NCBI GenBank assembly: GCA_038060895.1
Contig: JBBTCT010000036.1
Location: 4,883 to 68,882 of the forward strand
Length of the DNA: 64,000 nt
Direction of reading: 5' to 3'
Origin: Planctomycetota bacterium
GTDB taxonomy: Bacteria > Planctomycetota > MHYJ01 > WSZJ01
Below, piece after piece: positions 1-64,000 of the stretch. The position numbers were made by a program, and so were the translations under genes. Under the pieces are notes generated by a model. The model ran no database searches. It was not told where the DNA came from and saw only the letters and a list, made by a program, of their open reading frames with translations. Numbering within the stretch: the first letter of the stretch is position 1; the number at the start of each line of letters is the position of its first letter.

Positions 1-55
1 CCTTCGATTGGCCGCGATCTTGCGAAATGGAGGATCGCCCGCTACGCTCGACGTC

Positions 56-454
56 ATGGCCGAATCGCCCCGCGAGCGCACGCTGGTCAAGCTGCGGACT
101 CCCATCGAAGTGCGCTTCAAGTTCCTTTCGAAGACGCGGCAGGACGTAGAGCAGGACCAGATTTACGACGGCGTCGCGCCGTCCATTTCGGCGCAGGGGT
201 GCGTCGTTTCGGGGCGGATTCCGCGGCTCGACTGGGTTGCGGACCTCCTGACCCAGAAGATGATGCTGGGAATCAATCTCCTGCTGCCCAACGATCCGGA
301 CCCGATCAAGGCGCTCGGGGAAGTCGGGTGGATAGAGAGGATTGACGAGGCGACGGGGAAGTGCCAGATCGGCGTCACGTTCAAGGACATCCAGCCGGCG
401 GACAGGAACAAGATTTTTGCGCATCAGGTGAAAGCGCAGCTGCCGGGCGGGTAA
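56..454 (+). CDS. PilZ-domain protein (degenerate c-di-GMP motifs)
   Basis: ATG at 56; N-terminal RERTLVK, SISAQG resembling D/NxSxxG, GEVGW...IGVTF beta-barrel pattern typical of PilZ. Confidence 0.65.
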   Translation: MAESPRERTLVKLRTPIEVRFKFLSKTRQDVEQDQIYDGVAPSISAQGCVVSGRIPRLDWVADLLTQKMMLGINLLLPNDPDPIKALGEVGWIERIDEATGKCQIGVTFKDIQPADRNKIFAHQVKAQLPGG

Positions 455-473
455 GGCGCGGGCGGGCGGGCCA

Positions 474-560
474 GCGGGCAGGCGGGCGAGCTACAAATGG
501 CAACCGAAACTTCGGGAGCCGTTCTTTTTCGCCCGCCTGCCCGCGCGCCCGCCTGCCCGC
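474..560. repeat. REP-like GC-rich inverted repeats between convergent genes
   Basis: GCGGGCAGGCGGGCG at 474-488 with two reverse-complement copies CGCCCGCCTGCCCGC at 530-544 and 546-560; same unit recurs near 4647-4672. Confidence 0.5.
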
Positions 561-563
561 GAT

Positions 564-1379
564 TTATTGCAGGATTGCCGCACGAATGGCCGCAAGCTGC
601 TCGAGCAACGCGGGCAGCTCTTTCAATCGCAACATGTTCGGCCCGTCGGACGGCGCGCGGTCGGGGTTTTCGTGCACCTCGAGGAACAGGCCGTCGGCGC
701 CTGCGGCCACACCGCAGCGGGCCAGGACCGGGACCATCTCGCGCTGGCCGCCTGTCGAGGAGCCCTTGCCGCCCGGCTGCTGCGCGGAGTGCGTCGCGTC
801 GAAGACGACGGGGACGCCCAGCTTCTGCATCTCTGGAATCGCGCGGAAGTCGTTGACCAGCGTGTTGTAGCCGAAGGAAGCGCCCCGCTCCGTGATCAGC
901 GCCCGGCCGCCGCTTCGACAGATCTTCTCGATCACGTTCTTCATGTCCCACGGCGCGAGGAACTGGCCCTTCTTCACGTTCGCGACACGGCCGGACTTTG
1001 CGACCGCGACGACCAGGTCCGTCTGGCGGCAGAGGAAGGCGGGGATCTGCAGGATGTCGCAGACTTCGGCCGCGGGGGCGACCTCCTCGACCGCGTGGAC
1101 GTCGGTCAGTATCGGCAGCCCCAGCTGCTTCTTGATTCTGGCCAGCACCGCCAGCCCCGCTTCCAGCCCCGGACCGCGATACGCGTCGAGGGAAGTGCGA
1201 TTGGCCTTGTCATAGCTCGATTTGAAGATGAGTGGGAAGCCCGCGCGCCGGGCGATCTTCGCGAGTTTTTCGGCGACGACCATGCAGTGGCGTTCGCTTT
1301 CGATGACGCATGGGCCGGCGATGAGGGGAAGCGACTTCCCGCCGAAGGTGATGCCTGCGACGGTGAGGTTGCGGCTCAC
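564..1379 (-). CDS. kdsA: 3-deoxy-8-phosphooctulonate (KDO8P) synthase
   Basis: Motifs LIAGPCVIES, FKSSYDKANRTS, QIPAFLCRQTDL, NVKKGQFLAP, DATHSAQQPG, SDGPN; GTG start overlaps ribBA stop (GTGA). Confidence 0.97.
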   Translation of the reverse strand: MSRNLTVAGITFGGKSLPLIAGPCVIESERHCMVVAEKLAKIARRAGFPLIFKSSYDKANRTSLDAYRGPGLEAGLAVLARIKKQLGLPILTDVHAVEEVAPAAEVCDILQIPAFLCRQTDLVVAVAKSGRVANVKKGQFLAPWDMKNVIEKICRSGGRALITERGASFGYNTLVNDFRAIPEMQKLGVPVVFDATHSAQQPGGKGSSTGGQREMVPVLARCGVAAGADGLFLEVHENPDRAPSDGPNMLRLKELPALLEQLAAIRAAILQ

Positions 1380-2617
1380 GGGGCGTCGGAATCGCCGAGG
1401 AGGTGGCCGAGTTTTTCCTTCTTGGCCTGGAGGTAGCGGGCGTTGGCGGGGTTGGAGGGGACCGAGATGGGAACGCGCTCGACCATTTCGAGGCCGTAGC
1501 CGTGGAGGGCGACGAGTTTCTTCGGGTTGTTGGTGAGGATGCGGAGTTTGCGGACGCCGAGGTCGGTGAGGATCTGGCAGCCGGTGCCGTAGTGGCGGAG
1601 GTCGGCGGGGAGTCCGAGGGAATGGTTGGCCTCGACGGTGTCCTGGCCCGTGTCCTGGAGGGCGTAGGCCTTCATCTTGTTCGCCAGGCCGATGCCGCGG
1701 CCCTCCTGCCGGATGTAGAGGAGGACGCCCCTGCCGGCTTCGGAGATCTGTCGAAGGGCGGACTGGAGCTGGTCGCCGCAATCGCAGCGGAGAGATCCGA
1801 AAATGTCGCCGGTGAGGCACTCGGAGTGAACGCGGACGAGGACGGGGGCGTCCTGCGGGAGGGCGCGGCCGTCGGGACCGGGCTCGCCGACACCGCCGGC
1901 GCACAGGGCGATGTGGAGGTATTCGTCGGTCAGGGACTTGTAGAGGTGGGCGCGGAAGTTTCCAAAGCGCGTGGGCATGTCGGCGACGGCGACTTTTTCG
2001 ATGAGCTTTTCGTTGCGGCGGCGGTATTCGATGAGATCTTCGACGGAAGCGAGCTTGAGGTTGTGTTTCGCGCAGAATTCGCGCAATTCCGGCAGGCGCG
2101 ACATGGTGCCGTCGTCGTTCATGATCTCGCAGATGACGCCGGCGGGCTGAAGGCCGGCGAGGCGGGAGAGATCGACGGCGCCTTCGGTCTGGCCGGCGCG
2201 TTCGAGGACGCCGCCGCGGCGGGCGCGGAGGGGAAAGATGTGGCCGGGGCGGACGAGGTCGGAGGGGCGGGCGTCTTTGCGCAGGCAGATCTCGATCGTG
2301 CGGGCCCGGTCCGCCGCGCTGATGCCCGTCGTGATGCCCGTGGCGGCGTCGATGGACACGGTGAAAGCGGTTTCGAACCGGGAGGTATTGCGGGCGACCT
2401 GCATCGGGAGGTCGAGGGCGAGACACCGCTCCTCGGTGAGCGCGAGGCAGATGAGGCCGCGACCGAAACGAGCCATGAAGTTCACGGCTTCCGGCGTGGC
2501 CAGGTCGGCGGCCATGTAGAGGTCGCCCTCGTTCTCGCGGTTTTCATCATCGACGAGAACGACCATTTTGCCGGCACGGATGTCGGCAAGGACCTCTGGG
2601 ATGGGAGTAAATGACAT
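1376..2617 (-). CDS. ribBA: Bifunctional DHBP synthase / GTP cyclohydrolase II
   Basis: DDENRENEGDL, TTGISAADRA, RPGHIFPL, VRVHSECLTGD..GSLRCDCG, QEGRGIGL, LTNNPKK; start taken at ATG 2617. Confidence 0.97.
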   Translation of the reverse strand: MSFTPIPEVLADIRAGKMVVLVDDENRENEGDLYMAADLATPEAVNFMARFGRGLICLALTEERCLALDLPMQVARNTSRFETAFTVSIDAATGITTGISAADRARTIEICLRKDARPSDLVRPGHIFPLRARRGGVLERAGQTEGAVDLSRLAGLQPAGVICEIMNDDGTMSRLPELREFCAKHNLKLASVEDLIEYRRRNEKLIEKVAVADMPTRFGNFRAHLYKSLTDEYLHIALCAGGVGEPGPDGRALPQDAPVLVRVHSECLTGDIFGSLRCDCGDQLQSALRQISEAGRGVLLYIRQEGRGIGLANKMKAYALQDTGQDTVEANHSLGLPADLRHYGTGCQILTDLGVRKLRILTNNPKKLVALHGYGLEMVERVPISVPSNPANARYLQAKKEKLGHLLGDSDAP

Positions 2618-3054
2618 GGTGTGGGAGAGAGTATCCCCGTGGAAGGGAGGCGTCAACGGGGTGAGGCCGCGGACGATCTCGGCCGGAGAAGGTGGAAAAA
2701 AGTGCCCTGGGTGGCTGTAAGGATCAGGGTAGTGAGGGAGGGAAATGGACACCCAGGGCACGAAACTGGCTGTCGATCAAGGTGCGCACGGGCGTATTGC
2801 AAAGGTGGGGCCAGTTCGCGGTTCAGCGGCGTCAGGTCACGGGGGCTCACAAAGTATTTTGCTGATTGGAGTTAGGCCAGGTGATTTGTGGACGCAAATC
2901 GACGCGTCCGCCAAGCGGCTCGATTCGTTTCATTTCGAAACCACTGCGAATTGGTCCGTGGATTGGTTGTGCGCATAAGTTGCTTGTGATAAATGACTTA
3001 CATCGAGGAGCAAGTCTGTTCCTAACTTGAAACGCCGGCGCTTCAGTTTCCCTC

Positions 3055-4617
3055 TCAGTTCACGCGCCCAACTTCGTACCTCTCCACCTCAAATCCAGGC
3101 TCTCCCAAAATCGCAACCTCCCTCCCATACCTCTCTTCCAGCTTCGACAGCTCCTTCCGCTTCGTGTTCAGAATGTACTGCGCCACCTCAATGTTCATGC
3201 GCATCTCCACCCCCAACCCTCCCGCCGCACTCAATTCGTGCCGGATCAGCCTCAAGAGCCACAACCCCATGCTCTCGACCGTCCGTACCATCCCCGTTCC
3301 GCGACACCGCCCGCACTCCTCGTACGACGCGAGCTTCACCCCCGGCCGGATCTTCTGCCGCGCCATCTCCACCAGTCCGAACCGGCTCATTCGAAGCACC
3401 GTCGTCTGCGACCGGTCGCGCTTCACCGCATCCTTGATCGCCTTCTCGATCTCCCGCCGGTGCGTCCCCTCCCTCACGTCGATGAAATCCACCACGATCA
3501 CACCGCCGATGTCCCTCAGCCGCAGCTGCCGCCCGATCTCCTCGCACGCCTCCAGGTTCGTCCGGTACGCCGCATCCTCCGGACTCTCCCCCACCAGCCT
3601 TCCGCTGTTCACGTCCACCGCCGTCAGCGCTTCCGTCTGCTCGATCACGATCGACCCCCCGCTCGGCAGGTCCACGCGCTTGCGGTAGAGCCCCTCGATC
3701 TGAGTCTCCACGCCGAATTTGTGGAAGAGCGGTTCGTGCTCTTCGTAGAGGAGGAAGCGGCCGCGGAAGCTGGGCATGACGGCTGAGACGAATTCGATCG
3801 TGCGCTCGAGGACCTCGGGGGAGTCGATGAGGACTTCGCCGACTTCCGGCGTGAAGAGGTCGCGGATGGTGCGGATGACGAGGTCGCTTTCCTGGTAGAG
3901 AAGCGCGGGCGGCCGTTCGTCGCGCGCGCGGTCCTTCACCGCGCTCCAGAGTCGCACGAGCGAATCGAGATCCTTCTGCAGCTCCCGGTGCGTCTGCCCC
4001 GTCCCGGCCGTGCGGATGATGAAGCCGACTTCGCCGGGAGGCTCGAGCTGCTGGAGAAGCGCCTTGAGCGACTCGCGCTCGACGGGGTCGGCGATGCGTT
4101 TCGAGACAGCGGTGCGCCGTGTTTCAGGCGTCAGCACCAGGTACCGCCCCGCGATCGACACGTCCATCGACACGCTCGGGCCCTTCTCGCCCACCGGATC
4201 GCGGATCACCTGCACCACGACATCCTGCCCCGGCCGCAGCACATCCTTGAGGTTCAGCGCCGCCCGCCGCTCGTGCCGCTCCGGCGCGCGCCGGGCTGTG
4301 TCGGGCCCCGGCTCGAAGCCGGACGGAAGAGCCGCCGGCGGCGCCGCGGGCGCCCGTCGAACCGGTTCGCCCGTCCCGCCCCCCGGCGCCACCGCTTCGC
4401 TCGCATGCAGGAACGCGTTCTTCCCGAGGCCGATGTCCACGAAGGCCGCCTGGAGCGACGCCACGATGTTGACGACGCGCCCCTTGTAGATGTTCCCGAC
4501 AAGCGTTTCGCGGGAAGCGCGCTCGATGTAGAACTCCTGGAGCACGCGGTCGTCGAGGACGGCGACGCGGATTTCTTCTGGATCCAGGGCGTTCACCAGC
4601 ATCCGGCGGTCACTCAT
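3055..4617 (-). CDS. rng: Ribonuclease E/G family (Rne/Rng)
   Basis: GNIYKGRV S1 domain, AAFVDIG, KGP, TEALTAVDVNSG, QLRLRDIGGVIVVDFID, CGRCRGTG Zn-link; short form without a long C-terminal tail. Confidence 0.93.
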   Translation of the reverse strand: MSDRRMLVNALDPEEIRVAVLDDRVLQEFYIERASRETLVGNIYKGRVVNIVASLQAAFVDIGLGKNAFLHASEAVAPGGGTGEPVRRAPAAPPAALPSGFEPGPDTARRAPERHERRAALNLKDVLRPGQDVVVQVIRDPVGEKGPSVSMDVSIAGRYLVLTPETRRTAVSKRIADPVERESLKALLQQLEPPGEVGFIIRTAGTGQTHRELQKDLDSLVRLWSAVKDRARDERPPALLYQESDLVIRTIRDLFTPEVGEVLIDSPEVLERTIEFVSAVMPSFRGRFLLYEEHEPLFHKFGVETQIEGLYRKRVDLPSGGSIVIEQTEALTAVDVNSGRLVGESPEDAAYRTNLEACEEIGRQLRLRDIGGVIVVDFIDVREGTHRREIEKAIKDAVKRDRSQTTVLRMSRFGLVEMARQKIRPGVKLASYEECGRCRGTGMVRTVESMGLWLLRLIRHELSAAGGLGVEMRMNIEVAQYILNTKRKELSKLEERYGREVAILGEPGFEVERYEVGRVN

Positions 4618-4690
4618 TTGACACGGCCTCCGGGTTCCGCAGGAGGGCGGGCAGGCGGGCGAGCGGGCAGGCCATGGTCCCGGGAGCGAA

Positions 4691-5320
4691 TCATTTCTTT
4701 GCCGCCATCACGGTTTTCGTGCGCACGACTCTCGTACCTGGAATCCCGAGTTCGCGCAGCACCTCGTCAGGCCGTGCCGACCCGCCGTCGGTGATGCGGA
4801 TTGAGAAGGTCAGTTTCCCGCTGGCGGACTCCACACGCAGGATCCACGGCCGGATGTCCACCGTCCGCATCGGGCCTTCGGGGGTCTTGCGCTCGACAGG
4901 GATTTCCTTCCGGGCGAGAAGCGCCGCGACGTCCACCGTCGCCCCGCCAAGATCGACTTCGTACTCCGCTTCCACCGCCGCGACCCGGCCCTCCGCCTTC
5001 GCCGATTCCTTCAGCCGCAGCCCCTCCGGAAACTGTCCCTCGAACCGCTTCAGGAATTCCGCCGGTTCCCACGCCTCCGTCAGCTCGATCTCGACCCATT
5101 CGTCCACGGACTCGATTCCGAGGGGGAGCGCGGACAGGAACGTGATGCGCGGCCGGGGGTTGAAACCCGCCGACAGCGAGATGGGAAACCCGGTGCGGCG
5201 CAGTGCGCGTTCGAAGAGTCGCATCATGTCGAGGTGGGAGTAGAAACGGGCGGAGCCTGTTTTCTCAAAGCGGAGACGGTAGAGAAAGCGGTTCGTAGGA
5301 GGGGAGGGGGGCGGCTGCAT
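4691..5320 (-). CDS. Radical-SAM-linked protein (DUF2344 / TIGR03936-like)
   Basis: RLRFEKTG..RFYSHLDMMRLFERALRR, GFNPRPRITF..ALPLG.ES..E, VDIRP, GSARPDE. Confidence 0.85.
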   Translation of the reverse strand: MQPPPSPPTNRFLYRLRFEKTGSARFYSHLDMMRLFERALRRTGFPISLSAGFNPRPRITFLSALPLGIESVDEWVEIELTEAWEPAEFLKRFEGQFPEGLRLKESAKAEGRVAAVEAEYEVDLGGATVDVAALLARKEIPVERKTPEGPMRTVDIRPWILRVESASGKLTFSIRITDGGSARPDEVLRELGIPGTRVVRTKTVMAAKK

Positions 5321-5329
5321 CAACAGGCG

Positions 5330-7234
5330 CTACTTCCCGTTCTTGAGCCGCTCGTGCTCCTTCGCTTCCTCGTCGCGCGCCTTCTTCAGCTTTTCTTCCC
5401 ACTCCTCCGGCGACAACCCCTGCTTCAGGCGCTCGTTTTCGGACGCTTCCCGCGCCCGCGCTTCGTCGAGCTTCGCCGCCGCGGTGGCGGCTGCGGCGCT
5501 GGTAGTGCGGACGATGCGGGGGGTGACGAAGACGATGATGTGGTTCTTGATCTTGGTGGTGTCGGTGTGGCGGAAGAGGTGGCCGACGATGGGGACGTCG
5601 CCGAGGAAGGGGATTTTGTCGAGGACGCGGGTGTCGCGGTCCTCGACGAGGCCGCCGACGACGGCGGTGCCGCCGGATTCGACGAGCATGCGGGTGAGGA
5701 CGCTGGTCGTGGCGACGCGCGGGAGGAAGACGCGCTGGGTCCCTGCGATGGCGCCGTCGGTGATGAGTTCGAACTCGTCGAATCCGGGGAGCGTCTCGGA
5801 CGTTCCGGCGAGCTGGTTTGTCTGCGGGATGAGCGTCAGCACGATGCGGTTCGTGCCGGGGACGACGTGCGGGACTACGAGGAGCTGGAACCCGACCTGG
5901 ATCGGCGAATTCGCCGCTTCCTTGATCGACGAGGTCGTGGTGCCGGATTGAGTGGAAGCGACCTCGACGACGCCCCAGCGGACGGTCTGGCCGACGAAGA
6001 GGGTGGCTTCGGCGTCAGAGAGTGCGGTGAGGCTGGGGGCCTGGTCAATGCGGGAGTCGGAGTCCTGCTGGAAGAGGCGGAGGGTGGCCGTGATGCCGAA
6101 GTCGGTGGACCAGAAGGCGTCGGAGCCGACGGCGTCCTGCCCGATCCCGAACGGGAGGCGGGAGCGGCGGACGGTCGAGCTCAGGCCGCCCGTGCCGAAG
6201 AACCCCGTGCCGCTGGCGTGATTGGGGAGGAACACGACCGAAGATCCGATCGAGATTCCGCGCGTCGTGCCGGTCGAGTAGAGGATGCCGACCTGCGCGA
6301 GGTCCGCGTTGGTGGTCGTAACGACCTTGCACTCGAGGTGCACCTGGTACGGCTCCACGTCGAGGCGCTCCACGAGCCGCCGGATCTGGTCCAGCGCCGG
6401 GGTCGTGTCGGTCACGATGATCGTATTGGCGTCCTGCACGTACTGGAGCGACCCGATGGCGCGGTCGCCGCGGCGCGTGAGCGCGGAGCGGAGCGCGTCG
6501 AGGGCCGTGAACTGCTTGATCGGCTCGTCCACGCCCTTGGGCTCGCCGACCAGCGTGTCCGCCTTGATCTTCGGCCGGTACAGGTCCTGCGGCCGCAGAT
6601 ACCGGAACGCGAACGCTCGCGTTTCGAGCTGCGTCTCGAGCTTTTCCGGGGAGACGATCCGGACGATCCCCGAGGCTTCGGTCACCGCCGCGTACCCCGC
6701 CGTCTTCACGAGCGCGTCGAGCGCGTCGTTCCACGGCACGTCCTGGAATCTCATTGTGATCCGCGTCTTCGGGTCCACCTCCGGCGCGATGACGATGTTC
6801 GCGCCCGCCTTGCCGGCAAGGACGTCGATGACCTCGAGCAGCGGCGAATTCTTGAAGTCGGCCGTCACGCGCGGCGGCCGTTCGACGCGCACGAGGCGCT
6901 CCGAAACCTCGCGAGGCACCGTCTTTGTCCGGCGGCAGAGCTCTGAAAGAGCCTCCCTCCACGGCACATCGATCAGCGTCACCGTCACGCGGTCCTCGAT
7001 TCCGGGATCGGCCACGATATTGACCCCGGTCGTCGCGGTCAGGCGACGCAGCACCTCGGTGAGCGGCATGTCGCGGATGTCGAGCGAAACGGTCGAGTCC
7101 TGCGGCCGAAGCTCCTCGGGGCCGGCGCCCAGCACCGTGCCCGAGCCGGCGGAAGGCGCTTCCTCCGCACCGGCCGGAACAATCGCCAAAGCGACCATAA
7201 CAGGGGCCAGCCAGGCGGCGTAGCGGAGGGTCAT
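5330..7234 (-). CDS. pilQ: Secretin, PilQ/GspD family
   Basis: Signal peptide; two N0/STN-like repeats (VPWREAL, VPWNDAL); NTIIVTDT...LVERLD; QVHLECKVV; GGTAVVGGL; KIPFLGDVPIVGHLFR; IVFVTPRIV; last gene of pilMNO operon. Confidence 0.85.
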   Translation of the reverse strand: MTLRYAAWLAPVMVALAIVPAGAEEAPSAGSGTVLGAGPEELRPQDSTVSLDIRDMPLTEVLRRLTATTGVNIVADPGIEDRVTVTLIDVPWREALSELCRRTKTVPREVSERLVRVERPPRVTADFKNSPLLEVIDVLAGKAGANIVIAPEVDPKTRITMRFQDVPWNDALDALVKTAGYAAVTEASGIVRIVSPEKLETQLETRAFAFRYLRPQDLYRPKIKADTLVGEPKGVDEPIKQFTALDALRSALTRRGDRAIGSLQYVQDANTIIVTDTTPALDQIRRLVERLDVEPYQVHLECKVVTTTNADLAQVGILYSTGTTRGISIGSSVVFLPNHASGTGFFGTGGLSSTVRRSRLPFGIGQDAVGSDAFWSTDFGITATLRLFQQDSDSRIDQAPSLTALSDAEATLFVGQTVRWGVVEVASTQSGTTTSSIKEAANSPIQVGFQLLVVPHVVPGTNRIVLTLIPQTNQLAGTSETLPGFDEFELITDGAIAGTQRVFLPRVATTSVLTRMLVESGGTAVVGGLVEDRDTRVLDKIPFLGDVPIVGHLFRHTDTTKIKNHIIVFVTPRIVRTTSAAAATAAAKLDEARAREASENERLKQGLSPEEWEEKLKKARDEEAKEHERLKNGK

Positions 7235-7433
7235 CGAAGGGCTCCGAGGGGGCGGTGGGAAGGGCGACATCTTACTGACTGTGCATCCGGCCAGCAATGC
7301 GGGGCTCAGAGCAGGACTCCTGAAAGTTGCTGTCTTGTAGTTGGCTGATTGCCTGGAAATTCGCTGTCTTGAAGTTGGAGTTCCGTGGAGTGTCGATTCT
7401 GCGACGGCTCCGCAAGTCCGGCCACGCGCCCTT

Positions 7434-8993
7434 CTATTCGCCGATCCGCATCCGGATCGCCTCGCCTCGATACTCGACCACCACCGAATCCTGCCGGATC
7501 TCCTTCACCACGCACCCTTCCACCCCCGTGATCACATCCCCCGCCGCATACGATCGCTCTCCCATCAGCGCCACCGCGCTGGCCACCCGCACTGGCACCT
7601 TTGGCCGCGCCACGAGCGGCACGCCGCCGATCTCAATCCCCAGCTCGATCTCCACTTCCTTGGGGCTCCTCACGACCATCACTCCGTTCGGATGGTGGTC
7701 GCGCAGCCGCTCCAGCCCTTCCAGCCGGATCGCCGCCCGCCGGTCCAGCCCCGCCGCTTCTTCCTCGATCGAGCGCACCGTCCCCTGTTCCGGACGGCCG
7801 GCGAGGTCGGTGTCGGCGCCGAGTTCATGGAGCGACGCCATGAGGGGAGCGATGCGGGCGAGGGAAGCGCGGTCTCCGGCTTCAAAAGACTCGCGGATTT
7901 CGCGGAAGAGCGCCTTGGCGGTCGAGACCGCGGCGAGGGCTGGGTCGTAGAGGCGCGACGCGCTTTCGAGGAGTTCCGCGACGCGCTCCGCGACGCCGGA
8001 CAGGCTGGAGTCGCGCAGTTTTCCCGCCGCGAGCCGGATGGCCCTGGAGTTCTCGGCCAGCGCGCGTTCGCGGTCGGCCTCGGGAAGGGAAGCGGCGGCG
8101 CGCATGGAGTCGAGGCGCGCGCGGGCATCGTCGAGAAGGGCCCGCGTCTCCGCCTCAGACAGCTCGACAGCAGGTGTGGACTCCTCGCCGACCCGCCTCA
8201 CCACTCGCGGCCGCAACGCCGCGCGGAACGGGTCGCGCCGGCCTCCGTGGGCCCACGCGAAGTCCCGCCCGTCCTTCGCCTCGCGTTCGCCGCGAACCCG
8301 CTTCAGCGTCCAGCCTCTCCCGCCGGTCTCCACCGGCAGCCCGCGCCCGTCCACGACGAGCGTCGTGACGCCGCCCGCGCCCTCGCGCGACGCCGCTTCC
8401 AGCGTCCAGCACTCCTCTTCCGCGTCCGCCACCGCCCGCGGCCCTCGCGACTTCACGGTCACGCTCCACGCATCTTCGCCGATCCGCAGTTCTCCGTCCT
8501 CGACGCGCGCCGAGAACGTGGAGACGCTCATCTCGAGACCGGGTTTCCACGGGCCGTACCGGCGCAGGAGCGCCGCCGGCACGAGACCCGAAGGCCAGCA
8601 CGCGCGCTCCCGCGTCCACGCCTGGACGCGCTCGACCGCCGGCGCGACCGCGCGGCGCACCAGGTGCCGCCCGTCGAACGCCGCCGCGATCTCGATCTCC
8701 TTCGCGCCGTCGCGCTCGCGCGAATGTCCGCGAATCGGCGACAGGTCCGCATCCAGCGTCCACTCCTCGCGCCAGCCGCGCGAGGCCCCAGGGCTTTCGA
8801 TGGACCCTTCTTCCCGGAAGCGCAGAACCGCTTTCCCGTCCTCGACCGAGCTTTCGATCGTCACGTGGGCAAACCCCGCCCAGGCGCCGTCCTTTGCCGC
8901 CGCGCGGAACCACAGGTCGGCCGAGAGGTCCGTGCGCGCCTGCGCGGCCGCGACGCCCGGAAGAAACAGGCAGAGCATGAGGAAGCGCTTCAT
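7434..8993 (-). CDS. Exported protein in PilP position, C-terminal PilP/GspC-like region fused to a large N-terminal domain
   Basis: Signal peptide; internal GGRRDPF motif; C-terminal VKEIRQDSVVVEY hairpin; ATGA overlap with pilO; lies between pilO and pilQ. Confidence 0.55.
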   Translation of the reverse strand: MKRFLMLCLFLPGVAAAQARTDLSADLWFRAAAKDGAWAGFAHVTIESSVEDGKAVLRFREEGSIESPGASRGWREEWTLDADLSPIRGHSRERDGAKEIEIAAAFDGRHLVRRAVAPAVERVQAWTRERACWPSGLVPAALLRRYGPWKPGLEMSVSTFSARVEDGELRIGEDAWSVTVKSRGPRAVADAEEECWTLEAASREGAGGVTTLVVDGRGLPVETGGRGWTLKRVRGEREAKDGRDFAWAHGGRRDPFRAALRPRVVRRVGEESTPAVELSEAETRALLDDARARLDSMRAAASLPEADRERALAENSRAIRLAAGKLRDSSLSGVAERVAELLESASRLYDPALAAVSTAKALFREIRESFEAGDRASLARIAPLMASLHELGADTDLAGRPEQGTVRSIEEEAAGLDRRAAIRLEGLERLRDHHPNGVMVVRSPKEVEIELGIEIGGVPLVARPKVPVRVASAVALMGERSYAAGDVITGVEGCVVKEIRQDSVVVEYRGEAIRMRIGE

Positions 8994-9556
8994 CTCCCGT
9001 CCTCCCGGACCCGCCACGCGGTCATCCGAAGCGAAAGCGTCGCGCCGACCGTCTCCGGACGGGGCTCCGCCTCGACAATTCCGTCCGGTCTCAGTTCGAA
9101 CTGTTCCACCGTCACCGCGCGAGGGATCGATTCCACGGCTTCCAGGAATCGGCCGAGGGAGGCGAAGTCGCCACGCGCCTCGATGGCCACGGTGATTTCC
9201 TCGACGGCCGCAGGCGCCGGAGCGGCCGGGGCCGGACGCAGCGCCGTGACGAGGACTCCCGCCTTCGCCGCGGCGTCCGTGAGGGCCCTTCGGAGCGCGT
9301 CCAGGTCCGCGCCATCCGCCGGCAGCATCGCTTCGAATTCCGCACGCCGGGCCTCAAGCCCCGCTTTTTCCGCTTCCAGCGGGCCGCGCCGTGCCGCCGC
9401 CGCGCGCTCGCGCTCGAGGGCTCCGCGCAGCACCTCCACCCGATCGCGCGCCGGCCCGATCCGGGAAACCTGCAGGTGAACCGACAGCGCGGCGAGAGCC
9501 GCGGAAGCGACGATGGCGGCGCCGAGGACGGCGCCCGTGCGGCCGCGAAGAGTCAT
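8990..9556 (-). CDS. pilO: Type IV pilus assembly protein PilO-like
   Basis: N-terminal TM, coiled coil, MLP..., GDFASLGRFLEAVESIPRAVTV; operon position. Confidence 0.8.
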   Translation of the reverse strand: MTLRGRTGAVLGAAIVASAALAALSVHLQVSRIGPARDRVEVLRGALERERAAAARRGPLEAEKAGLEARRAEFEAMLPADGADLDALRRALTDAAAKAGVLVTALRPAPAAPAPAAVEEITVAIEARGDFASLGRFLEAVESIPRAVTVEQFELRPDGIVEAEPRPETVGATLSLRMTAWRVREDGR

Positions 9557-10203
9557 CGCGAGGCCTCCATCGCCGGCCGGTCGCGGAAGAGCCGCACGGT
9601 AAACGCCTGTGACCATCCTTCAACCGTGCCGTCGCGCGGCGTCGCCTTCTCAGCATACCGGTCGTCGTACCGCGTGAAATCCCCGTCCGGCCCCAGGAAC
9701 ACCCGCTTCAGCGCATCCACGAAGTCCCCCGAGACCCGTCCCATCGGCGCCGGTTTCGTCGCGTCCGGCGCTGCCTCGCACGCCAGCTCCAGCGTCGCCT
9801 CCGGCGAGCCTGCCGGGCCGCCCGTCCGTCGCGTGCCACGCGCCGAGGAGAGCCAAACCTGCGGCGAACCGTAGTCCAGAATCTCCGCGACGCGGTCGAG
9901 CCTCCGCGCCCACGTCACACGCCGCGCGCGCCCGACCCGCTCCACGATTTCCGCCTTCTGCCGAAGCGGCGCCAGCTCCGCTTCGAGCCTGGAAGTCTCA
10001 GCCGCCGAGGCCCGCGCCTTCTCGATGTCGCGGTCAAACGCCGCGACCTCCTTGCCGAGGCGGTCGGCGACCCGCGCGCTCCAGAGCGCGGCCGCCGCCG
10101 TGATCGCAAGGAGCGCCGCCGCCGCAATGAGCCCTGTCATCCGCGGCCACGGCGCCGCTTCGCGCTTGCGCCTGTCCGCCGGCAGGAGGTTGATCCGGAT
10201 CAT
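9553..10203 (-). CDS. pilN: Type IV pilus assembly protein PilN-like
   Basis: MIRINLLP signature, TM helix, coiled coil, PQVWLSS. Confidence 0.85.
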   Translation of the reverse strand: MIRINLLPADRRKREAAPWPRMTGLIAAAALLAITAAAALWSARVADRLGKEVAAFDRDIEKARASAAETSRLEAELAPLRQKAEIVERVGRARRVTWARRLDRVAEILDYGSPQVWLSSARGTRRTGGPAGSPEATLELACEAAPDATKPAPMGRVSGDFVDALKRVFLGPDGDFTRYDDRYAEKATPRDGTVEGWSQAFTVRLFRDRPAMEASR

Positions 10204-10206
10204 CGG

Positions 10207-11250
10207 TTACTCGTCCTTCACCCGGCTCGCCAGCCCGATCGCGATCGCCGCCTGCGCCGCGGCTCCCTTGATGTCGGCGGAATTGACCTCGCCGCCGAGC
10301 GGAAGTCCTTCCGTCGGATCCCATTTCGAAGGCGCCTTCCCGAATCCCGCCTGCAGCGCGTCCGCCAGCCCGGGTGTTGCCGAAGCGCCGCCGGAGAGCC
10401 AGATCTCCTCCACGGGGCGCTCGTACTGCTCCTCGAAATGGTCGAATGACAGCCTGACTTCGTGCCAGAGAGCCTCCAGAAGCGTGGCAATCGCCGCCTT
10501 CATCTCGTCGACCCTGTCCACCTGCAGCCGCTTCGCCTGCTCCGCCGACTCTGCATCGGTGCCCAGGGCGCGTCCGATTTCGCCGGTGAAGTCATTCCCT
10601 GCGACGTAAATCTCACGGGTGAAGTAATAGCTTGAGAACGGCTTCATGATCGCGACGCTCGTCTTGAGCGCGCCGATGTCGAGAAGAGCCGATGTCTTTT
10701 CCGCCATGGAAGGGCTCGCCATCGCGCGCAACTCAAACGCGTTGCAGAGGGCAAACGAATCCACGTCGACGATCGCGGGCTTCAGCCCGATCTTCTCGAG
10801 AAGCGCCACGTGGTCGTCCACGGCATCACGCCGTGCGGCTGCCAGCAGCACACGCATCTCCGTGGACTGACCGGGCCCGCCCGGCGCCTCCGCGATCGCG
10901 CCGCCGGGTTCCTCGAGCCGCTCCCAGTCGACGTATCCGAGCTCCGGCTCGAACGGCAGATACTTCGCCACTTCGTACTTCATGCTGGCGGCGAGCTCCG
11001 CGTCCGGCACCCGCCGGTGCGTGATGTAGCGCACGATCACGTTCCGGCCCGACACCGACGTCGCGACACGCTTTCCTTTCCACCCCGCCCTCGTCACGAT
11101 GTCGCGCAGCATGTCCGCGAGGCCCTCGGGCTGGGTGACTTCCGCCCGCACCCACCCCGTCAGCGCCAGCCCTCCCTTGGACTCCGTCAGTTCCGCCGCC
11201 TTGACGTAGCGCGAGCCGATGTCGAGGCCGAGGAGCGTTCGCGAGGACAT
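10207..11250 (-). CDS. pilM: Type IV pilus assembly protein PilM
   Basis: GLDIGSRYVKA, KYLPF, RVLLAAAR, IVDVDSFAL, LLDIGA, LSGG actin-like ATPase motifs, AIGLA. Confidence 0.92.
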   Translation of the reverse strand: MSSRTLLGLDIGSRYVKAAELTESKGGLALTGWVRAEVTQPEGLADMLRDIVTRAGWKGKRVATSVSGRNVIVRYITHRRVPDAELAASMKYEVAKYLPFEPELGYVDWERLEEPGGAIAEAPGGPGQSTEMRVLLAAARRDAVDDHVALLEKIGLKPAIVDVDSFALCNAFELRAMASPSMAEKTSALLDIGALKTSVAIMKPFSSYYFTREIYVAGNDFTGEIGRALGTDAESAEQAKRLQVDRVDEMKAAIATLLEALWHEVRLSFDHFEEQYERPVEEIWLSGGASATPGLADALQAGFGKAPSKWDPTEGLPLGGEVNSADIKGAAAQAAIAIGLASRVKDE

Positions 11251-11256
11251 GGTTGG

Positions 11257-11997
11257 TCAGCGCTTCTCGAAAAGCTCGTTGGCTTTGTCGTACGAATCGA
11301 TGTCGCCGATGTCGAACCAGAGCCCGTCGATGACGAAGCCGTAGGTGGGGACCTGCCTGACGAGCCACTGGATGTACCAGCCCGGCTGGTCCTTGTTGTG
11401 CCCGGCGGCGAGGTACTTGTCGACGAGGGGAAGAGTCGCCTTCGGGAAGTAATAGAGGCAGATCGAGATCAGGGTCGTCTTCGGCCGCGCCGGCTTTTCT
11501 TCGAAATCGGTGATCCGCTTGTTCGCATCCAGAGTCACGACGCTGTACTGGCTGATCAGCGGGCCCAGATGCTGCATGTCCTTCAGGCACACCACCGGCC
11601 CGCCTTTTTCCCTTCCGAACGCCACCATCTTTGCGACGTCGAACTCAAAGAGGTTGTCGCCCGCGACCACCAGCAGGTCGTCGTCGATTTTCCCCTCGCG
11701 GATCGTGAACTGGATGTCGCCGACGGCTCCGAGGCGGTCGTCGTTCGAAGAAGTTCCGTCGTTATACACCGCGACCGGAACGGGACACTTGTAGCCCTTG
11801 CGCCAGTCCTCGAAATTGTCGGCGAAGCGGGAATTCGTGACGAGGGCGACCCCATCGAGCCCCGGAACGGGGAGCAGCCGGTCCAGGATCCACTCCACCA
11901 TCGGCTTCCGGCCGATGCTCAGGAGCGGTTTCGGCCGGTTCTTCGTCAGCGGGTAAAGGCGCGTCCCGTACCCCGCGCCGAGGAGGAGGACCTTCAA
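11257..11997 (-). CDS. Sugar-phosphate nucleotidyltransferase (NTP_transferase family)
   Basis: LLGAGYGTRLYPLT..RPKPLL, LLVVAGDNLF, FEEKP, WFDIG; TTG start after GGAG. Confidence 0.9.
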   Translation of the reverse strand: MKVLLLGAGYGTRLYPLTKNRPKPLLSIGRKPMVEWILDRLLPVPGLDGVALVTNSRFADNFEDWRKGYKCPVPVAVYNDGTSSNDDRLGAVGDIQFTIREGKIDDDLLVVAGDNLFEFDVAKMVAFGREKGGPVVCLKDMQHLGPLISQYSVVTLDANKRITDFEEKPARPKTTLISICLYYFPKATLPLVDKYLAAGHNKDQPGWYIQWLVRQVPTYGFVIDGLWFDIGDIDSYDKANELFEKR

Positions 11998-12104
11998 GGG
12001 AGGCTCCGTGGATGAGTCGCGCCGGGGCGCCCGGCGGTTGACGCAATTCTAGGCGGTGGTGGGGGATCGGTCAAACGGCGATTGGACGGCGCGACGCCGC
12101 AGGC

Positions 12105-12137
12105 AAAAAAAAACGGCCGGCGCGCAGGCGCCGGCCG
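12105..12137 (-). terminator. Rho-independent terminator of the outer-membrane protein gene
   Basis: CGGCCGGCGC-GCAG-GCGCCGGCCG hairpin preceded on + strand by a 9-A run (U tract on - strand). Confidence 0.85.
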
Positions 12138-12154
12138 CTTCGCAACTCCGTTTT

Positions 12155-13291
12155 CTAGAACTTGATCCCCGCCGTCAATTCACCTTGCACGCGGGCCGAG
12201 TTGTCGTTCAGGCCGCGCCCAATGGCAGCTTCGACAATCACCGGTCCTACACGCCCGCGCACTCCGAGCGATGCGAGCCCGGTCACGTGCCGGGTGTAGG
12301 AGTCGTTCATCAAGTGGCGCCACGCGTTCGTCTGGCCCTCCACTTGCGCAATGATCATCAGGAAGTCGAAGATCTCAAACGTAACCGCAAAGCCCGCCGT
12401 CGCGAACGGCCGGATCTCCAGATGCTCCGGTGTCGTGTCGAGCGGATCTTCGATGTACCTGTAGAAGAGGTGCCGCGTGTTCTCCGTGTAGATCGCGCCG
12501 ATGTTCGTGTGGAACGAGAAGCGCCCGGCCTTGATCGAGACCGCCAGGTTCGCGCCGTACTCATACCCGGTCGTATCCAGCATCTCATCGTCCTCGGCCA
12601 TCGATTTCTTGCCCTTGATGTTCAGCGCGAAGCCGCTGATCCCGTCGTCGTGCTTCCAGATGTTCCACTTCAGATTGCCTTCGATCGACTTGGACCCGTA
12701 CTCCCGGTCCCCCGTGCGGATGATCTGCGTCCGCGACATGTACCAGAACAGGTCGTTGCGCCCCAGCTCGGTCATTTCGCCGAACGTGTACTTTACGCCG
12801 AACTCCAGGCCGCCGGCCTTGTAACAGGGCAAGCCAATCTTCGCCCGCACGATCCCGAGGTTCAGGCGAGCCTTCCAGTGCACGTCTTCCTCATCATGAG
12901 TCTCGTCGAACTGCTGGCTGAACATCTGACCGCTCAGCTCAAAGTAGAAGTGCTTGAATCCGATCGTCGATGCCGCTTCCATCGGCCACCGCGTGTTCAA
13001 GCTCTGGAACGGGCCGCCGCCTTCCCAGGCGATCGGGCCGCTCCACATCGGGTCGCCGTCCTTGATGTGCTCGAACCAGGTCCACTCCTTCTCCGTCAGG
13101 CGCTCCTTCTTGTTCGTGCGCGCCTTGTGCTCTCCCTCCGTCGCCTTGTCGAACTCGTCCGAGTAGTCGTCCTCGTAGGCGTCCCGGTCACCGAGCGCAT
13201 ACGTCGAAGGATCGAGCGCATTACCGCCGCCCGCCCACACCGGCGTCGCCAGCACGCCCACCGCAACCGCGGCGAAGACAGTTCTCAGCAC
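12155..13291 (-). CDS. Putative outer-membrane beta-barrel protein
   Basis: GTG start after GGAGGGAAG; signal peptide ending VWA; alternating amphipathic strands; C-terminal Phe (GELTAGIKF) like a BAM signal. Confidence 0.65.
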   Translation of the reverse strand: MLRTVFAAVAVGVLATPVWAGGGNALDPSTYALGDRDAYEDDYSDEFDKATEGEHKARTNKKERLTEKEWTWFEHIKDGDPMWSGPIAWEGGGPFQSLNTRWPMEAASTIGFKHFYFELSGQMFSQQFDETHDEEDVHWKARLNLGIVRAKIGLPCYKAGGLEFGVKYTFGEMTELGRNDLFWYMSRTQIIRTGDREYGSKSIEGNLKWNIWKHDDGISGFALNIKGKKSMAEDDEMLDTTGYEYGANLAVSIKAGRFSFHTNIGAIYTENTRHLFYRYIEDPLDTTPEHLEIRPFATAGFAVTFEIFDFLMIIAQVEGQTNAWRHLMNDSYTRHVTGLASLGVRGRVGPVIVEAAIGRGLNDNSARVQGELTAGIKF

Positions 13292-13502
13292 GCTTCCCTC
13301 CTTGGCTGAATCGCAGGACCGTTCGGCGACCCCAGGGCAGGCCCGGAGCAGCGCCACCCCCGGCGGACAGCGACGGACAGCACCCGGCACCCCGCCGGGA
13401 CGTTCCCCTCTCGCGACACTCCCGCAACTCTCGGGAGGGCCGAAAATGAGGCGTGCTTTGTAGCCGCGGAAGGGGTGGGAGGTCAAACAAAAAGTCGGCG
13501 TC

Positions 13503-16500
13503 TTATCGGTCTCCCAGCTGCGCGTACAACCCCTTGGCCTCCCCGTGCGATGGGTCCAGCTCCAGCGCCCTCTTCAGGCACTTGCGCGCTTCACCCAGGT
13601 TCTTCAGCAGGATCATCACCTTTCCCTTTCCAACCCACCCGTCGGGAGATTTCTCGTCCGCCCGAATGGCCCGGTCGAACGCGCTCAAAGCGGTGGGGAA
13701 GAGTTGCGCGGTGGCGGCGGCGTTTCCGAGCGACAGGAGGGTCGAGGCCCGCTCGCCCTGGATTCGGAGGGCGCGTTCAAACGCCTCCGTCGCCTCCGCC
13801 GCGCGCCCCGTGCTCGCCAACGCCGTGCCATAATTCACGAGCGCCTGCGCAAACCCGGGATCCAGGTCGACCGCCAGGCGGAATTCGACGACCGCCTCTG
13901 TTTCCCGGTGAAGCCCCACCAGCGCCAGCCCCAATAGATGATGAACGTCCGCGCTCGCCGAACGAAAAGATGCGGCGCGGCGAAGGGCCGTCAAGGCGCC
14001 TTCGTAGTCCTGATTCTGAAGAAGTTCATTTCCCACCACGACCAGGTCGGCGCTGAAAAGCTCCTCCTTCCGGAGTGAATCGAGGAGCGGCTGCAGGTCG
14101 GCTTCCTTCACCGGCCGGGCGAACATCCGGCGCATCCGGCCCTCTCCATCGAAAACAAGCGTGGTCGGCAGCGTGGCATGGCCATCCCGACCGAAAAACG
14201 AGTCCAGGGAGGCCGGGTCTGCAATCATGTTGGTCCACTTCACGCCAGTGGACGCGAGCAGTTCCCGCGCTTCCTTTTCCTCCGAGGCGTTCACCAGAAC
14301 CGCCGTGAACTGCACGTCGCTGCCGGATGCGACCGAGACCCGCGCCAGGTCCTGAAGTTCTTCCCGGCACGACGCGCAGGTCGGCGACCAGAAGTGAACC
14401 ACGGCAGGCCGGCCAGGCTTTGCCAAGGGCGAGCGTTCTCCTCCATCCATCGGCTGCATGGCCACCGACAAGTCAAATCGCTTTGCTGCCAGCGGCCGCG
14501 AGTCCGCAGGCCAGCATGGAATCGCTTCCGCCCGCGCTTCCCGGTCGCCCTCTCGAACCCGGATCAGGCGATCCACCGGAAGACCCTCCCAGCGTCCGGT
14601 CGCTCCCGACGGCCACGCGACCTCCAGCACGTCGATGCGTTCCGCGCCGGCCAATCCGAAGTGGATGTGCCCCGGCTGCTGGGTGATGAATCCGTCGGTC
14701 AGCTTCATCCAATCCTGCTGCTTCACTCCTCCCGCGGTCACGCGCACGATCGCGCCGAGCGCCATCGCATTCCCCTTCGTCGCTTCGAGGGCCACCCGGC
14801 AGAAATGCCGGGGCGCAGAGGTGTTTTCCATGATTCGCAACCCCTGCAGGCTCTGCAGCGCGAGGTCCAGATCTCCGTCCCCGTCGACATCGACCATCGC
14901 AGCCGCGCGCCCGTCGTCGTCGAAGTCGAGGCCCTTTACGTAAGCCGCGTCAAAGAAGCGCGGATAGGGACCATCCACGTTGTGGAAGCACTTGTCGCGC
15001 TCGTATCCGCTCCAGGAACCCGAGAAGCGTCTCTCGATTTCGCCGTTGATTTTTGGCGCGACCGCGCCGGATTCCAGGGCTTTCCCGTCGGCGACGACCT
15101 GTCGCCAGAAAAACGTTCACCAGTCCGGCGCAGAGGCGTCGGCGTGTGTGGTGAAGCCGTTTGCGACGAAGAGATCCTTGTCGGAGTCATTGTCGAGGTC
15201 AGCGAAGACGCAGGCCCAGGCCCAATCCGCCCACGCCACGTCGCGCTCGACCGCGGACTCCGTCCAGGCGCCCGAGGCGCTCTGTTCGAACAGCATGTTG
15301 CCGCGGGCCATGACGAGCGCGGAGGCGCGGGTCGAGTCGGTCAATGCGCCTGCGAGTGGCAGGATCCGGTTGCCCGCGTGGCTGTACATTTCCGACGTGT
15401 ACACGCTCCAGTTCCCGGTGTTGTCCCAATCGGCGATCGTGACGCCCATGGTGTAGGCGTTGGACCCTGAGAAAGGGTGTCCTTCGGCCCGTTTGAAATG
15501 CCCCCGGCCGTCCCCGAGGAACACGGGATTGGGTCCCCAGTCGTTGCACTCGTAGAAGTCGGTCTTTCCGTCGCCGTCGAAATCGAAGAATGCGCCGGCG
15601 TAGGTGTACTGCGTGCCCGTCAATCCGCGCTGGTCAGATTCTTCCGAGAACTTCAAACCCCCCTTGTTCATGAAGAGGAGGTTGTCGGCGCCGTCGAACG
15701 AGCCCAGCGAATTGAACTTCTCCTTCCCGGACTCCGAATCGGAGTACGCCCCGAACCAGAGATCGAGGAGCCCATCGCCATCGACGTCCCACGGGATGAG
15801 CGCCTGGATCATGATCTGGCGAATGCCATTCGCGGCCCGGAAACTAAGGGAGTCCGCCAACTTTCGCCACGCGCCGTCCTTCCGCGTGAAGATGGCGATC
15901 GTGCAGAGACCGTCCTCGTATCCGGAAACGTTACTATCAACGAGTTCTTCCAGCCCGTCCCCATCCAGGTCGATGAACGCGAAAACCGGGCCGGCATCCT
16001 GCGAGCCTTCGAACGGAGGCGCCTCCCTCCTGAACCCGCCGAGGCCGTCGTTCACGAACAGCACGGCGTGCTTCTCGTACTGGGTGGCGAGGATGTCCCA
16101 GAAGCCGTCGCGGTTCCAGTCGGCCACGCAAAGGCCGCTGTTTGTCCGGATGTTGCGCGCGTTGATGACGCGCTGGTGGAGATCGCGATTCTCGGTCGAC
16201 TCGTTGAAGTGAAATCCGGTCGCATCGGTCACGTCATTGAACGGGGGGCGCCTCGACTCGATGCGGCACCCCTCACGCAACGCAAGCCGGCTAATTTTCC
16301 AGGAATCGCCGGCCTTGACCACCTCCACGTCGAGGACAGCCTGAACGTCGGTCCGGCCCCGATCCGCGCGCGGACCGGCGAGTTGGAAATGCAGCGCGGC
16401 ACGTGCGGCGTTGCCGTCTTTGCGGAGCAGAAACTCGAAGAACCTCCAGGTCGTGCGTTCCACCGAGGTCCAGCCTTCCGCATGGCGCCGGAGGACCGCG

Positions 16501-16886
16501 ACGAATTCATCGCGGTTGAGTCGCGGAAGCCCGTCAGCGCGGTAACTCCGCAGCCCGAGCTCCCCGTCCTTGACCTCCGTCCCCGCGCCAGGCTCCGGAA
16601 ACCACCCCTGGAAATCCCCCGTCAGTCCGCTTGTCGCCAGGCCCCAATCCTGCCCCCTGAGTCCCTTCATGAACGTGCCCTTCACGCTCTTGCCCGCTTC
16701 TTCCTGGGTCGTCTCAGAGAGCTCGATATCGACGACGAAGGTCTTCGGGCGCGCGGGCCACTCCGGCCAATCGGCGGCGTCCTTGAGGGCATGGCCGGGC
16801 GAGCGACCTGTCCGCCAGATGAGCACCGCTGCGACTCCTGCAGCCACGAGGACTGCAAGAGAAACGAGGATCCTGCGCGGTTTCAC
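13503..16886 (-). CDS. Candidate selenoprotein copy 1: TM anchor / NTF2-like / FG-GAP (CRTAC1-like) / Sec / ASPIC-UnbV / TlpA-like / TPR, 1127 aa with UGA read-through at 15117-15119
   Basis: ORFs 15117..16955 and 13503..14978 are in one frame joined by a single TGA (SAPDW-TGA-TFFWRQVV); intervening 46 codons are open and homologous to paralogues; DxDGDG repeats, HFGL, FWSPTCASC, TPRs. Confidence 0.85.
15088..15119 (-). promoter_or_regulatory. UGA plus SECIS-like hairpin (copy 1)
   Basis: TGA-ACGTTTT-TC-T-GGCGAC-AGGTC-GTCGCC-GA: 6-bp stem, AGGUC loop, bulged U, 2 more pairs. Confidence 0.75.
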
Positions 16887-16965
16887 GTGGATTCCCTCAC
16901 CAGAATGAAACCGGCCCGAACCGTGTGAACGGGTCGGGCCGGAGTGGTCACTCAATCAGCGGAAG

Positions 16966-18633
16966 TCACAGTCTCCTTGCGGCGGCCACCAGCAGGAGGG
17001 CGAATGCGATGGCCGCGAGAGCTGCAGAAGCGCCCGGATGTCCCGCAGCGGTCGCGAGAGGAGCCAGGCCGACACGCGCTGCCCCCGGCGCTCGACGAGC
17101 GGCGTTCGAGCAGGCTGCGCCTGCCGTGCCGTACCAGCGGCTTGCCACCTGACCTGCCGAAGAGGCTTCAAGGCTTCCTTCCCGCCACTTCATGAGGCCT
17201 TCGACCTGCGGCGAGGGCCCTTCGAACGCAGCGGTCGAGACGTAACACCTGCGGCCGTGGTGCGTCGACCCGCCACGGACGCCGAATTCGAAACTATCGC
17301 CGATACGGAATGACTGGGCGGTGCTGAAGGCCCCCGTCAAGCCTCCCAGATCGGTGAACTGGATCCGCCAGTAATAGACGGTGTCTCGCAGAAGGTTGAT
17401 GCCGATCGTCAGGTCCGGCGTGCGCTCGCCCTGGGCCAGGAAAGGCGCAATCCCAAGGGGGCCCGAGTCGAAGTCGAGGACGAGAAACGTCGGGTCGGCT
17501 GCAATCTGGAAGCGCAGGCCGATCGCGAAATCGATGGTGTTCGGATCGTTGTAAATCGCGCTGAAATTCGGCGACTCGTCGATGACGGGATCCACGAAGC
17601 CGGAGCGGCCGGTCTGTGCCCCTGCAGTGCTTTCGTTGACGAAGAGGCTGTCTGCAACCGGCGGGAAGGGCGGCTCGATCGTGAACGAGAAGACCGTCGA
17701 GTTGGCGCTGACGTTTCCGGCCGCGTCCACAGCCCTGACTCGCCAGAAGTAGACGCCGACGGGCAGGGGCGTCGTTATGACAGTCGAAACGGTGGGAGAG
17801 GCCGTGAATGAGAAGGGCGCAACCGGAGGATTTGTGATGTCGACCTCCACCACGTAGTTCGCGATCGTGCCTGCCCCGCACGATGTCGTATCCGTACTGT
17901 CCGTCCAATCCAGGGGGACAGCCCCCGCCGACACGATCGAAGCGTCCGCCGGCGTCAGGAGCGTGGGAACCGTGGGAGCAATCGCGTCCGGGCAGGTCAC
18001 GCCGAGGCTGTCGACGAACCAGCCGTCGAAGGCATTCCCGACGCCGTCCACCGTATTGAAGAGGTACCGGATCCTCACCGTCGGAACCACGCCGATCGGG
18101 ACGCTCAGGGTGTGCGCATGATACGTCCCCATCGCTGCACAGGTCTGGGGCACGGGCACGCCGGTTGTCTGGAAGTTGAACGTCGAGATCACGGCAAGCG
18201 TCGCTCCGTTGAGCACCTGCATCTGCCGGACGTCGAACGTGCCGGCTGTCGTCTCAGTCTGGTAGTTGCACCGGAACGTCACCACGATCGTGCCGCCGGC
18301 ACCCACGGTGGAGATTTCGGGGCTCGTGACGTTGCCCGAATTGGATCCCGTCCCTGCGAAATTCGTCCCATCGTTGTAGTTCAGCGATCCAACGCTTCCG
18401 CCGAACGTCGGTCCGTCGGGTCCGGGGCCGACCAGGCCGGCCGGAGTCGCATCGACGCTCCACTGCACCGGAGGAACGGAGACGGACGTATGCGTCTCCG
18501 TCCAGCCGACCGGGAGACCTGCCCCTGCATCGAACGTTTCGGTAAACGGAAGCGGCGCCTGAGCCGAGGCGCCAACCGCCGCCACGAGGACCAGCGCTAG
18601 AGCCAGTCCCGCATACTTGACCTTTCCGCGCAT
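16966..18633 (-). CDS. Secreted beta-rich protein with FN3/Ig-like domains and CFI-box-CTERM-like C-terminal sorting domain
   Basis: AGGAGG RBS, signal peptide, GVYFWRVRAVDAAGN and YYWRIQF FN3-type motifs; C-terminal RCYVSTAAF..SPQV..L..WR..L...AGQ...WY, TM helix and basic tail. Confidence 0.7.
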   Translation of the reverse strand: MRGKVKYAGLALALVLVAAVGASAQAPLPFTETFDAGAGLPVGWTETHTSVSVPPVQWSVDATPAGLVGPGPDGPTFGGSVGSLNYNDGTNFAGTGSNSGNVTSPEISTVGAGGTIVVTFRCNYQTETTAGTFDVRQMQVLNGATLAVISTFNFQTTGVPVPQTCAAMGTYHAHTLSVPIGVVPTVRIRYLFNTVDGVGNAFDGWFVDSLGVTCPDAIAPTVPTLLTPADASIVSAGAVPLDWTDSTDTTSCGAGTIANYVVEVDITNPPVAPFSFTASPTVSTVITTPLPVGVYFWRVRAVDAAGNVSANSTVFSFTIEPPFPPVADSLFVNESTAGAQTGRSGFVDPVIDESPNFSAIYNDPNTIDFAIGLRFQIAADPTFLVLDFDSGPLGIAPFLAQGERTPDLTIGINLLRDTVYYWRIQFTDLGGLTGAFSTAQSFRIGDSFEFGVRGGSTHHGRRCYVSTAAFEGPSPQVEGLMKWREGSLEASSAGQVASRWYGTAGAACSNAARRAPGAARVGLAPLATAAGHPGASAALAAIAFALLLVAAARRL

Positions 18634-18854
18634 TCTATGCCTCCTTGGGCGGGAGATCCCCGCCCGGCCTCTGTACCGCGGGACGCCGGAATGATTCGAT
18701 GATAATGACGCTTCCGGACGGCAACCGCTCCCCTTTGGAACGCGGGATTCTACTCAAACGCCTGCCGTGCAGCGCAAGAAGAAAGTGTCCGCTGGTCGGC
18801 TTCCCGGAGCAAAGAGACGAATCAAGGTTGTAGCGTATGTTTGCACGCCGAATC

Positions 18855-19991
18855 TCAATCCACGTCGATGCCTTCGCAACCGCTCATCCCCCGGTTCCCG
18901 TACGGCCCGTTCCGCACCAGCACCACGGGGTCTGCCGGATCTTCCTCTACTTCCGGATACTCGTGCACCGTCCCCTTGAAGTTCCGCAGAACCAGCTTCC
19001 CGTCGGCCCATTTCTCCACGTAGTTCGGAATCATCGGAATCTTCCCACCGCCGCCGGGGGCGTCGATCACGTAGTGCGGGATCGCGATGCCGCTGATCCA
19101 GCCGCGCAGGCCCTGCATGATCTCCAGCCCCTTTTCGACCGTTGTCCGGAAGTGGTTGGTCCCCTTCGTGATGTCCGCCTGATAAAGGTAGTAGGGGCGA
19201 CAGCGGGCCTGGAGGAGCCCCTTGAAAAGCTTCGCCAGCGCCTCTACGTTGTCGTTCACGCCCTTGAGCAGCACGGTCTGGTTCATCAGCGGGAAACCGG
19301 CGTCGGCCAGGCGGTTGAGGCTGGCGATCGCCTCGAACGTCAGTTCGTCGGGATGGTCGAAGTGAACCATCATCCAGATCGGGTGGAATTTCTTCAGGCG
19401 GTCGCAGAGCTCCTGGGTGACGCGTTGCGGCAGCGCGCTCGGGATGCGCGTGCCGATGCGGATCACCTCGACGTGCGGGATCGCGCGCAGGTTCGCGATG
19501 ATTTCCACGAGCGCGTCGTCCTTCAGCATCATAGGGTCGCCGCCGGACAGGACCACGTCCCGGACCTCCGTATGCGCCCGGATGTATTCGTACGCCCGCC
19601 GGAGCTGCTCCTTCGAGATGCTCTCCGGGTCGCTGACCTTCCGCTTTCTAGTGCAGTAGCGGCAGTAGAACGCGCACTGGTGGGCGACGTAGAAGAGGAC
19701 GCGGTCGGGGTAGCGGTGCACCAGCCCCGGGACCGGGCTCATCTTCTCCTCCGAAAGCGGGTCGTCGAACCCGAACTGGTCGTCCAGTTCGCGCTCGTCC
19801 GGCGCCACCTGCTTCATCAGGTGCTCCGGGTACCCCTTCGCCTTCATCAGGTCCATCCAGTACTTGTTCACGCGGAGCTGGAAGACGTCGTCGACCCTCT
19901 TTGCAACGAGCGGGTCCTGCTCCGGGAATTCCTCGCACCACTGCCTGGCGTTGTTGACGCCTTCGGCGAGAAGTCTTTGCCACTCTTCCAC
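18855..19991 (-). CDS. KamA family radical SAM protein (lysine 2,3-aminomutase-like)
   Basis: GLVHRYPDRVL, CAFYCRYCTRKR, LSGGDP, IRIGTR, NQTVLLKGVND, PYYLYQAD, YVIDAPGGGGKIP (PLP lysine). Confidence 0.93.
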   Translation of the reverse strand: MEEWQRLLAEGVNNARQWCEEFPEQDPLVAKRVDDVFQLRVNKYWMDLMKAKGYPEHLMKQVAPDERELDDQFGFDDPLSEEKMSPVPGLVHRYPDRVLFYVAHQCAFYCRYCTRKRKVSDPESISKEQLRRAYEYIRAHTEVRDVVLSGGDPMMLKDDALVEIIANLRAIPHVEVIRIGTRIPSALPQRVTQELCDRLKKFHPIWMMVHFDHPDELTFEAIASLNRLADAGFPLMNQTVLLKGVNDNVEALAKLFKGLLQARCRPYYLYQADITKGTNHFRTTVEKGLEIMQGLRGWISGIAIPHYVIDAPGGGGKIPMIPNYVEKWADGKLVLRNFKGTVHEYPEVEEDPADPVVLVRNGPYGNRGMSGCEGIDVD

Positions 19992-20000
19992 AACAAGCTC

Positions 20001-20477
20001 CTAAAGGGAGAAGTACTTTCCGAAGACGATCTTGTCGTCGCCGGCGATGTAGAAGTCGCGAAACCGCGCGAGCAGCTCGTAGTTGAGCGCCCGGTAGAAT
20101 TCCAGCGTGCCTTCGTAGCCGGCGCGCGAGGATGTCTCGACGAGAAGAGAGCGTCCATGCGCGGCCCGGACGGCTCCTTCGCAATGTTCCACGAGCGTGC
20201 GTCCGATCCCGCGACCCCGGCTTTTCGGATCGACCGCGATCCAGTACAGGTCGTACGTGCCGTCGCTCATGCTGGCTTTGCCCCAGCACGCGTAGCCGAG
20301 GACGGCGCCGTCTTCCTCGGCGATGGCGAATTCGTAATCCGTCTGCCCAGGCCGGAGCCCGGCGTCGATCACCTCGACCGCGACGGCCATCTCCGCTTCG
20401 CTGAAATTTCCCGCGTCGCGCAGAAGCCGCTCGAGGGCGGGCCTGTCAGCGGCGCGCAGGGCGCGAAGCGTGAGCAT
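20001..20477 (-). CDS. GNAT family N-acetyltransferase
   Basis: YDLYWIAVDP..RGRGIG acetyl-CoA motif, VETSS, FY..L.Y, DFY..GDDK. Confidence 0.9.
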   Translation of the reverse strand: MLTLRALRAADRPALERLLRDAGNFSEAEMAVAVEVIDAGLRPGQTDYEFAIAEEDGAVLGYACWGKASMSDGTYDLYWIAVDPKSRGRGIGRTLVEHCEGAVRAAHGRSLLVETSSRAGYEGTLEFYRALNYELLARFRDFYIAGDDKIVFGKYFSL

Positions 20478-21474
20478 GGACAGCACGCGGGCTCCTTCGC
20501 CAGGCCCAGAGGGCGAGGCGTTCGACCAGGTCTTCCCAGGTCCATCCGTGGGCGCGCGCGCATCGCGCGAGCCCGGCGTCGGGGGAGAGGTCGGGGTTGG
20601 GGTTGACTTCGAGGATGAAGGGTTTGCCTGCGTGGTCCATGCGGATGTCGACGCGTGCGACGTCGCGGCATCCGCAGACGCGGAAGGCGCGGAGAGCGAG
20701 GTGGCTGAGACGGGCCGCGGCGGGGCCGGCGAGCGGCGAGGGGCAGCGCGGCACGGTGGATTTGAATTCGACGGACTCGGGGACCCACTTTGCGTCGTAC
20801 GAAACGAAGCGGGGCTTTCCGGCGGGCATGGTGGCGAAGTCGATTTCCGAGATCGGCAGGGCGATCGGCCGCGAGCCGGCGACGGCGACGTTGAACTCGC
20901 GCCCCTCGAGAAATTCCTCGACCAGGGCCGGCTGATGCCAGGTGTCGATCACGAAAGCGACCTGCTCGCGCAGGCTCGACTCGTCGCGCACCACGGACCG
21001 GTCGGTCAGGCCGAGCGAAGCGTCCTCGCGAAGGCACTTCACGATGAGTGGGAAGCGAAGCCCGTCTGAGCTTCGTGGCGCCCGCATCACACGGCCTGCA
21101 GGGACCGGCAGTCCCCACGAAGCGAGGACGGCCTTGGCGCGCTGCTTGTCGAGGGCGAGGGCGATGGCGCTGGGCGGGCAGCCGGTCACGGGGACTCCGG
21201 TCGCCTCGAGTGCCCTCGCGACGGACGCCTCGGCGCTCGAATCGCCCGCGATTCCCTCGACGAGGTTGAACACGACGTCAGGCGCGGCGCGCGACACAAG
21301 GCCCTTCACGACGCGCGGCGACAGCAGGGGCATCGGGATGGTTTCGTAGCCCCGGCCGCGGAGTGCGGTGCCGACCTGCTCCACGGTCCCGCGGATGTCG
21401 TCGTGGGTGGGCGCTTCGCCGGGATGCGACGCCAGAGTGGCGTCGAACGCGAGGGCGATCCGCCGCGGTCTCAC
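20446..21474 (-). CDS. D-Ala-D-Ala-ligase-like ATP-grasp protein (2)
   Basis: PDVVFNLVEG, ALDK, PLIVK..EDASLG, LVEEFLEGREFNV, ARVDIR, LEVNPNPDL; GTG start at 21474 after GGAG. Confidence 0.88.
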   Translation of the reverse strand: MRPRRIALAFDATLASHPGEAPTHDDIRGTVEQVGTALRGRGYETIPMPLLSPRVVKGLVSRAAPDVVFNLVEGIAGDSSAEASVARALEATGVPVTGCPPSAIALALDKQRAKAVLASWGLPVPAGRVMRAPRSSDGLRFPLIVKCLREDASLGLTDRSVVRDESSLREQVAFVIDTWHQPALVEEFLEGREFNVAVAGSRPIALPISEIDFATMPAGKPRFVSYDAKWVPESVEFKSTVPRCPSPLAGPAAARLSHLALRAFRVCGCRDVARVDIRMDHAGKPFILEVNPNPDLSPDAGLARCARAHGWTWEDLVERLALWAWRRSPRAVHAHASRPARR

Positions 21475-21485
21475 GAGGGTCTCCG

Positions 21486-22592
21486 TTATCTCAGGGAAAA
21501 GTGTGCGGGCGGGGCGACGGCGCCGCCCCTGGCGCCGAGGCCGAGGCGGGCGCAGGCGGAGTCGAGGATGCGACGGACGGTGGCGTTGTAAGACAACCCT
21601 GCCGCCCGAGCCGCTTTCGGGAAGCACGAATTTTGTTCGGGCTGCGGGAGGATTCCCGGGAGGGGGTTGACCTCGATCACCTGGGGGCGACCTGAGGCGT
21701 CGCACCGGACGTCGATGCGGGCCCAATCCCGGAGTCGCAGCGCGTCCCACGCGCGCAGGCACACCGACTCGATATCGAGCTCGAGGTCGGCGTCCACCGT
21801 CGCGGGGCAGCGGAAGATCTCCAGCGGTTTATCGCTCGTGTCCCACACCCATTTCGCTTCGAAGGAGTAAATCGGGTGGGCGCCGGGCGGCAGGGAGTCG
21901 AAGAGGATTTCGACGATCGGGAGAACACGGAGGTCGTCTCCGTTTCCGATCAGGGCGACGGTGAACTCGCGGCCGGGGAGAAACTCCTCGACGATGGCGG
22001 GTTCGTGGTAGAGGGAGAGGACGCGGTTGATTTCTGAAGCGAGTTCGGATTCGTTGCGGACGACTGAGGAATTGACGATTCCTTTGGAAGAGCCCTCGGA
22101 GAGAGGTTTGACGATGAGGGGAAACTTGAGAACGGGTTTTCCGGGGGCGGGGAGTGCGCCGTGGCTGGCGACGATGCGGCGGAGGTCGTCGACGGACTCG
22201 GCGATGCGGAACTGCGGGGTGGGGATGCCGTGGGCGCCGAGGATTTCCTTGGTGCGGGACTTGTCCAGGCAGAGGGCGAGGGTGACGGGGTCGCTGCCTG
22301 TATAAGGAAGGCGGAGGAGTTCGAAGAGGGCGGGGAACTGGGCTTCTCGGGCGGCGCCCCAGAGGCCCTCGGCGACGTTGAAGACGACGTCGGGGCGATC
22401 GGCTCGGAGTTTTTCGATGGCCTCCTCGTCGGCTTCGACGAGCGAGACCTGGTGGAACTCGGCGAGGGCGGACTGGATCGCTTCGATGGTTTCGAGGTCG
22501 TCGCACTCGGCGTAGAAATCGGGCGGAGGTTCGCCGGAAGCGGATCCAGATGTAGAGTTCTTCTTGAGGTTATAGACTAAGGCGACCTTCAT
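21486..22592 (-). CDS. D-Ala-D-Ala-ligase-like ATP-grasp protein (1)
   Basis: MKVALVYNLK, PDVVFNVAEG, PYTGSD, CLDKSRTK, PLIVKP..EGSSKGI, VEEFLPGREFTV, ARIDVR, IEVNPLPG. Confidence 0.9.
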   Translation of the reverse strand: MKVALVYNLKKNSTSGSASGEPPPDFYAECDDLETIEAIQSALAEFHQVSLVEADEEAIEKLRADRPDVVFNVAEGLWGAAREAQFPALFELLRLPYTGSDPVTLALCLDKSRTKEILGAHGIPTPQFRIAESVDDLRRIVASHGALPAPGKPVLKFPLIVKPLSEGSSKGIVNSSVVRNESELASEINRVLSLYHEPAIVEEFLPGREFTVALIGNGDDLRVLPIVEILFDSLPPGAHPIYSFEAKWVWDTSDKPLEIFRCPATVDADLELDIESVCLRAWDALRLRDWARIDVRCDASGRPQVIEVNPLPGILPQPEQNSCFPKAARAAGLSYNATVRRILDSACARLGLGARGGAVAPPAHFSLR

Positions 22593-22707
22593 CGACGACC
22601 CCCTTGACCCCGTGTGGACGAATCCGATGAATGTTAGGGTGCTGTTCCCGAAGCACCCCGGCCACCCCCTACAGTTTGGGGAGCAGCCACCCCGAATCAC
22701 ATCCGCT

Positions 22708-22735
22708 AGTATAGCGTGCGATTCCGCACGATCAA
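22708..22735 (-). promoter_or_regulatory. Putative sigma70 promoter of the ATP-grasp/GNAT/KamA operon with a palindrome in the spacer
   Basis: Minus strand TTGATC-16 nt-TATACT; spacer contains CGTGCG-ATTC-CGCACG inverted repeat. Confidence 0.45.
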
Positions 22736-23036
22736 GCAGATTGACCGCGGTCAGGGAAAAAACACGCGGTACCAGGCTGCGCTGGCCACGGGTCATTCAT
22801 CGCGAGGCCCTTCGTCACCCGGGCCGACTCCGCCCGAGCCGCGTGTATTCCCCTGACCCCGGTCAGATGACGGACTCGAAATTGAGATGCAGCCCACGCC
22901 GCGGCAATAAAAACATCGAGAAACCTGGAACTGGATCAACCGGGCGCCCGCCGGACCGGATTTTGTTTTTCGCACTTCTCTTTTTGCGTTTGCCCGCTCC
23001 CGCGGTTCAAGCTCCCGCGCGCCGGCTCGCCGGGCA

Positions 23037-23075
23037 AAATGAAAAGCCGCGGACGCCTTCTTGCGTCCGCGGCTT
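23037..23075 (-). terminator. Rho-independent terminator after HEAT-repeat gene
   Basis: AAGCCGCGGACGC-CTTCTT-GCGTCCGCGGCTT 13-bp hairpin followed on - strand by TTCATTTT. Confidence 0.7.
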
Positions 23076-23097
23076 CTGTGTCTTCCGGCAATTCGAC

Positions 23098-23889
23098 TTA
23101 CTTCGGCGGCGCCGGCACCTTCGGCTGCTTCGCGTACCACTCTTTCCACAGTTTCTTCGTCTCTTCCTTCTTCTTCTCCTCGTCCCAGGCACCCTTCGAT
23201 TCCCCCGAAATCCGCTCCAGCGCCATGATCGCGAACTGGTCGTAGCTCCATCCGTGAAGCGTTTCCGGGGCCTGCGAATCGAGCATGATCACGATTTCCG
23301 GAAGCGCGGCCTGGCTGCGCAGCTTTCCGAGCGCTTCACAGGCCGCGGCCGGGAGCAGGCCTCCCCGGAACGTCTCCTTCGTCTCGCGGGCCTTCAGCAT
23401 CTCTATCAGTTTTGCTTCCGCCTTCGCAACCCGGAGGTTCCCAAGCGCCCGGGCCGCCTCGTACTTCAGGTTCAGGTCCTTAGAGTCAAGGGCCGCGATG
23501 AGCTTGTCGGCGACGGAGGCATCGGCGAGCTTTCCAAGCGCCCTGGCAGCCGCGGCGGCCACCGGCTCGCCCGTCCTTTCCTCGACCAGGTCTTCCAGCA
23601 AGGTCGCAATGTCCGCCACCGCGGCCGGGTCGTGAATGTCCCCGAGCAACTCGCAGGCGAAAAAGCGCTTCGCCGCCTTTGGGTCCTTGAGCGCTGCACG
23701 AAGTGCCGGCACGCACGGACGGCCGACCTCGAGGATTTCGTCGCGGGCGGGAATCGCGTCGGCGGGGTTGTCGGAAATGGCCTTGTCGAGCAGGGCAGCC
23801 GTTTCCTTGTCCCACTCAACGGTCATGGCCTCCTGCGCGAAGCAGGAAATCGAGGCGGCGAAGAGAAAAGCGATGGGCATCGTGCGCAT
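23098..23889 (-). CDS. Exported HEAT (PBS lyase-like) repeat protein
   Basis: Signal peptide; repeated AARALGKL / AARALGNL / ACEALGKL units; C-terminal ALERISG...W..W. Confidence 0.85.
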   Translation of the reverse strand: MRTMPIAFLFAASISCFAQEAMTVEWDKETAALLDKAISDNPADAIPARDEILEVGRPCVPALRAALKDPKAAKRFFACELLGDIHDPAAVADIATLLEDLVEERTGEPVAAAAARALGKLADASVADKLIAALDSKDLNLKYEAARALGNLRVAKAEAKLIEMLKARETKETFRGGLLPAAACEALGKLRSQAALPEIVIMLDSQAPETLHGWSYDQFAIMALERISGESKGAWDEEKKKEETKKLWKEWYAKQPKVPAPPK

Positions 23890-23996
23890 GTCTGGCCTCC
23901 AGGTCTGCTTCGAAGGGAGGAAGGGTCGAAGGGCGCGGAAGTCTAAGAGTGGGGCCTGACGCTGTCAAACCGGAACCGGCCGGGAGTGTTTCGCGT

Positions 23997-24026
23997 TTGA
24001 CCCGCGCTCCCCCCCTTCCTTATAGT
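23997..24026 (+). promoter_or_regulatory. Putative sigma70 promoter
   Basis: TTGACC-18 nt-TATAGT, 35 nt upstream of ATG 24062 with GGAG RBS. Confidence 0.6.
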
Positions 24027-24061
24027 GGAGTCTCGCCCGGGGGGGCGTTTGGAGTCCCGCC

Positions 24062-25102
24062 ATGAAGACGTTCGCCTCGGTTGTTCTCGGCCTGGTCCTT
24101 GCGCTGTCCGCTTCCGCGGACATGCTGCAGAAGAAGAGCGGCACGTTCATCGAGGGGAAGATCCTCGAAATCACCGAAAAGGGCGTCCGGATCCAGCTCA
24201 CCGAAGGCGGCGAAGCGACGATTCCGTTCGACGACCTCGACCCGTTCACGGTCTACAAGATCCGCGACAAGAAATTGCGCGACTCCGGGAACGCCGACGT
24301 AGGCGCACGATTCGCCCTCGGCCGGTTCGCCATGGAGGCCGGCCTCTACGACATCGGGCGCGCCGACCTCGACGCTGCGGTGAAAAAGGATCCGAGCCTG
24401 AAGACCGAGGCGGACAAGGTAGTCGCCGACGTCGAGGACCGGGACAGCGCCCACCTTTATGAGGCGGGGACCGCAGCGATGAAAGCGCTGGATTACTCCG
24501 GCGCCCTGATGAAGTTCCAGACGCTCGTCGATTTCTTCCCGACCTCGAAGTATGTCGAGGAAGCCAAGAAGGCGCTCGCCTCCGCGACGGCCGAGATCGA
24601 GAAGGAAAACGCGAAGAAAAAGGAGTTGCTCGACGCGCTGACCAAGAAGAAGGGCGACGCGAAGGCGGCGAAGGTCGAGGAAGGCGTGAAGGGCAAGCTC
24701 GACGCCGCGATGCGTGCCTACGACGACGCACGGAAATTCAACGGCGACGCACTCGAGGCCGAAGGCAACACGAGCGTCTCGAAGGCCGACAAGAACTGGC
24801 GCGCTGCGGAAGCGGCGCTCTTCAGCGCGAAGGACCTGATCATCGACGTGGCCAGCTCAACGAAGGACGTCGACGTTCTCGGGACAGCAAAGAAGCTGGA
24901 CTCCGAATGCGACAGCATGCTGGTGATCGTGTACGGCAACCTCGGCCACCTGTGGGCGGTGGAGCGCTACTACAAGGAAGCGACTAAGTGGCTGAACCGG
25001 GCGCTGGCGATGGACCCGACGAATCATTTCGCAACCGAAGTGAAGTTGCTGGTCGCCGCGCAGCAGATCCGGCGGTCGTACTCTCCTGAGAGGGACAGAT
25101 AG
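24062..25102 (+). CDS. Exported TPR-containing protein
   Basis: Signal peptide (ASA-D); small N-terminal beta domain (DMLQKKSGTFIEGKI); TPR-like helices incl. BamD-like FQTLVDFFPTSKY and KWLNRALAMDP. Confidence 0.7.
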   Translation: MKTFASVVLGLVLALSASADMLQKKSGTFIEGKILEITEKGVRIQLTEGGEATIPFDDLDPFTVYKIRDKKLRDSGNADVGARFALGRFAMEAGLYDIGRADLDAAVKKDPSLKTEADKVVADVEDRDSAHLYEAGTAAMKALDYSGALMKFQTLVDFFPTSKYVEEAKKALASATAEIEKENAKKKELLDALTKKKGDAKAAKVEEGVKGKLDAAMRAYDDARKFNGDALEAEGNTSVSKADKNWRAAEAALFSAKDLIIDVASSTKDVDVLGTAKKLDSECDSMLVIVYGNLGHLWAVERYYKEATKWLNRALAMDPTNHFATEVKLLVAAQQIRRSYSPERDR

Positions 25103-25145
25103 GCCGGCGTCAGGTACGGAAGTTCCAGACAACGGCATACACAGG

Positions 25146-25171
25146 TGAAGGGGGCCCCCGGGCCCCCTTCA
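25146..25171. terminator. Strong intergenic hairpin (terminator or mRNA-stabilising stem)
   Basis: TGAAGGGGGCCC-CC-GGGCCCCCTTCA; only a weak U tract follows. Confidence 0.4.
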
Positions 25172-25196
25172 ACTATTTTCGGGGAGGGTCCTCTAC

Positions 25197-28100
25197 TTGA
25201 TCAGGATTCGGAACTTCGCCGTGGCACTCCTGCTCGCGGCCGCTTCTGCCGGCGCGGGGGACGTCAAGGTGGCGATGCAGCACCAGACTTCCGCCGGCCC
25301 TTCGGTTTCGGTCACGATGATGGAGGGGACGGACTGGAAGGAGGGCCCCTGCGAGAAGATGCTGAGGCTGCCGAAGTTCAGGGGGACGCAGAAGTGGGGC
25401 GAGATCCTGCTCGATGCGGGGTCGGACAAGTCCTTCGCGGTCGTGCTCGACGACGCGGGCCCGGGCGAGGATCTCTTCTATGTGGACGCCAACAACAACG
25501 AGGATCTGACCGACGACGGCGAGCCGGCGAAGCAGTACACAAAGGAAGCGACTTCGCTGGGGAGGTACTGGAAGCTGACGGTCGAGCACGGGAAGAAGGC
25601 GAGCGAGTACCAGATGTATGTGTACACGTACGAGACGAACAAGAAGGGTTTTTCGGCGTATCGCGGGATGGACTGGTGGGAAGGGAACGCGACGCTGGCG
25701 GGGCAGGAGGTGAAGTTCGCGATCGTGGACATGAACTCGAACGGGCGGTTTGACGACCTGGAGAAACTCGCGCTCTGCATCGACTACAACGCGGACGCGA
25801 AATACGACGGGGAGCCGGACTCGAACGAGCGGTGGAACGGCAACGAGCCGTTCGCGGCGGCCGGCAAGGGGTGGGTGCTGAAGTCGGTGAGCGAAGCCGG
25901 CGACGAAGCGGTGATCGCGGAGCATACGGAGGCCGTCGCGATGCGGCCGCCGCTGGGTCCCGGGTCGCCCGCGCCGGAATTCACGGGGACGGACAAAGAC
26001 GGCAACGACGTGTCGCTGGCGGCGCTCGCCGGGAAAGTCGTGCTGGTCCAGTTCTGGACGATGGGGTCGGCGGACGTGACGCTGGCGCTCGACGTGCACA
26101 AGAAGGTTTATGAGGCGTACAAGGACAAGGGATACGAGATCCTCGGCGTCAACCTGGATGCCGACAAGGCGAAGGCGCAGGACTTCGCCGCTTCACACGA
26201 GATGACCTGGCCGATCGTCTACGACGGCCAGATGCTGGAAGGGCAGATCGCGAAGCAGTTCCGGCTCTACACCTATCCGCGGCTGTACCTGGTCGATGCG
26301 GACGGCGTGATCCGGGACAACAGCATCTCGGCCGCGAACGTGGAGAAGGCCGTTGCGGAAATGCTCTCCGACGCGGACGCGGAACCTCTGACGCCCGCGA
26401 AGCCGGCGGATCTCGCGGCGTTCCTGCCGAGGGTCGAAAAGGGGGACTGGTGGCTCGTGTTCCACCAGCGGCGGTCGGAGACAGACGGGGGCGAATTCCT
26501 CCTCTATATGGTAATGGAGGAGTCGGCGGAGCGGCTCGGGATCATCGTGAGTTCGACGTCCGGCTGGTCGTTCGCGCTGGGCGTGGACCGGGCAACCTGG
26601 AACATTGCCAGCGTCAACCCGACCTTCACGGACTGGGACCAGAAGGCGGAGAAGATCCGCATCGCGCCGGAGAAGGACCGGCGCGTGGACCTTCAGGGTT
26701 CGCCCTCCCTCGTCATGCTCCGCCAGTACCCGAACTTCGACGTGCTCTTCCACGCGTTCCCCGGCGGCGTTTCCGGCGTCCTCACCTGCATGACGGAGCA
26801 GTCCGCGGCGGCCACTTTCACGGAAACCGCCCCGATGGCGTGCGAGGCGTTCGTCGACGCGAACGGCCGGCTCGTAGGGAAGTACAAGGCGACGATGGAC
26901 CGGCATGTGGTGCGGGTAAAGCAGACCTGGGAGAAGGGGCTGCCCTTCCCGAGGCGCGTGACGTACTCGAATTCGATCGCAGGTTCGCGCGGGGTGCTCA
27001 CCCTGTGCCGCGCCGGCAAGAAGGTCGGGCTGGCGTTTCCTGCGGTCCCGGCGGCGCACCGGATCGCGGGAATGGACAGCTCGATCGACGACGCGCCGGT
27101 TTCCCGATGTCCTTCACGCAATTTCATCGGCGAAGACGCGGTCGCCGCGGCCTGCGAAAAGCTGGCGCCCGGCAAACCGACCCAGACGCTCGACATGCGC
27201 GGCTCGGGATACTGGAACCGCGGCGACATCATGAAGGTGTACTGGCAGGTGCGGGCGATTCCGAAGGTGCTTTCGGGGCCCAGGCCCGTCCAGGCCGAGA
27301 AGACGGTGGAAATTCCCGTCAGCGGGATCTTCATCCTCGAGTGCGTCGACCTGCGGCGCGTCGGCGACGAAGACCTCGTCTTCGTGCAGGCCTACGGCGA
27401 AGACACGCGGATGTATTCCTACGACACGAACTACGCCAGCCAGCAGGGGCAGCAGGGCCGCACGATCGCCGATCTCCTCTCGGGCACCGGGCCGCTGGTG
27501 TTCTCCAACCCCGAGTACTGGACCGACGCGGACCCGAAGAAGGCGAAGTGGGACCGCGTCGCTTACCTGCGCGGACGCCGGTACTACGGTGGCTACAGCT
27601 TCAGTTCCGCCACCACCGGCAAGCAGTGCACCACCTGGATTCTCGCGCTCCGCCGCGAGGACCTGTCCCTGCGCGCGGCCTACGGATACCACCTTGACTC
27701 CAACCTCAAGGCCGGCGAGTTCGGCGTCGTCGCCGACCAGTTCCAGCACGGCCCCGCTTTCGTCCGACAGTCCCTTCAGCTCGTCCGCCCGCAGGACTGG
27801 ATGCTGATCCAGTCGTTCGCGGGACTGAAGAACGGCGCCGCCAAGGGAAACGTTCTCAACCTCTCGCCGCAGGACGGCGGTTTCTTCCGGCAGGAAATGC
27901 TGAAGAACGAAGACTCGATCACGCAGCTCGTGAAGAACGACAAGTTCTTCACGCAGTTTTCAGAGCTCCTCGCAAAGCGCGCTCCGCCGCCCGAGGTCAA
28001 GAACGGCCAGAAGAAGCGCCAGGCGAAGGTCTCGCTCACGGAGCAGGACGTGGCGAGGCTGGAAGGCGGATTTGCGAACGGGGACTACTCGGGTGTCGTC

Positions 28101-28451
28101 AGGCGCCTGGAGGAGGGCCCGGCGAAGCGCGACCTGGCCGTGTTCCGCACCACGAACGGGCCCGGGCTCTGGGTCTACCAGGGCTACTCGGGGACGTTCT
28201 CGTGGTGGCGCGAGACGCTCGTCCTGAACTGGAAAGAGGGGTACCTCGCACGCCTCCGCATGTATATCCCCGTCCCACCCCGGCCGGGTTCCTGAGACGG
28301 CTGCGGCGACGAGCTTCTGGTAGAAGCTCCCACACCGTCGAAGCCCCCCGCGCCCGTCCCCGGTGGTCCCAAAGGAGATGGCGGCAAGGTCACGCCGCCG
28401 GCGCCGCCGGATGACGGGGGCGCCGAGGTTCCGGTCGATTCGGGAAAGTAG
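25197..28451 (+). CDS. Large exported redoxin (TlpA/AhpC-like)-domain protein; candidate selenoprotein with C-terminal UxxC (TGA 28293-28295), otherwise ending at 28295
   Basis: Signal peptide; APEFTG...GKVVLVQFW...GYEILGVNLD...YPRLYLVDADG thioredoxin fold lacking CxxC; TGA followed in frame by GAC GGC TGC (D-G-C), a Pro-rich tail, then TAG at 28449-28451. Confidence 0.7.
28293..28339 (+). promoter_or_regulatory. UGA plus SECIS-like hairpin (redoxin gene)
   Basis: Lower stem GACGG (28296-28300) / CCGTC (28335-28339); upper stem GAGCTTCT-GGT-AGAAGCTC (28311-28329) with GGU apical loop. Confidence 0.6.
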
Positions 28452-28564
28452 GAACGCGGGATCCTGGAAGTGCCTCAAGCCGCCCTCCTGCCCGTGCCGA
28501 TCTTTCAACGTCGGAGTACCCGTGTACCCGTCTCGCCAGGGGTGTTCCCGGAGGCAGGAGAAAT

Positions 28565-28609
28565 GGGTCAAAAAAGTCCTTGACCCCCCTTCCCCGGAAG
28601 CGCTACTGT
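28565..28609 (+). promoter_or_regulatory. Putative sigma70 promoter with overlapping inverted repeat, upstream of lipoprotein A
   Basis: TTGACC (28580-28585)-18 nt-TACTGT (28604-28609); GGGTCAA-N8-TTGACCC palindrome overlaps the -35. Confidence 0.5.
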
Positions 28610-29034
28610 TTGCCGTACTTAAGGGTCCGCATCGTCTCATTGAGCCGTTGCGGAGGGGTGTCGTAAAAGTGGGGTTCCCGCTGTCGCCGTGGCCTTCGGC
28701 CCAACGCGCGACGCCGGAACGAGACGTTTATCCCGAGCCGACGTAGCGCGCTCTTCTCGCGCATCCGTCGGGGCGCTGCCCGTGTCGTCGCGCCGTCGGT
28801 CCCGAGCCCGCGCTGTCCGGCGGGGAAGAGTCGTTCAGAAACGATAAAAATTGGATTCATAGGCTCCCATCGACGCGCCTTGAAAGGAGGTCGACCGCAA
28901 CGATCGAAGCCGAAAACTTGGTGCCTTAAAGTTCAGCAGGTTCGGATAAGTACCTGAGTCAACGACAGCATGTCGAACCGGGAAGCCGAGACTTCCCATT
29001 GTGACTTCAAACCAACTAACGAGGAGAACCACTG

Positions 29035-31752
29035 ATGTTGACAGGAAAGCGGTTCTGGACGCTGGCGACGGTCCTCGGGCTTTGCGTTCTCGCGACGGCC
29101 GGTTGCCGCCGCAAGAAGAGCAATGACTCGACGTTCTTCGGAGACAGCATCTTTACGACAGATACGTTCCCCGGCGACACCGTGCAGAACGGCAACGTAG
29201 CCGACGACGGAAAGGGCATGAGCCCCTCACTGGGTGGGGCGAACACGGGAAGTGTTCGAGTGACGTTCAACGGTGACCGCTGCACGGCGATGGTCACGTA
29301 CTTCCTCGGCGGTAGCGGTTTCTTTGGCTCCGGCAACAGCGGCCTGTACGCCCATTATTACGATGGCACGACGTGGACACCGCCGGTGCTGCTCCAGACA
29401 ATCGACTCGAACCAGGGGAACGGACTCGACGTGGGTTCGGTCGTGCACGTCGCCCTGAACACGGACCAGCACACCAGCAGTTTCGCGCAGGACCGGAACG
29501 GCGACTGGATGATCTTCTTCAAGATCAACGACGTCGACACCGACGCGGGAGGTCCTGACGACATCAACACGACGCTGCAGTACGTTTACTTCAACGTGGA
29601 ACACTCGACGAGCGCAAGCCGCCACTACGGCTTCAGTGAGTTCTCCACGCGCATTGACGTGCAGGACGAAACGGGCGAGAACGTCAACACGTTCGGCATC
29701 GTCAGCGACGGTCTTTGCGGTCAGGCCGCGTGGGTGAATGGCGCGCGCAACTACACCTGGGGCGACCAGGTGACTTCGGTTGAAGTCGTCTTCAACCAGG
29801 CTGAGAACAACGACGGCGTCGCCGGTACTGAAGACTTCGCTGTGTACTCGGTCCGGTTCGATCCGGCCGAAGCCACCCTGGGGACGCAGCCGATCACTCC
29901 GACCGGCACCGTGCGCCTCAGCATCGCCGCTCTCGGCGCTTCCGACTCGGGCACGTCGAGCGAAGAGACGCTGGTGTACGGCGAGTTCATGACCTACAAC
30001 AACAACCTCTTCATCCATGTCGCGGCCGAGAACGACACGATCGGCGACGACCCGGCCAACCTGAACGGCTACGGTTTCAGCGGCGAAGCGGGGCTCGACA
30101 TCATCATGGAGAACATCGCTTACAACCTGTCCACGGGCACGATCGGCGCCGCCACGGAACTTCAGTCGGGCGCTCCGGCTGCCACGGACACGGTCGAGAA
30201 CTTCGCCGAATGGATTCAGCCGGACGGCGGGTTCCTCAATTTCAACCAGACCCAGGGCCGCGTGATCTACGGTTCGGACGAGGGTCTCGCCGTGCTGGTG
30301 TTCTACCACTGCCAGGTTGCAGGCGACCTGGACGGAGAAGTCGACTTCGGCGACCTGACCAACGACGGTCGCATCATCCTGACCGAGCTCGTCGAGAGCA
30401 CGGGCGGGTTCAACGGCCAGATCTTCCTCGACCTCGAGCAGCCCTTGATCACGGATACGGTGGGCGTGATCGTGATCGACACCAGGATGAGCCGGAACGG
30501 CGACTACATCTGGTGCGCCTGGGGAGAAGTTCTGGACTCGGGCATCACCGACGAAGTCGCGGTGTTCGCTTCACAGTACACGACCACACGGATCAACGAC
30601 GACGGCACCTTCCCGGTGGCGTTGGCGTTCGGAGATTCGGTCAGCGCTCCGATTCAGGTCTCCGCGGACGTCGACGGCGAGGGCGTGACGTGGCTCGCGT
30701 TCCAGGATTGCCTGGGCTACGTTTGCGGCGCCCAGAGCGACCCGAACTCAATGAACCTCGTGTTCGAGCAGTCCAGCGGCACGTTTGACGAAATTGACCG
30801 CTGCGAGCTGATCGCCGACATCATTCCTCCGGGCTGCGTCCCGGGCTTCGTGACCACGATCTTCGAGGTCTCGAATGCGGGTGAAGACGGTGACTATGTC
30901 GATAGCAGCCTGAACACCGCCGGCAACCGGTTCAAGGCCACGGACGGTGGGCACAACGGCGACATCTATGCCGTGTACCGCGAAGACATCGATTCGACGG
31001 CCACCGACGATTTCCGCTGCGTCGCCGAGCGCGACGGCACGGTTTTCCCGGGCGCCGGCTTCATCGACACCTTCGTGACTTTCCGCCAGATCCCCGCTCA
31101 GGCATTTACGTTCATCTGCCTGCCCGCGGGCCAGAGCATCGGTCGGTTCGATGTCGTCAGCCTGACCGACGACCAGAGCCGGTTCCATCCGAATACGTTC
31201 GTGCATACCTTGTTCTTCGAGGACTCCATCAGTGAGTTCGACGTCCTCAACGATGCGCTCCGTACCCGGCAGTTTAACGCCGCGGACACGGGCGAGACCT
31301 TTACGGAAGCCTTCGTGCCGGAAGCCGGAGCCGTCTATTTCGATCCGTTCGAAATTACCCTTCCGAACGTCGGTGATCCGACCTACATCACACCTCCGTA
31401 CATCATGGCGATCGGTCGTGATGGCGACGTCGCTGGCGTGATGTTCTTCAGCCAGCTCCACGTCTACTATCAGGAGTGCGCGACGAACCAGAGCAGCATC
31501 GGCTGGGCGCTTGCCGAGGGCGACAGCGGAGATCTGGCGGCCGACGTCATCACCCCGGCAGGCAATCCGTTCTTGGTGGATGACTCGGAACTCGAGTCGT
31601 ACGTCAACAACAACGCGGGTAACCCCGTGGCGTTCACCAAGTCCTGCACTTGCAGCAACCTCGGGTGCATGATGGCTTTCTGGGTCGACAATCCGGCTGA
31701 CAGCCAGACCCTTCGTCTGCACGTCCGGGTTCGTTTCAACCAGGGTAACTAG
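29035..31752 (+). CDS. Large acidic lipoprotein A of unknown family (905 aa)
   Basis: GAGGAG RBS; lipobox LATAG-C; Asp/Gly/Thr-rich beta-type sequence; full-length paralogue at 47760..50462. Confidence 0.85.
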   Translation: MLTGKRFWTLATVLGLCVLATAGCRRKKSNDSTFFGDSIFTTDTFPGDTVQNGNVADDGKGMSPSLGGANTGSVRVTFNGDRCTAMVTYFLGGSGFFGSGNSGLYAHYYDGTTWTPPVLLQTIDSNQGNGLDVGSVVHVALNTDQHTSSFAQDRNGDWMIFFKINDVDTDAGGPDDINTTLQYVYFNVEHSTSASRHYGFSEFSTRIDVQDETGENVNTFGIVSDGLCGQAAWVNGARNYTWGDQVTSVEVVFNQAENNDGVAGTEDFAVYSVRFDPAEATLGTQPITPTGTVRLSIAALGASDSGTSSEETLVYGEFMTYNNNLFIHVAAENDTIGDDPANLNGYGFSGEAGLDIIMENIAYNLSTGTIGAATELQSGAPAATDTVENFAEWIQPDGGFLNFNQTQGRVIYGSDEGLAVLVFYHCQVAGDLDGEVDFGDLTNDGRIILTELVESTGGFNGQIFLDLEQPLITDTVGVIVIDTRMSRNGDYIWCAWGEVLDSGITDEVAVFASQYTTTRINDDGTFPVALAFGDSVSAPIQVSADVDGEGVTWLAFQDCLGYVCGAQSDPNSMNLVFEQSSGTFDEIDRCELIADIIPPGCVPGFVTTIFEVSNAGEDGDYVDSSLNTAGNRFKATDGGHNGDIYAVYREDIDSTATDDFRCVAERDGTVFPGAGFIDTFVTFRQIPAQAFTFICLPAGQSIGRFDVVSLTDDQSRFHPNTFVHTLFFEDSISEFDVLNDALRTRQFNAADTGETFTEAFVPEAGAVYFDPFEITLPNVGDPTYITPPYIMAIGRDGDVAGVMFFSQLHVYYQECATNQSSIGWALAEGDSGDLAADVITPAGNPFLVDDSELESYVNNNAGNPVAFTKSCTCSNLGCMMAFWVDNPADSQTLRLHVRVRFNQGN

Positions 31753-31781
31753 TCGTCGAAGTCGATCGTTCTTTGAATTCG

Positions 31782-31820
31782 ACCAGGCCCCGGCATCCCG
31801 CCGGGGCCTGGTTTCTTTTT
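31782..31820 (+). terminator. Rho-independent terminator
   Basis: ACCAGGCCCCGGC-ATCCC-GCCGGGGCCTGGT followed by TTCTTTTT. Confidence 0.9.
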
Positions 31821-31920
31821 AAGCCTTCGCCCTTGCGCCCCTCGGCGCCCTGTGTTAGCTAGGGTGCGCGCTTTCGCATGGCGGAAGCCACCCGAGGTCC
31901 TCGTAGGATGACTTCTGCCC

Positions 31921-34900
31921 TTGCAGACAAAACGCATCCTGCTCGTGCTGCTCGTGCTTGCCGTGGCGGGAGGAGCGGTCGTGCTTTCCCTCCGCAAGTC
32001 CGGCGTGCCGGAGACTCCACGCGGATTCCTCCAGAGGCCCGGAGTGTTCGTTACGGAATTTGAGAAGTCGGAGGCCGTTTTTGACGTCGCCTCCGGGGCA
32101 GTGAAGAAGTCCTTCATGAAGGCCCTCAAGGCGCGGGACTGGGCATCGGCCGCGGCGAGCCTGACGCCGGATTTCAGGGGTCGTTTTCCTCGACTCGCTG
32201 ATGGCGCGGAAGTGCAGGACAGAAACGTCTCCATCCGCGCCTACAAGGCGTCCGGCCTGCCCGAACTGAAGGCCGAAGCGTTTCTCGCCGCCATCCGCGA
32301 GCAGACCGAGGGTTGGACCCAGGTGGAACGGACAACCTGGCGTCCCTTCGAGTTCCTCCTCGATCCGGCCGAGAACCAGGCGTACCTGAGCATTCACTTC
32401 CAGCTTGCCGGCCCGCTTCCGGACGGGAGACGCATCGACCTCGCGGGGGAGGTGAAAGCGATCATCGTCCGCGCCGGGGAGACCTGGAAGGTGCGGGAAC
32501 TGGGGTGGGAGGATGGGAGCAGACTCGAGGCGAAGTTTGTCCCCTGGGCCGACGTGACGGAGCAGACCGGGTTCACGTTCAACGACTCGCCTGAGAACGC
32601 CAGGCTCGTCCAGGAACTCATCAACGCGCGGCGGACCGTCACCGTGGGCGGGCTGATCGCCGCGGACGTCAACGGGGATGGCTTTCCCGACCTGATCTCG
32701 ACGCGCGCGGAACAGGACACGAACGTCTTTCTGAACGACGGACGCGGCGGATTTACCCGCGGCCAGGCGCCCATCCTCGAAGGGAAGCTGTGTCCGAGGA
32801 GTTTTCTGCTGCTCGACCTGGACGGCGACGGCGTCGAGGAACTGGTCAGCGGGTCCATCGACGAGTACGAAGAGGAGCGCGCCTGGGCCGACATCTGGGT
32901 GAGGAACGGGGATTCCTGGAAGCGGCGCCCGCGGGCGCTTGAGTTCCGGATTGCCAGGGCGACCCGGGACATCGCGATTGAGGCCATCGTCCCCACGGAT
33001 GTCGACGGAGACGGACGCCTCGACCTGTATTTCGGCGCCTACAGCACACGAGATTCCCGAACGACGAAATTCAACCGGATTGCGGCCTACGACGGCGCCG
33101 ACAACCTGCTGTTCATGAACCATGGCGGGCTGAAATTCACGGAAGAGTCCGACCAGAGGGGAATCCGTGGAACGCAGTACACGTTTGTCGCCAAGACGTT
33201 CGATTTTGACGGCGACGGCGATCTCGACCTCTGGGACGGAAACGACTACGGCCCCAACGCGCTCTGGCTCAACGACGGAACCGGCAAGTTCGTGGAGGGG
33301 AAGGGTCACATCCTCCAGGAAGGCTCGAACTACACGATGGGCGTGACGATCGCGGACTGGGACAACACGGGCGCCTGGAGCATGTACATCTCCAACATGT
33401 ACAGCCATGCCGGCAATCGAATCGTCCCCCTCGCGGCGGATCTGGGCGAGGACATCAAGAAGGCGGCTCTCGTGCTCGCGGTCGGAAACCAGATGTACGA
33501 GCGGGACGAAAAGACGAAGGCGTGGCGTGAGACGGGCGTATTCCGGGGAGTCAACTGGGCCGACTGGTCCTGGGCCACCCTCTTCCTGGACGGCGACAAC
33601 GACGGCGACAAGGACCTGTTCGTCGCCAACGGATATACGAGCAACCAGGACGCGCAGGCCCCGGACTACTGAACGCACTTCTGGCGACAGGTGGTCGCCG
33701 ATGCACGGCTCATGCAGCAGGGAAAAAATCCGGGAACGTCGTTCTACGAGGGGTCGCAGTGGTTCCGCGGATCGTGGAGCGGATACGAGCGGGACGATTA
33801 CTTCCACAACCCGGACGGCGCCGACCCCCGCTTCTTCCAGTCTTCCTACATCTACGGCCTCGACTTCGACGACGACGGGCGCGCGGGCGTGCCTGTGGAC
33901 ATCGACGGCGACGGGGACCTGGACCTGGCCCTGCAGAGCCTCCAGGGGTTGCGCCTCATGGAGAACACTTCCCCCGCCCGCAATTTCGCCCGGGTTCGCC
34001 TGACGGCGACAAAGACCGAAAATCTCGCCCTCAACGCCGTCGTCAAGGTCATCTCCGCCGGCGTTGCCCAGCAGGACTACGTCCGCCTGACGGACGGGTA
34101 CGCTTCCCAGGTCCCCCGCGAACTGCACTTCGGCCTCGCGGACGCGACGGGCATCGATGAAATCCGGGTGGAGTGGAGATCCGGCGATGTGCAGGTCCTC
34201 AAAGGCCTGCCGGTCAATCGCCTCATCGAGATCACGGAAGGGCAGGAGAAACCCGTCATTTCCGAGCTCAGGAAATGGCCCGACGAATTCCGGCCGAAGC
34301 GCAAACCTCAGTTTTCCTACGACATCGTCGCAGACCGGATCGAGGGAGGCCCGGGCTCCCTGGCTTCCAAGGGCAAGCCCGTCGTGATCAACTTCTGGGC
34401 GCCCTGGTGCGCCGGTTGCGTCGAGGAACTCCCGGAACTGGCGAGAATCGCTTCCGCGAACGCCGGTGAATTCCAGTTCGTCGGCGTCAGCGTCGAAACC
34501 GGAAAGAAGGAAGATGTCCTGAAGGCCATCGCGGATTTCGGGCTGAAATATCCCCAGTTCTACGCGAACGAAGCTCTTCTCCGGAGTTTCTTCGGGGACG
34601 CGGGAGACGCTGCCCTGCCTTCGACTTTCGTGCTGGATGCGCAGGGAAAACTCCGCCGTGTCTTCCGCAGAGCGCTGGGTTCCGGTGAACTGGACGGGGT
34701 TCTCGACTCGTTGAAGCAGGAAGGAACACGTAAGGCGCTCTATTTCCGCCTCGCGGGCGAGAAGGTCGACGCCGGCAGGCCGGATGAAGCGATTCCCTAT
34801 CTCGACAAGGCCCTGGAGATTTCACCCGACGACGCGGAAGCGTGGTTCCACAAAGGCGGCTGCCTGTTCCAGACCGGCAAGGTCGAAGAGAGCGTGGTGG

Positions 34901-35292
34901 CTCTTCAGAAAGCGATCCAGTACGACCCCAGGCATTCGAAGGCGCTCTACAATCTCGGGGTTGCCATGGTCCGGCAGAAGCGGACGCGGGAAGGGATCGA
35001 CCTTTACGAGCAGGCGCTGAAGCTTGAGGGGGAGAATGCCGGGATGCTGATCGCGCTGTCGGTGGCAGCGGCGGAGCTTGAGTTGTGGCCGAAATCGAAC
35101 GATGCGGCGGACCGCGCACTGAAGTCGAATGCGGAGTACGCACCCGCGTGGCTGCAGAAGGGGAAGCTGCTGATCGTGAACAAGGACTACAAGGCTGCGC
35201 GGGAGCACCTGAACAAGGCGCTGGCTTTAGACTCCGGCCTGGCGGAGGCGCGTCAGTACCTGTTCGAACTGGACCGGATGGGCGCGAAGTAG
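31921..35292 (+). CDS. Candidate selenoprotein copy 2 (FG-GAP / ASPIC-UnbV / TlpA / TPR), 1123 aa with UGA at 33670-33672
   Basis: QAPDY-TGA-THFWRQVV in frame; upstream YISNMYSHAGNR and WADWSW; downstream FRGSWSGYERD, HFGL, FWAPWCAGC, TPRs. Confidence 0.85.
33670..33701 (+). promoter_or_regulatory. UGA plus SECIS-like hairpin (copy 2)
   Basis: TGA-ACGCACT-TC-T-GGCGAC-AGGTG-GTCGCC-GA. Confidence 0.75.
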
Positions 35293-35383
35293 ACTACGGG
35301 TCGGCGGCGGGAGAATTCCCCCGGCGAATCCGGTTTCCCGGTCGTCTAAAGCGGATGGTCGCTTCAGTGAGGAGCAGGTATCG

Positions 35384-36019
35384 ATGAAACCGATGTCGGC
35401 GGTCGGGCTGGCTTTGTCGGTGGTGGCTTGCGTGGCGATGGGATGGGCCTCTTCGAAGCTGTCCGCGCTGAGCGGCTCGATCCGGGCGCTGGACACGCGC
35501 GTGGCAGCACTGGAGGGCGGGGGAGGGGGGGAGGACCCGGGTCCGGCCAACGACGATTCCGGGCGATTGCGTGACGAGATGGTGAGGCTCCAGTCCGAAC
35601 TGGCGGACATCCGGGAGTTCCAGAAGAAGCTGGGAGTTTCCGGGACCGGGGACGGCCCCACGCTGGCGGATCTCCGGAAAGCGCTCGAGGAGATCCTCCA
35701 GGAAAAGGAGCTGGCCGCGCGACGCTCGAGAGCGGAGAAGGATCTGGTGAAGGCCAGGGCCCACAATGCGGGGCTCCACAAGACGATCGTGGCGCAGATG
35801 AAGATGTCGGAGGCGCAGGCGGCCCATCTGAAGGACATCCTGGATGCTCAGGTGGAAGCCTACCGGTCCCTGCTCATTGAACGGGCCCAGGATTTCGAGA
35901 TGAAGGCCCGGGAACTGAACAAGGCGACCTCCGGGAAGATCAAGGAGATCCTGGTCGAGGAGCAGAAGCCGTACTGGGATCCTTCCAAGGTAAAGTGGTT
36001 CATCGACACACCCGACTAA
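35384..36019 (+). CDS. Membrane-anchored coiled-coil hypothetical protein, LTXXQ-like helices
   Basis: GAGGAG RBS; N-terminal hydrophobic helix; coiled coil; MKMSEAQ...KEILVEEQ pattern. Confidence 0.65.
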   Translation: MKPMSAVGLALSVVACVAMGWASSKLSALSGSIRALDTRVAALEGGGGGEDPGPANDDSGRLRDEMVRLQSELADIREFQKKLGVSGTGDGPTLADLRKALEEILQEKELAARRSRAEKDLVKARAHNAGLHKTIVAQMKMSEAQAAHLKDILDAQVEAYRSLLIERAQDFEMKARELNKATSGKIKEILVEEQKPYWDPSKVKWFIDTPD

Positions 36020-36031
36020 ACCCGTTCGGAG

Positions 36032-36730
36032 ATGACAGACATGGAGGACCGTGCGGGAGTCGGAGCCGTGGCGCTTGCGATCCTGGGGACGCTGGGCGCT
36101 GCGATTCTGCTGGTGCAGGCAGGCCGGGCGTCCGCCAGCGTGGATGCGCTGAATGCGCGGCTGGACAAGGTGCGCCCGGCCGGGCGCGCTGGAAAGGACG
36201 GGGCGATCCAGAAGGCCGAGGCCGCGCGTCTCGACGGCGAGCTCGCCGCCCTCAAGGCCGCTGCAGAGCAGGCTCGCCGGGCCGCTGAGGGCGGCGTGAG
36301 GATCACCGGCCCGGACGGAAAGCCGATGATTGCCGGCGCCGACCTGAAGGCCCTTGCGGCGAAGACGCATGCGGACTGGGAAGCGGAAACCCATCGCGCC
36401 TGGGCGGATCGGCAGGTGTCGAAGATGAAATCAGTCGCGGCCATGACGACCAAGAACCGTGCTGAGCAGCTCAAATTGTCCGCCGAGCAGCAGGAGAAGA
36501 TGGCAGCCGCACTTAACGACATCCTGGTGCAGTGCCAGCCGATACTGCGGCTTGAATCCGTGCCGGACGACATTCCCGCCTGGATTGACGGGCAACTCGC
36601 GGGCTTTGAGCAGAAGATGCGGGAGGTCATGACACCCGAGCAGTACAAGGCCTACTCGCGCCATCCCGTGAACATCATCGGCGGGCTTCTGTACGACGCG
36701 AAGATCCCGCGCCACGACCAGGGCGAGTAA
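36032..36730 (+). CDS. Membrane-anchored hypothetical protein, LTXXQ (Spy/CpxP-like) motifs
   Basis: N-terminal TM; LKLSAEQQEKM and VMTPEQYKAY motifs; start uncertain (36032 or 36041). Confidence 0.65.
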   Translation: MTDMEDRAGVGAVALAILGTLGAAILLVQAGRASASVDALNARLDKVRPAGRAGKDGAIQKAEAARLDGELAALKAAAEQARRAAEGGVRITGPDGKPMIAGADLKALAAKTHADWEAETHRAWADRQVSKMKSVAAMTTKNRAEQLKLSAEQQEKMAAALNDILVQCQPILRLESVPDDIPAWIDGQLAGFEQKMREVMTPEQYKAYSRHPVNIIGGLLYDAKIPRHDQGE

Positions 36731-36748
36731 GGGCTCGCGTTCGGCGCG

Positions 36749-37252
36749 TCAGCGCGACAGGGTCCGCGTCATGCTGCGCCAGCTCTCCCATTCCTTGTTC
36801 GCGGTGTTGCCCCACTCCTTGGCCTTCTGCCAGTGGGCGTCCGTCACCAGCACGCTGTTGATCTGCCACATCAGGAACACGTTCGGGATCTGGCTGCTGG
36901 CCTCAACGCTGGCCTCCAGGCGGGGAAGCGCCTCCCGCTCCGTGGCAGTCACCTTTTCGTCGGCTTTCGACTTATTGATGTGCTCCTTGACAGCGGCGAG
37001 AAGCGCCGTGAATCCGACGTTGATCTGGTTCAGGGCCTCCACATTCTTCTTGTCCGTGAATTCCTTCTCGTGCTTCTTCCATTCGGCCTGCAAGTCGGAG
37101 TATGCCTTCTCAAGTTCGATGCCCTTCACCGAAAGCTTACCTTCCTTCCCCGGCTCATCACCTACGGATCCGGACATGGAGTACATGCCCACGACGGCGC
37201 CGAAGGCGAGCAGGCCAAGGCCGAGGATGACGACCAGCGCCTTGATGTTCAT
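36749..37252 (-). CDS. Membrane-anchored helical hypothetical protein
   Basis: ATG at 37252, N-terminal TM helix, coding-like codon usage. Confidence 0.65.
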   Translation of the reverse strand: MNIKALVVILGLGLLAFGAVVGMYSMSGSVGDEPGKEGKLSVKGIELEKAYSDLQAEWKKHEKEFTDKKNVEALNQINVGFTALLAAVKEHINKSKADEKVTATEREALPRLEASVEASSQIPNVFLMWQINSVLVTDAHWQKAKEWGNTANKEWESWRSMTRTLSR

Positions 37253-37383
37253 GGCCGGGCATTGTAAGCGCGAGTCGCGAGGACGCAAGGCGGCAGTGGC
37301 GCGATTACGAGGGGCGTTGTCCGGCCGCGCACCCACGGCTATCATGACGTCTTCTCGGGGACGGACCTTACCGGAGTGATCTC

Positions 37384-40300
37384 GTGGCGGACGGCGGGTC
37401 GAACGGCCGGCGCTTCCTGGCGTTCGGGGGAGGCCTGTTGATCCTGGTGCTGGGCGCGATCGCGCTCGTGGCGCTTCTCAAATCGCCGCCCGCCGGGCCC
37501 GGGGAATTCGTCCCCCGCCCGGCCTCGTTCATCTCGGACATCGTGAAGTCCGAGGACGCCTACGACATCGTCAACCCGACCATCAAGGGGACATTCGTCA
37601 AGGGGCTGAAGGGGCGCGACTGGGGGATGGTGGCCTCGTCGCTGGCGCCGGACTTCAAGGCGCGGTGGCCGAAACCCGGCGACGGCAGGGAACTGCCCGA
37701 TGGGGCCATCGCGCTTCGCGAGTACCGCGAGACGCAGTGGCCCGACGCGGACGCGGCGGCGTTCGTCCAGATCCTCAAGGAGCACGTCGACGGCTGGTCA
37801 GCGGTGGAACGCACGACCTGGCGTCCCTTCGAATTCCTCATGGACATCGGCGGCCTCGCGGCCTTCGCGAGCATCCATTTCCAGGTCGCCGGCGTGCGCC
37901 CGGACGGGACGCGCGCGGACCTCGCGGGGCTCGTGCAGGCGCAATTCGTGTCGAAGGACGGGAAGGCGTGGCAGGTGAGGAGGCTGGAATGGGTGGAGGG
38001 GTGCCGCGGCGAAGCGCGGCACAAGCCATGGCGGGATGTGACGGAGGCGTGCGGGCTGACGTTCAACGAAGGCGAGGAAGTTCGCAAGCTGCGCGCGCAG
38101 CTCATCGACGACCGCGGCGTCGTGACGCTGGGTGGGCTGTCGGTCTGCGACTGGAATGGGGACGGGTTCTACGACGTGCTCGCGACGCGCGCGGGGACCG
38201 AGTCGGCGCTTTTCATGAACGACGGAAAGGGCGGTTTCGTGCGTGCGGCGTCGCCGATGAAAGAGGGGCGCGAAGCGGGATTCAGTCCGCTCCTCCTCGA
38301 TCTCGACGGCGACGGGAAGGATGAACTGCTGACCGGGCAAGTGCTTTCCTACGAGAACCAGACGGCGTACATCGGCGTCTACGTGCAGGAGAACGGAGGG
38401 TGGACGCTGCGCCCGAGGGCGCTGGCGGCGCCGCTGGCGAAGGGCACGCGCGCCGTGCTGGTGCAGGGCGTCGAGCCGATGGACGCGGACGGCAATGGGC
38501 TCATAGACCTGTTCTTCTGCAACTATTCCAGCACGGATTCACTCGGCAGGGACTTCAACCGCGTCGCGGCCTACGACGGGATGGACAACTGGCTTTTCAT
38601 GAATTACGGGAAGCTGGATCTTCGCGAAGAATCCGACGGGCGCGGGATCGCCGGGACGCAGTACACGTACGTCGCCAAGGCGTGGGATTTCGACGCGGAC
38701 GGCGATTCCGACATCTTCGAGGGGAACGACTTCGGCCCGAACCACCTCTGGCTGAACGACGGGAAGGCGAATTTCGCGGAAGCGAAGGACCATATTTTCG
38801 GCGCCGACTCGAACTACACGATGGGCGTGTCCATGGCGGACTTCGACAACACGGGCGACTGGACGATGTACATCTCGAACATGTACTCGCACGCCGGGAA
38901 CCGCATCGTGCCGCTGTCGAAGGGGATCAGCCCGGAAATGAAGCGGCTCGGGATGATCCTCGCGCAGGGGAACCAGATGTACGAGCGCAGGGGCGGCGTG
39001 TGGAGCGAGACTGCGGTCGCTCGCGGCACGAACTGGGCGGACTGGGCGTGGTCGTGCCTCTTCTTCGACGCGGACAACGACACCGACAAAGATCTCTTTG
39101 TCGCGAACGGTTTCACGACGAACACGGACCCGAAGGCCCCGGACTACTGAACGCACTTCTGGCGCCAGGTGGTCGCCGACGCGAAGGCCGTGGAGACAGG
39201 GGGGCGGACGTCGCTCACCAACGCGAACATCCAGCGCGACTTCCGCGGGTCTTGGAGCGGCTACGAACGCGACTGCCTCTTCCAGAATCCGGACGGACTG
39301 GCGCCGCGGTTCGTGAACTGCGGGTACCTTTACGGGCTGGACTTCGACGACGACGGGCGGTCGGCCTGCCCGGTGGACATCGACGGCGACGGGGACCTCG
39401 ACATGGTGTGCCTGTCGCTTCAGGGCCTGCGTCTCATGGAAAACACGTCCCCGAAACGGCACTTTGCGCGCATCCGGCTTTCGGCCGGGCCGTCGCACGT
39501 TCTTCCGCTCAACGCACTCGTGAGGGTGACGGCCGGCGGAGTGACCCAGCAGGACACGCTGCGCATCACCGACGGATTCCTCTCCCAGGTCCCCGCCGAC
39601 CTGCATTTCGGGCTCGGCAGCGCGGACAAGATCGACGCAGTCGAGATCACCTGGCCCGGAAGCGGTACGCCGGCGCGATTTTCGGCTCTTCCCGCAAACC
39701 GCCTGCTCGAATTCGTGCCCGGGGAAGCGGCCCCTCGCGTTTCGGAGCTTCGGGCCTGGCCGGCCGAAACGCGGCCGCGGCTGGCGCCCGAGTTTTCGTT
39801 CGCGATTGCGGCGAAGGGGCTCGATGGGAGCGAAGGGCCGCTGGCGGAGAAGGGAAAGCCGGCAGTTGTGAACTTCTGGTCGCCGACGTGCGCGCCGTGC
39901 AAGGAGGAGCTTCCGCTTCTCGCGGCTGCGGCGGACCGGCTCGCGGGACAGGTCCGGTTCGCCGGCGTGAGCACGGAGATCGCCGACGTCGCTTCGGTGA
40001 CTCAAGCGGCCGCCGCGTTCAAGCTCAATTACCCGCAGTTTCTCGCGAACGACGCCCTCGTGCGCAGTTTCTTCGGCGCCGGCGGCGCGGTCATTACGCC
40101 CTCCACGTTCGTCTTCGACGCAGGCGGCCGCCTGCGGCGTGTCTTCCAGCGGACGATCGCGGCAGGCGAGCTGGAAGCCCTGCTCTCGACCTTGAGGGAC
40201 GAGGGACTCTCGGCCTACGACCTCGAGCGCCGTGGGATGCGCTTCATGGACGTCGAGAACTACGAGCAGGCCGCCGCGTTCCTCAAGCAGGCCTCCGACC

Positions 40301-40758
40301 TGCGCGGTGACGACGCCATGCTTCTCTATAATCTCGGCGTCGCGTTACAGCGCCTGGGCCGGAAGGGGGAGTCGCACGCCGCGTTCCTGCGTTCCTTCGA
40401 GCTCGATCCCGGCTATGCGCCGGTCCATCACAATCTTGCGGAAGCCCTCCGGCTGGATTCCCGTTTCGAGGAGGCCGCGGTCCATTACCTCGAGGCGATC
40501 CGGATTCGCGGCGATGAGTACGAGACCTGCTGGGGGCTCGGCGATTGCTGGTCGCGCCTCGGTCGGTCCCAGGAGGCGCTTCTTGCCTTCGACCGAGCGA
40601 TCGCGATGGATTCCCGGCAGACCCGGGCGCTGAAGTCAAAGGCGCTGGAGCTGTCCAAGCTGGGAAAGCCGGGCGAAGCGGCGGCCATCCTGAGAAAGGT
40701 GCTGAGCCTGGCGCCGGGCGACAAGGAAGCCGCCCAGTGGCTGGAGCAGCTCCGGTGA
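37384..40758 (+). CDS. Candidate selenoprotein copy 3 (FG-GAP / ASPIC-UnbV / TlpA / TPR), 1124 aa with UGA at 39148-39150
   Basis: KAPDY-TGA-THFWRQVV in frame; same motifs; FWSPTCAPC; GTG start after GGAG. Confidence 0.85.
39148..39179 (+). promoter_or_regulatory. UGA plus SECIS-like hairpin (copy 3)
   Basis: TGA-ACGCACT-TC-T-GGCG-CC-AGGT-GG-T-CGCC-GA (folds with a 3' bulged U, or with one mismatch in the register of the other copies). Confidence 0.65.
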
Positions 40759-43700
40759 GCGCGCATCCGGCTGTGGGCAGAACAGGAATGCTGGCCGCGG
40801 GAATCGCCGCGTTTCTGGTCACGGTCGGGATCGTCATCGTGATGAAGAGCGGGCAGGGCGCGGCCGCGGCGGCCCCCCTGGCGCGGCCCTCGAAGTACAT
40901 AGTGGATGTGGAGCTCTCCGAGAGGACGTACGAAGTCGCAAACGCGTCTCTGAAGGGACGATTCGTGAAGGGACTGAAGGAGATGGACTGGGAGAAGGCG
41001 CGGGCGGGTTTGGCGACGGGGTTCCGGGGCAGGTTTCCGGCGCCGCTCGAGGGACGGGAAGTTGCGGACGGCTGGGTGGGTGTGCGCGATTACGCCGCAG
41101 CAGGCCTTCCCGAACTCGACGCTGACGCCTTTCTCGGCGTGTTGCGCGACCACCTCGCCGGATGGGCTGTCGTGGAGCGCACGACCTGGCGGCCGTTCGA
41201 GTTCCTGCTCGACCCGGGACTCAAGTCCGCCTACATCAGCCTGCATTTCCAGGTCGCCGGACAGAAACCGGACGGCCTTCGTGCGGACCTGAGCGGCATC
41301 CTGAGCGGCCGGATCGCAAGCGCCGACGGGAAGGACTGGCACATCGAGCGCCTCGAGTGGGTGGAGGGAACGCGCCTCGATTCCTCCCGGCCGCCCTGGG
41401 TGGACATCACGGACGAAACCGGGCTTCACTTCAATGAGTCCGAATCCAACCTCAAGCTCCGCCGCTCGATGATCGACGACCGCGGGCTGACGACCTCGGG
41501 GTCGCTGGTCGTTTCCGACTGGAACCGCGACGGTTTTCCCGACGTGCTGGCCAGCGTTCAGACAGGCATCCTCGCCCTTTTCCTCAACGATGGCCGGGGC
41601 GGCTTCGTCCGCGGAAAGGCGCCGGAAGTTGCTCCCGACCACGTGGCCACCGCCTACGTGGCGCTGGACCTGGATGGGGACGGCACGGACGAGCTTGTGA
41701 GCGGCCTGGTCCAGGTCGATCCCGGAGGGAAGGCGCGATTCCCGGTCTACATCCGCCGCGGAGAAGGCTGGGAAACGCGCTGGATCCGCTTCGACGTCCC
41801 GGTCGGGCTGCACGCCGTGAGCGTCCAGGGAATCGTCCCGGATGACTTCGACCGTGACGGGGACCTCGATCTGTTCTTCTGCTGCTACTCGAATGGCGAC
41901 TCGAAACACGTGGAATTCAACCGGGTCGTCGCCTATGACGGCGCGGACAACTACCTGTTCGTCAACCAGGGCGGATTCGCGTTCACGGAGGAGTCCGACA
42001 CACGAGGCCTCACGGGGACGCAGTACACCTACGTGGCAAAGTGGTGGGACTTCGATTTCGACGGCGATCTAGACCTGTTCGAGGGGAACGACTTCGGCCC
42101 GAACCACCTGTGGCTGAACGACGGCAAGGGGCGGTTTACGGACGCGAAGACGCACATTTTCGACGCGGACACGAACTACACGATGGGCGTCACGATCGCG
42201 GACTGGGAAAACGACGGGACCTGGGGAATGTATATCTCGAACATGTACAGCCATGCCGGGAATCGCGTCTTCCTGCTCGCCGACAACATGGGGCCCGAGA
42301 TGCGCCGGCTGGGGCTGCTGCTCGCGCAGGGGAACCAGTTTTACGAATGCGACCCGAAGAGCCGCGAGTGGCGGGAGACGGCGGTTTCGCGCCGCGTGAA
42401 CTGGGCCGACTGGGCATGGGGCACTTTCTTCTTCGACGCCGACAACGATGGCGACCGAGACCTCTGGGTCACCAACGGCTTCACCACGAACACCGACCCG
42501 AACGCCCCCGACTACTGAACTCACTTCTGGCGGCAGGTCGCCGCCGATGCCCGCGCCCTGGAAACCCGGCGTCGTCCGGAGCAGGATGCCAGGGCCGACC
42601 AGAAATTCCGCGGCTCCTGGAGCGGCTACGAGCGGGATTTCCTCTTCTATAACACCGACGGCCCGTCCGCCACCCTCCCCAACGCCGCCTACCTCTGCGG
42701 CCTCGATTTTGACGACGACGGACGCGCCGCGGCGCCCGTCGATATCGACGGGGACGGGGACCTCGACCTCGTCGTCCTCTCGCTTCAGGGCCTGCGCGTC
42801 GTCGAAAACACCGCTCCCGGCCGGCGCTTTCTTCGGCTCCGACTCGAAGGCGCGAAAGGACAGGCCGACGCGCTCGGCGCGTTGGTAAAGGTCGTGGCGG
42901 GTGGAGTAACGCAGCAGGACTACGCGCGCCTGACCGACGGATTCGCGACGCAGGTGCCGTTCGACCTGCACTTCGGGCTGGGGGAAGCGAAGCTCGCCGA
43001 CCGGGTGGTGGTGACGTGGCCCGGGGGGGAGACCCAGACGGCGCTCGACGTGCCGGCAGACCGGCTGGTCACGATCCGCCGCGGAAAGGACGGATTCGAA
43101 GCCCGCGAACTCCCGGGCTGGCCGGCCGGGTCGCGGCACGGGGTGCGGCCCGCGTTTTCGTTCGTCGAGGCCGCGACGAAGCTGGAAGGTGGTGCGGGAC
43201 CGCTGGCGGCGAAGGGGCGTCCGGCGGTGTTCAATTTCTGGTCGCCTTCCTGCGCTCCCTGCAAGGAAGAGTTGCCGCGCCTGGCCGCGCTTGCCGCGCA
43301 GTACCGCGACGTCGCGCAGTTCGCAGGCGTCTGCGTCGAAACCACGGACCTCGAGGCCGTTCGCGCCGCAGCGAAGTGTTTCGAAATCCCTTACCCGCTC
43401 TTCCTCGCCGATGAAGCCCTGCTCAAGTCCTTCTTCGGTACCGGAGGCGACGTGCCTCTCCCTTCCACTTTCGTGTTCGACGGCAACGGCGACCTCCGAA
43501 GGATCTTTCGCCGCGAGGTCGGGCAGGAAGAGCTGGGCCTGCTTCTCGCCTCCTTCAGCGACGAAGGAACCGGCGCAGCCGAGCTGGACCGGCGCGGCGC
43601 CCGGGCTCACCACCTGGGGAACGATCCCGAGGCCCTCGAGTGGCTGAAGAAAGCGCTGGCCGTGGATCCCGACTCCATGCTCGCGACATACCACATGGGG

Positions 43701-44141
43701 CTCGTGCTTCTGGGACTGGGGCGCCCCGAAGAGGGGATCGCCCACCTGCGTCGCGCCGCCGAACTGGACCCGGAGTACTGGAACGCTTGGTACAACCTCG
43801 GCGCGGCACTTCACAACAGGCGCGACTTCAAGGGTGCCGCCGAAGCCTACCGGAACGCACACAAACTCCGCCCGACCGACATCGTCATCCTCCTGAGTTT
43901 CGGCAATTCGGCGGGAAAGTCCGGCCAGGCCGCGCTCGCCTTCGAGTGCTTCGACCGCGCCGTAGCTCTTCAGCCCGGGAACGCGACGGCGTGGGGGATG
44001 AAGGGCGAGTACCATTTCGTCGTCGGGCAGATTCCCGCGGCGAAGGCGTGTTTTGCGAAAGCGCTCGCGATTGATCCGAATGAGCCGAATTCGCGTGCGT
44101 ACGGCAAAGAGATCGAGAATATTGAAAGGGGAAGAAAGTGA
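40755..44141 (+). CDS. Candidate selenoprotein copy 4 (FG-GAP / ASPIC-UnbV / TlpA / TPR), about 1128 aa with UGA at 42516-42518
   Basis: NAPDY-TGA-THFWRQVA; 121 open conserved codons after the TGA contain no ATG/GTG/TTG; FWSPSCAPC; GTG start overlaps copy 3 stop (alternative ATG 40788). Confidence 0.85.
42516..42547 (+). promoter_or_regulatory. UGA plus SECIS-like hairpin (copy 4)
   Basis: TGA-ACTCACT-TC-T-GGCGGC-AGGTC-GCCGCC-GA; G-C pair replaces the A-U pair of copies 1 and 2. Confidence 0.75.
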
Positions 44142-47100
44142 CCGTGAAACCGCCGGTGGCGCCCGCGAAGCGCGTGCAGATTCCGATGATGATTCCCGCC
44201 TGTTTTCTTGCGCTGGCGGCGATCGTCGCGCTGATGATCTACCTGAAGAACCTACCGAAGTCGACGGGGCCCTTCCTGACGCGCCCGGAGACTTTCGTGA
44301 CGGACTTCGCGAAGTCGGAAGGAGTGCACGACCTTGCCACGAGCGGCGGAACCGACAAGAAGACCGGCGCCGCCGTCAAGGGCGTGAAGGGGACGTTCCT
44401 GAAAGGGATGCGCGAGCGGGACTGGGGGATGATGGCCTCCGGAATGGCGCCGGGTTTCCGGGCCCGCTTCCCGCAAATTGCCGATGGAAAAGAAGTTCCC
44501 GACGGCCTGCTCCGGATCCGGCAATACGAGGGCTCGGAGCTCAAGCGCGAGCTGGACAAGGACGCGTTCACGTCGGTGATGAAGGAGCAGGTCGGCCCGT
44601 GGGCGGCAGTGGAGCGCGCCGTGTGGCGCTCGTTCGAGTTCCTGCTCGACCCGGGTGAAAAGAGTGCGTTCCTCAGTGCCCATTTCCAGCTTGCCGGGAT
44701 TCTCCCGGACGGCGGGCGCGTCGATTTCACGGGAGTCATCCAGGCCCGGGTGATCCGCGACGGCGACGTCTGGAAAGTGAAGCAGTTCGGGCTCGTCGAG
44801 GGGTGGCGGGCGGAATCGAGCTTCATGCCGTTCAACGACATCACCGATCAGGTCGGGCTGGCGTTCAACGAGTCCGAGGAGCGCCGCAAGGTCGCGCAGG
44901 GGCTGATCAACGACCGGGGCGTCGTCACGAGCGGGGGATTGACCGTCGCGGATTTCAATGACGACGGATTTCCCGACATCCTCGCCGCCTCGATCCACAA
45001 CGACGCGATCCTCTTCGTCAACGACGGACAGGGAGGCTTCATCCGCGGACCCGTCGTCACCAATCCGGAGGAATGCGGCCCCTGCTGGCTGTCCGTCGAT
45101 CTCGACGGCGACGGGGTCGAAGAGCTGGTCAGCTCCCAGGTCCTCTCGTACGAGGGCAACAAGGCGAAAGGCGCGATCTATCGCCGCAAGGGCGACGCCT
45201 GGGTGCTCGTTCCGGACGCGCTGGTTTTCCCGATTGGGCAGGGGGAGCGCGACCTTTCGATCCAGGGGATCGTTCCGCACGACGTCGACGGGAACGGACT
45301 CCTCGACCTGTTCTTCTGCGTCTACAGCAACCGCAACTCGAAGGGGCCGAACTACAACCGCGTCGTCGCCTACGACGGCGCCGACAACCATCTCTTCATG
45401 AACAAGGGCCACCTCGCATTCTCCGAGGAGTCCGACGCCCGCGGCATCACGGGGACGCAGTACACCTACGTCGCAAAATTCTGGGACTTCGATTTCGACG
45501 GGGATACGGACCTCTTCGAAGGGAATGACTACGGCCCGAATCACCTGTGGCTGAACGACGGGAAGGGAAAGTTCACCGACGCGAAGAGCCACATCTTCAA
45601 CGCCGATTCGAACTACACGATGGGCGTCACGATTGCCGACTGGGACAACACGGGCGCCTGGTCGATGTACATCTCCAACATGTACAGCCATGCGGGGAAC
45701 CGGATCCTTCCTCTCATGACCGGAGTGAAGGACGACACGAAGCGGCTCGGGCTGGTTCTCGCCCAGGGAAACCAGATGTACGAGTACGTCCCGGCAGGAC
45801 GGCAGTGGACCGAGACCGGCGTCAAGCGGGGCGTGAACTGGGCGGACTGGGCCTGGGCCTGCCTCTTCTGGGATCCCGACAACGACGGCGACCGCGACCT
45901 CTTCGTCGCGGACGGGTACACGACGAATTCCGACCCGAAGGCGCCCGATTACTGAACGTTTTTCTGGCGGCAGGTCGCCGCCGACGCGTCCGCACTGGAG
46001 AAGAAGGAGCAGGCATCCCTCGCCCGCAGCGAGGAGGACGCGCGTTTTCGCGGCTCCTGGAGCGGCTACGAGCGCGATTTTCAGTTCCACAACGCCGACG
46101 GGCCGTGCCCGGTTTTCTTCAATACGGCGTACCTGTGCGGCCTCGACTTCGACGACGACGGTCGCGCGGCCGCTCCTGTCGATATCGACGGGGACGGTGA
46201 CCTCGACCTCGTCCTGCTCTCGCTGCAGGGCCTGCGCGTCATGGAAAACCGCATGCCGCGAAGGCGCTTCGCGCGCCTCCGCCTCACCGCGACCACGACT
46301 GAGCCCCTCGCCCTCGGCGCCATCGTGTCTCTCACCGCCGGCGGCGTTACGCAGCAGGACTACGTCCGCATCACCGACGGGTTCATGACACAGGTCCCGC
46401 GCGAACTTCATTTCGGCATCGGCAACGCCGATAAAATCGACCGCATCACCGTTCGCTGGCCGGGCGGGAACGCGAAGGTCTATTCGGACATCCCCGCCGA
46501 CCGCCTGGTGGAAATCCGGGAGGACGAAGCGGCGCCGAAGGTGTCCGAGCTTCCGGCCTGGCCCGAGGCCACGCGCCCGAAGGCGCGCCCGTCATTCTCG
46601 TTCGAGACGGCCCTCGATCGGCTGGCGGGCGGAAAGGCGCCGCTCGCCACGACAGGAAAGCCCGCGGTCGTGAACTTCTGGTCCCCGACGTGCGCACCGT
46701 GCAAGGAGGAACTGCCGCGCCTGGCCGCGCTGGCGAGAGAATTCGGCGACCGCGTGCAGTTCGCGGGGGTCTCCGCCGAGTCGAAGGATCTTGAATCCGT
46801 TAGGAAGTCGGTCGCCGACTTCGGCGTCCCCTACCCGCAATTCCTGGCTAACGAGGCCTTCCTCAAGAGCTTCTTCGGCACCGGGGACGCCATTCTCCCC
46901 TCGACCTTTGTTTTCGACGGCGCCGGCCGCCTGCGGCAGTCCTTCCACCGCGCGATCTCACAGCCCGAGCTTGCTGCGCTCCTGGAATCCTTCCGCGAGG
47001 AATCCGTCGCCGCCGCCGATCTCGTCGCGCGAGGCTCCGCCCTCATCCAGAGCGGGGACTTCGAAGCGGCCGCCCGCTTCCTGCATGACGCCGTCAAGGC

Positions 47101-47632
47101 CGACCCGGAGTCTTCCGCGGCACTTAATCAACTGGGCACGGCGCTGAGCGGGGTTGCGGGGTCCATTGAATCGGGAAAAACGCCCGCGGCCGACGCCGCC
47201 GAAGCAGAACGTCGCCGGCAGCAGGCCATTCCGAAGTGGGAGGAAGCCATTGTCTGGCTTCAGCGGGCCGTCGCTCTCGACGCCGACTTCTCCGAGGCGC
47301 AGTACAACCTCGGCGTGGCTCTCCAGCGCACAGGCCGCTACGAGGCCGCGATCAAGGCACTGGAGGAGGCGCTTCGCGTCGTCCCGAATTCCTACGACTC
47401 CCTCTATTCTCTCGGGATGTCGGCGGGGGCGGCCAGGCAGAACGCCCTCGCGGGGGACGCCTTCGAGCGGGCGATCGTGCTCGCGCCCCGCCGCCCCGAG
47501 GCGTGGGTTGGAAAAGGGCTGTGGCTGCGCCAGATAGGGAAGATGGAGGAGGCGAAGAGCGCGCTTCAGAAGGCGGTTGAGCTCGACCCCTCGAATGAGG
47601 AGGCCCGTGGCATCCTCCAGGGGATGCCATAG
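44138..47632 (+). CDS. Candidate selenoprotein copy 5 (FG-GAP / ASPIC-UnbV / TlpA / TPR), about 1164 aa with UGA at 45953-45955
   Basis: KAPDY-TGA-TFFWRQVA; 95 open conserved codons before the first downstream start; FWSPTCAPC; GTG start overlaps copy 4 stop. Confidence 0.85.
45953..45984 (+). promoter_or_regulatory. UGA plus SECIS-like hairpin (copy 5)
   Basis: TGA-ACGTTTT-TC-T-GGCGGC-AGGTC-GCCGCC-GA. Confidence 0.75.
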
Positions 47633-47645
47633 TGGTTCGACACGC

Positions 47646-47690
47646 TTGATTCCGGGGGTCGCACCCTTCAGGTGCGACTCCCCGAATCAA
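47646..47690. repeat. Long intergenic hairpin / REP-like element
   Basis: TTGATTCCGGGGGTCGCACC-CTTCA-GGTGCGACTCCCCGAATCAA near-perfect inverted repeat; its left flank is shared with 55833-55856. Confidence 0.6.
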
Positions 47691-47718
47691 AGCTGACTCA
47701 CCATCCGGGGGTTTGCCA

Positions 47719-47748
47719 TTGACTCAACCCAAGGCGCATTCGTACCGT
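47719..47748 (+). promoter_or_regulatory. Putative sigma70 promoter of lipoprotein B
   Basis: TTGACT-18 nt-TACCGT, same geometry as the promoter upstream of lipoprotein A. Confidence 0.45.
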
Positions 47749-47759
47749 TACAGGCTCGA

Positions 47760-50462
47760 ATGAGTCCAATCCCACCCGCGAGAGGCGCCTTGAGAGCGCG
47801 GATTTCCCCCGCTTTCGCGGCCGCCCTGGCCGCAGCGTTGCTTCTGCCCGTCCTTGCCGGGTGCAAGCGCGGAGGGGGATCGTCCGGCTCCGGGTCTGGC
47901 AGTTACGCCCTGACGTCGTTCCCCGGCGCACCTGTCTCCGACGGTGACGTGGCATCGGACGGCAAGGGGCTGAGCCCGCCCGGGATGAGCGTGATTGCGG
48001 GCTCCGTGCGCTGTACGCCAAATGGCGACCGGGGCACCCTGATGGTGACGTACGGAGTGCTGTCCGGGGACCCGCCGGTCACGAACCTCATAGGCCAGTA
48101 CTTTGACGGGGAAGCCTGGACTCCGCCGGTGACGCTGGGCGCCATCGATGCGAGCAGCGCGCCGGGCTCGATCACGTACTCGTCCGTGGCCCACGCGTGG
48201 GTCAACACCGGCGACCACCTGGCCGAGACGGCCAGCGACCGGGACGGCGACTGCATCATTTTCTGGCGATGCAACGACGCGGACGACGACGGTATCCTCA
48301 CCCCGGACGGCGCGAACGCCAACCTGTTCGCAACCTATTTCAACTCGCGCCAGAGCGGCGACATCGCCAGCCGGTACGGCTTTCAGGAATTCGCCAGCCG
48401 TCTGAGCGTGGAAGACGAGGCGGGGGAAGACGTCACTTCGTTCGGATTCGCGACCGACGGGCTGTGCGGCGAAGCGCGTTGGGACAGCGGCGAGAACTCT
48501 TACCGTTACGGCGAGCAGACGACGGGGATCGTCGTCTTCTGGAACCAGCGCGAAAACAACGACGGTTTGGCGGGGTTCGACGACCGCTCGCTCTGCGCGT
48601 GCCATATCGCGCTCGATTTCGCGCTGGACGCAGCCCTGCCGCTCGAATCCGGGGCGGGGATCGGCGGCGCCACTCGGCTCCCGATCGACGCCATGGGCGC
48701 CTCGGACGTGGGATCGTCGAGCGAGGAGACCCAGGTGGACTCGGGCTTCCTGTCCTACAACAACCTCCTCGTGTTCCGCGTCGCGGCCGACAACCTGACG
48801 GAAGCGGACGATGAGGCGGAGCACGTCTTCGACGGGGGGCCCACGTCCTACAACGGCCCGTCCGCACTCGGGGAAGACTCTTCTCTCGAGTACGTCTCGT
48901 TCGAACTCGCCCTCGGTACTTCCACGGCCGGCGCCGTTCTTCACGCGACCGTTCCCGTCTCCAGTTCCTCGGACGCGCTTCGCAACGATGCCGACTTCCT
49001 GACCCCGGCGGACGGGGCCTCCGTTTTCGGCTCAACGGCGTTCGGCACGGACGAGGGGCTCGCCTGCTTCGTGCTCTTCTCGGCGGAATCCGACAGCGAC
49101 ACGAACGACTCCAAGGTCGACGCCGGTGACTCAGGCGGCGTTGCGATCTCCGAGATCGACCCTGTGACCGGCGGTCTCCTCTCCCACTCGTTGCTCAGCG
49201 CGGCGGATCCGGTCATCTCCGACTTCATCAACTCGGGACAGGTCAGTGCGCGCATCAGCCGGAACGGCGACTACGTCATGCTCGCCTGGCTGCAGGCCGC
49301 CGCGGCCGGTCCAACCCCGGATGCTGCGCTCAGGGTGGCCCAGTACCTGACGACCCGTCCGGATGAAGACGGGCTCTTCGCCGTGCCCGCCATCTCCGCT
49401 TCGCTCAGCGCCCCCGTCACGGTGAGCGTGGATGTGGACGGCGTCGATGTCGCGAGCTTCGCCTGGCAGGAGGGACTGTCCTACATCTGCGGAGCCCAGT
49501 CGGACCCGGATGTCATGAACGTCGCATTCGCTCACGCGGACGGCGTGGTGGACCGTCTGTTTTCCGGAAGAGTCGTCGCGAACTTCTCGGCGCCCCCTGT
49601 ACCCTCGGCGCTTTCAGTTCTCCTTGCTGCGGGCGAGGCGACAATCTGGTCTCTCGCCCCCGCGCTCAACGACGCCGGCCACCAATACCGCATCATCGAC
49701 AGCGGGGAAGGCGGCAACGTCTTCGCCGTCTACAACATGGACGTGGACACGGGCGCCGGAACCGATTTCCGCGTGTTCGCCCAGCGCACCGGCCTGTCCT
49801 CCGGATTCGGCCCCATCGACAGCAACGTGGACTTCCGCGAGGCCGGACTGCAGCCCTTCACCCTGCTGGGTACCCCCGCCGGGAACGACATCGGCCTTTT
49901 CGATCCCTCCACGGGCGAAGACAGCCCGGACCGCCCGCACGGCTACACCCGCCTCCACGTCTTCTTCCGCGAGCAGAAGACCTCCACGGCGTCCGGCGCC
50001 GGGTTCGCCCTCCGGACCCGCGCGTTCGACACCTCAGACTCCGGATTGGCCTTCGGCGACTCCTTTACCCCGGGCGCCGGGTCCGCGTACGACCAGCCGT
50101 TCGACCTCGACCTGCCGTTCATCGACCCCTCCGTGTCCCTCGATGCCGAAGTCGTCGGCTTCACCTCGGACGGCGACGACGTGGGCGTCTACTTCACCGA
50201 GACCCTCCACATCTGGTACCAGGAATTCCACCCCGACGGCATGGCCCTCGGCTGGATCAATGACCTCGGCGTCTCCACACCGCTCCTGGTCGACGACGAC
50301 GTCGCCGCCGAATCCGAATCGGACAAGCCCATCGAAACCTTCGAACTGTTCGTCACCCGCACCTGCACCTGCGCGACCCTCCACGGCGCCACCGTCTTCT
50401 TCACAAAGACCGCGGACGACCTCACCCTGGACAAGCGCCTTCGCGTGCGTATCCGCGAGTAG
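47760..50462 (+). CDS. Large acidic lipoprotein B of unknown family (about 900 aa), paralogue of 29035..31752
   Basis: Lipobox VLAG-C, Gly/Ser linker; shared blocks DGKG.SP, WTPPV.L, DGLCG.A.W, SSEET.V, RNGDY, CGAQSDP, CTC..L; start may be TTG 47790. Confidence 0.85.
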   Translation: MSPIPPARGALRARISPAFAAALAAALLLPVLAGCKRGGGSSGSGSGSYALTSFPGAPVSDGDVASDGKGLSPPGMSVIAGSVRCTPNGDRGTLMVTYGVLSGDPPVTNLIGQYFDGEAWTPPVTLGAIDASSAPGSITYSSVAHAWVNTGDHLAETASDRDGDCIIFWRCNDADDDGILTPDGANANLFATYFNSRQSGDIASRYGFQEFASRLSVEDEAGEDVTSFGFATDGLCGEARWDSGENSYRYGEQTTGIVVFWNQRENNDGLAGFDDRSLCACHIALDFALDAALPLESGAGIGGATRLPIDAMGASDVGSSSEETQVDSGFLSYNNLLVFRVAADNLTEADDEAEHVFDGGPTSYNGPSALGEDSSLEYVSFELALGTSTAGAVLHATVPVSSSSDALRNDADFLTPADGASVFGSTAFGTDEGLACFVLFSAESDSDTNDSKVDAGDSGGVAISEIDPVTGGLLSHSLLSAADPVISDFINSGQVSARISRNGDYVMLAWLQAAAAGPTPDAALRVAQYLTTRPDEDGLFAVPAISASLSAPVTVSVDVDGVDVASFAWQEGLSYICGAQSDPDVMNVAFAHADGVVDRLFSGRVVANFSAPPVPSALSVLLAAGEATIWSLAPALNDAGHQYRIIDSGEGGNVFAVYNMDVDTGAGTDFRVFAQRTGLSSGFGPIDSNVDFREAGLQPFTLLGTPAGNDIGLFDPSTGEDSPDRPHGYTRLHVFFREQKTSTASGAGFALRTRAFDTSDSGLAFGDSFTPGAGSAYDQPFDLDLPFIDPSVSLDAEVVGFTSDGDDVGVYFTETLHIWYQEFHPDGMALGWINDLGVSTPLLVDDDVAAESESDKPIETFELFVTRTCTCATLHGATVFFTKTADDLTLDKRLRVRIRE

Positions 50463-50472
50463 ACGCGCCTCC

Positions 50473-51804
50473 ATGAAGAAATTCTGGGTCGAAACCTTCG
50501 GTTGCCAGATGAACAAGCTCGACAGCGAGCAGTTCTCGGGCGAGCTCATGCTTCACGGATACTCGCAGGCGACAGGACAGGACGACGCCGACGTCATCCT
50601 CTTCAATACGTGCAGCGTCCGCGAACACGCCGAGCAGCGGGTTTACTCGAGGGCGGGCATCCTGAAGCGCCGCAAGGCGACCGACCCCGGCCTGGTCATC
50701 GGCATCCTGGGCTGCATGGCGCAGCAGGAGCGCGAGAAGATCCTCGACCGGCTGCCGCACGTCGACCTCGTCGCGGGCCCGGACCAGTACAAGAACCTGC
50801 CGGCGCTGATTGACGAAGCGCGGGAGTCCGGCGAAGCGATCCTGGCGACGCGCCACACGGCGTTCATTCCGAAATTCGACCGGCTCGCGGCGCCCCGCGA
50901 AAACCCGTGGCAGGCGTACATCCTTGCGATGAAGGGCTGCGACGAGATGTGCTCCTACTGCGTGGTGCCGCGCACGAGGGGGAGAGAGGTCTCGAAGCCG
51001 ATTCCGGAGATCGTCGAGGAGGCGCACGTGCTCGCCGGGCAGGGGGTCGTCGAAATCACGCTGCTCGGGCAGAACATCACGGCGTACGGCGAGAAGGAAG
51101 GCAAGGAGCTGGCTGACCTGGTGGAAGCTGTGGCCGCCGTCCCGGGAATCCGGCGCGTTCGTTTCGTCACGAGCCATCCGCACCACGCGACGCGCCGGCT
51201 GTTCCGGACGATGCGCGACCTCCCCAACGTGATGCCGCAGATTCACATGCCCGCGCAGAGCGGGAGCGATCGGATTCTGGCGCTGATGAAGCGCACTTAC
51301 ACGAACGCGGAGTACCTGGACATCATTGCGATGGCGCGCGAGGAGTGCCCGGAGATCGAACTCGCGAGCGACTTCATCGTGGGATTCCCGACCGAGACGG
51401 AGGACGATTTCCAGGCGACGCTGAAACTCGCGGAACAGGTCCGCTTCGGCTACGCGTTCATCTTCCAGTACAGCCCGCGTCCGGGCACGACGGGGATGCG
51501 CGACCTCGTTGACGACGTCCCGGCGGAAGTGAAGCTGCGCCGCAACCACGAACTGCTCGCGCTTCAGGAGCGCATCCAGCTCGAGAAGAACGTCGCCCGC
51601 GTCGGCGCGACCGTCGAGGTGCTCGTCGAGGGGCGCAGCGAGCGCAACAAGGCGAAGTGGACGGGCCGCGGCCCCGACAACCGGATTGTCGTGTTCGAGG
51701 GGGACGGCGAGCTTGCGGGCAAATTCGTGGAGACAAAGATCGCCCGCGCCACGGCTCTCACGCTCTACGGCGACCCGCTGCGGCAGCCCGCGGCCGTCGG
51801 GTAG
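50473..51804 (+). CDS. miaB: tRNA-2-methylthio-N6-dimethylallyladenosine synthase
   Basis: TFGCQMN..DSE, FNTCSVRE.AE, GCMAQ, GCDEMCSYCVVP.TRGRE, LLGQN, TSHP, QSGSD, DFIVGFPTET, YSPRPGT, TRAM domain. Confidence 0.96.
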   Translation: MKKFWVETFGCQMNKLDSEQFSGELMLHGYSQATGQDDADVILFNTCSVREHAEQRVYSRAGILKRRKATDPGLVIGILGCMAQQEREKILDRLPHVDLVAGPDQYKNLPALIDEARESGEAILATRHTAFIPKFDRLAAPRENPWQAYILAMKGCDEMCSYCVVPRTRGREVSKPIPEIVEEAHVLAGQGVVEITLLGQNITAYGEKEGKELADLVEAVAAVPGIRRVRFVTSHPHHATRRLFRTMRDLPNVMPQIHMPAQSGSDRILALMKRTYTNAEYLDIIAMAREECPEIELASDFIVGFPTETEDDFQATLKLAEQVRFGYAFIFQYSPRPGTTGMRDLVDDVPAEVKLRRNHELLALQERIQLEKNVARVGATVEVLVEGRSERNKAKWTGRGPDNRIVVFEGDGELAGKFVETKIARATALTLYGDPLRQPAAVG

Positions 51805-51809
51805 GGCGC

Positions 51810-52952
51810 ATGCCCGTCTCCGCCGAGTTCTTCATGCGAAGGGCGCTGGAGCTGGCGCTTCAGGGGATTCCTGCCGCCTTTCCCAACCCGGTCGTCGGTT
51901 GCGTCATCGAGAAAGACGGCGAAGTCTTCGGGGAAGGAGCGCACCTCCAGTTCGGCGGCCCGCACGCCGAGGTCATCGCGCTTGCGGCGGCCGGTGACCG
52001 TGCGAAGGGCGCCACCGCCTGGGTCACGCTCGAACCCTGTTCGCACCACGGCAAGACCCCGCCATGCACCGACGCCCTCATCAAGGCCGGCGTCCGCCAG
52101 GTGGTCTACTCTGCGACGGACCCCAATCCGCGTACTTCCGGCAAAGCCCGGGCGCTCCTGGAAGCCGCAGGCATCGCCGTCGACAATGGCCTCCTCGAAC
52201 TCCTCGCGAAGCGCCAGAACGCCCCGTTCTTCAAGGTCCATACCCTGGGCCTTCCCTGGGTCACCGCCAAGTGGGCCATGACCCTCGATGGCAAGATCGC
52301 TACTTCTTCCGGCCACTCCAAGTGGATTACCGGCGACTCCGCCCGTACGCGCGCCCGCCGTTTTCGCGGCGAGCACGGGTGCGTCCTCGTCGGCATCGGC
52401 ACAGTCCTGGCGGACGATCCCTCGCTTGCCGGCCCCGACGGCGTCCGCCCTCCAAAGCGCGCCGTCGCCGACGCCAGCGCGCGCATCCCGATGGAGTGCC
52501 AGATCGTGAAGGGCGCCCGCGAAATCGAGACATTCATCGGCGTGTCGAAGACCGCTCCCGAGGCCAACGTCAGGCGTCTCGAAGCGGCCGGGTGCCGGGT
52601 GATCCCGCTGGACGCGACCATCGACGGCATCGACCTCACGGCGTTCCTCCGCGCCATCGCCCCGCACGCCACCTCGGTCTTCGCCGAGGGCGGATCCCAC
52701 ATCCTCGGCTCGCTCTTCGACGCCGGCCTCGTCGACGAGGTCTGCGCCTTTATCGCCCCTTCTGTCCTCGGCGGCGCGCTAGCGCCGGCCCCGGTCGGTG
52801 GCCTCGGGAAAAAGGGTCCCGCCCTCGCGGAACGGCTTTTCGAAGTGAGAACCGAGCCGATCGGCGACGACCTGTTGATGCGGGGCCTGGTCAGGAACGG
52901 CTACGGCGGCGTCATTGCCGGGCTGACGAGGATCGCGCCATCTTCGGCGTAG
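51810..52952 (+). CDS. ribD: Riboflavin biosynthesis deaminase/reductase
   Basis: PNPVVGCVI, PHAEV, VTLEPCSHHGKTPPC, KWAMTLDGKIA, SKWITG, GTVLADDP, EGGS. Confidence 0.96.
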   Translation: MPVSAEFFMRRALELALQGIPAAFPNPVVGCVIEKDGEVFGEGAHLQFGGPHAEVIALAAAGDRAKGATAWVTLEPCSHHGKTPPCTDALIKAGVRQVVYSATDPNPRTSGKARALLEAAGIAVDNGLLELLAKRQNAPFFKVHTLGLPWVTAKWAMTLDGKIATSSGHSKWITGDSARTRARRFRGEHGCVLVGIGTVLADDPSLAGPDGVRPPKRAVADASARIPMECQIVKGAREIETFIGVSKTAPEANVRRLEAAGCRVIPLDATIDGIDLTAFLRAIAPHATSVFAEGGSHILGSLFDAGLVDEVCAFIAPSVLGGALAPAPVGGLGKKGPALAERLFEVRTEPIGDDLLMRGLVRNGYGGVIAGLTRIAPSSA

Positions 52953-53000
52953 CCCCGGCCCGTCCGGGCATGCGAGATGGTGATAGACTGCCGCCACACC

Positions 53001-54032
53001 ATGATTGAACCCGCCTCGCCAGCCGACGAAGACCGCCGCCTCGCCGCACTTCGCGCTCTTCGAATCCTCGACACGCCCTCCGAGGAACGCTTCGACCGCA
53101 TCACCCGCACCGCCCGGAGGATGTTCGGCGTGCCGATCGCCCTGATCACGCTCGTTGACGGCGACCGGCAGTGGTTCAAGTCGTGCCAGGGGCTGGGCGT
53201 CAACGAGACGGCGCGGTCGATTTCGTTCTGCGGGCACGCGATCCTCAATGACGCCCCGATGGTCGTCGCCGATGCCGCCGCGGACCCCCGCTTCCACGAC
53301 AATCCGCTCGTCACGGGCGACCCGAACATCCGGTTCTACGCCGGGTGCCCGCTGAAATCGCCCGACGGAGCGAAACTCGGGACCCTCTGCCTCATCGGCC
53401 GCGAGCCGCGGACCTTCTCGACGGAAGAAGTCGTCGCACTCCAGGATCTTGCCGCGTGGGCCGAAGGCGAGCTGAGCCAGGTCCGCCTCGGCGAAACGCA
53501 GCTGGCGCTGATCCAGGAGCGGGATGAGTTCAAGCGCCGCGCCATGATCGATGCGCTGACGCAGGTCTGGAACCGCGGGACCATCATCGAGATCCTGAAG
53601 GCCGAAGTGGCGCGCGCCGCCCGTCAGTCCCATGCGCTCTCCGTCGCGATGGTGGACTGCGATCGCTTCAAGGAGATCAACGACACGCAGGGCCACGCCG
53701 CAGGCGACGCCGTCCTCCGGGAGCTTGCCCAGCGATTTCGTGGCGCCATCCGGGCCTACGACGCGGTCGGGCGGTACGGTGGGGAGGAATTCCTCGTGGT
53801 TCTGCCCGATTGCACCTCGCCGCCCGCGAGGGCGCTCTCGGAGCGGCTGCGCGAAGGAGTGGCCGGCGCGGCTTTCGAAGCGGGGAAGGGGAAGCTCGCC
53901 GTGACGGTCTCGGTGGGGGTCGCGACGATGGATCGGGGCGCGGTGGCCACGGCGGAGGATCTCGTCGCAGCGGCGGATGACGCGCTCTATCGCGCGAAGG
54001 CGGCCGGACGGAACCGGGTCGAGACGGCTTAG
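53001..54032 (+). CDS. GAF-sensor diguanylate cyclase
   Basis: ILDTPSEERFDRIT, RQWFKS, SFCGHAIL, RFYAGCPL GAF; DALTQVWNR, FKEINDTQGHAAGD, RAYD I-site, GRYGGEEF. Confidence 0.93.
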   Translation: MIEPASPADEDRRLAALRALRILDTPSEERFDRITRTARRMFGVPIALITLVDGDRQWFKSCQGLGVNETARSISFCGHAILNDAPMVVADAAADPRFHDNPLVTGDPNIRFYAGCPLKSPDGAKLGTLCLIGREPRTFSTEEVVALQDLAAWAEGELSQVRLGETQLALIQERDEFKRRAMIDALTQVWNRGTIIEILKAEVARAARQSHALSVAMVDCDRFKEINDTQGHAAGDAVLRELAQRFRGAIRAYDAVGRYGGEEFLVVLPDCTSPPARALSERLREGVAGAAFEAGKGKLAVTVSVGVATMDRGAVATAEDLVAAADDALYRAKAAGRNRVETA

Positions 54033-55033
54033 CCCGCGCCGATGTTCCGCAGCGCCCGGCGAAGCGCAGCCGCCAGTTTCCGCCGGTCGTGCCGGATGAA
54101 GTGCGGCCACTGCCGCTTGAATTTCCCGGCGCGCGCGTACTTCTTGAGCTCCTCGGCTGTCGGCCCCTCCGTCAAGTCGCGCGCGATCCAGTGCGACGGC
54201 CACGGCCGGGGCGCGGGGATGGGCGACGACCCTTGCCGGGCGTACAGGCGCCGCAGCGACGGCGGCGGAACTCCGGTGTTGAGCAGGACCGCGTCGGGCT
54301 CGCGGCCGATCATCCGCTTCACGGCCGTGACATGTGCAGCGACGTCCATGCCGTCGGTCTGGCCGGGCTGGGTCATGAGATTGGCGATGTAGATTACCGG
54401 CGTGCGCGCCAGCGCCGCCCGCACGCCGCGGGCCGCGAGGACGCTTCCGATCCCGGTCCACAGGCTCCCCGGGCAGATGATGGCCGCGGCCGATTGACGC
54501 AGTGCGGCAATGACCTCCTTCGTGGCGGGAAGCGCCGGCTCGTGGAACACCCTCTCGATCGGCGCAAGATTGCGCCGCCCGATGATCGCCCACTCGCCCT
54601 TCACCGTCTTTCCATCCGCCAGCCGGGCACAGACTGCGGCCGAAGCATCGCTCACCGGCAGCACGCGGACCGGCACCCCTGCCGCGGCCCCGAGTTCAAG
54701 CGCGGCAACCGTCAGCGAGCCGCGAGCCGTGGCCAACGCGGCGAGCATGAGGTTCCCGGTTGATGTCCCCTCGAGCGGCCCCTGCGTGAAGCGGTGCCTC
54801 AGCAGCTCCGCCACCGGATTTCCGGCGGGGGCGATCGCCGAAAGGCAGTTCCTCAGGTCCCCCACCTGCGGGATCCCCAGCACGCGCCGCAGCATCCCCG
54901 AGTGCCCGCCGTCGTCCGTGACCCCCACGACCGCGGTCGCGCGCACGCCCCTCAGCGCGGACAGCACCGCAGCCTGCCCCGTCCCGCCACCCAGGGTGAC
55001 GATCGAGCCCCGCGCGCTGTTCGCCCTTTTCAC
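54029..55033 (-). CDS. YvcK / UPF0052 (CofD-related) family protein
   Basis: LGGGTG, VTDDGGHSG.LR, GDLRNCL, GNLML, PGSLWT, NLMTQPGQT, RHD. Confidence 0.9.
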   Translation of the reverse strand: MKRANSARGSIVTLGGGTGQAAVLSALRGVRATAVVGVTDDGGHSGMLRRVLGIPQVGDLRNCLSAIAPAGNPVAELLRHRFTQGPLEGTSTGNLMLAALATARGSLTVAALELGAAAGVPVRVLPVSDASAAVCARLADGKTVKGEWAIIGRRNLAPIERVFHEPALPATKEVIAALRQSAAAIICPGSLWTGIGSVLAARGVRAALARTPVIYIANLMTQPGQTDGMDVAAHVTAVKRMIGREPDAVLLNTGVPPPSLRRLYARQGSSPIPAPRPWPSHWIARDLTEGPTAEELKKYARAGKFKRQWPHFIRHDRRKLAAALRRALRNIGAG

Positions 55034-55054
55034 TTTCGACCCCGAGGCCGGGAC

Positions 55055-55786
55055 TCAAGCAATCGACAGATCACCAAAGTGCGGAAGCGGGAACTCCAGC
55101 GCCTGCACGTCCCCGCACGCCCCGCACTTCACGTCCAGCTTGTCCACGTGCTCCCCCCCCGGCCCCGTCACCAGCGACTGCATCTTCACTTCGTATTTCG
55201 GCTGCCCGCATTTGCAGTGGAGCCGCGCCACCACCCAGTACTCACGCCGCAGGTCTCCGAAATGCCGCGCGATCGGCGTCGAGCGCGTCGAAACGTAGCC
55301 GTCGATCAGGATCGCCACCCGCTTGAGCAGCTCGTTCTCGTAAGGCTGCCGCGCCTCGTCCTCGTCGAGCCCCAGCCGCGTCAGCACGTTGTCGAATCCC
55401 TCGAACATCTTCCGCGCCGCGAACAGCACCATGTACCCCACCGGGTGCTTCTCCAGCACCGGCAGCTTCTCGAACTCCTCCGCCAGCGCCGCTTCCGCCG
55501 CGTCGTCCACGTCCGCCGCCGGCCGCCGCTTGAGCACCTCCTGCGCCGCGCGCAGAAGCGCTTCGTCCAGGTGGTCCATGGCGACGATCCCGTCGAAGCC
55601 GAAGACGGAGAAGTGCTCGCCGATCAGCGCGAAGTACCGCTGGCGCTGCGACAGGGAAGCGAGAAGCGCGCCGATGGCCTCGCGGGAGGCCGTGAAAGCG
55701 GGGGGAAGCGCGGCGACGCCGCGGGCGATTGCCGCGGACTCGCGTTCGACGAGTTTCGCAACTTCGGGGTTGTCGCCGGCGCGCAT
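55055..55786 (-). CDS. Hypothetical protein with C-terminal Zn-ribbon-like Cys motif
   Basis: Coding-like ORF; CKCG...CGACG near C-terminus. Confidence 0.7.
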   Translation of the reverse strand: MRAGDNPEVAKLVERESAAIARGVAALPPAFTASREAIGALLASLSQRQRYFALIGEHFSVFGFDGIVAMDHLDEALLRAAQEVLKRRPAADVDDAAEAALAEEFEKLPVLEKHPVGYMVLFAARKMFEGFDNVLTRLGLDEDEARQPYENELLKRVAILIDGYVSTRSTPIARHFGDLRREYWVVARLHCKCGQPKYEVKMQSLVTGPGGEHVDKLDVKCGACGDVQALEFPLPHFGDLSIA

Positions 55787-56001
55787 GAAGTGAGTGTAGC
55801 GCGAGGGGTGATGGATGGGGAGAGACGAGGACTAGCGGTTCGACACGTTTGATTCCACCGGTTGCGTCCTTCGGACCACACCGCTAAGCACTTCCACGTC
55901 GATTCTGTTCCATTCAGCCGCCGTGAATTGCGGCGGCCCGCACGGAGGTGACCGGAACTGGAGCGGAGCGGATGGATGGCACAGAATCAACCTGGCGTTA
56001 C

Positions 56002-57987
56002 TCAGGGTTCGACCATTTTCAGAAACTCCTCCTCATCGATGATCTTGACCCCGAGGGTCTTCGCCTTGTCGAGTTTCGACCCGGCGTTGGGCCCGGCGAC
56101 GACGTAGTCGGTGTTCTTCGACACGCTCGAGGCGGCCTTACCGCCCATTTCGGCGACCTTTGCCTCGGCTTCCCGCCGCGCAATCTTCACAAGCTCGCCC
56201 GTGAACACGAACTTCAATCCCTGGAACCTGCCGCCCTCCGTTTTCTTCGGCTTCGGCCACTTCAGGCCGGCGTCGACGAGCCGTTCCACGAGCCGGCGAT
56301 TGCCCTTGGCATCGAAGTGCTCGCGGATGACTTTCGCGACGCGCTCGCCGACCTCGGGGACTTCCTGCAGCTGTTCGACGGTCGCGTCCATGAGCGGGGC
56401 GATGTCGCCGAAGTGATTCGCGAGGTCGCGGGCGGTGGATTCGCCGACGAGGCGGATGGCAAGGGCGCCGATGAATTTCTCGAGCGTCGTGTTTTTGGAG
56501 GTCTCCAACTCGTCGAGGAGGTTTTGTGCGGACTTCTCGCCCATGCGCTCCAATTCGGCGAGAGTCTTCAGGTCGAGGTGGTAGAGGTCGGCCGCGTCCT
56601 TCACGAGGCCCTTGTCGACGAGTTGTTCGACGATCTTGTCACCGAAGCCGTCCATGCCGAGGAAATGGGTGAAGTGAAACAGCGTTCCCTTGACCTGGGC
56701 GGGGCAGACCGAGTTCGGACAGCGGGGGATCGCCTCGCCTTCGGGCCACGACACGGGCGTCGAGCAGACTGGACATTTCTTCGGCATTTCGAGGTCGCGT
56801 TCGCTGCCCGTGCGCCTCGAGACGATGGCGCCCACGATTTCGGGGATGACGTCGCCGGCGCGGCGAATCGTGACCCAGTCGCCGATTTTCACCCCCTTTT
56901 TCACGACGAGGCCGGGGTTGTTGAGCGTCGCGCGGCTGACCATGACGCCGCCAAGAAGTACCGGCTTGAGCTCGGCGACCGGCGTCAGTGCTCCCGTGCG
57001 CCCGACCGATACCGTCATGTCGAGAATCTGCGTGACCTCCTCGCGCGGCGGGAATTTCCAGGCGATCGCCCAGCGCGGGCTGCGCGTGCGGAAGCCCATC
57101 TCCTCGCGCAGGCGGAAGTCATCCACCTTGACGACCGCGCCGTCGACCTCGAATTCCAGCTTGTCGCGCCGCTTCAGCCAGCCGGCGTGGATCGCCGCCA
57201 GCTCCTCGGCGGTCCGGCCGCGCTGGAGGTGGCGCGCGCAGGTCGGCAGCCCCATCTTCTCGAGCGCTTTCAGCGTCGCTTCGTGCGCGCTGAACTTCAC
57301 GCCCTTTGCCTCGCCGAAGCCGTGGATCATGATCCGGAGCGGCCTGGCCGCGGTCATCTTCGGGTCGAGCTGCCGAAGCGATCCCGCCGCGGTGTTGCGA
57401 GGGTTCATGAACGTCTTTTCGCCCTTCGCAGCAAGCTCGCGGTTCATCTTCTCGAAGTCTTTCACCGGGAAGTACACCTCGCCGCGCAGTTCGAGGCGTT
57501 CGGGCGCGTCCCCGTTGAGCCGAAGCGGCAGCCCGCGGATCGTCTTGAGGTTGTCCGTGATGTCCTCGCCGACCTCGCCGTCGCCACGCGTGGACCCCGA
57601 AACAAAGAGCCCCTTCTCGTAGACCGCCTCCACCGCCGTTCCGTCGACCTTCGGCTCCACCACGAACTCCGGCGCCGTCCCTCCCGCCGCTTCGACCGCA
57701 CGCTTGTACCAGTCCGCGAATTCCTCGGCGGTCATCGCGTTTTCAAGCGAAAGCATCGGCACGGTGTGCTTCACCTGTCTGAACACGTCGCGCGCCGGCG
57801 CCCCGACCTTCTGCGTGGGGGAATCCGGCGTCGCAAGTTCCGGGTGCGCGGCCTCGATCTCCTGCAGCTCCCGGAACAGCCGGTCGTATTCCGCATCCGA
57901 CATCACCGGGTCATCGAGCACGTAGTAGCCGTGCGAGGCCTCGGTGAGCCGGGTTCGGAGGGCCGCCGCGCGCTGGCCGGGGGTCAT
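56002..57987 (-). CDS. ligA: NAD-dependent DNA ligase
   Basis: YYVLDDP..SDAEYD, PDSPTQKVG, MLSLEN, EPKVDG, TRGDG..GEDIT, RGEV, AWKFP, VGRTG, RAGDVIP, C4 Zn finger, BRCT. Confidence 0.98.
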   Translation of the reverse strand: MTPGQRAAALRTRLTEASHGYYVLDDPVMSDAEYDRLFRELQEIEAAHPELATPDSPTQKVGAPARDVFRQVKHTVPMLSLENAMTAEEFADWYKRAVEAAGGTAPEFVVEPKVDGTAVEAVYEKGLFVSGSTRGDGEVGEDITDNLKTIRGLPLRLNGDAPERLELRGEVYFPVKDFEKMNRELAAKGEKTFMNPRNTAAGSLRQLDPKMTAARPLRIMIHGFGEAKGVKFSAHEATLKALEKMGLPTCARHLQRGRTAEELAAIHAGWLKRRDKLEFEVDGAVVKVDDFRLREEMGFRTRSPRWAIAWKFPPREEVTQILDMTVSVGRTGALTPVAELKPVLLGGVMVSRATLNNPGLVVKKGVKIGDWVTIRRAGDVIPEIVGAIVSRRTGSERDLEMPKKCPVCSTPVSWPEGEAIPRCPNSVCPAQVKGTLFHFTHFLGMDGFGDKIVEQLVDKGLVKDAADLYHLDLKTLAELERMGEKSAQNLLDELETSKNTTLEKFIGALAIRLVGESTARDLANHFGDIAPLMDATVEQLQEVPEVGERVAKVIREHFDAKGNRRLVERLVDAGLKWPKPKKTEGGRFQGLKFVFTGELVKIARREAEAKVAEMGGKAASSVSKNTDYVVAGPNAGSKLDKAKTLGVKIIDEEEFLKMVEP

Positions 57988-58088
57988 GGCTGGGCAGCCT
58001 CCGCGGAATCGGGTCGAATGTCGAAGGTTACGACCAGCTCCGGCGTTCTGGCGGCCTTGACCTTTGACCCTGGACGTTCAACCCGTCT

Positions 58089-58505
58089 TCAAAGTTTCTC
58101 GATCTCTTTCAGATAAACCTTCGTCGTGATCTCGATCTTCTCCAGCACCGAGTTGTCCAGCAGGATCTTCAACTGCACCTTGCTCGACTTGGCGATCGAT
58201 TGGAACTCCACTCCCACGTGGTGCGCGTCGTGCTCCGTGGATTTCTGGCACCAGACGACTCTTCCGCCCGCATTGATTTTGTCCCCGATCTGAGGCGCCT
58301 CGATCTGGACGGCGATCGACATTCCCTCGGGCAGTGGAAGCCTGCTGATGAAGTGGCAGCCGGTTTCCGAGAGATTCAGGGCGATCAGGCGCTCGCCGTA
58401 GAGCCCCAGGAATGACAGCAGGCCGCCCCGCTTGTGCCGAAGAGTGCATCCGCGCACGCCGAACCTCTTGCGCTTGCGCCGTTCCTGTCCATCCCAGGTG
58501 CTCAT
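58089..58505 (-). CDS. PilZ-domain protein
   Basis: ERRKRKR (RxxxR), NLSETG (D/NxSxxG), GRVVW, VGVEF. Confidence 0.8.
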   Translation of the reverse strand: MSTWDGQERRKRKRFGVRGCTLRHKRGGLLSFLGLYGERLIALNLSETGCHFISRLPLPEGMSIAVQIEAPQIGDKINAGGRVVWCQKSTEHDAHHVGVEFQSIAKSSKVQLKILLDNSVLEKIEITTKVYLKEIEKL

Positions 58506-58637
58506 GAGCCGATTTCAGCACGCTCGCAGAGAGCGGTCAAGGCCGCCTCCAGGCCGGCGAGTCGAACCGTTTTCCTTCAAAGGTCCTGCCTCCCGGAGTA
58601 GACTCGAAAGGTCCTGCCAAGTGACCGGAGAAACCGC

Positions 58638-59162
58638 ATGACCGTGCCGGCATCCATACATCAGCCCGCAGCCACGACCGAAGCGATTTCCGCCCTTCCG
58701 GCGGAAGCGCGCGAGGTGTTGCTGCGTGAGCTCGGCGCGCTCTACACGGAACTGGACGCCGTCATCGCCGCCGCCAACCCCCTCTGCCGGACGAGTGGCG
58801 ACTGCTGCCAGTTTGCGAAGTACGGACACCGCCTCTACGCCACAAAGGCCGAGGCGCTCTACTTCGCGCTCCGTCGGGGATGGCCGCAGGAGGTGTTCGA
58901 AAAGGACGCCTGCCCGTACCTCCACGACAACCGGTGCACGGCCAGGAATGCGCGTCCGCTCGGCTGCCGGGTCTTCTTCTGCGACCCCGCCTGGCGCGGG
59001 AAGGGCGAAGACCTGACCGAGCGGTTTCTGAAGCGCATCGGGGCTCTCTCGGAGCGGCTCGGGATCGAACGCGATTACCGGCCCTTCCTCGAGCACCTGG
59101 ACACCTTCCGCACGTCGCAAGTTCCGGCAGGGGACAACGGGGAGGCGTCTTGGCCAAGCTAG
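58638..59162 (+). CDS. YkgJ-like cysteine-cluster protein
   Basis: CRTSGDCC...CPYL...C....RPLGCRVF. Confidence 0.75.
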   Translation: MTVPASIHQPAATTEAISALPAEAREVLLRELGALYTELDAVIAAANPLCRTSGDCCQFAKYGHRLYATKAEALYFALRRGWPQEVFEKDACPYLHDNRCTARNARPLGCRVFFCDPAWRGKGEDLTERFLKRIGALSERLGIERDYRPFLEHLDTFRTSQVPAGDNGEASWPS

Positions 59163-59653
59163 TCATCAAGGAAGGCGACTACACGCACGAACATCCTCTC
59201 GACGAGGTGGAAACGCTGATCGGGCGGTCGCAGAAGTGCCTCGTCAGGCTCACGGAGCCGGCGGCGTCGCGCAACCACTGCACGATCCTGAAGACGCCGG
59301 AGGGGTGGCTGCTGATGGATCTTCAGAGCAGCAACGGGACGATCCTGAACGGTGTGAGGATCACGGAGAGCCCGCTGAAGACGGGAGACGTGATCCGGAT
59401 CGGCAACGCCGAGATGGCGTTCAAGGGCGACCAGGACGATTCGAAGCACGTGGTGGACGTGCGCGAGAAATTCCGCGAGTTGTCGGACGAGAAGCAGGTC
59501 GTGCACTACGAGGTGGTGAAGAGCGAGGACGGGACGGAGGAATTGAAGGCGGAGTGGTCAGACCGGGCGGCGAAGCTCAAGAAGCAGGCAAAGGACCCGC
59601 ACGAGCCTGAGACCAAGGACCCGATCAAGCCGGACGAAACGCACCACGCGTAG
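59150..59653 (+). CDS. FHA-domain protein
   Basis: TTG start after GGAGG; IGRS, SRNH, DLQSSNGT, L..GDVIRIG. Confidence 0.9.
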   Translation: MAKLVIKEGDYTHEHPLDEVETLIGRSQKCLVRLTEPAASRNHCTILKTPEGWLLMDLQSSNGTILNGVRITESPLKTGDVIRIGNAEMAFKGDQDDSKHVVDVREKFRELSDEKQVVHYEVVKSEDGTEELKAEWSDRAAKLKKQAKDPHEPETKDPIKPDETHHA

Positions 59654-61561
<1,908 letters not shown>

Positions 61562-61646
61562 GAAGTCACCCTCGTGTGAGAGAAGAGGTAGGGGGAAGAG
61601 CTGGCCTTTGGTCAAAAGCGGGTGTCTCGGTCAATCGCACATCCAC

Positions 61647-61725
61647 GACAACTCCAAATCCCAACTCCAACCCCAAGCCGATGAAGGACTTGGGGTTGGG
61701 GTTGGAGTTGGGATTTGGAGTTGTC
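61647..61725. repeat. Inverted repeat built of hexamer units
   Basis: GACAACTCCAAATCCCAACTCCAACCCCAAG-N11-CTTGGGGTTGGGGTTGGAGTTGGGATTTGGAGTTGTC; right arm has one extra TTGGGG. Confidence 0.85.
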
Positions 61726-61848
61726 CCTGGCATCGGGGACACGCCTGAGTTCGTCAAGATCTGGGGAATCGCAGGCCCTCGTGAAAAGCCGGCCGTTCGG
61801 CGCGAGCCGGCGAGTACGCAAGCCTGTGTTGGGAAAGAGGTTCGGATG

Positions 61849-63168
61849 CTATTCCTCCGGCGACAGGACGATTTCCATCGGGTTCTCCAGCGCGACTCGG
61901 ATCCGCTTCCAGCCCGATTCCACAAGGCCCGTCTTTACCCAGACCAGCCGCCCCGGCCGCTCTTCCCAGTGACCTTCAGTTGTCTTGAAGCCTCCACCCG
62001 GGCCCACCGTCACGCGCGGCTGTCCTTTCACCCACTCCCGCCCGCTGGCCTCGAACACGAGCCGCGCTCCTTTGACCCGGAACGCGTGACCGTCCAGCAC
62101 CAGGGCCCACTCGCTTGTTTCGAGCTTGCCCGCAGGAAGAGTCACCGTCTTGCGCAGCACCTGGCACATCTGCGGCGGCAACTCGAAGGTGACGCACGAA
62201 TCCAGCGGGTCCACGACCGCGTTGCGGAAGTCCCCGCCGCGAAAGACGGGATCGTCCGAGAGGAGGATGACGCCCGCCGAATTGAACAGGTGCCACTTCG
62301 TCCCGGGCGGGCCTTTCACCCGGTCCAGGGCGTCCGGGTTCGGGCGGCCCCCGTGCAAGGCCATGATTTCCGGCCTGGGAAATGCCTCGAGCTTCCCCTC
62401 GAACGACCGGCCGGGAAATGTCCCGAACCAGCGGATCCTTTCGCACGCTTCCCGGTCCAGCCCGTCGCCGGACGAGAAGCGGAGCAAAGAGGCGCCCGCG
62501 CGGTCGAGGACGTTGATCTCGATCCCCTTGATCCCGGACGCGGCCAGCCGCTTCTGCATGACCTTCGCCGCCGCCGCCGCTCCCTCGCAGGCAGTGCCCG
62601 GCGGCGGACGCATCAGGATTTCCTTCACGGCGACGTCCGTCGGTGACGAGGGAATCCAGGTTCCCGGCGCTTCCTCCGCGGGAGAAATCCTCGGGGGACC
62701 GGGCCGCTTCGCGACAGCTCCTCCCACCACGCCCGCGGCCGCCGTCACTTTCCGGATCTCCGCGATGCGGGGCCTCAGCTTCGCGCAGCCGGCGTGCTCA
62801 CTCGTGTAGGTGCCCAGGAGTTTCTCGATCCTCGCCTCGCACCAGTCCAGCCGTGCGTCCACGAGCTTCACGTGGTCCGCGACATTCGCCATCCCCGGCT
62901 CGATCCCCTCCGACAGCCTCCGTGCTTCTTCGATTTCAATGTCCAGCTCCCGCAACATCACTTCCGCCGATGGCAGGCGTTCGACCACCGCGCTCTTGGG
63001 CACCAGGACGCCTTCCGGCTCCTGCGCCGTCTTGACCCGGTAGTAGTCGCCTTCCTCCGTGACCTCCCCGACAACGCAATCGCCCGCCCGGGTCCAGAGC
63101 GCATCGGGAAGCGCCGTGGAAGCGGAGGCGAGGAGGAGCAGGAACGCGATAAGGGGGTCTGGGCGCAT
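61849..63168 (-). CDS. Exported hypothetical protein with SecD periplasmic-domain-like region
   Basis: Signal peptide; small N-terminal beta domain; KVMQKRLAASG..GIEI, V..G.D..NA.V, VTFEL, ALVLDG resemble SecD P1; no SecD TM bundle. Confidence 0.55.
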   Translation of the reverse strand: MRPDPLIAFLLLLASASTALPDALWTRAGDCVVGEVTEEGDYYRVKTAQEPEGVLVPKSAVVERLPSAEVMLRELDIEIEEARRLSEGIEPGMANVADHVKLVDARLDWCEARIEKLLGTYTSEHAGCAKLRPRIAEIRKVTAAAGVVGGAVAKRPGPPRISPAEEAPGTWIPSSPTDVAVKEILMRPPPGTACEGAAAAAKVMQKRLAASGIKGIEINVLDRAGASLLRFSSGDGLDREACERIRWFGTFPGRSFEGKLEAFPRPEIMALHGGRPNPDALDRVKGPPGTKWHLFNSAGVILLSDDPVFRGGDFRNAVVDPLDSCVTFELPPQMCQVLRKTVTLPAGKLETSEWALVLDGHAFRVKGARLVFEASGREWVKGQPRVTVGPGGGFKTTEGHWEERPGRLVWVKTGLVESGWKRIRVALENPMEIVLSPEE

Positions 63169-63285
63169 GGCTGGGTTGCCCGCCATTCTATCGCCGGCGA
63201 GGACACTATTTGCACCCTTCGACTCGCTCAAGGTGAGCCGGGCCGAATGAAGTGATGACGTGGAAAAGCGGTGTTGCGGCCCGGC

Positions 63286-63972
63286 TCAGAAACTCTCGAA
63301 GAACTCCTTCAACTCCTCCTGCAGTTCTTCCTCCGTCTCCACCGTTTCGCGGATCTCCGCGATGATCTTTTCGCGCAGCCCTTTGCGCGCCCGGTGGAGC
63401 AGGTTCGTGACGTCGGTGACGCTGATCTTGAGCTCCGCGGCGGTGTCCTGGTAACTCGGACGGTCGCCGGGGACGAGGTGTTTGCGCACGCCGTTCCACT
63501 TCGCGCCGAGTTCCTTGCCGAGCCCGTCCATCGCGCGCTGCAGGATCGCCATGCACCAGGCGCGGCGGAAATGGCGCTCGGGAGATTCTTCGGTCCGCAT
63601 CTCGTCCTCGAGCAGCTCGACGTCGAGCGAGACCGGCGGCTTGCCGCGCTTGAGCGCGTGGGCCTTGCGATATTCGTTCGCGAGAAAGTGTTCGAGCGTC
63701 GCGAGGAGGTAGTTCTTGAAGCGCCCCCGCCCCTTCTGCACCCGGTCGAGCAGGTCGCTCTCGAAGAAATGAATGAAAAACCCCTGAGTCAGGTCCTTCG
63801 CGTCCTCCACGTTCTTGCCCTTGCGGCGGACGTAGAAGTAGATCGGCTTCCAGTAAATCGAAAAAAGCTGGTTCAGCGCTTCCTCGCGCTTGTCCTTCGC
63901 CTTGAGCACGAGGGACCACATCGTGCTCTGGAAGTCGTAGCCGCCGGTGCCGCCGAGGCTGGTGTCGCTCAC
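63286..63972 (-). CDS. ECF RNA polymerase sigma factor (kinase-associated type)
   Basis: FQSTMWSLV N-terminal motif, YWKPIYFYVRR, DAKDLTQGFF, GRFKNYL, KRG, region 4 YQDTAAEL...LLHRARK, EEL tail. Confidence 0.9.
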   Translation of the reverse strand: MSDTSLGGTGGYDFQSTMWSLVLKAKDKREEALNQLFSIYWKPIYFYVRRKGKNVEDAKDLTQGFFIHFFESDLLDRVQKGRGRFKNYLLATLEHFLANEYRKAHALKRGKPPVSLDVELLEDEMRTEESPERHFRRAWCMAILQRAMDGLGKELGAKWNGVRKHLVPGDRPSYQDTAAELKISVTDVTNLLHRARKGLREKIIAEIRETVETEEELQEELKEFFESF

Positions 63973-64000
63973 TTCGAACCCTCAGTCTTCCGGAACATTT

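Follow-up and report, generated by a model that had tools for sequence, protein, structure and literature searches.

In bacteria, SECIS-decoded selenoproteins such as SelD and FdhA contain an in-frame UGA and, 16-18 nt downstream, a hairpin whose small apical loop carries G[G/U]. The five genes described here share this arrangement, and also have in common with these systems selA, selB, selD, tRNA-Sec and the existence of Cys-containing homologues. They differ in that the putative Sec lies outside the CxxU, UxxC and UxxT motifs and outside a thioredoxin fold, that 5-10 paralogues occur per genome, and that the nearest sense-codon relatives carry Gln, Asn, Asp or Glu. The proteins belong with the CRTAC1/ASPIC/UnbV family, with which they share FG-GAP_3 and UnbV_ASPIC domains and a fold like that of murine CRTAC1 (9etn); short Cys-bearing relatives are named 'CRTAC1 family protein' by NCBI. 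Unlike CRTAC1, they have in addition a membrane anchor, an N-terminal alpha+beta domain, a redoxin domain and TPR repeats. We know of no catalytic or established molecular function for CRTAC1 or the UnbV superfamily. The D-x-U-x-x-F-W helix region gave no sequence-level alignment to murine CRTAC1, and the animal protein may therefore lack the site.

Two further groups invite comparison. TlpA/ResA oxidoreductases share the redoxin domain with WxxxCxxC, which is fused here and resembles ResA (3c73) in the structural model. In the UGC-type TlpA and ResA-like WAxxUGC (NF041054) selenoproteins, however, Sec replaces a Cys within the CxxC itself, whereas here the CxxC retains both Cys and Sec is found in another domain, about 246 residues N-terminal to it. 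The NF041054 model matched copy 2 only, at 29.8 bits against a cut-off of 300, and the five proteins are therefore not members. In molybdopterin enzymes of the DMSO-reductase superfamily the metal ligand varies between Sec, Cys, Ser and Asp. One column alternating between Sec or Cys and oxygen-ligand residues is likewise seen here, but this is an analogy only; the folds are unrelated, and no cofactor-binding motifs were seen in the CRTAC1-like Sec proteins. None of the 119 families in Table 1 of the 2026 selenoprotein catalogue (PMC13188914) has FG-GAP, VCBS, UnbV_ASPIC or CRTAC1 domains (PF13517, PF07593, PF01839), and no such family was met in the main text of further selenoprotein papers. 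The CRTAC1-like Sec proteins are most likely a selenoprotein family, one absent from that catalogue.

Under translation table 11, ten apparent ORFs in the window (the whole 64,000-nucleotide stretch of DNA that was analysed) most likely represent five genes split in two. When TGA was read as Sec (U), each gene became one frame with a single internal TGA, and alignment placed this TGA in the same column in five of five copies, as the preliminary description had stated. Copy 1 (13503..16886, reverse strand; 1127 aa, Sec590) carries its in-frame TGA at 15117..15119 in the context APDW-U-TFFWRQV and ends in TAA; a GTG at 16886 was chosen as its start, the longest ORF beginning at 16955. The other four are on the forward strand. 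Copy 2 (31921..35292; 1123 aa, Sec584; stop TAG) has its TGA at 33670..33672, within APDY-U-THFWRQV, and copy 3 (37384..40758; 1124 aa, Sec589; stop TGA) at 39148..39150. Copy 4 (40788..44141; 1117 aa, Sec577; stop TGA), for which the ATG at 40788 was chosen over a longest ORF that begins at 40545 and overlaps copy 3, has its TGA at 42516..42518, and copy 5 (44138..47632; 1164 aa, Sec606; stop TAG) at 45953..45955. With these most plausible starts, the upper end of the joined lengths given earlier (1123-1164 aa) stood, and the lower end had to be moved to the 1117 aa of copy 4.

The paralogous proteins are 43-48% identical to copy 1. Around the site (consensus APD[YW]-TGA-T[HF]FWRQV), A-P-D before the TGA and T-x-F-W-R-Q-V after it are invariant. 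Elsewhere in the five frames TGA occurs only as the stop codon that ends copy 3 and copy 4; the wrong frames of the same region contain 10-28 TGAs each. Two extra TGA-bearing copies were found elsewhere in the genome (C24:199429-200466 and C30:15633-16664). The TGA at 33670-33672 was covered by public-run contigs from two other studies (X3 and X4), with no difference listed there, and was also unchanged in a diverged contig (X5); a further contig (X1), a possible source of the same DNA, was not counted as independent. Since contigs from independent runs agree, an assembly error was ruled out as the source of the TGA. No RNA runs were listed among the public sequencing runs holding the sequence.

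Conservation of the codon extended well beyond the window. Among 69 matches in 41 related genomes (E <= 1.1e-20), 65 contained exactly one TGA and none contained TAA or TAG. All 70 extracted sites had TGA at the identical column, in diverged subfamilies down to 29% identity and in two phyla; loci with TGA in this column were titled Ca. Brocadiia, Phycisphaerae, Vicinamibacterales and Pyrinomonadaceae. That the family spans at least two phyla had not been part of the preliminary description. In the 132 database homologues covering the column, tallied by local alignment, the residues included C (30), Q (23), N (21), E (20), D (14) and S (11), and Trp or Arg occurred in none. TGC occupies the column in five acidobacterial genes, and the database protein P0196 has Cys there with the same architecture and the CxxC kept. 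Another 27 database proteins terminate exactly before the column. The closest full-length sense-codon relatives carry Gln, Asp, Glu, Asn or Ser, not Cys, a feature likewise new relative to the preliminary description. A 905-aa neighbour protein, considered as a conserved partner, was not found in five other genomes with Sec forms.

A SECIS-like hairpin begins 10 nt past the TGA in all five copies, within the codons for W-R-Q-V-[VA]-A-D. It has a 6-7 bp stem, an AGGUC or AGGUG loop, a spacing of 16 nt and a predicted energy of -9.8 to -13.5 kcal/mol. The sequence is GGCGAC-AGGUC-GUCGCC in copy 1 (15090..15106, reverse strand) and, on the forward strand, GGCGAC-AGGUG-GUCGCC in copy 2 (33683..33699), GGCGCC-AGGUG-GUCGCC in copy 3 (39161..39177) and GGCGGC-AGGUC-GCCGCC in both copy 4 (42529..42545) and copy 5 (45966..45982). 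[quoted passage not shown] 2 legend). Copies 1, 2, 4 and 5 pass these rules outright; copy 3, with one C.U mismatch, passes only through an alternative fold of -9.8 kcal/mol. The hairpin of selD in the same genome has equal spacing. Rfam, run over the entire window at E <= 1, returned no SECIS family, only spurious miRNA matches on a palindrome.

The stem also covaried. Across 40 distinct sequences, 97.9% of cells were paired and four of the six pairs varied on both sides, a level reached by 0 of 500 shuffles; pair 18-26, for example, was AU in 18 sequences, GC in 15, GU in 5 and another combination in 2. A scan for perfect stems detected the hairpin at 48 of 67 distinct Sec sites versus 0 of 11 sense-codon homologues (L196, L197 and L200, matched at the wrong motif, were left out of these controls). 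Five of the 11 encode the identical FFWRQVVA peptide and still have no hairpin. The 19 Sec sites that fail this simple scan belong mainly to the PPFWKSV subfamily, in which the stem is interrupted.

The machinery for Sec incorporation was present in the genome. Profile searches recovered selB (344 bits, both ends covered), selA (541 bits) and selD (364 bits), the last a Sec-type gene with its own in-frame TGA in the context ...CAGU-ASK. A tRNA-Sec was detected at 71.7 bits, with anticodon TCA and an 8/5 acceptor/T arm. TGA was also the commonest terminator of ORFs of at least 500 codons (TGA 1250, TAG 754, TAA 304) and closes two of the five copies (3 and 4), which ruled out a general reassignment of UGA. 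selA scored over the cut-off in each of the 20 genomes in which TGA forms were verified; this co-occurrence is a weak test, since the great majority of genomes in both groups sampled carry the gene (36 of the 41 relatives, and 50 of 61 from a single acidobacterial order). The reading of the TGA as Sec in the preliminary description is thus supported by the complete sel gene set, by a homologue column holding conserved TGA or Cys (with TAA and TAG absent from strong matches), by the covarying hairpin 3' of the TGA and by the independent contigs that concur at the codon itself.

We place the probability that the five gene pairs are five genes, with UGA decoded as Sec by way of a SECIS hairpin, SelB and tRNA-Sec, at about 0.85, and on computation Sec decoding at the conserved UGA is well supported. 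As modelled, SelB and tRNA-Sec would decode the internal UGA, directed by the short hairpin that starts 10 nt beyond it, and the product would be a large membrane-anchored protein of about 1120 aa. Translation past the UGA could instead come from a near-cognate or suppressor tRNA inserting Trp, Cys or Arg, giving short and long isoforms without selenium. A downstream hairpin can stimulate stop read-through, and the hairpins here might act in this way. This is nevertheless improbable in view of the column, where Trp and Arg are absent and Cys accounts for 30 of 132, and of the consistent presence of selA beside the TGA forms. Apart from tRNA-Sec, the sole TCA-anticodon tRNA was one poor ARAGORN call without an Infernal listing, and the loop and spacing of the hairpin match bacterial SECIS elements and the genome's own selD. 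Still more remote is the proposal that the TGAs are true stops and that the pairs are separate propeller and redoxin/TPR genes, or decaying pseudogenes. Gene callers do split the pairs, and public records name the halves separately as 'VCBS repeat-containing protein' and 'tetratricopeptide repeat protein'. From the ORF coordinates, the next start codon lies 46, 6, 6, 121 and 95 codons past the TGA in copies 1-5, respectively; the six-codon cases, copies 2 and 3, have a GTG that could serve a second gene, but in copies 1, 4 and 5, for which the same figures had been given earlier, the start falls within invariant sequence. A break at the TGA would moreover cut a propeller blade and a helix that are continuous in the confident model and in sense-codon homologues. 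The stop is always TGA, in one column, at 70 sites in two phyla. Decay would be expected to bring extra stops or frameshifts, and none was seen.

From N to C terminus the predicted protein comprises a membrane helix, a small alpha+beta domain, an FG-GAP propeller with UnbV_ASPIC, a CxxC redoxin domain and TPR repeats. Because the only membrane helix is N-terminal, the bulk of the protein is inferred to be periplasmic. Pfam FG-GAP_3 (81.6-92.8 bits, cut-off 26.9) and UnbV_ASPIC (54.1-62.1 bits, cut-off 23.4) were found in all five copies. An AlphaFold2 model of copy 2 was confident (pLDDT 93.2, pTM 0.91), and its top Foldseek match was murine CRTAC1 (9etn_A; E 4.1e-20, target TM 0.71, 618 aligned columns); both results confirm the CRTAC1-like assignment already proposed from the sequence. 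The Sec site belongs to the propeller part, where it is the centre of a D-x-U-x-x-[FY]-W motif, and Sec584 of the copy 2 model opens a helix spanning residues 584-599.

The fused downstream TlpA-like CxxC redoxin domain had not been noticed in the preliminary description. AhpC-TSA or Redoxin scored above cut-off in copies 2-5, AhpC-TSA doing so in all four; the corresponding domain of copy 1 matched only Thioredoxin_2, at 17.3 bits, below cut-off. The CxxC motif is WSPTCASC in copy 1 (residues 837-840; 14367..14378, reverse strand), WAPWCAGC in copy 2 (residues 830-833; 34408..34419), WSPTCAPC in copies 3 (39889..39900) and 5 (46691..46702) and WSPSCAPC in copy 4 (43251..43262), the last four on the forward strand. 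Across the five copies, no Cys or Sec column is invariant apart from Sec itself and the two Cys of the CxxC. WxxxCxxC followed about 245-270 residues past Sec in 12 of 12 complete Sec forms examined and was present in 36 of the 46 proteins that are probably C-terminal halves of split genes, compared with 7 of 119 sense-codon proteins of the six commonest residue classes. Sense-codon forms keeping the motif include a Ser form (P0006), a Glu form (L190 gene 2) and two Asp forms (P0211 and P0235). Since 10 of the 46 halves have no CxxC and some sense-codon forms retain it, the coupling of Sec to CxxC is not absolute.

The start of a helix is the typical place of a redox-active Cys or Sec. This position, together with the usual co-occurrence of an intact CxxC, led us to infer a redox-active Sec that is recycled by the redoxin domain. 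Sec in the propeller part would take part in catalysis, as a redox-active or a nucleophilic residue; once oxidised, it would be resolved by the fused CxxC domain, and this domain would be re-reduced by a DsbD/CcdA-type membrane protein; the genome encodes a DsbD_TM protein. We give this assignment of function an even chance. Rather unlikely is the alternative that Sec is inserted to bind a thiophilic metal jointly with the conserved Asp at position -2, the fused CxxC domain only keeping Sec reduced in the periplasm or being unrelated to it. All the column variants (U, C, S, D, E, N and Q) can bind metal, Asp-2 and Trp+4 are conserved at 90% or more across 44 diverse homologues, and DxDxDG-type loops occur in the surrounding FG-GAP repeats; the probable Sec forms without CxxC also fit a metal site. 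According to PMC13188914, binding of atoms or moieties, in most cases metals, is predicted for about 20% of selenoprotein families. Gln, Asp, Glu, Asn or Ser in the nearest relatives would be unusual for a catalytic redox Sec, and a metal-ligand position fits this pattern equally well. Against a metal ligand, the clades with Gln, Asn, Asp or Glu in place of Sec have also lost the CxxC or show it decayed, the helix-start position is that of redox residues, and no invariant second soft ligand (Cys or His) lies nearby in the five copies.

A broader proposal, which we put forward tentatively, is that Sec points to an active site that had escaped notice in the bacterial CRTAC1/UnbV-ASPIC propeller superfamily, and that the family alternates between two forms, a periplasmic oxidoreductase that depends on selenium and one without a redox role. 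The helix-start position would have switched at least eight times between Sec/Cys and Gln, Asn, Asp, Glu or Ser, with the fused CxxC domain tending to stay where Sec is present and to go where it is absent.

Because gene callers halve these genes and records name the halves as unrelated proteins, annotation and selenoproteome counts are wrong for the lineages that carry them, and resources built by homology from known selenoprotein families would miss them. The family adds a large, multi-domain and probably periplasmic beta-propeller to a list of selenoproteins dominated by small thioredoxin-fold proteins, and its multiplication within single genomes is an unusual case among selenoproteins. 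The position of Sec in a protein is a dependable guide to residues that matter for function. The site described here offers a concrete residue, along with a fused redox partner, for probing the function of the CRTAC1/UnbV superfamily. If the family does toggle between selenium-dependent and non-redox forms, these proteins would represent a large share of the selenoproteome in some groundwater Planctomycetota and Acidobacteriota.

Under translation table 11 ten ORFs, in five pairs, are listed where the preliminary description had seen five genes, and each pair was found to constitute one frame when TGA was read as selenocysteine (Sec, U), as that description had proposed. Translation on this basis placed the sole internal TGA of each frame at 15117-15119 (-) in copy 1, 33670-33672 (+) in copy 2, 39148-39150 (+) in copy 3, 42516-42518 (+) in copy 4 and 45953-45955 (+) in copy 5. 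The products were 43-48% identical to copy 1; upon alignment all five TGA codons fell in a single column within APD[YW]-U-T[HF]FWRQV, and invariant blocks resumed immediately past it. ORF coordinates put the first start codon past the TGA 46, 6, 6, 121 and 95 codons downstream in copies 1 to 5, the same figures as originally given for copies 1, 4 and 5. With plausible starts chosen, the product lengths were 1127, 1123, 1124, 1117 and 1164 aa, respectively; of the range first reported, 1123-1164 aa, the upper end stands and the lower is displaced by the 1117 aa of copy 4. The terminal stop is TAA in copy 1, TAG in copies 2 and 5, and TGA in copies 3 and 4, so in the latter two TGA has two readings inside one gene. 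As a check against sequencing data, the copy 2 TGA was unchanged in spanning contigs from two other studies and in a possible source run. The recurrence of TGA in the five copies is genuine, and chance falls far short of explaining it.

The genome containing the window (5.4 Mb, 47 contigs, 86.5% complete) was searched for the machinery of Sec insertion. All the expected components were present: selA (541 bits), selB (344 bits, both ends covered), selD (364 bits) and a tRNA-Sec (anticodon TCA, 8/5 acceptor/T arm). The selD gene (selenophosphate synthetase; contig C2, 48628-49548, -), identified by profile match and an in-frame TGA of its own in ...SSCAGU-ASK, is itself predicted to encode a selenoprotein; its UGA is followed 11 nt downstream by a hairpin of 6 bp, loop GGC, with the same spacing as in copies 1-5. 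A second ARAGORN 'SeC' call at 472898-472990 of contig C1 had mismatched stems and 75% G+C and was absent from the Infernal list; given the poor fold and the missing Infernal listing, the call is probably spurious and lies within coding sequence. General reassignment of UGA was ruled out because long ORFs of this genome end most often in TGA and the housekeeping genes of the window are uninterrupted under table 11.

Conservation of the codon was surveyed in 41 genomes, comprising this one and 40 relatives. Exactly one TGA was present in 65 of the 69 matches with E <= 1.1e-20; the remaining four comprised one that stopped short of the column, one with Glu and two distant sequences. Neither TAA nor TAG, the stop codons that would have spoken against Sec, occurred in any of the 69. 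Seven TGA copies were found in the genome of the window and ten verified TGA sites in one genome of the same genus. In total 70 TGA sites were extracted, at least one of them fetched twice, and all 70 lay in the same column, within D-x-U-x-x-[FYL]-[WN], across several subfamilies with identity down to 29%. The labels of titled TGA-bearing loci covered two phyla (Ca. Brocadiia, Phycisphaerae, Vicinamibacterales and Pyrinomonadaceae), one Vicinamibacterales locus being on a closed chromosome. A selA match above cut-off accompanied verified TGA forms in 20 of 20 genomes, and none of 16 genomes without selA had a TGA form; since selA is near-universal in the sampled groups (36/41 and 50/61), this co-occurrence lends weak support.

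A SECIS-like hairpin, expected after a UGA read as Sec, was recognizable in the five copies. It begins 10 nt past the UGA and consists of the stem GGCG[A/G/C]C / G[U/C]CGCC and an AGGUC or AGGUG loop, with 6-7 bp, a loop spacing of 16 nt and predicted energies of -9.8 to -13.5 kcal/mol. Under the published bSECIS model the stem has 4-16 bp and the loop 3-9 nt, G being in the first two loop positions; the spacing is 16-37 nt and MFE <= -7.5 (PMC13188914). Covariation was assessed on 41 sites (40 distinct) from the subfamily to which the copies of the window belong, an additional site, L176, not being caught by the selection pattern; 97.9% of the cells were paired, four of the six pairs showed changes on both sides, and none of 500 shuffles reached the observed covariation. 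The fifth pair was A-U in 18 sites, G-C in 15, G-U in 5 and other in 2, never A.C, and here a synonymous change of the Arg codon accompanies a Val/Ala change. A member from another genus has a different peptide, its stem preserved by two double changes. In other subfamilies the stem is offset by a single base or is in two parts, the loop then being GGUC or GUUC. Of 67 distinct Sec sites, 48 were followed by a qualifying hairpin at 16-21 nt, versus none of 11 homologues with a sense codon at the column; five of these controls encode the identical FFWRQVVA peptide, indicating that the hairpin tracks the TGA and not the peptide.

The assignment to the FG-GAP/ASPIC-UnbV, CRTAC1-like proteins was borne out by Pfam, each of the five copies matching FG-GAP_3 repeats, UnbV_ASPIC and, at the C-terminus, TPRs; the propeller part matched no NCBIfam model. 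AhpC-TSA or Redoxin was matched in copies 2-5 and nothing but a sub-threshold Thioredoxin_2 in copy 1, and WxxxCxxC, the active-site motif of the TlpA-like redoxin domain, lies 245-247 residues after the TGA in all five. An AlphaFold2 model of copy 2, made with Cys in place of Sec and a 44-sequence alignment (pLDDT 93.2, pTM 0.91), comprised a membrane helix (residues 2-26), an alpha+beta domain (47-204), the propeller (about 245-700), the UnbV beta domain (707-781), a thioredoxin fold (803-931) and TPR helices (938-1122). Residue 584, the Sec position, opens the helix 584-599. The top solved Foldseek match of this model was murine CRTAC1 (9etn_A, E 4.1e-20, target TM 0.71), and the remaining domains matched ResA and TPR proteins.

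Of 266 proteins collected by two database searches, 132 extend across the column and 27 stop exactly in front of it; the other 107 miss it or scored too low. Among the 132, the residue was Cys in 30, Gln in 23, Asn in 21, Glu in 20, Asp in 14, Ser in 11, Ala in 5, Leu in 3, His in 2, and Val, Tyr and Thr in one each. Cys and Ser, the residues anticipated for a Sec position, are thus represented, and Trp, which would have pointed to read-through by tRNA-Trp, occurs in none of the 132. The Cys forms are mostly short CRTAC1-like proteins of ~770 aa; one homologue, P0196 (1184 aa), has Cys at the column within the full architecture, and five acidobacterial genes have TGC there. An unrooted FastTree phylogeny of 219 rows, 23 rows with an unaligned column being left out, distributed the Sec forms over five or more separate clades and required at least eight changes between Sec and non-Sec, gains being indistinguishable from losses in the unrooted tree. 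Forms with Gln, Glu, Asn or Asp made up the sister clade of the window's own (support 98).

In the five copies the only invariant Cys or Sec columns are Sec and the CxxC pair. WxxxCxxC was retained in all 12 complete Sec forms examined; 46 database C-terminal halves were long enough to be scored, with WxxxCxxC in 35, FxxxCxxC in one and a degenerate motif in 10. The motif was present in 0/23 Gln forms, 0/21 Asn forms (the second Cys alone in 8), 1/20 Glu, 2/14 Asp, 3/11 Ser and 1/30 Cys forms. The genome of the window also codes for a DsbD_TM protein. We infer that a putative redox-active Sec in the propeller part would be serviced by the fused redoxin domain. A role of Asp-x-Sec as a metal ligand fits about as well, Gln, Asn, Asp, Glu and Ser being the residues that alternate at the column. 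At one locus (L190, G008:C104:7000-16500), the second gene (locus coordinates 4146-7979) is the tandem neighbour of a Sec paralogue; its codon at the column is GAG (Glu), and both CxxC and a near-intact SECIS-like hairpin (-7.2 kcal/mol) are retained, suggesting that Sec was replaced recently.

Other genes of the window were also recorded. Two ~900-aa proteins (29035-31752 and 47760-50462, both +), 37% identical over their full length and each starting with a lipoprotein-like Gly-Cys, flank the predicted selenoprotein cluster; they had no Pfam match and no homologue in five other genomes with Sec forms. Between copies 1 and 2, a 1032-aa protein (25197-28295, +), a second kind of large redoxin-bearing protein in the cluster, has AhpC-TSA/Redoxin at residues 256-383 as its sole recognized part. 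A D-Ala-D-Ala ligase C-terminal/ATP-grasp domain is present in each of two adjacent ORFs at 20446-21762 (-) and 21486-22796 (-), whose listed coordinates overlap. Upstream of the cluster are Secretin (type II/III; 5330-7297, -) and PilM (10207-11250, -) genes, with large ORFs devoid of Pfam matches between them. At 61640-61732, ~90 nt matched two plant/animal miRNA models on both strands below gathering scores, the pattern that a long, almost perfect palindrome gives.

'VCBS repeat-containing protein' and 'tetratricopeptide repeat protein' are the names that public records give to the two halves. Full-text searches combining selenocysteine or selenoprotein with FG-GAP, ASPIC, UnbV, CRTAC1, VCBS or Planctomycetes returned nothing relevant. 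Table 1 of a 2026 review (119 families) has no FG-GAP/VCBS/ASPIC/CRTAC1-type entry, and its text contains none of the terms FG-GAP, VCBS, ASPIC, CRTAC1, tetratricopeptide or Planctomycet and none of six Pfam accessions (PMC13188914). The same six terms gave no match in the main text of the deep-Sep and BSepDB papers, nor did FG-GAP, VCBS, ASPIC, CRTAC1, propeller or Planctomycet in a 2022 review. BSepDB, by its own description, was constructed by homology to known families; the main text of PMC4807772 includes fdhA and fmdB among candidates from Planctomycetes. These data support the interpretation of UGA as Sec in a CRTAC1-like family, which is best described as a new predicted family of bacterial selenoproteins, absent from the literature searched and decoded via a coding-region SECIS. 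Compared with known bacterial selenoproteins of that kind, the family is unusual in its fold, the position of Sec, the number of paralogues and its evolutionary pattern.

Follow-up and report, generated by a model that had tools for sequence, protein, structure and literature searches.

A candidate selenoprotein of Planctomycetota with selenocysteine predicted at the base of a disordered C-terminal tail

Results

Gene content and architecture of the locus

The region of interest lies in a window of 64,000 nucleotides from a Planctomycetota bacterium and contains, on the plus strand, a TPR-repeat gene followed by a gene with a redoxin-fold domain (Table 1). In 6/6 loci the TPR-repeat gene immediately precedes the orthologous gene (71–92% identity), and the two genes probably belong to the same operon. 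By reading of its sequence, the TPR protein has a hydrophobic, signal-like N-terminus.

The open reading frame of the second gene (25197..28295) encodes 1032 amino acids and terminates at a TGA codon (28293–28295). Past this codon the frame stays open for another 51 codons and reads U-DGC-GDELLVEAPTPSKPPAPVPGGPKGDGGKVTPPAPPDDGGAEVPVDSGK, before reaching TAG at 28449–28451. A preliminary description of the locus had reported this ORF end, the 51 open codons and a downstream hairpin with a GGU loop; all three were confirmed in the sequence. With UGA read as selenocysteine (Sec, U), the junction in the protein would be ...PGS-U-DGCGDELLVEAPTPSK. The extension contains (i) a cysteine at +3, (ii) the peptide ELLVEAP, encoded by the hairpin, (iii) a proline-rich spacer, and (iv) a conserved terminal motif, PPDDGGAEVPVDSGK; the C-terminus of the protein is the conserved motif EVPVDSGK-COOH, and the tail includes the peptide VTPPAPPDDGGAEVPVDSGK. 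The AlphaFold pLDDT of the tail is ~30, so the tail is predicted to be disordered. Comparison of the tail with NCBIfam and Pfam returned no families.

Table 1. Features of the redoxin-fold gene and its upstream neighbor.
Feature	Position	Strand	Basis
TPR-repeat gene, 346 aa	24062..25102	+	Pfam TPR_2 and TPR_14
Gene body, 1032 codons, TTG start	25197..28292	+	ORF list, translation
Redoxin (AhpC-TSA/TlpA-like) domain, aa 256–374	25962..26318	+	AhpC-TSA 4.9e-20, Redoxin 1.3e-17
In-frame UGA, putatively read as selenocysteine, residue 1033	28293..28295	+	TGA column common to 9/9 homologous loci
SECIS-like hairpin (candidate)	28296..28339	+	Folds; pairing in homologues; bSECIS constraints
Hairpin lower stem, GACGG with CCGTC	28296–28300 with 28335–28339		
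Hairpin upper stem, 8 bp, GAGCTTCT with AGAAGCTC	28311–28318 with 28322–28329		
Hairpin loop, GGT (GGU), starting 23 nt past UGA	28319–28321		
C-terminal extension, 51 codons	28296..28448	+	dN/dS, in-frame indels, uninterrupted paralogues
Stop of the extended frame, TAG	28449..28451	+	Orthologues stop in same column (TAG, TAA or TGA)

The gene body encodes, in order, a signal-like N-terminus, a D-x-D/N-rich N-terminal region, a TlpA/redoxin-fold domain, and a domain of ~640 aa without a family match. Pfam matches in the gene body are confined to the redoxin part (aa 256–374), and a PDB profile search returned matches to the TlpA/ResA part only. Comparison of aa 400–1032 with the ESM Atlas gave a top score of 0.82, which is at chance level. 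An AlphaFold model of aa 400–1084 (mean pLDDT 64.5, pTM 0.71) was searched against the PDB with Foldseek, yielding weak LolA/YmcC/CT021-like matches over the first ~210 residues (E 2e-5, TM 0.33–0.44); this likeness between predicted and known structures is treated as a lead rather than an assignment.

The redoxin domain lacks active-site cysteine

Pfam AhpC-TSA, Redoxin and Thioredoxin_8 matches together span aa 256–383, demonstrating that a thioredoxin fold is present, and the PDB profile matches for this domain are ResA and TlpA. The label "redoxin gene" in the preliminary description thus holds for the fold, but not for the active site: in the alignment, none of the seven orthologues has a cysteine at the active-site position, and the domain contains no cysteine elsewhere either. 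The place of the CxxC motif reads FW-TMGSA in the window and FWS..S.D in the orthologues, and CxxC is likewise missing from the fold of paralogue P0012. The publicly annotated function, a TlpA/ResA-type thiol-disulfide oxidoreductase, was rejected on the same grounds (fold present, CxxC missing in 7/7 orthologues). Also rejected was membership of the ResA-like WAxxUGC selenoproteins (NF041054); the score of 27 bits falls short of the cut-off, which is 300, the match is limited to the redoxin fold, and the candidate Sec lies outside that motif. The unannotated, predicted Sec is the sole plausible redox center of the protein.

The TGA and the downstream tail are conserved

A 51-codon open frame is not significant alone, because 52% of the stop-to-stop frames in this genome that span 300 codons or more and end with TGA (n = 3792) stay open for at least 51 further codons. 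It is therefore the comparison with relatives that decides. Nine homologous loci with this architecture were compared: seven genus orthologues (70–100% identity), one paralogue (42%), and one homologue from another family of the order (34%). The TGA occupies the same alignment column in 9/9 of these homologous loci, which come from eight Planctomycetota genomes and extend down to 34% identity. An end with TAA or TAG at this column, named in the preliminary description as evidence against Sec, occurs in none of the nine, all of which share the architecture. When the tree is rooted at its midpoint, the TGA state requires at least two changes and is present on either side of the deepest split.

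The extension is also conserved in relatives, as had been anticipated, and it is conserved as protein. Across six pairs with dS of 0.5–1.0, its dN/dS is 0.04–0.35, as compared with 0.05–0.31 for the 199 codons upstream. First, second and third codon positions are variable in 19, 21 and 37 of 50 codons, respectively, and orthologue indels in the extension keep the frame. Relative to the window, nucleotide identity is 62–87% in the extension but 21–40% in the 200 nt past the final stop, the column of which is common to all copies. These sequence comparisons indicate that the tail is under purifying selection, as is the upstream gene. Since the extension contains no in-frame ATG, GTG or TTG, it is reachable only through the UGA. 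The proline-rich spacer varies in length, and is far longer in the 42% paralogue.

Two further observations concern the reading of the TGA. Firstly, four paralogues without the TGA, together with P0014, carry a homologous L-x-V-[ED]-x-P-x-P segment with no intervening stop; P0014 also has a PPEGG-DVPVDTG end, again with no stop in between. Secondly, one orthologue carries another in-frame TGA, which is without a hairpin and coincides with the column at which the other copies stop. This second TGA acts as a stop, which shows that TGA is not generally read as sense. Judged by the comparative sequence evidence, the tail is translated.

A bSECIS-compatible hairpin follows the TGA

The stretch 28285–28350 folds with an MFE of −29.5 kcal/mol (z = −2.64), and 2/200 shuffles fold equally well. 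According to PMC13188914, bacterial SECIS (bSECIS) elements have a loop of 3–9 nt, a stem of 4–16 bp, a G in the first two loop positions, a spacing of 16–37 nt from the UGA, and an MFE of at most −7.5. The hairpin agrees with all of these (GGU loop, 8-bp stem, 23-nt spacing, MFE −22 to −29 kcal/mol). Stems that qualify and reach 8 bp or more occur in 9/9 TGA-bearing loci, while 4/4 TGA-less paralogues have only 4–5 bp; in the 42% paralogue the hairpin differs in sequence but sits in an equivalent place, with loop CGUUCGU 19 nt past the UGA. Watson-Crick stems of at least 8 bp that obey the SECIS loop and spacing rules follow 13/6014 sampled TGA triplets (0.22%), and 458/12007 (3.8%) once G-U pairing is permitted.

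All eight aligned homologues form the upper stem. Its pairs show a single compensatory change (U-A to A-U) and two changes from U-A to U-G; in 2/8 sequences the lower stem is disrupted. Statistical support from covariation is weak, with six of the eight upper-stem pairs invariant and 58/500 shuffles reaching the observed score. Third codon positions are variable in 1/6 stem-loop codons versus 36/44 elsewhere in the extension (Fisher p = 0.003, a value overstated because the sequences are kin). Conservation of the stem cannot be fully separated from that of the ELLVEA peptide it encodes.

The hairpin is followed by CCCACACCGTCGAAG. An intrinsic terminator was rejected, as there is no U-tract 3' of the hairpin and a scan of 28000–29200 predicted no terminator (or promoter) on the plus strand. 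An Rfam scan of 28200–28600, with E values up to 10, gave three chance-level matches and no SECIS family. Metatranscriptome contigs from one aquifer sample (X6) cover 27855–28158 and 28421–28713 at 100% identity; DNA carry-over may account for them, and none bridges the UGA and hairpin, so they carry no information on termination.

The genome encodes the machinery for Sec insertion

The genome contains a tRNA-Sec (71.7 bits), selA, selB, and a selD gene that itself contains Sec (SSCAGU), all scoring over curated cut-offs; selA is present in 12/12 genomes of the order. There is also an FdhA-like gene reading CNRT-U-H. Sec decoding in this organism, which the preliminary description had hoped to corroborate through the present gene, is thus shown independently of it. 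The loops after the UGA in the selD and FdhA-like genes are GGC and GGUCU, respectively. Loop spacing is 17–18 nt in these two genes and in the five neighboring ASPIC/UnbV-FG-GAP paralogues of the window, versus 23 nt here. A second tRNA-Sec called by ARAGORN (C1:472898) is likely a false positive: its acceptor stem is mismatched, its G+C content is 75%, and it is not among the Rfam matches.

Residues around the Sec position

The UxxC motif proposed in the preliminary description, U-D-G-C, is kept in 6/7 genus orthologues, and the seventh reads G-C-U-D-G-T, with the cysteine moved to −1, such that all seven have a cysteine within three residues of U. The two distant TGA-bearing homologues read U-NSQ and U-KAK, with no cysteine nearby and no conservation of the flanking residues.

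The expected CxxC counterpart in related genomes did not materialize in any homologue. Among five distinct TGA-less homologues, none has a cysteine aligned to the Sec; the residue is proline in four paralogue loci (one of them encoding P0011) and phenylalanine in P0014. PMC12013277 states that Cys homologues exist for all known selenoproteins. Sampling for a Cys homologue is thin here because the family is tiny, with eight matches among 1.84 billion representatives. No further relatives emerged from searches of 5.8 billion proteins and these 1.84 billion representatives, a scan of JGI metagenomes returned one weak locus (L043) without usable similarity, and a scan of genome contigs added no genomes to those from the initial genome search.

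Discussion

Interpretation of the in-frame UGA

The conserved TGA column, the low dN/dS of the tail and the bSECIS-compatible hairpin support the Sec reading put forward in the preliminary description. Positions 25197–28451 are likely to constitute an unannotated selenoprotein gene, encoding a predicted exported protein of ~1083 residues in which Sec is placed where a disordered, proline-rich tail begins. Both the identity of the inserted residue as Sec and the function of that Sec are inferred. Under this model, the hairpin, with its GGU loop 23 nt past the UGA, would recruit SelB-GTP-Sec-tRNA(Sec) to the UGA at 28293–28295; Sec would be inserted, and translation would continue for 51 codons to the TAG at 28449–28451. 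Failed insertion would lead to termination at the UGA and a tail-less form of 1032 aa. The Sec would sit at the boundary between the folded body and the tail. Within the genus, the combination of Sec and a nearby cysteine (U-x-x-C in six orthologues, C-U in one) would most likely undergo selenenylsulfide cycling on a flexible arm, and could supply a redox or chalcogen/metal-binding center to a protein whose thioredoxin fold appears to have lost its cysteines.

Several other explanations deserve consideration. A rather doubtful one holds that this is a family without a cysteine counterpart, in which UGA and SECIS serve mainly as a selenium-dependent gate at the hinge between the folded body and a docking tether, so that the supply of selenium would determine whether the tail is made. 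Sec would then be secondary, or a single covalent attachment point, and the syntenic TPR protein might be the docking partner of the tail.

It is unlikely that the UGA is read through without selenocysteine, with a near-cognate tRNA (e.g., that for Trp) inserting a standard residue, perhaps with help from the hairpin, to give the same 51-residue tail. Such read-through would account equally well for all the comparative signs that the tail is translated, and the presence of proline or phenylalanine, never cysteine, opposite U would sit comfortably with it, as would the differing U-flanking residues of the distant homologues. However, the organism has complete Sec machinery, and the hairpin conforms to bSECIS rules with a GG[U/C] loop like those downstream of the Sec codons in the selD and FdhA-like genes of this genome. 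In addition, 7/7 genus orthologues retain a vicinal cysteine, albeit at −1 instead of +3 in one of them, a pattern suggestive of selenium-sulfur chemistry. We know of no established bacterial case in which programmed stop read-through yields a conserved tail.

Quite unlikely is a role for Sec mainly as a gate rather than a catalyst, where selenium and SelB supply control whether a tail acting as a tether with a terminal docking motif is produced, so that tailed and tail-less isoforms arise. The residues opposite the Sec in homologues (proline and phenylalanine) are not redox-active, the Sec would be located in a linker predicted to be disordered (pLDDT ~30), upstream of a variable-length spacer and a conserved C-terminal motif, and the repeated change of the TGA state on the tree, on both sides of its deepest split, would also agree with a gate. 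A pure gate would have no need of the cysteine found within three residues of U in 7/7 genus orthologues, and there is no precedent in the literature examined.

Finally, it is highly improbable that the TGA is a real stop, that the open frame arose by chance and that the hairpin serves in transcription termination or mRNA stability. At 65% G+C, this genome often leaves 51 or more codons open after a TGA (52% of long frames), and public annotations all end the protein at the TGA, but the comparative sequence data already contradict this reading through the extension's dN/dS of 0.04–0.35 at dS up to 1.0, the shared downstream stop column beyond which identity falls to 21–40%, the uninterrupted paralogues and the retention of TGA at 34% protein identity, to which is added the lack of a U-tract or predicted plus-strand terminator.

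Comparison with known selenoproteins

Escherichia coli fdhF is the textbook bacterial selenoprotein gene with a SECIS element inside the ORF. Like fdhF-type genes and its own genome's selD and FdhA-like genes, the gene described here has an in-frame UGA and a stable hairpin within 16–37 nt, with a small apical loop starting GG[U/C]; the genome carries selA, selB, selD and tRNA-Sec, and the UGA is conserved among homologues, as for fdhF-type genes. It differs from the latter in that no Cys homologue was found and the putative Sec lies outside a recognizable catalytic domain, in a disordered tail, and from its own selD and FdhA-like genes in loop spacing.

Animal thioredoxin reductase carries a C-terminal Gly-Cys-Sec-Gly redox arm. 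By analogy, the predicted protein combines Sec and an adjacent cysteine on a flexible C-terminal extension, and one orthologue reads G-C-U-D-G. Unlike the animal enzyme, it is bacterial and predicted to be exported, has 51 residues past the Sec and no flavin domain, and its candidate SECIS lies inside the coding sequence.

Likeness in fold is offered by redoxin-type selenoproteins. Table 1 of PMC13188914 contains entries for a Prx-like thiol:disulfide oxidoreductase and a "Redoxin family protein", by motif only. These entries and NF041054 share with the present family a TlpA/AhpC-TSA fold, a UxxC-type motif and similar database names. In redoxin-type selenoproteins, as read from the WAxxUGC model name, Sec replaces the active-site cysteine inside the thioredoxin fold, whereas here the fold site has neither Cys nor Sec in 7/7 orthologues and the Sec would lie ~650 residues further on. 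The "Redoxin family protein" of that table (PMC13188914) could in principle be identical with the family described here. The families of Haft and Tolstoy 2025 were compared through NCBIfam release 20.0. A full-text literature search yielded no description of this family, and paper supplements could list a relative.

Table S9 of PMC4807772 lists ASPIC/UnbV-FG-GAP proteins of Planctomycetes as candidate selenoproteins, with glycine aligned to Sec in non-Sec relatives. Five such paralogues lie within the window. They resemble the present gene in being large, exported-looking and from the same phylum and locus, with an in-frame TGA, a hairpin, and a non-Cys residue opposite the Sec. They are unrelated in sequence; their Sec motif, PDY-U-THFWRQV, is mid-protein, and their redoxin domains keep CxxC.

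Implications

Confirmation of Sec would make this family a test case for the view that every selenoprotein has Cys homologues, and would provide an unusual Sec site, at the base of the disordered proline-rich tail of an exported protein. Standard selenoprotein-finding pipelines, as described in PMC12013277, need a Cys/Sec pair, and would therefore discard this tail-Sec family by design. Together with the five nearby ASPIC/UnbV paralogues, the present gene suggests that the groundwater Planctomycetota selenoproteome is largely unannotated. Public copies are named "TlpA family protein disulfide reductase", "redoxin domain-containing protein" or "peroxiredoxin", and each is truncated at the UGA. 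As had been predicted in the preliminary description, gene callers miss the tail: 25/28 public gene calls for the family end one residue before the UGA.

An in-frame TGA followed by an open frame and a hairpin

The preliminary description proposed that the apparent stop codon of a redoxin gene encodes selenocysteine (Sec, U) in a UxxC motif, directly followed by a hairpin. The window sequence (62–73% G+C) contains both the open frame and the hairpin as described: past the TGA, the frame continues as U-DGC-GDELLVEAPTPSKPPAPVPGGPKGDGGKVTPPAPPDDGGAEVPVDSGK to a TAG at 28449-28451, and the stems and GGU loop are all present. By itself the open frame carries no evidential weight, since at least 51 open codons follow the TGA in 52% of the 3792 long TGA-ending frames of the source genome. 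The hairpin has an MFE of -29.5 kcal/mol (z = -2.64). Of 6014 sampled TGAs, only 13 (0.22%) precede a Watson-Crick stem that is 8 bp or longer and obeys SECIS loop and spacing rules; when G-U pairs are allowed, the share is 3.8%.

Features of the window and, where prefixed G000:C2 (a contig of the source genome), of the wider source genome
Feature	Position	Strand	Remarks
TPR-repeat gene	24062-25102	+	signal-like N-terminus; directly upstream in 6/6 orthologous loci
ORF	25197..28295	+	1032 aa, from a TTG start to TGA 28293-28295
Redoxin/TlpA-like domain	25962-26318	+	no cysteine at CxxC position
Hairpin, lower stem	28296-28300 with 28335-28339	+	
Hairpin, upper stem	28311-28318 with 28322-28329	+	
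Hairpin, GGU loop	28319-28321	+	
In-frame TGAs, four of five paralogous genes	33670-33672, 39148-39150, 42516-42518, 45953-45955	+	PDY-U-[TF][HF]FWRQV
In-frame TGA, fifth paralogous gene	15119-15117	-	PDY-U-[TF][HF]FWRQV
selD, classical selenoprotein gene	G000:C2:48628-49548		in-frame TGA in SSCAG-U-ASK; GGC-loop hairpin
FdhA-like molybdopterin oxidoreductase, classical selenoprotein gene	G000:C2:208314-210188		CNRT-U-HAPS; GGUCU-loop hairpin

The source organism decodes Sec. Its genome (5.4 Mb, 47 contigs, 86.5% complete) carries a tRNA-Sec (71.7 bits; cut-off 47), selB and selA (the latter present in 12/12 genomes of the order), and the classical selenoprotein genes noted in it, selD and an FdhA-like gene, contain in-frame TGAs. 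A second tRNA-Sec called by ARAGORN on another contig (G000:C1:472898-472990) has a mismatched acceptor stem and 75% G+C, is absent from the Rfam hits, and is probably a false positive.

The TGA is shared among homologues

A six-frame search of 41 related genomes, in which the query was the extension together with the 200 residues preceding it, returned 13 matches in eight genomes; an order-wide search of 12 genomes gave no further matches. Nine loci, including that in the window, carry TGA—not TAA or TAG—in one shared alignment column. The others comprise one locus in each of six further genus genomes (70–91% identity; a seventh, 82% complete, gave no match), a 42% paralogue in one of these, and a homologue at 34% identity in a different family of the same order. 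In the genus orthologues the sequence runs ...PGS-U-DGC-GDELLVEAPTPSKPP...PPDDGGAEVPVDSGK-stop. At four TGA-less paralogue loci the homologous segment (PGRPERERPLWVDRPTP...) is read straight through, as is the region in the public protein P0014 (254 aa; C-terminal end PPEGGVDVPVDTGD). P0014, which is distantly homologous to the C-terminal domain, is called on public contigs of 14.5–17.8 kb as a short stand-alone protein with V as its first residue; it has no TGA and keeps the conserved terminal motif.

The proposed UxxC motif holds in part: U-D-G-C occurs in six genus orthologues and G-C-U-D-G-T in one, such that a cysteine lies within three residues of U in 7/7. Two more truncated public proteins likewise end ...PGC. 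No cysteine is found near U in the two distant TGA-bearing homologues. The anticipated CxxC counterpart did not materialize. No TGA-less homologue has a cysteine at the U column; the residue is Pro at all four paralogue loci, including the one that encodes the public protein P0011, and Phe in P0014. When a tree of 14 sequences is rooted at its midpoint, the TGA state involves at least two changes and is present to either side of the deepest split, which would favour an old TGA with later losses, albeit in a tree left unsure by long branches.

The extension is almost certainly translated

Conservation of the extension as protein is borne out: dN/dS relative to the window is 0.04–0.35 (dS 0.5–1.0, six pairs), similar to the 0.05–0.31 seen for the 199 codons upstream of the TGA. 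Variable sites among 50 extension codons number 19, 21 and 37 at codon positions 1, 2 and 3, indels are multiples of three, and the stop (TAG, TAA or TGA) falls in one column for all copies. Nucleotide identity to the window is 69–86% before the TGA, 62–87% in the extension, and 21–40% in the 200 nt past the stop.

Separate initiation within the extension is excluded, because it contains no in-frame ATG, GTG or TTG. General reassignment of TGA is countered by the orthologue in the related genome G006 (loci L025/L037): its extension closes on a second TGA without a hairpin (the others use TAG or TAA), and hence TGA is context-dependent rather than reassigned. In the mRNA of this orthologue, the UGA that is read, with its hairpin, lies 49 codons from a UGA that lacks a hairpin and terminates translation. 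Translation almost certainly runs through the UGA, and the residue inserted there is very likely Sec.

The hairpin behaves like a SECIS

[quoted passage not shown] The hairpin fits this model in loop (GGU), stem (8 bp), spacing (23 nt) and MFE (-22 to -29 kcal/mol). The alternative, a transcription terminator, fares poorly: the hairpin has no U-tract and a terminator scan reports none on the + strand. Rfam gave no match for the hairpin.

At 9/9 TGA-bearing loci a stem of 8 bp or longer fits the model, and just 4–5 bp can form at the aligned place in 4/4 TGA-less paralogues (G-U allowed in both). In the 34% homologue, a U-A to A-U change and a U-G pair preserve the stem; in the 42% paralogue, the hairpin 19 nt past the UGA is unrelated in sequence (CGGGGACC / loop CGUUCGU / GGUCCCCG). 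Among the seven genus orthologues, third positions vary in 1/6 stem-loop codons versus 36/44 other extension codons (Fisher p = 0.003, overstated since the sequences are kin). Covariation is formally weak (6/8 pairs invariant; 58/500 shuffles score as high), and the lower stem is broken in 2/8 sequences. The loop, comparable with those of selD (GGC), the FdhA-like gene (GGUCU) and the five candidate genes of the window that are paralogous to one another (AGGUN), lies 5–6 nt farther from the UGA than in the first two. In each of these five genes, the AGGUN loop belongs to a 6–7 bp hairpin 10 nt past the TGA, with stem bases that vary between copies and still pair.

Protein architecture

The N-terminus appears, by reading, to be a signal-like hydrophobic segment. 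Pfam detects only a redoxin/AhpC-TSA fold (aa 256-374), and a PDB profile search returns only ResA- and TlpA-type chains at this region; the remaining ~640 residues have no family match. The CxxC-position cysteine is present in 0/7 orthologues, and both active-site cysteines are lost in all seven and in the public paralogue P0012. The public name is thus misleading, and 'disulfide reductase' is unlikely to be right for the redoxin domain. Public copies are labelled 'TlpA family protein disulfide reductase', 'redoxin domain-containing protein', 'peroxiredoxin' or 'hypothetical protein'.

The AlphaFold model of aa 400-1084 (pLDDT 64.5, pTM 0.71) begins with a confident, beta-rich domain with weak LolA/YmcC-like Foldseek matches. 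Since pLDDT is ~30 from just before Sec to the tail end, Sec (residue 1033) is predicted to sit at the hinge where the folded part of the protein meets a proline-rich tether. Tether length differs among subfamilies; the final ~15 residues are conserved. Our best guess is that the Sec/Cys tail functions as a redox arm. Such an arm would resemble the C-terminal arm of thioredoxin reductase. A possible binding partner of the conserved motif at the end of the tail is the upstream TPR protein.

A candidate new selenoprotein family

Judged by its sequence, the gene would work like any bacterial selenoprotein gene, showing the expected hallmarks apart from the Cys/Sec pair and the weak hairpin covariation. 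The family is rare: a search of 5.8 billion clustered proteins gave 8 hits, and a profile search of 1.84 billion representatives also gave 8, including a weak hit to an unrelated protein. Of the 28 family sequences seen, 25 stop one residue short of the U column.

Redoxin-type selenoprotein families differ in having Sec in the thioredoxin active site, and the window gene lies outside them; the gene reaches 27 bits with the model of the ResA-like WAxxUGC family, NF041054, whose cut-off is 300. A 2026 catalogue lists 119 selenoprotein families (PMC13188914), and neither the catalogue entries covered nor the literature searched contain a description matching the window gene; the entry 'Redoxin family protein, PF08534, UxxC' is comparable by description only. 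Planctomycete candidates in Table S9 of PMC4807772 include redoxin-type proteins with Cys aligned and ASPIC/UnbV proteins with Gly aligned, and no candidate in that table resembles the window gene. We propose a candidate new selenoprotein family of narrow distribution. It is unusual in two respects: the searches found no Cys counterpart, and Sec would lie in a disordered tail.

Two of the five mutually paralogous genes in the window, read through their TGAs, give proteins of ~1120 aa with Pfam matches to FG-GAP, UnbV_ASPIC, a redoxin domain that keeps CxxC, and TPR repeats. Downstream on the + strand, the RNA-library contigs X14 and X15 (start positions 28875 and 28879) extend into a 905-aa gene (ATG at 29035); positions 28875-28879 may be the transcript start of this gene, as seen in contigs from one aquifer sample.

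Follow-up and report, generated by a model that had tools for sequence, protein, structure and literature searches.

Conserved hairpins after in-frame UGA codons, very probably bacterial SECIS elements, in a family of FG-GAP/ASPIC proteins of Planctomycetota

Five neighbouring paralogous genes for large membrane proteins of about 1150 amino acids, located within a 64,000-nucleotide stretch of DNA from a Planctomycetota bacterium (GCA_038060895.1 JBBTCT010000036.1:4883-68882; the window), each contain a single in-frame TGA followed by a hairpin that is very probably a bacterial SECIS element (bSECIS) embedded in a selenoprotein coding region. This identity, proposed earlier from the window alone, is well supported by the selenocysteine (Sec) machinery genes, the covariation of the hairpin, the constraint on its synonymous sites and the loss of pairing in one clade of homologues with a sense codon in place of the UGA; SelB binding and actual Sec insertion would follow from it. 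The RNA element itself seems to be an ordinary bacterial SECIS, and what is new seems to be the protein family that it serves.

Hairpins and in-frame UGA codons of the window

The five TGAs lie in frame within frames of 1124-1199 codons (Table 1). The pattern TGA-N10-GGCGNC-AGGTN-GNCGCC has exactly five matches in the window against 0.05 expected, and none of 100 shuffles reaches five, in agreement with the sequence-only reading, which had described a 6-bp stem closing an AGGU[C/G] loop exactly 10 nt after every TGA. The stem, GGCGNC/GNCGCC around an AGGUN loop, encodes W-R-Q-V-(V/A)-A in the translations of all five copies. Copies 1 and 2 read GGCGAC/GTCGCC and copies 4 and 5 GGCGGC/GCCGCC, as had been reported, and the translations agree that the switch from A-U to G-C combines a synonymous CGA to CGG change with a GTC to GCC (Val to Ala) change. 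The extent 15088-15119 given for copy 1 on the minus strand also holds, position 15088 counting two GA bases below the stem.

Table 1. Paralogous genes, Sec-UGA codons and SECIS hairpins of the window
Feature	Position	Strand	Basis and remarks
Paralogue 1	13503..16955	-	1150-aa frame, Sec613; translation; homology match G000:C36:19486-20427 with one TGA; start codon tentative; membrane anchor, FG-GAP/ASPIC propeller, thioredoxin-like CxxC, TPR
Sec-UGA, paralogue 1	15117..15119	-	Pattern match (15119-15090), translation
SECIS hairpin 1	15090..15106	-	GGCGAC AGGUC GUCGCC; pattern match, fold
Paralogue 2	31921..35292	+	1123 aa, Sec584; start uncertain, GTG at 31852 also open; Pfam FG-GAP_3, UnbV_ASPIC, Redoxin/AhpC-TSA, TPR
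Sec-UGA, paralogue 2	33670..33672	+	Pattern match (33670-33699), translation
SECIS hairpin 2	33683..33699	+	GGCGAC AGGUG GUCGCC; pattern match, covariation, fold
Paralogue 3	37384..40758	+	1124 aa, Sec589; translation; final stop an ordinary TGA
Sec-UGA, paralogue 3	39148..39150	+	Pattern match (39148-39177), translation
SECIS hairpin 3	39161..39177	+	GGCGCC AGGUG GUCGCC; one C-U mismatch; refolds with AGGU loop and bulged U
Paralogue 4	40545..44141	+	Frame open from 40545, in-frame TGA at codon 658; start probably ATG near 40788, directly past paralogue 3 stop; final stop an ordinary TGA
Sec-UGA, paralogue 4	42516..42518	+	Pattern match (42516-42545), translation
SECIS hairpin 4	42529..42545	+	GGCGGC AGGUC GCCGCC; pattern match, fold
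Paralogue 5	44138..47632	+	1164 aa, Sec606; translation
Sec-UGA, paralogue 5	45953..45955	+	Pattern match (45953-45982), translation
SECIS hairpin 5	45966..45982	+	GGCGGC AGGUC GCCGCC; pattern match, fold

The predicted hairpin is present in the lowest-energy fold of all five copies, and its stem is uninterrupted in four of them. Copy 3 refolds as foreseen, its lowest-energy structure combining an AGGU 4-nt loop, CC/GG pairs, a bulged U and GGCG/CGCC pairs (2+4(+1) bp). An extension below the stem through a bulged U and UC/GA pairs is possible in all five copies but is unsupported across relatives: the U11-A32 pair is broken in 8 of 43, and RNAalifold prefers a U13-G31 wobble directly below the stem, available in 43/43, which lengthens the stem to 7 bp. 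Over 45 nt the minimum free energies of the copies range from -13.5 to -16.7 kcal/mol and are not better than those of shuffles (z from -0.07 to -1.80 in the five copies, not significant); the copy 4 hairpin alone (centroid) reaches about -13.1 to -13.5 kcal/mol. The DNA is 65% G+C, and fold stability by itself thus proves nothing. Rfam release 15 gave no match at gathering score over the whole window and, for bases 33600-33800 at E<=10, only a spurious HIV-1_SD match (13 bits, E=7).

The genome encodes SelB (344 bits; cut-off 242), SelA (541 bits), SelD (364 bits, its own gene with an in-frame TGA) and two tRNA-SeC(tca) genes. Further selenoprotein genes include L181 (thioredoxin-like, UxxC), L182 (Redoxin/ResA-like, UxxC) and L183 (AhpD-like, TIGR01926, CxxU). 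A sixth paralogue outside the window (C24:200004, minus strand) also carries the UGA and the element, and a looser regular expression finds 11 matches genome-wide, six of them in the paralogue genes. Paralogues 3 and 4 terminate at TGA, which thus doubles as a normal stop in this genome. Standard gene calling cuts every paralogue in two at its internal TGA, as would be the case if that codon were a true stop, the genes being split or pseudogenes, and if the hairpin served termination or re-initiation. This explanation is extremely unlikely in view of the complete Sec machinery, the continuation of frame and domain order across the TGA, the full-length sense-codon homologues with the same architecture and the 84 distinct fragments, spanning three phyla, in which one TGA occupies the same column. 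Similarly, exactly one in-frame TGA is found in 63 of 65 matches from 41 related genomes, the two exceptions being a match that stops short of the TGA column and another with GAG. The consensus UGA-N10-GGCGRC-AGGUN-GYCGCC offers a practical marker to mend gene calls in which these genes are now cut in two.

Covariation and codon choice in the stem

Covariation among homologues was sought with RNAalifold, as the sequence-only reading had suggested, and the same helix was recovered unprompted from 43 distinct relatives (alignment A1). In this alignment 96.2% of 344 stem cells are paired and four of the eight pairs show double changes; 0/500 shuffles attain either the observed pairing or the observed covariation score, and slid controls are 19-79% paired. 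Pair 18:26 is AU in 20 relatives, GC in 16, GU in 5, CU in 2 and AC in none, its A-U/G-C switch requiring only at least three changes on the tree. This distribution outlines a stepwise replacement of A-U by G-U and then G-C, with the Val-to-Ala cost at the second step. The loop is AGGUN in most relatives and AGUUR in 6/43, and its second position, G21, is invariant (43/43).

The codons of the stem are also restricted. Its Arg is CGA in 20, CGG in 21 and CGC in 1 of 42 cases, whereas CGA makes up 4.2% and CGC 47% of the 895 Arg codons elsewhere in these genes, an 11-fold enrichment of CGA. The Ala at +9 is GCC in 33/38 against a baseline of 41%, and the third base of the loop Val is free (G10, C16, T9, A1). 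The residues W, R, Q, V and D show the same degree of conservation whether the homologue has a sense codon (22 sequences) or Sec (50 sequences), so that the core FWRQV motif is a protein-level constraint. The earlier proposal that RNA structure partly constrains this motif thus holds narrowly, in that RNA affects only which codons are used and which residues occur at +8 (where Leu is absent) and +9 (where Asp and Glu are absent).

As judged from sequence, SelB carrying Sec-tRNA(Sec) would bind the AGGUN loop at the apex of the 6-7-bp stem as the ribosome approaches the in-frame UGA, the stem start 10 nt past the UGA placing the loop G-U at nucleotides 22-23 from the U of UGA. Sec would then be inserted in place of termination, and the hairpin would be opened and translated as W-R-Q-V-(V/A)-A. 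Since these bases also specify a conserved protein motif, the stem would be upheld in three ways: by the choice of Arg CGA/CGG, Val/Ala NNC and Ala GCC codons, by coupled changes of the Arg third base and the Val/Ala second base through a G-U intermediate, and by exclusion at +8 and +9 of residues unable to pair.

The element also extends beyond close relatives. Homologues from three phyla, Planctomycetota, Acidobacteriota and Verrucomicrobiota, have it downstream of their UGA. A hairpin with 4 bp or more whose [N]GGU loop begins 14-24 nt beyond the codon is found in 72/84 UGA fragments, as compared with 2.3% of the remaining in-frame positions (559/24,296) and 4/27 sense forms. In six of the 84 fragments the loop is AGUUG or AGUUA and lacks GGU. 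An EFNTGAV subfamily places a GGCGC GGUC GCGCC hairpin at the same location, and a PPFWKSVV subfamily a GCGU GGUC ACGC hairpin with fully synonymous C-G/U-A covariation (8 vs 5). In an FWRQxxSQ subfamily a GCGAC/GUCGC hairpin occupies the same place in another codon register. These stems made from different codons or in a different register argue against a hairpin that is a mere by-product of the W-R-Q-V-V-A motif in G+C-rich DNA, devoid of RNA function. The amino-acid sequence alone indeed sets three of the six stem pairs, the single-copy z-scores are non-significant and the motif is conserved without Sec. However, two relatives retain the stem despite altered amino acids, L107 through a closing pair changed from C-G to U-A and L018, which encodes WSRSVT, with two further pairs changed. 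Moreover, CGC is nearly excluded and CGA enriched at the stem Arg, and the identical motif WRQVVA pairs 6/6 in 18/20 Sec forms against 0/6 sense forms. A by-product is accordingly very unlikely and already largely refuted.

Homologues with a sense codon

The Sec forms of the Planctomycetota family f18 were compared with its sense forms, which have Gln, Glu, Asp or Asn codons and keep the WRQV motif. All six pairs are formed in 42/46 Sec forms and in 0/13 sense forms, whose Arg codons are CGC (6), CGG (4), CGT (2) and AGA (1); with no motif filter the figures are 45/50 and 0/23. SelB is present in all five sense-form genomes examined, and the loss of pairing thus tracks the codon and not the genome. 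The Sec/sense state changes only once on the tree, so that the contrast amounts to one independent pair and its Mann-Whitney p is phylogenetically non-independent; the argument rests on synonymous sites that are saturated inside each clade.

Sense-codon homologues give a mixed picture as a whole, full pairing being gone from this set but partly retained in a second clade of 77 distinct metagenome sequences, all with AAC or AAT at the Sec column. Here 26/77 retain 6/6 pairing against 11.4% expected from their own codon usage, and the motif Arg has the top CGG share among 38 conserved Arg columns. In addition, two FWRQxxSQ-type sense forms, L124 (GAG) and L180 (AAC), retain GCGNC/GUCGC pairing without a UGA. 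Both observations would fit a Sec-independent RNA role, such as ribosome pausing for propeller folding or mRNA stability, co-opted at or coincident with the UGA. In contrast, the three free sites are paired in 68-73% of Asn-clade sequences against 93-100% of Sec forms, pairing is wholly lost in the Gln/Glu/Asp clade, and the geometry is that of SelB-type elements. The Asn-clade motif columns rank 1/38, 4/11 and 6/43 among conserved columns, one codon typically dominating a column (mean 54%), for which inertia or a remnant of Sec ancestry suffices as an explanation. A Sec-independent role is therefore improbable, and the SECIS reading is preferred. The family shows cleanly, in a natural setting, how one set of bases carries both a bacterial SECIS and a conserved protein motif, with the sense-codon homologues as internal control.

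Protein family and comparison with known SECIS elements

The family, which combines FG-GAP/ASPIC, thioredoxin-like and TPR domains, appears to be absent from current selenoprotein catalogues. Genomes of one Planctomycetota genus contain 3-10 copies each, and the family occurs also in Acidobacteriota and Verrucomicrobiota. A CxxC located 244-252 residues past the Sec is present in 28/35 Sec forms against 0/22 sense-codon forms, and four of the seven Sec forms lacking it have a U-T-C motif instead. A tentative reading, with somewhat less than even chances, is that these are uncatalogued membrane-anchored propeller selenoproteins with the Sec motif PD[YWF]-U-T-x-[FY]-W-R-Q-V, fused to a TlpA-like thioredoxin domain and TPRs, in which Sec and the fused CxxC might form one redox relay. 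If truly uncatalogued, the family would give Planctomycetota and soil Acidobacteriota a further selenoprotein that is large, multi-copy and extracytoplasmic, and would point to a residue with a catalytic or redox function in the CRTAC1/ASPIC-UnbV fold, which is poorly understood. FG-GAP_3 and UnbV_ASPIC are shared with CRTAC1, ASPIC-UnbV and FG-GAP (VCBS) repeat proteins, and human CRTAC1 (9etn) is the sole solved relative found (E=1.4e-5). Unlike CRTAC1-type proteins, the window proteins use Sec and additionally have TPRs, a membrane anchor and a thioredoxin-like CxxC domain. In the nearest of their full-length relatives without Sec, the Sec column is occupied by Gln, Glu, Asp, Asn or Ser and not by Cys, which is found there in 22 shorter bacterial 'CRTAC1 family' proteins (DYCTTFWRHD).

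The E. coli fdhF SECIS (sequence from NC_000913.3) likewise lies in the coding region just after the UGA and has a short, G+C-rich stem. Its upper stem begins 11 nt past the UGA, compared with 10 nt in the window element, and its loop, AGGUCU, contains GGUC, the window loops being AGGUC or AGGUG. Numbered from the U of UGA, the loop G-U falls at G23-U24 in fdhF and at G22-U23 in the window element, one nucleotide apart. In fdhF, G23, U24 and the bulged U are presumably the SelB contacts. That bulge is inside the upper stem (GGU-U-GC), whereas the window stem is uninterrupted in four of five copies and U13 sits below the stem; the likeness drawn earlier between the two U residues is thus not upheld. 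Furthermore, the lower helix of fdhF is long and extends back as far as the UGA, in contrast to the window element, which has no conserved lower helix. The hairpins of L181, L182 and L183 also follow an in-frame TGA and present GGUA or GGUC loops, but have stems of 5-8 bp and loops of 4 nt, start 17-31 nt after the UGA and have no sequence in common with the window element beyond the loop.

The general bSECIS model of bSECISearch, as given in the legend of Fig. 2 of PMC13188914 (Appl Environ Microbiol 2026), specifies a loop of 3-9 nt, a stem of 4-16 bp, a G at loop position 1 or 2, usually followed by G/U, a UGA-to-apical-loop distance of 16-37 nt and a minimum free energy of -7.5 kcal/mol or lower. 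The window hairpin agrees with all four constraints in that legend, with a 5-nt loop opening A-G-G-U, a 6-7-bp stem and an energy within the bound, while its spacing of 16 nt (10 plus 6 stem nucleotides) is the lowest value allowed. The fit to this model, the near coincidence with the fdhF G-U, the spread over three phyla and the GGUA/GGUC loops of the three other genes all speak against the lineage-specific SECIS first envisaged. What sets the window element apart from the model is its unusual uniformity, which results from its overlap with a conserved protein motif.

Hairpin pairing and covariation downstream of the UGA

The hairpin that follows each in-frame UGA is very probably a selenocysteine insertion (SECIS) element, a reading supported by comparative evidence and by the selenocysteine (Sec) machinery of the same genome. 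The pattern TGA-N10-GGCGNC-AGGTN-GNCGCC is found five times in the window, once in each of paralogues 1–5 and always where the sequence-only reading had placed it (0.05 matches expected; none of 100 shuffles reaches five). Copies 1 and 2 display the stem GGCGAC/GTCGCC and copies 4 and 5 the stem GGCGGC/GCCGCC, the switch from A-U to G-C being achieved by CGA to CGG on one side and by GTC to GCC, a Val to Ala replacement, on the other; the stem is translated as W-R-Q-V-(V/A)-A. Copy 3 carries GGCGCC/GTCGCC with one C-U mismatch, and the refolding proposed for it proved to be its lowest-energy fold. The bulged U and UC/GA pairs suggested below the stem were dropped, since U11-A32 is unpaired in 8 of 43 sequences and RNAalifold chooses otherwise. 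Single-copy folding energies did not differ significantly from those of shuffles (z = −0.07 to −1.80), as expected in DNA of 65% G+C, and were excluded from the evidence. The case for more than a chance hairpin is comparative; folding energy alone does not make it. An Rfam search gave no usable match at the gathering score or at a permissive threshold.

Homologues are present in 14 of 41 related genomes, and 63 of the 65 matches have exactly one in-frame TGA, the exceptions being one that stops short of the Sec column (the alignment column of the UGA) and one with GAG. Same-genus genomes contribute 3–10 matches each, distant paralogues included. On named genome contigs, UGA occupies 11 of the 60 loci covering the Sec column, with UGA forms in Vicinamibacterales (Acidobacteriota), an Akkermansiaceae MAG and another Acidobacteriota MAG. 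Covariation was assessed over 45 nt from the TGA in 43 distinct sequences, namely the unique relatives of at least 50% identity then known and the copy on contig C24 of the window's own genome; seven Sec forms of another Planctomycetota family (f18), found later, were left out of this alignment. The proposed structure is paired in 96.2% of 344 cells and four of its eight pairs show changes on both sides, values reached by none of 500 shuffles, with slid controls 19–79% paired. The same helix emerged from RNAalifold unprompted, with a U13-G31 wobble added. At the variable pair, 20 sequences have A-U, 16 G-C, 5 G-U, 2 C-U and none A-C. The G-U forms (CGG with GUC) are the expected intermediates of a synonymous A to G change followed by a U to C change that costs Val to Ala. 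In addition, the closing pair changes from C-G to U-A in one homologous locus (L107; Gln to Ser, Val to Ile), and two more pairs are changed in another, which encodes WSRSVT (L018). When the motif columns are left out of the tree, a minimum of three changes is needed for the A-U/G-C state and of 10 for a four-state label. The covariation is real, but modest in independent events.

Codon choice in the stem departs from that of the same genes. The stem Arg codon is CGA in 20, CGG in 21 and CGC in one of 42 sequences, whereas outside the element (n = 895) CGC accounts for 47%, CGG for 36% and CGA for 4.2%. Similarly, GCC is the Ala codon at +9, counted from Sec, in 33 of 38 (baseline 41%), and the third base of the Val codon that provides the last loop base is free (G 10, C 16, T 9, A 1).

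More distant UGA forms place a hairpin at the same position with different codons. FWRQxxSQ forms have GCGAC/GUCGC around a 7-nt AGGNNNU loop and draw the 3′ arm from the x-Ser-Gln codons in a different register, while EFNTGAV forms have GGCGC GGUC GCGCC; L062 and L032, two further loci, form strong hairpins whose loops are GUC and CGUG. In PPFWKSVV forms a small hairpin, GCGU GGUC ACGC, was read by eye, and two synonymous sites covary as C-G (AGC with ACG) in 8 and U-A (AGU with GCA or CCA) in 5. The helix chosen there by RNAalifold takes in the UGA itself, is absent from L020 and L033 and was rejected, which leaves PPFWKSVV as the weakest subfamily. A uniform scan for stems of 4 bp or more with a loop beginning [N]GGU, 14–24 nt after the codon, matched 72 of 84 distinct UGA fragments and 4 of 27 sense fragments, against 559 of 24,296 other in-frame positions (2.3%). 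Of the 12 UGA fragments missed, six keep an intact stem but have an AGUUR loop, one is window copy 3 and five are distant forms.

Homologues with a sense codon

In a protein search, full-length relatives carry Gln (13), Asn (11), Glu (10), Ser (8) or Asp (4) at the Sec column, and Cys is found in 22 shorter 'CRTAC1 family' proteins (DYCTTFWRHD), a count that omits four window proteins written with C for U. Among the proteins retrieved (P0006–P0125), the nearest full-length non-Sec relatives have Gln, Glu, Asp, Asn or Ser, and Cys occurs only in more distant, shorter ones. A DNA search of f18 gave matches in 36 of 121 genomes; of the 46 matches, 16 carry a single TGA and 30 carry no TGA.

Loss of the hairpin in sense forms, a check set beforehand, was seen in a first clade, from f18. 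All six pairs form in 42 of 46 Sec forms, whereas none of 13 sense forms is fully paired, counted as distinct sequences with the motif WRQ[VIL][VAI][ATV] (rows such as WRQVLDD, WRSVIA and WRRVAV being dropped). The remaining four Sec forms pair at five positions. Among the sense forms, four sequences have five pairs, five have four, three have three and one has two, and the stem Arg codons are CGC (6), CGG (4), CGT (2) and AGA (1). Without the motif filter, full pairing is seen in 45 of 50 Sec and 0 of 23 sense forms, the 23 including a few places counted twice. SelB is encoded by all five sense-form genomes tested and by four of five Sec-form genomes, the miss being G506 (90% complete); in this contrast the hairpin therefore follows the codon and not the genome. 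The Sec/sense state changes once on the tree, and the small Mann-Whitney p value for this contrast, which consequently overstates it, was given no weight, since the rows are related to one another; an independent-contrast test of Sec state against hairpin had one pair only and no power.

A second sense clade counts against the SECIS reading, as it is without the clean loss of the first. Its 77 distinct metagenome sequences (L189–L268) all have AAC or AAT at the column and the motif NSFFWRQVVA, and 26 of them pair at all six positions, against 11.4% predicted from their own codon usage. CGG makes up 61% of the codons at the motif Arg, where the background is 22%, and among the 38 conserved Arg columns no other has so large a CGG share; the Val column ranks 4 of 11 and the Ala column 6 of 43, and conserved columns of this clade are typically dominated by one codon (mean 54%). 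We read the retained pairing as phylogenetic inertia or as a relic of an ancestor that used Sec; a second role at the RNA level may also explain it. A stem also persists in L124 (GAG) and L180 (AAC), both sense forms of the FWRQxxSQ type, which likewise count against a SECIS.

Sense forms also bear on the proposal that RNA structure partly constrains the FWRQV motif. W+4, R+5, Q+6, V+7 and D+10 are equally conserved in 22 sense and 50 Sec forms, so the core motif reflects protein constraint, and the proposal holds only for codon choice and for residues +8 and +9. Residue +8 is V 29, A 20 and I 1 in Sec forms and V 7, L 6, A 5 and I 4 in sense forms; residue +9 is A 44, V 5 and T 1 against A 12, D 7, T 2 and E 1.

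Host genes and protein family

The five window frames span 1124–1199 codons, with exactly one interrupting TGA each, and the genome assembly (5.4 Mb, 47 contigs, 86.5% complete) holds further members. Paralogue 4 has an open frame whose first 214 nt overlap the 3′ end of paralogue 3, and the likely start of the gene is the ATG near 40788. The GTG start of paralogue 5 overlaps the TGA stop of paralogue 4 (GTGA, 44138–44141). From this overlap and the close spacing after paralogue 3, paralogues 3–5 look like one tightly packed transcription unit. Pfam searches of 10 frames neighbouring the paralogues left nine without any match and gave no operon clue; a 1032-residue frame at 25197–28292 (+) has AhpC-TSA/Redoxin at residues 256–383 as its sole match.

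Coordinates of the paralogues, related loci and Sec machinery (window positions, or contig and positions in the same genome)
Feature	Location	Remark
Paralogue 1	13503-16955 (-)	
Paralogue 2	31921-35292 (+)	
CxxC of paralogue 2	34408-34419	
Paralogue 3	37384-40758 (+)	
Paralogue 4	40545-44141 (+)	
Paralogue 5	44138-47632 (+)	
Further member	C24:199477-200436	sixth hairpin copy
Further member	C30:15657-16601	28%-identical paralogue with its own TGA
Candidate frame L184	C14:41310	one in-frame TGA
Candidate frame L185	C1:411175-412617	one in-frame TGA
Candidate frame L186	C20:13831-15015	one in-frame TGA
tRNA-SeC(tca)	C1:472898-472990	ARAGORN
tRNA-SeC(tca)	C4:13533-13625	ARAGORN
selA	C4:24942-26297	about 11 kb from the C4 tRNA-SeC
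SelD	C2:48628-49548	in-frame TGA of its own

Pfam identifies FG-GAP_3 repeats, UnbV_ASPIC, a thioredoxin-like Redoxin/AhpC-TSA domain with CxxC, and TPRs in the paralogues, an architecture of membrane anchor, FG-GAP/ASPIC propeller containing Sec, thioredoxin-like CxxC and TPR. Of 35 Sec forms, 28 have a CxxC 244–252 residues after Sec, whereas none of 22 sense forms does (L009–L047, L151–L179). Four of the seven Sec forms lacking it read U-T-C at the Sec site, and in Asn forms the second Cys of the motif is the only one retained. The association, which is at clade level, points to a possible Sec-thiol redox relay in which Sec and the fused thioredoxin-like domain would act together.

No NCBIfam model names the host family, and no selenoprotein model matched. 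In the review PMC13188914 (2026), which has a table of 119 prokaryotic selenoprotein families, the family's domain names (FG-GAP, ASPIC, CRTAC, VCBS, propeller, TPR) are absent, as are Planctomycet, integrin, ResA, tetratricopeptide and repeat from its text. The open-access literature offered nothing relevant linking selenocysteine or selenoproteins to FG-GAP, UnbV or CRTAC1. Judged provisionally from open-access papers and main text, the family appears to be uncatalogued.

Three other frames of the genome, L184–L186, are candidate selenoproteins from their sequence, with strong coding signal on either side of the TGA and a GGU-loop hairpin. A second kind of FG-GAP protein (VVETG-U-CVGFG, 8-bp stem) is among them, and the other two (…SMSMC-U-GGTPKD… and …KNGGW-U-PAAEV…) have no Pfam or NCBIfam match.

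Selenocysteine machinery and known SECIS elements

The genome encodes SelA, SelD and, at C1:134888-136777, SelB, together with two tRNA-SeC genes. Paralogues 3 and 4 end with TGA, which is therefore not a reassigned codon. Standard SelB-dependent recoding accounts best for these observations; SelB would bind the hairpin and Sec would be inserted at the UGA. The hairpin had been proposed as lineage-specific, a description that finds no support: it is very probably a canonical bSECIS, specific to the gene family rather than to a lineage, and agrees with each of the four constraints that the review PMC13188914 quotes for the general bSECIS model.

In E. coli fdhF (NC_000913.3) the upper stem begins 11 nt after the UGA, compared with 10 nt in the window element, and the loop G-U is at 23–24 rather than 22–23. 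In contrast to fdhF, where a U is bulged inside the upper stem, the window element lacks such a bulge. The same genome has three other TGA genes, which belong to classic selenoprotein types: a thioredoxin-like UxxC, a Redoxin/ResA-like UxxC and an AhpD-like CxxU (TIGR01926, 95 bits against a cut-off of 82). Their hairpins display GGUA or GGUC loops located 17–31 nt after the UGA.
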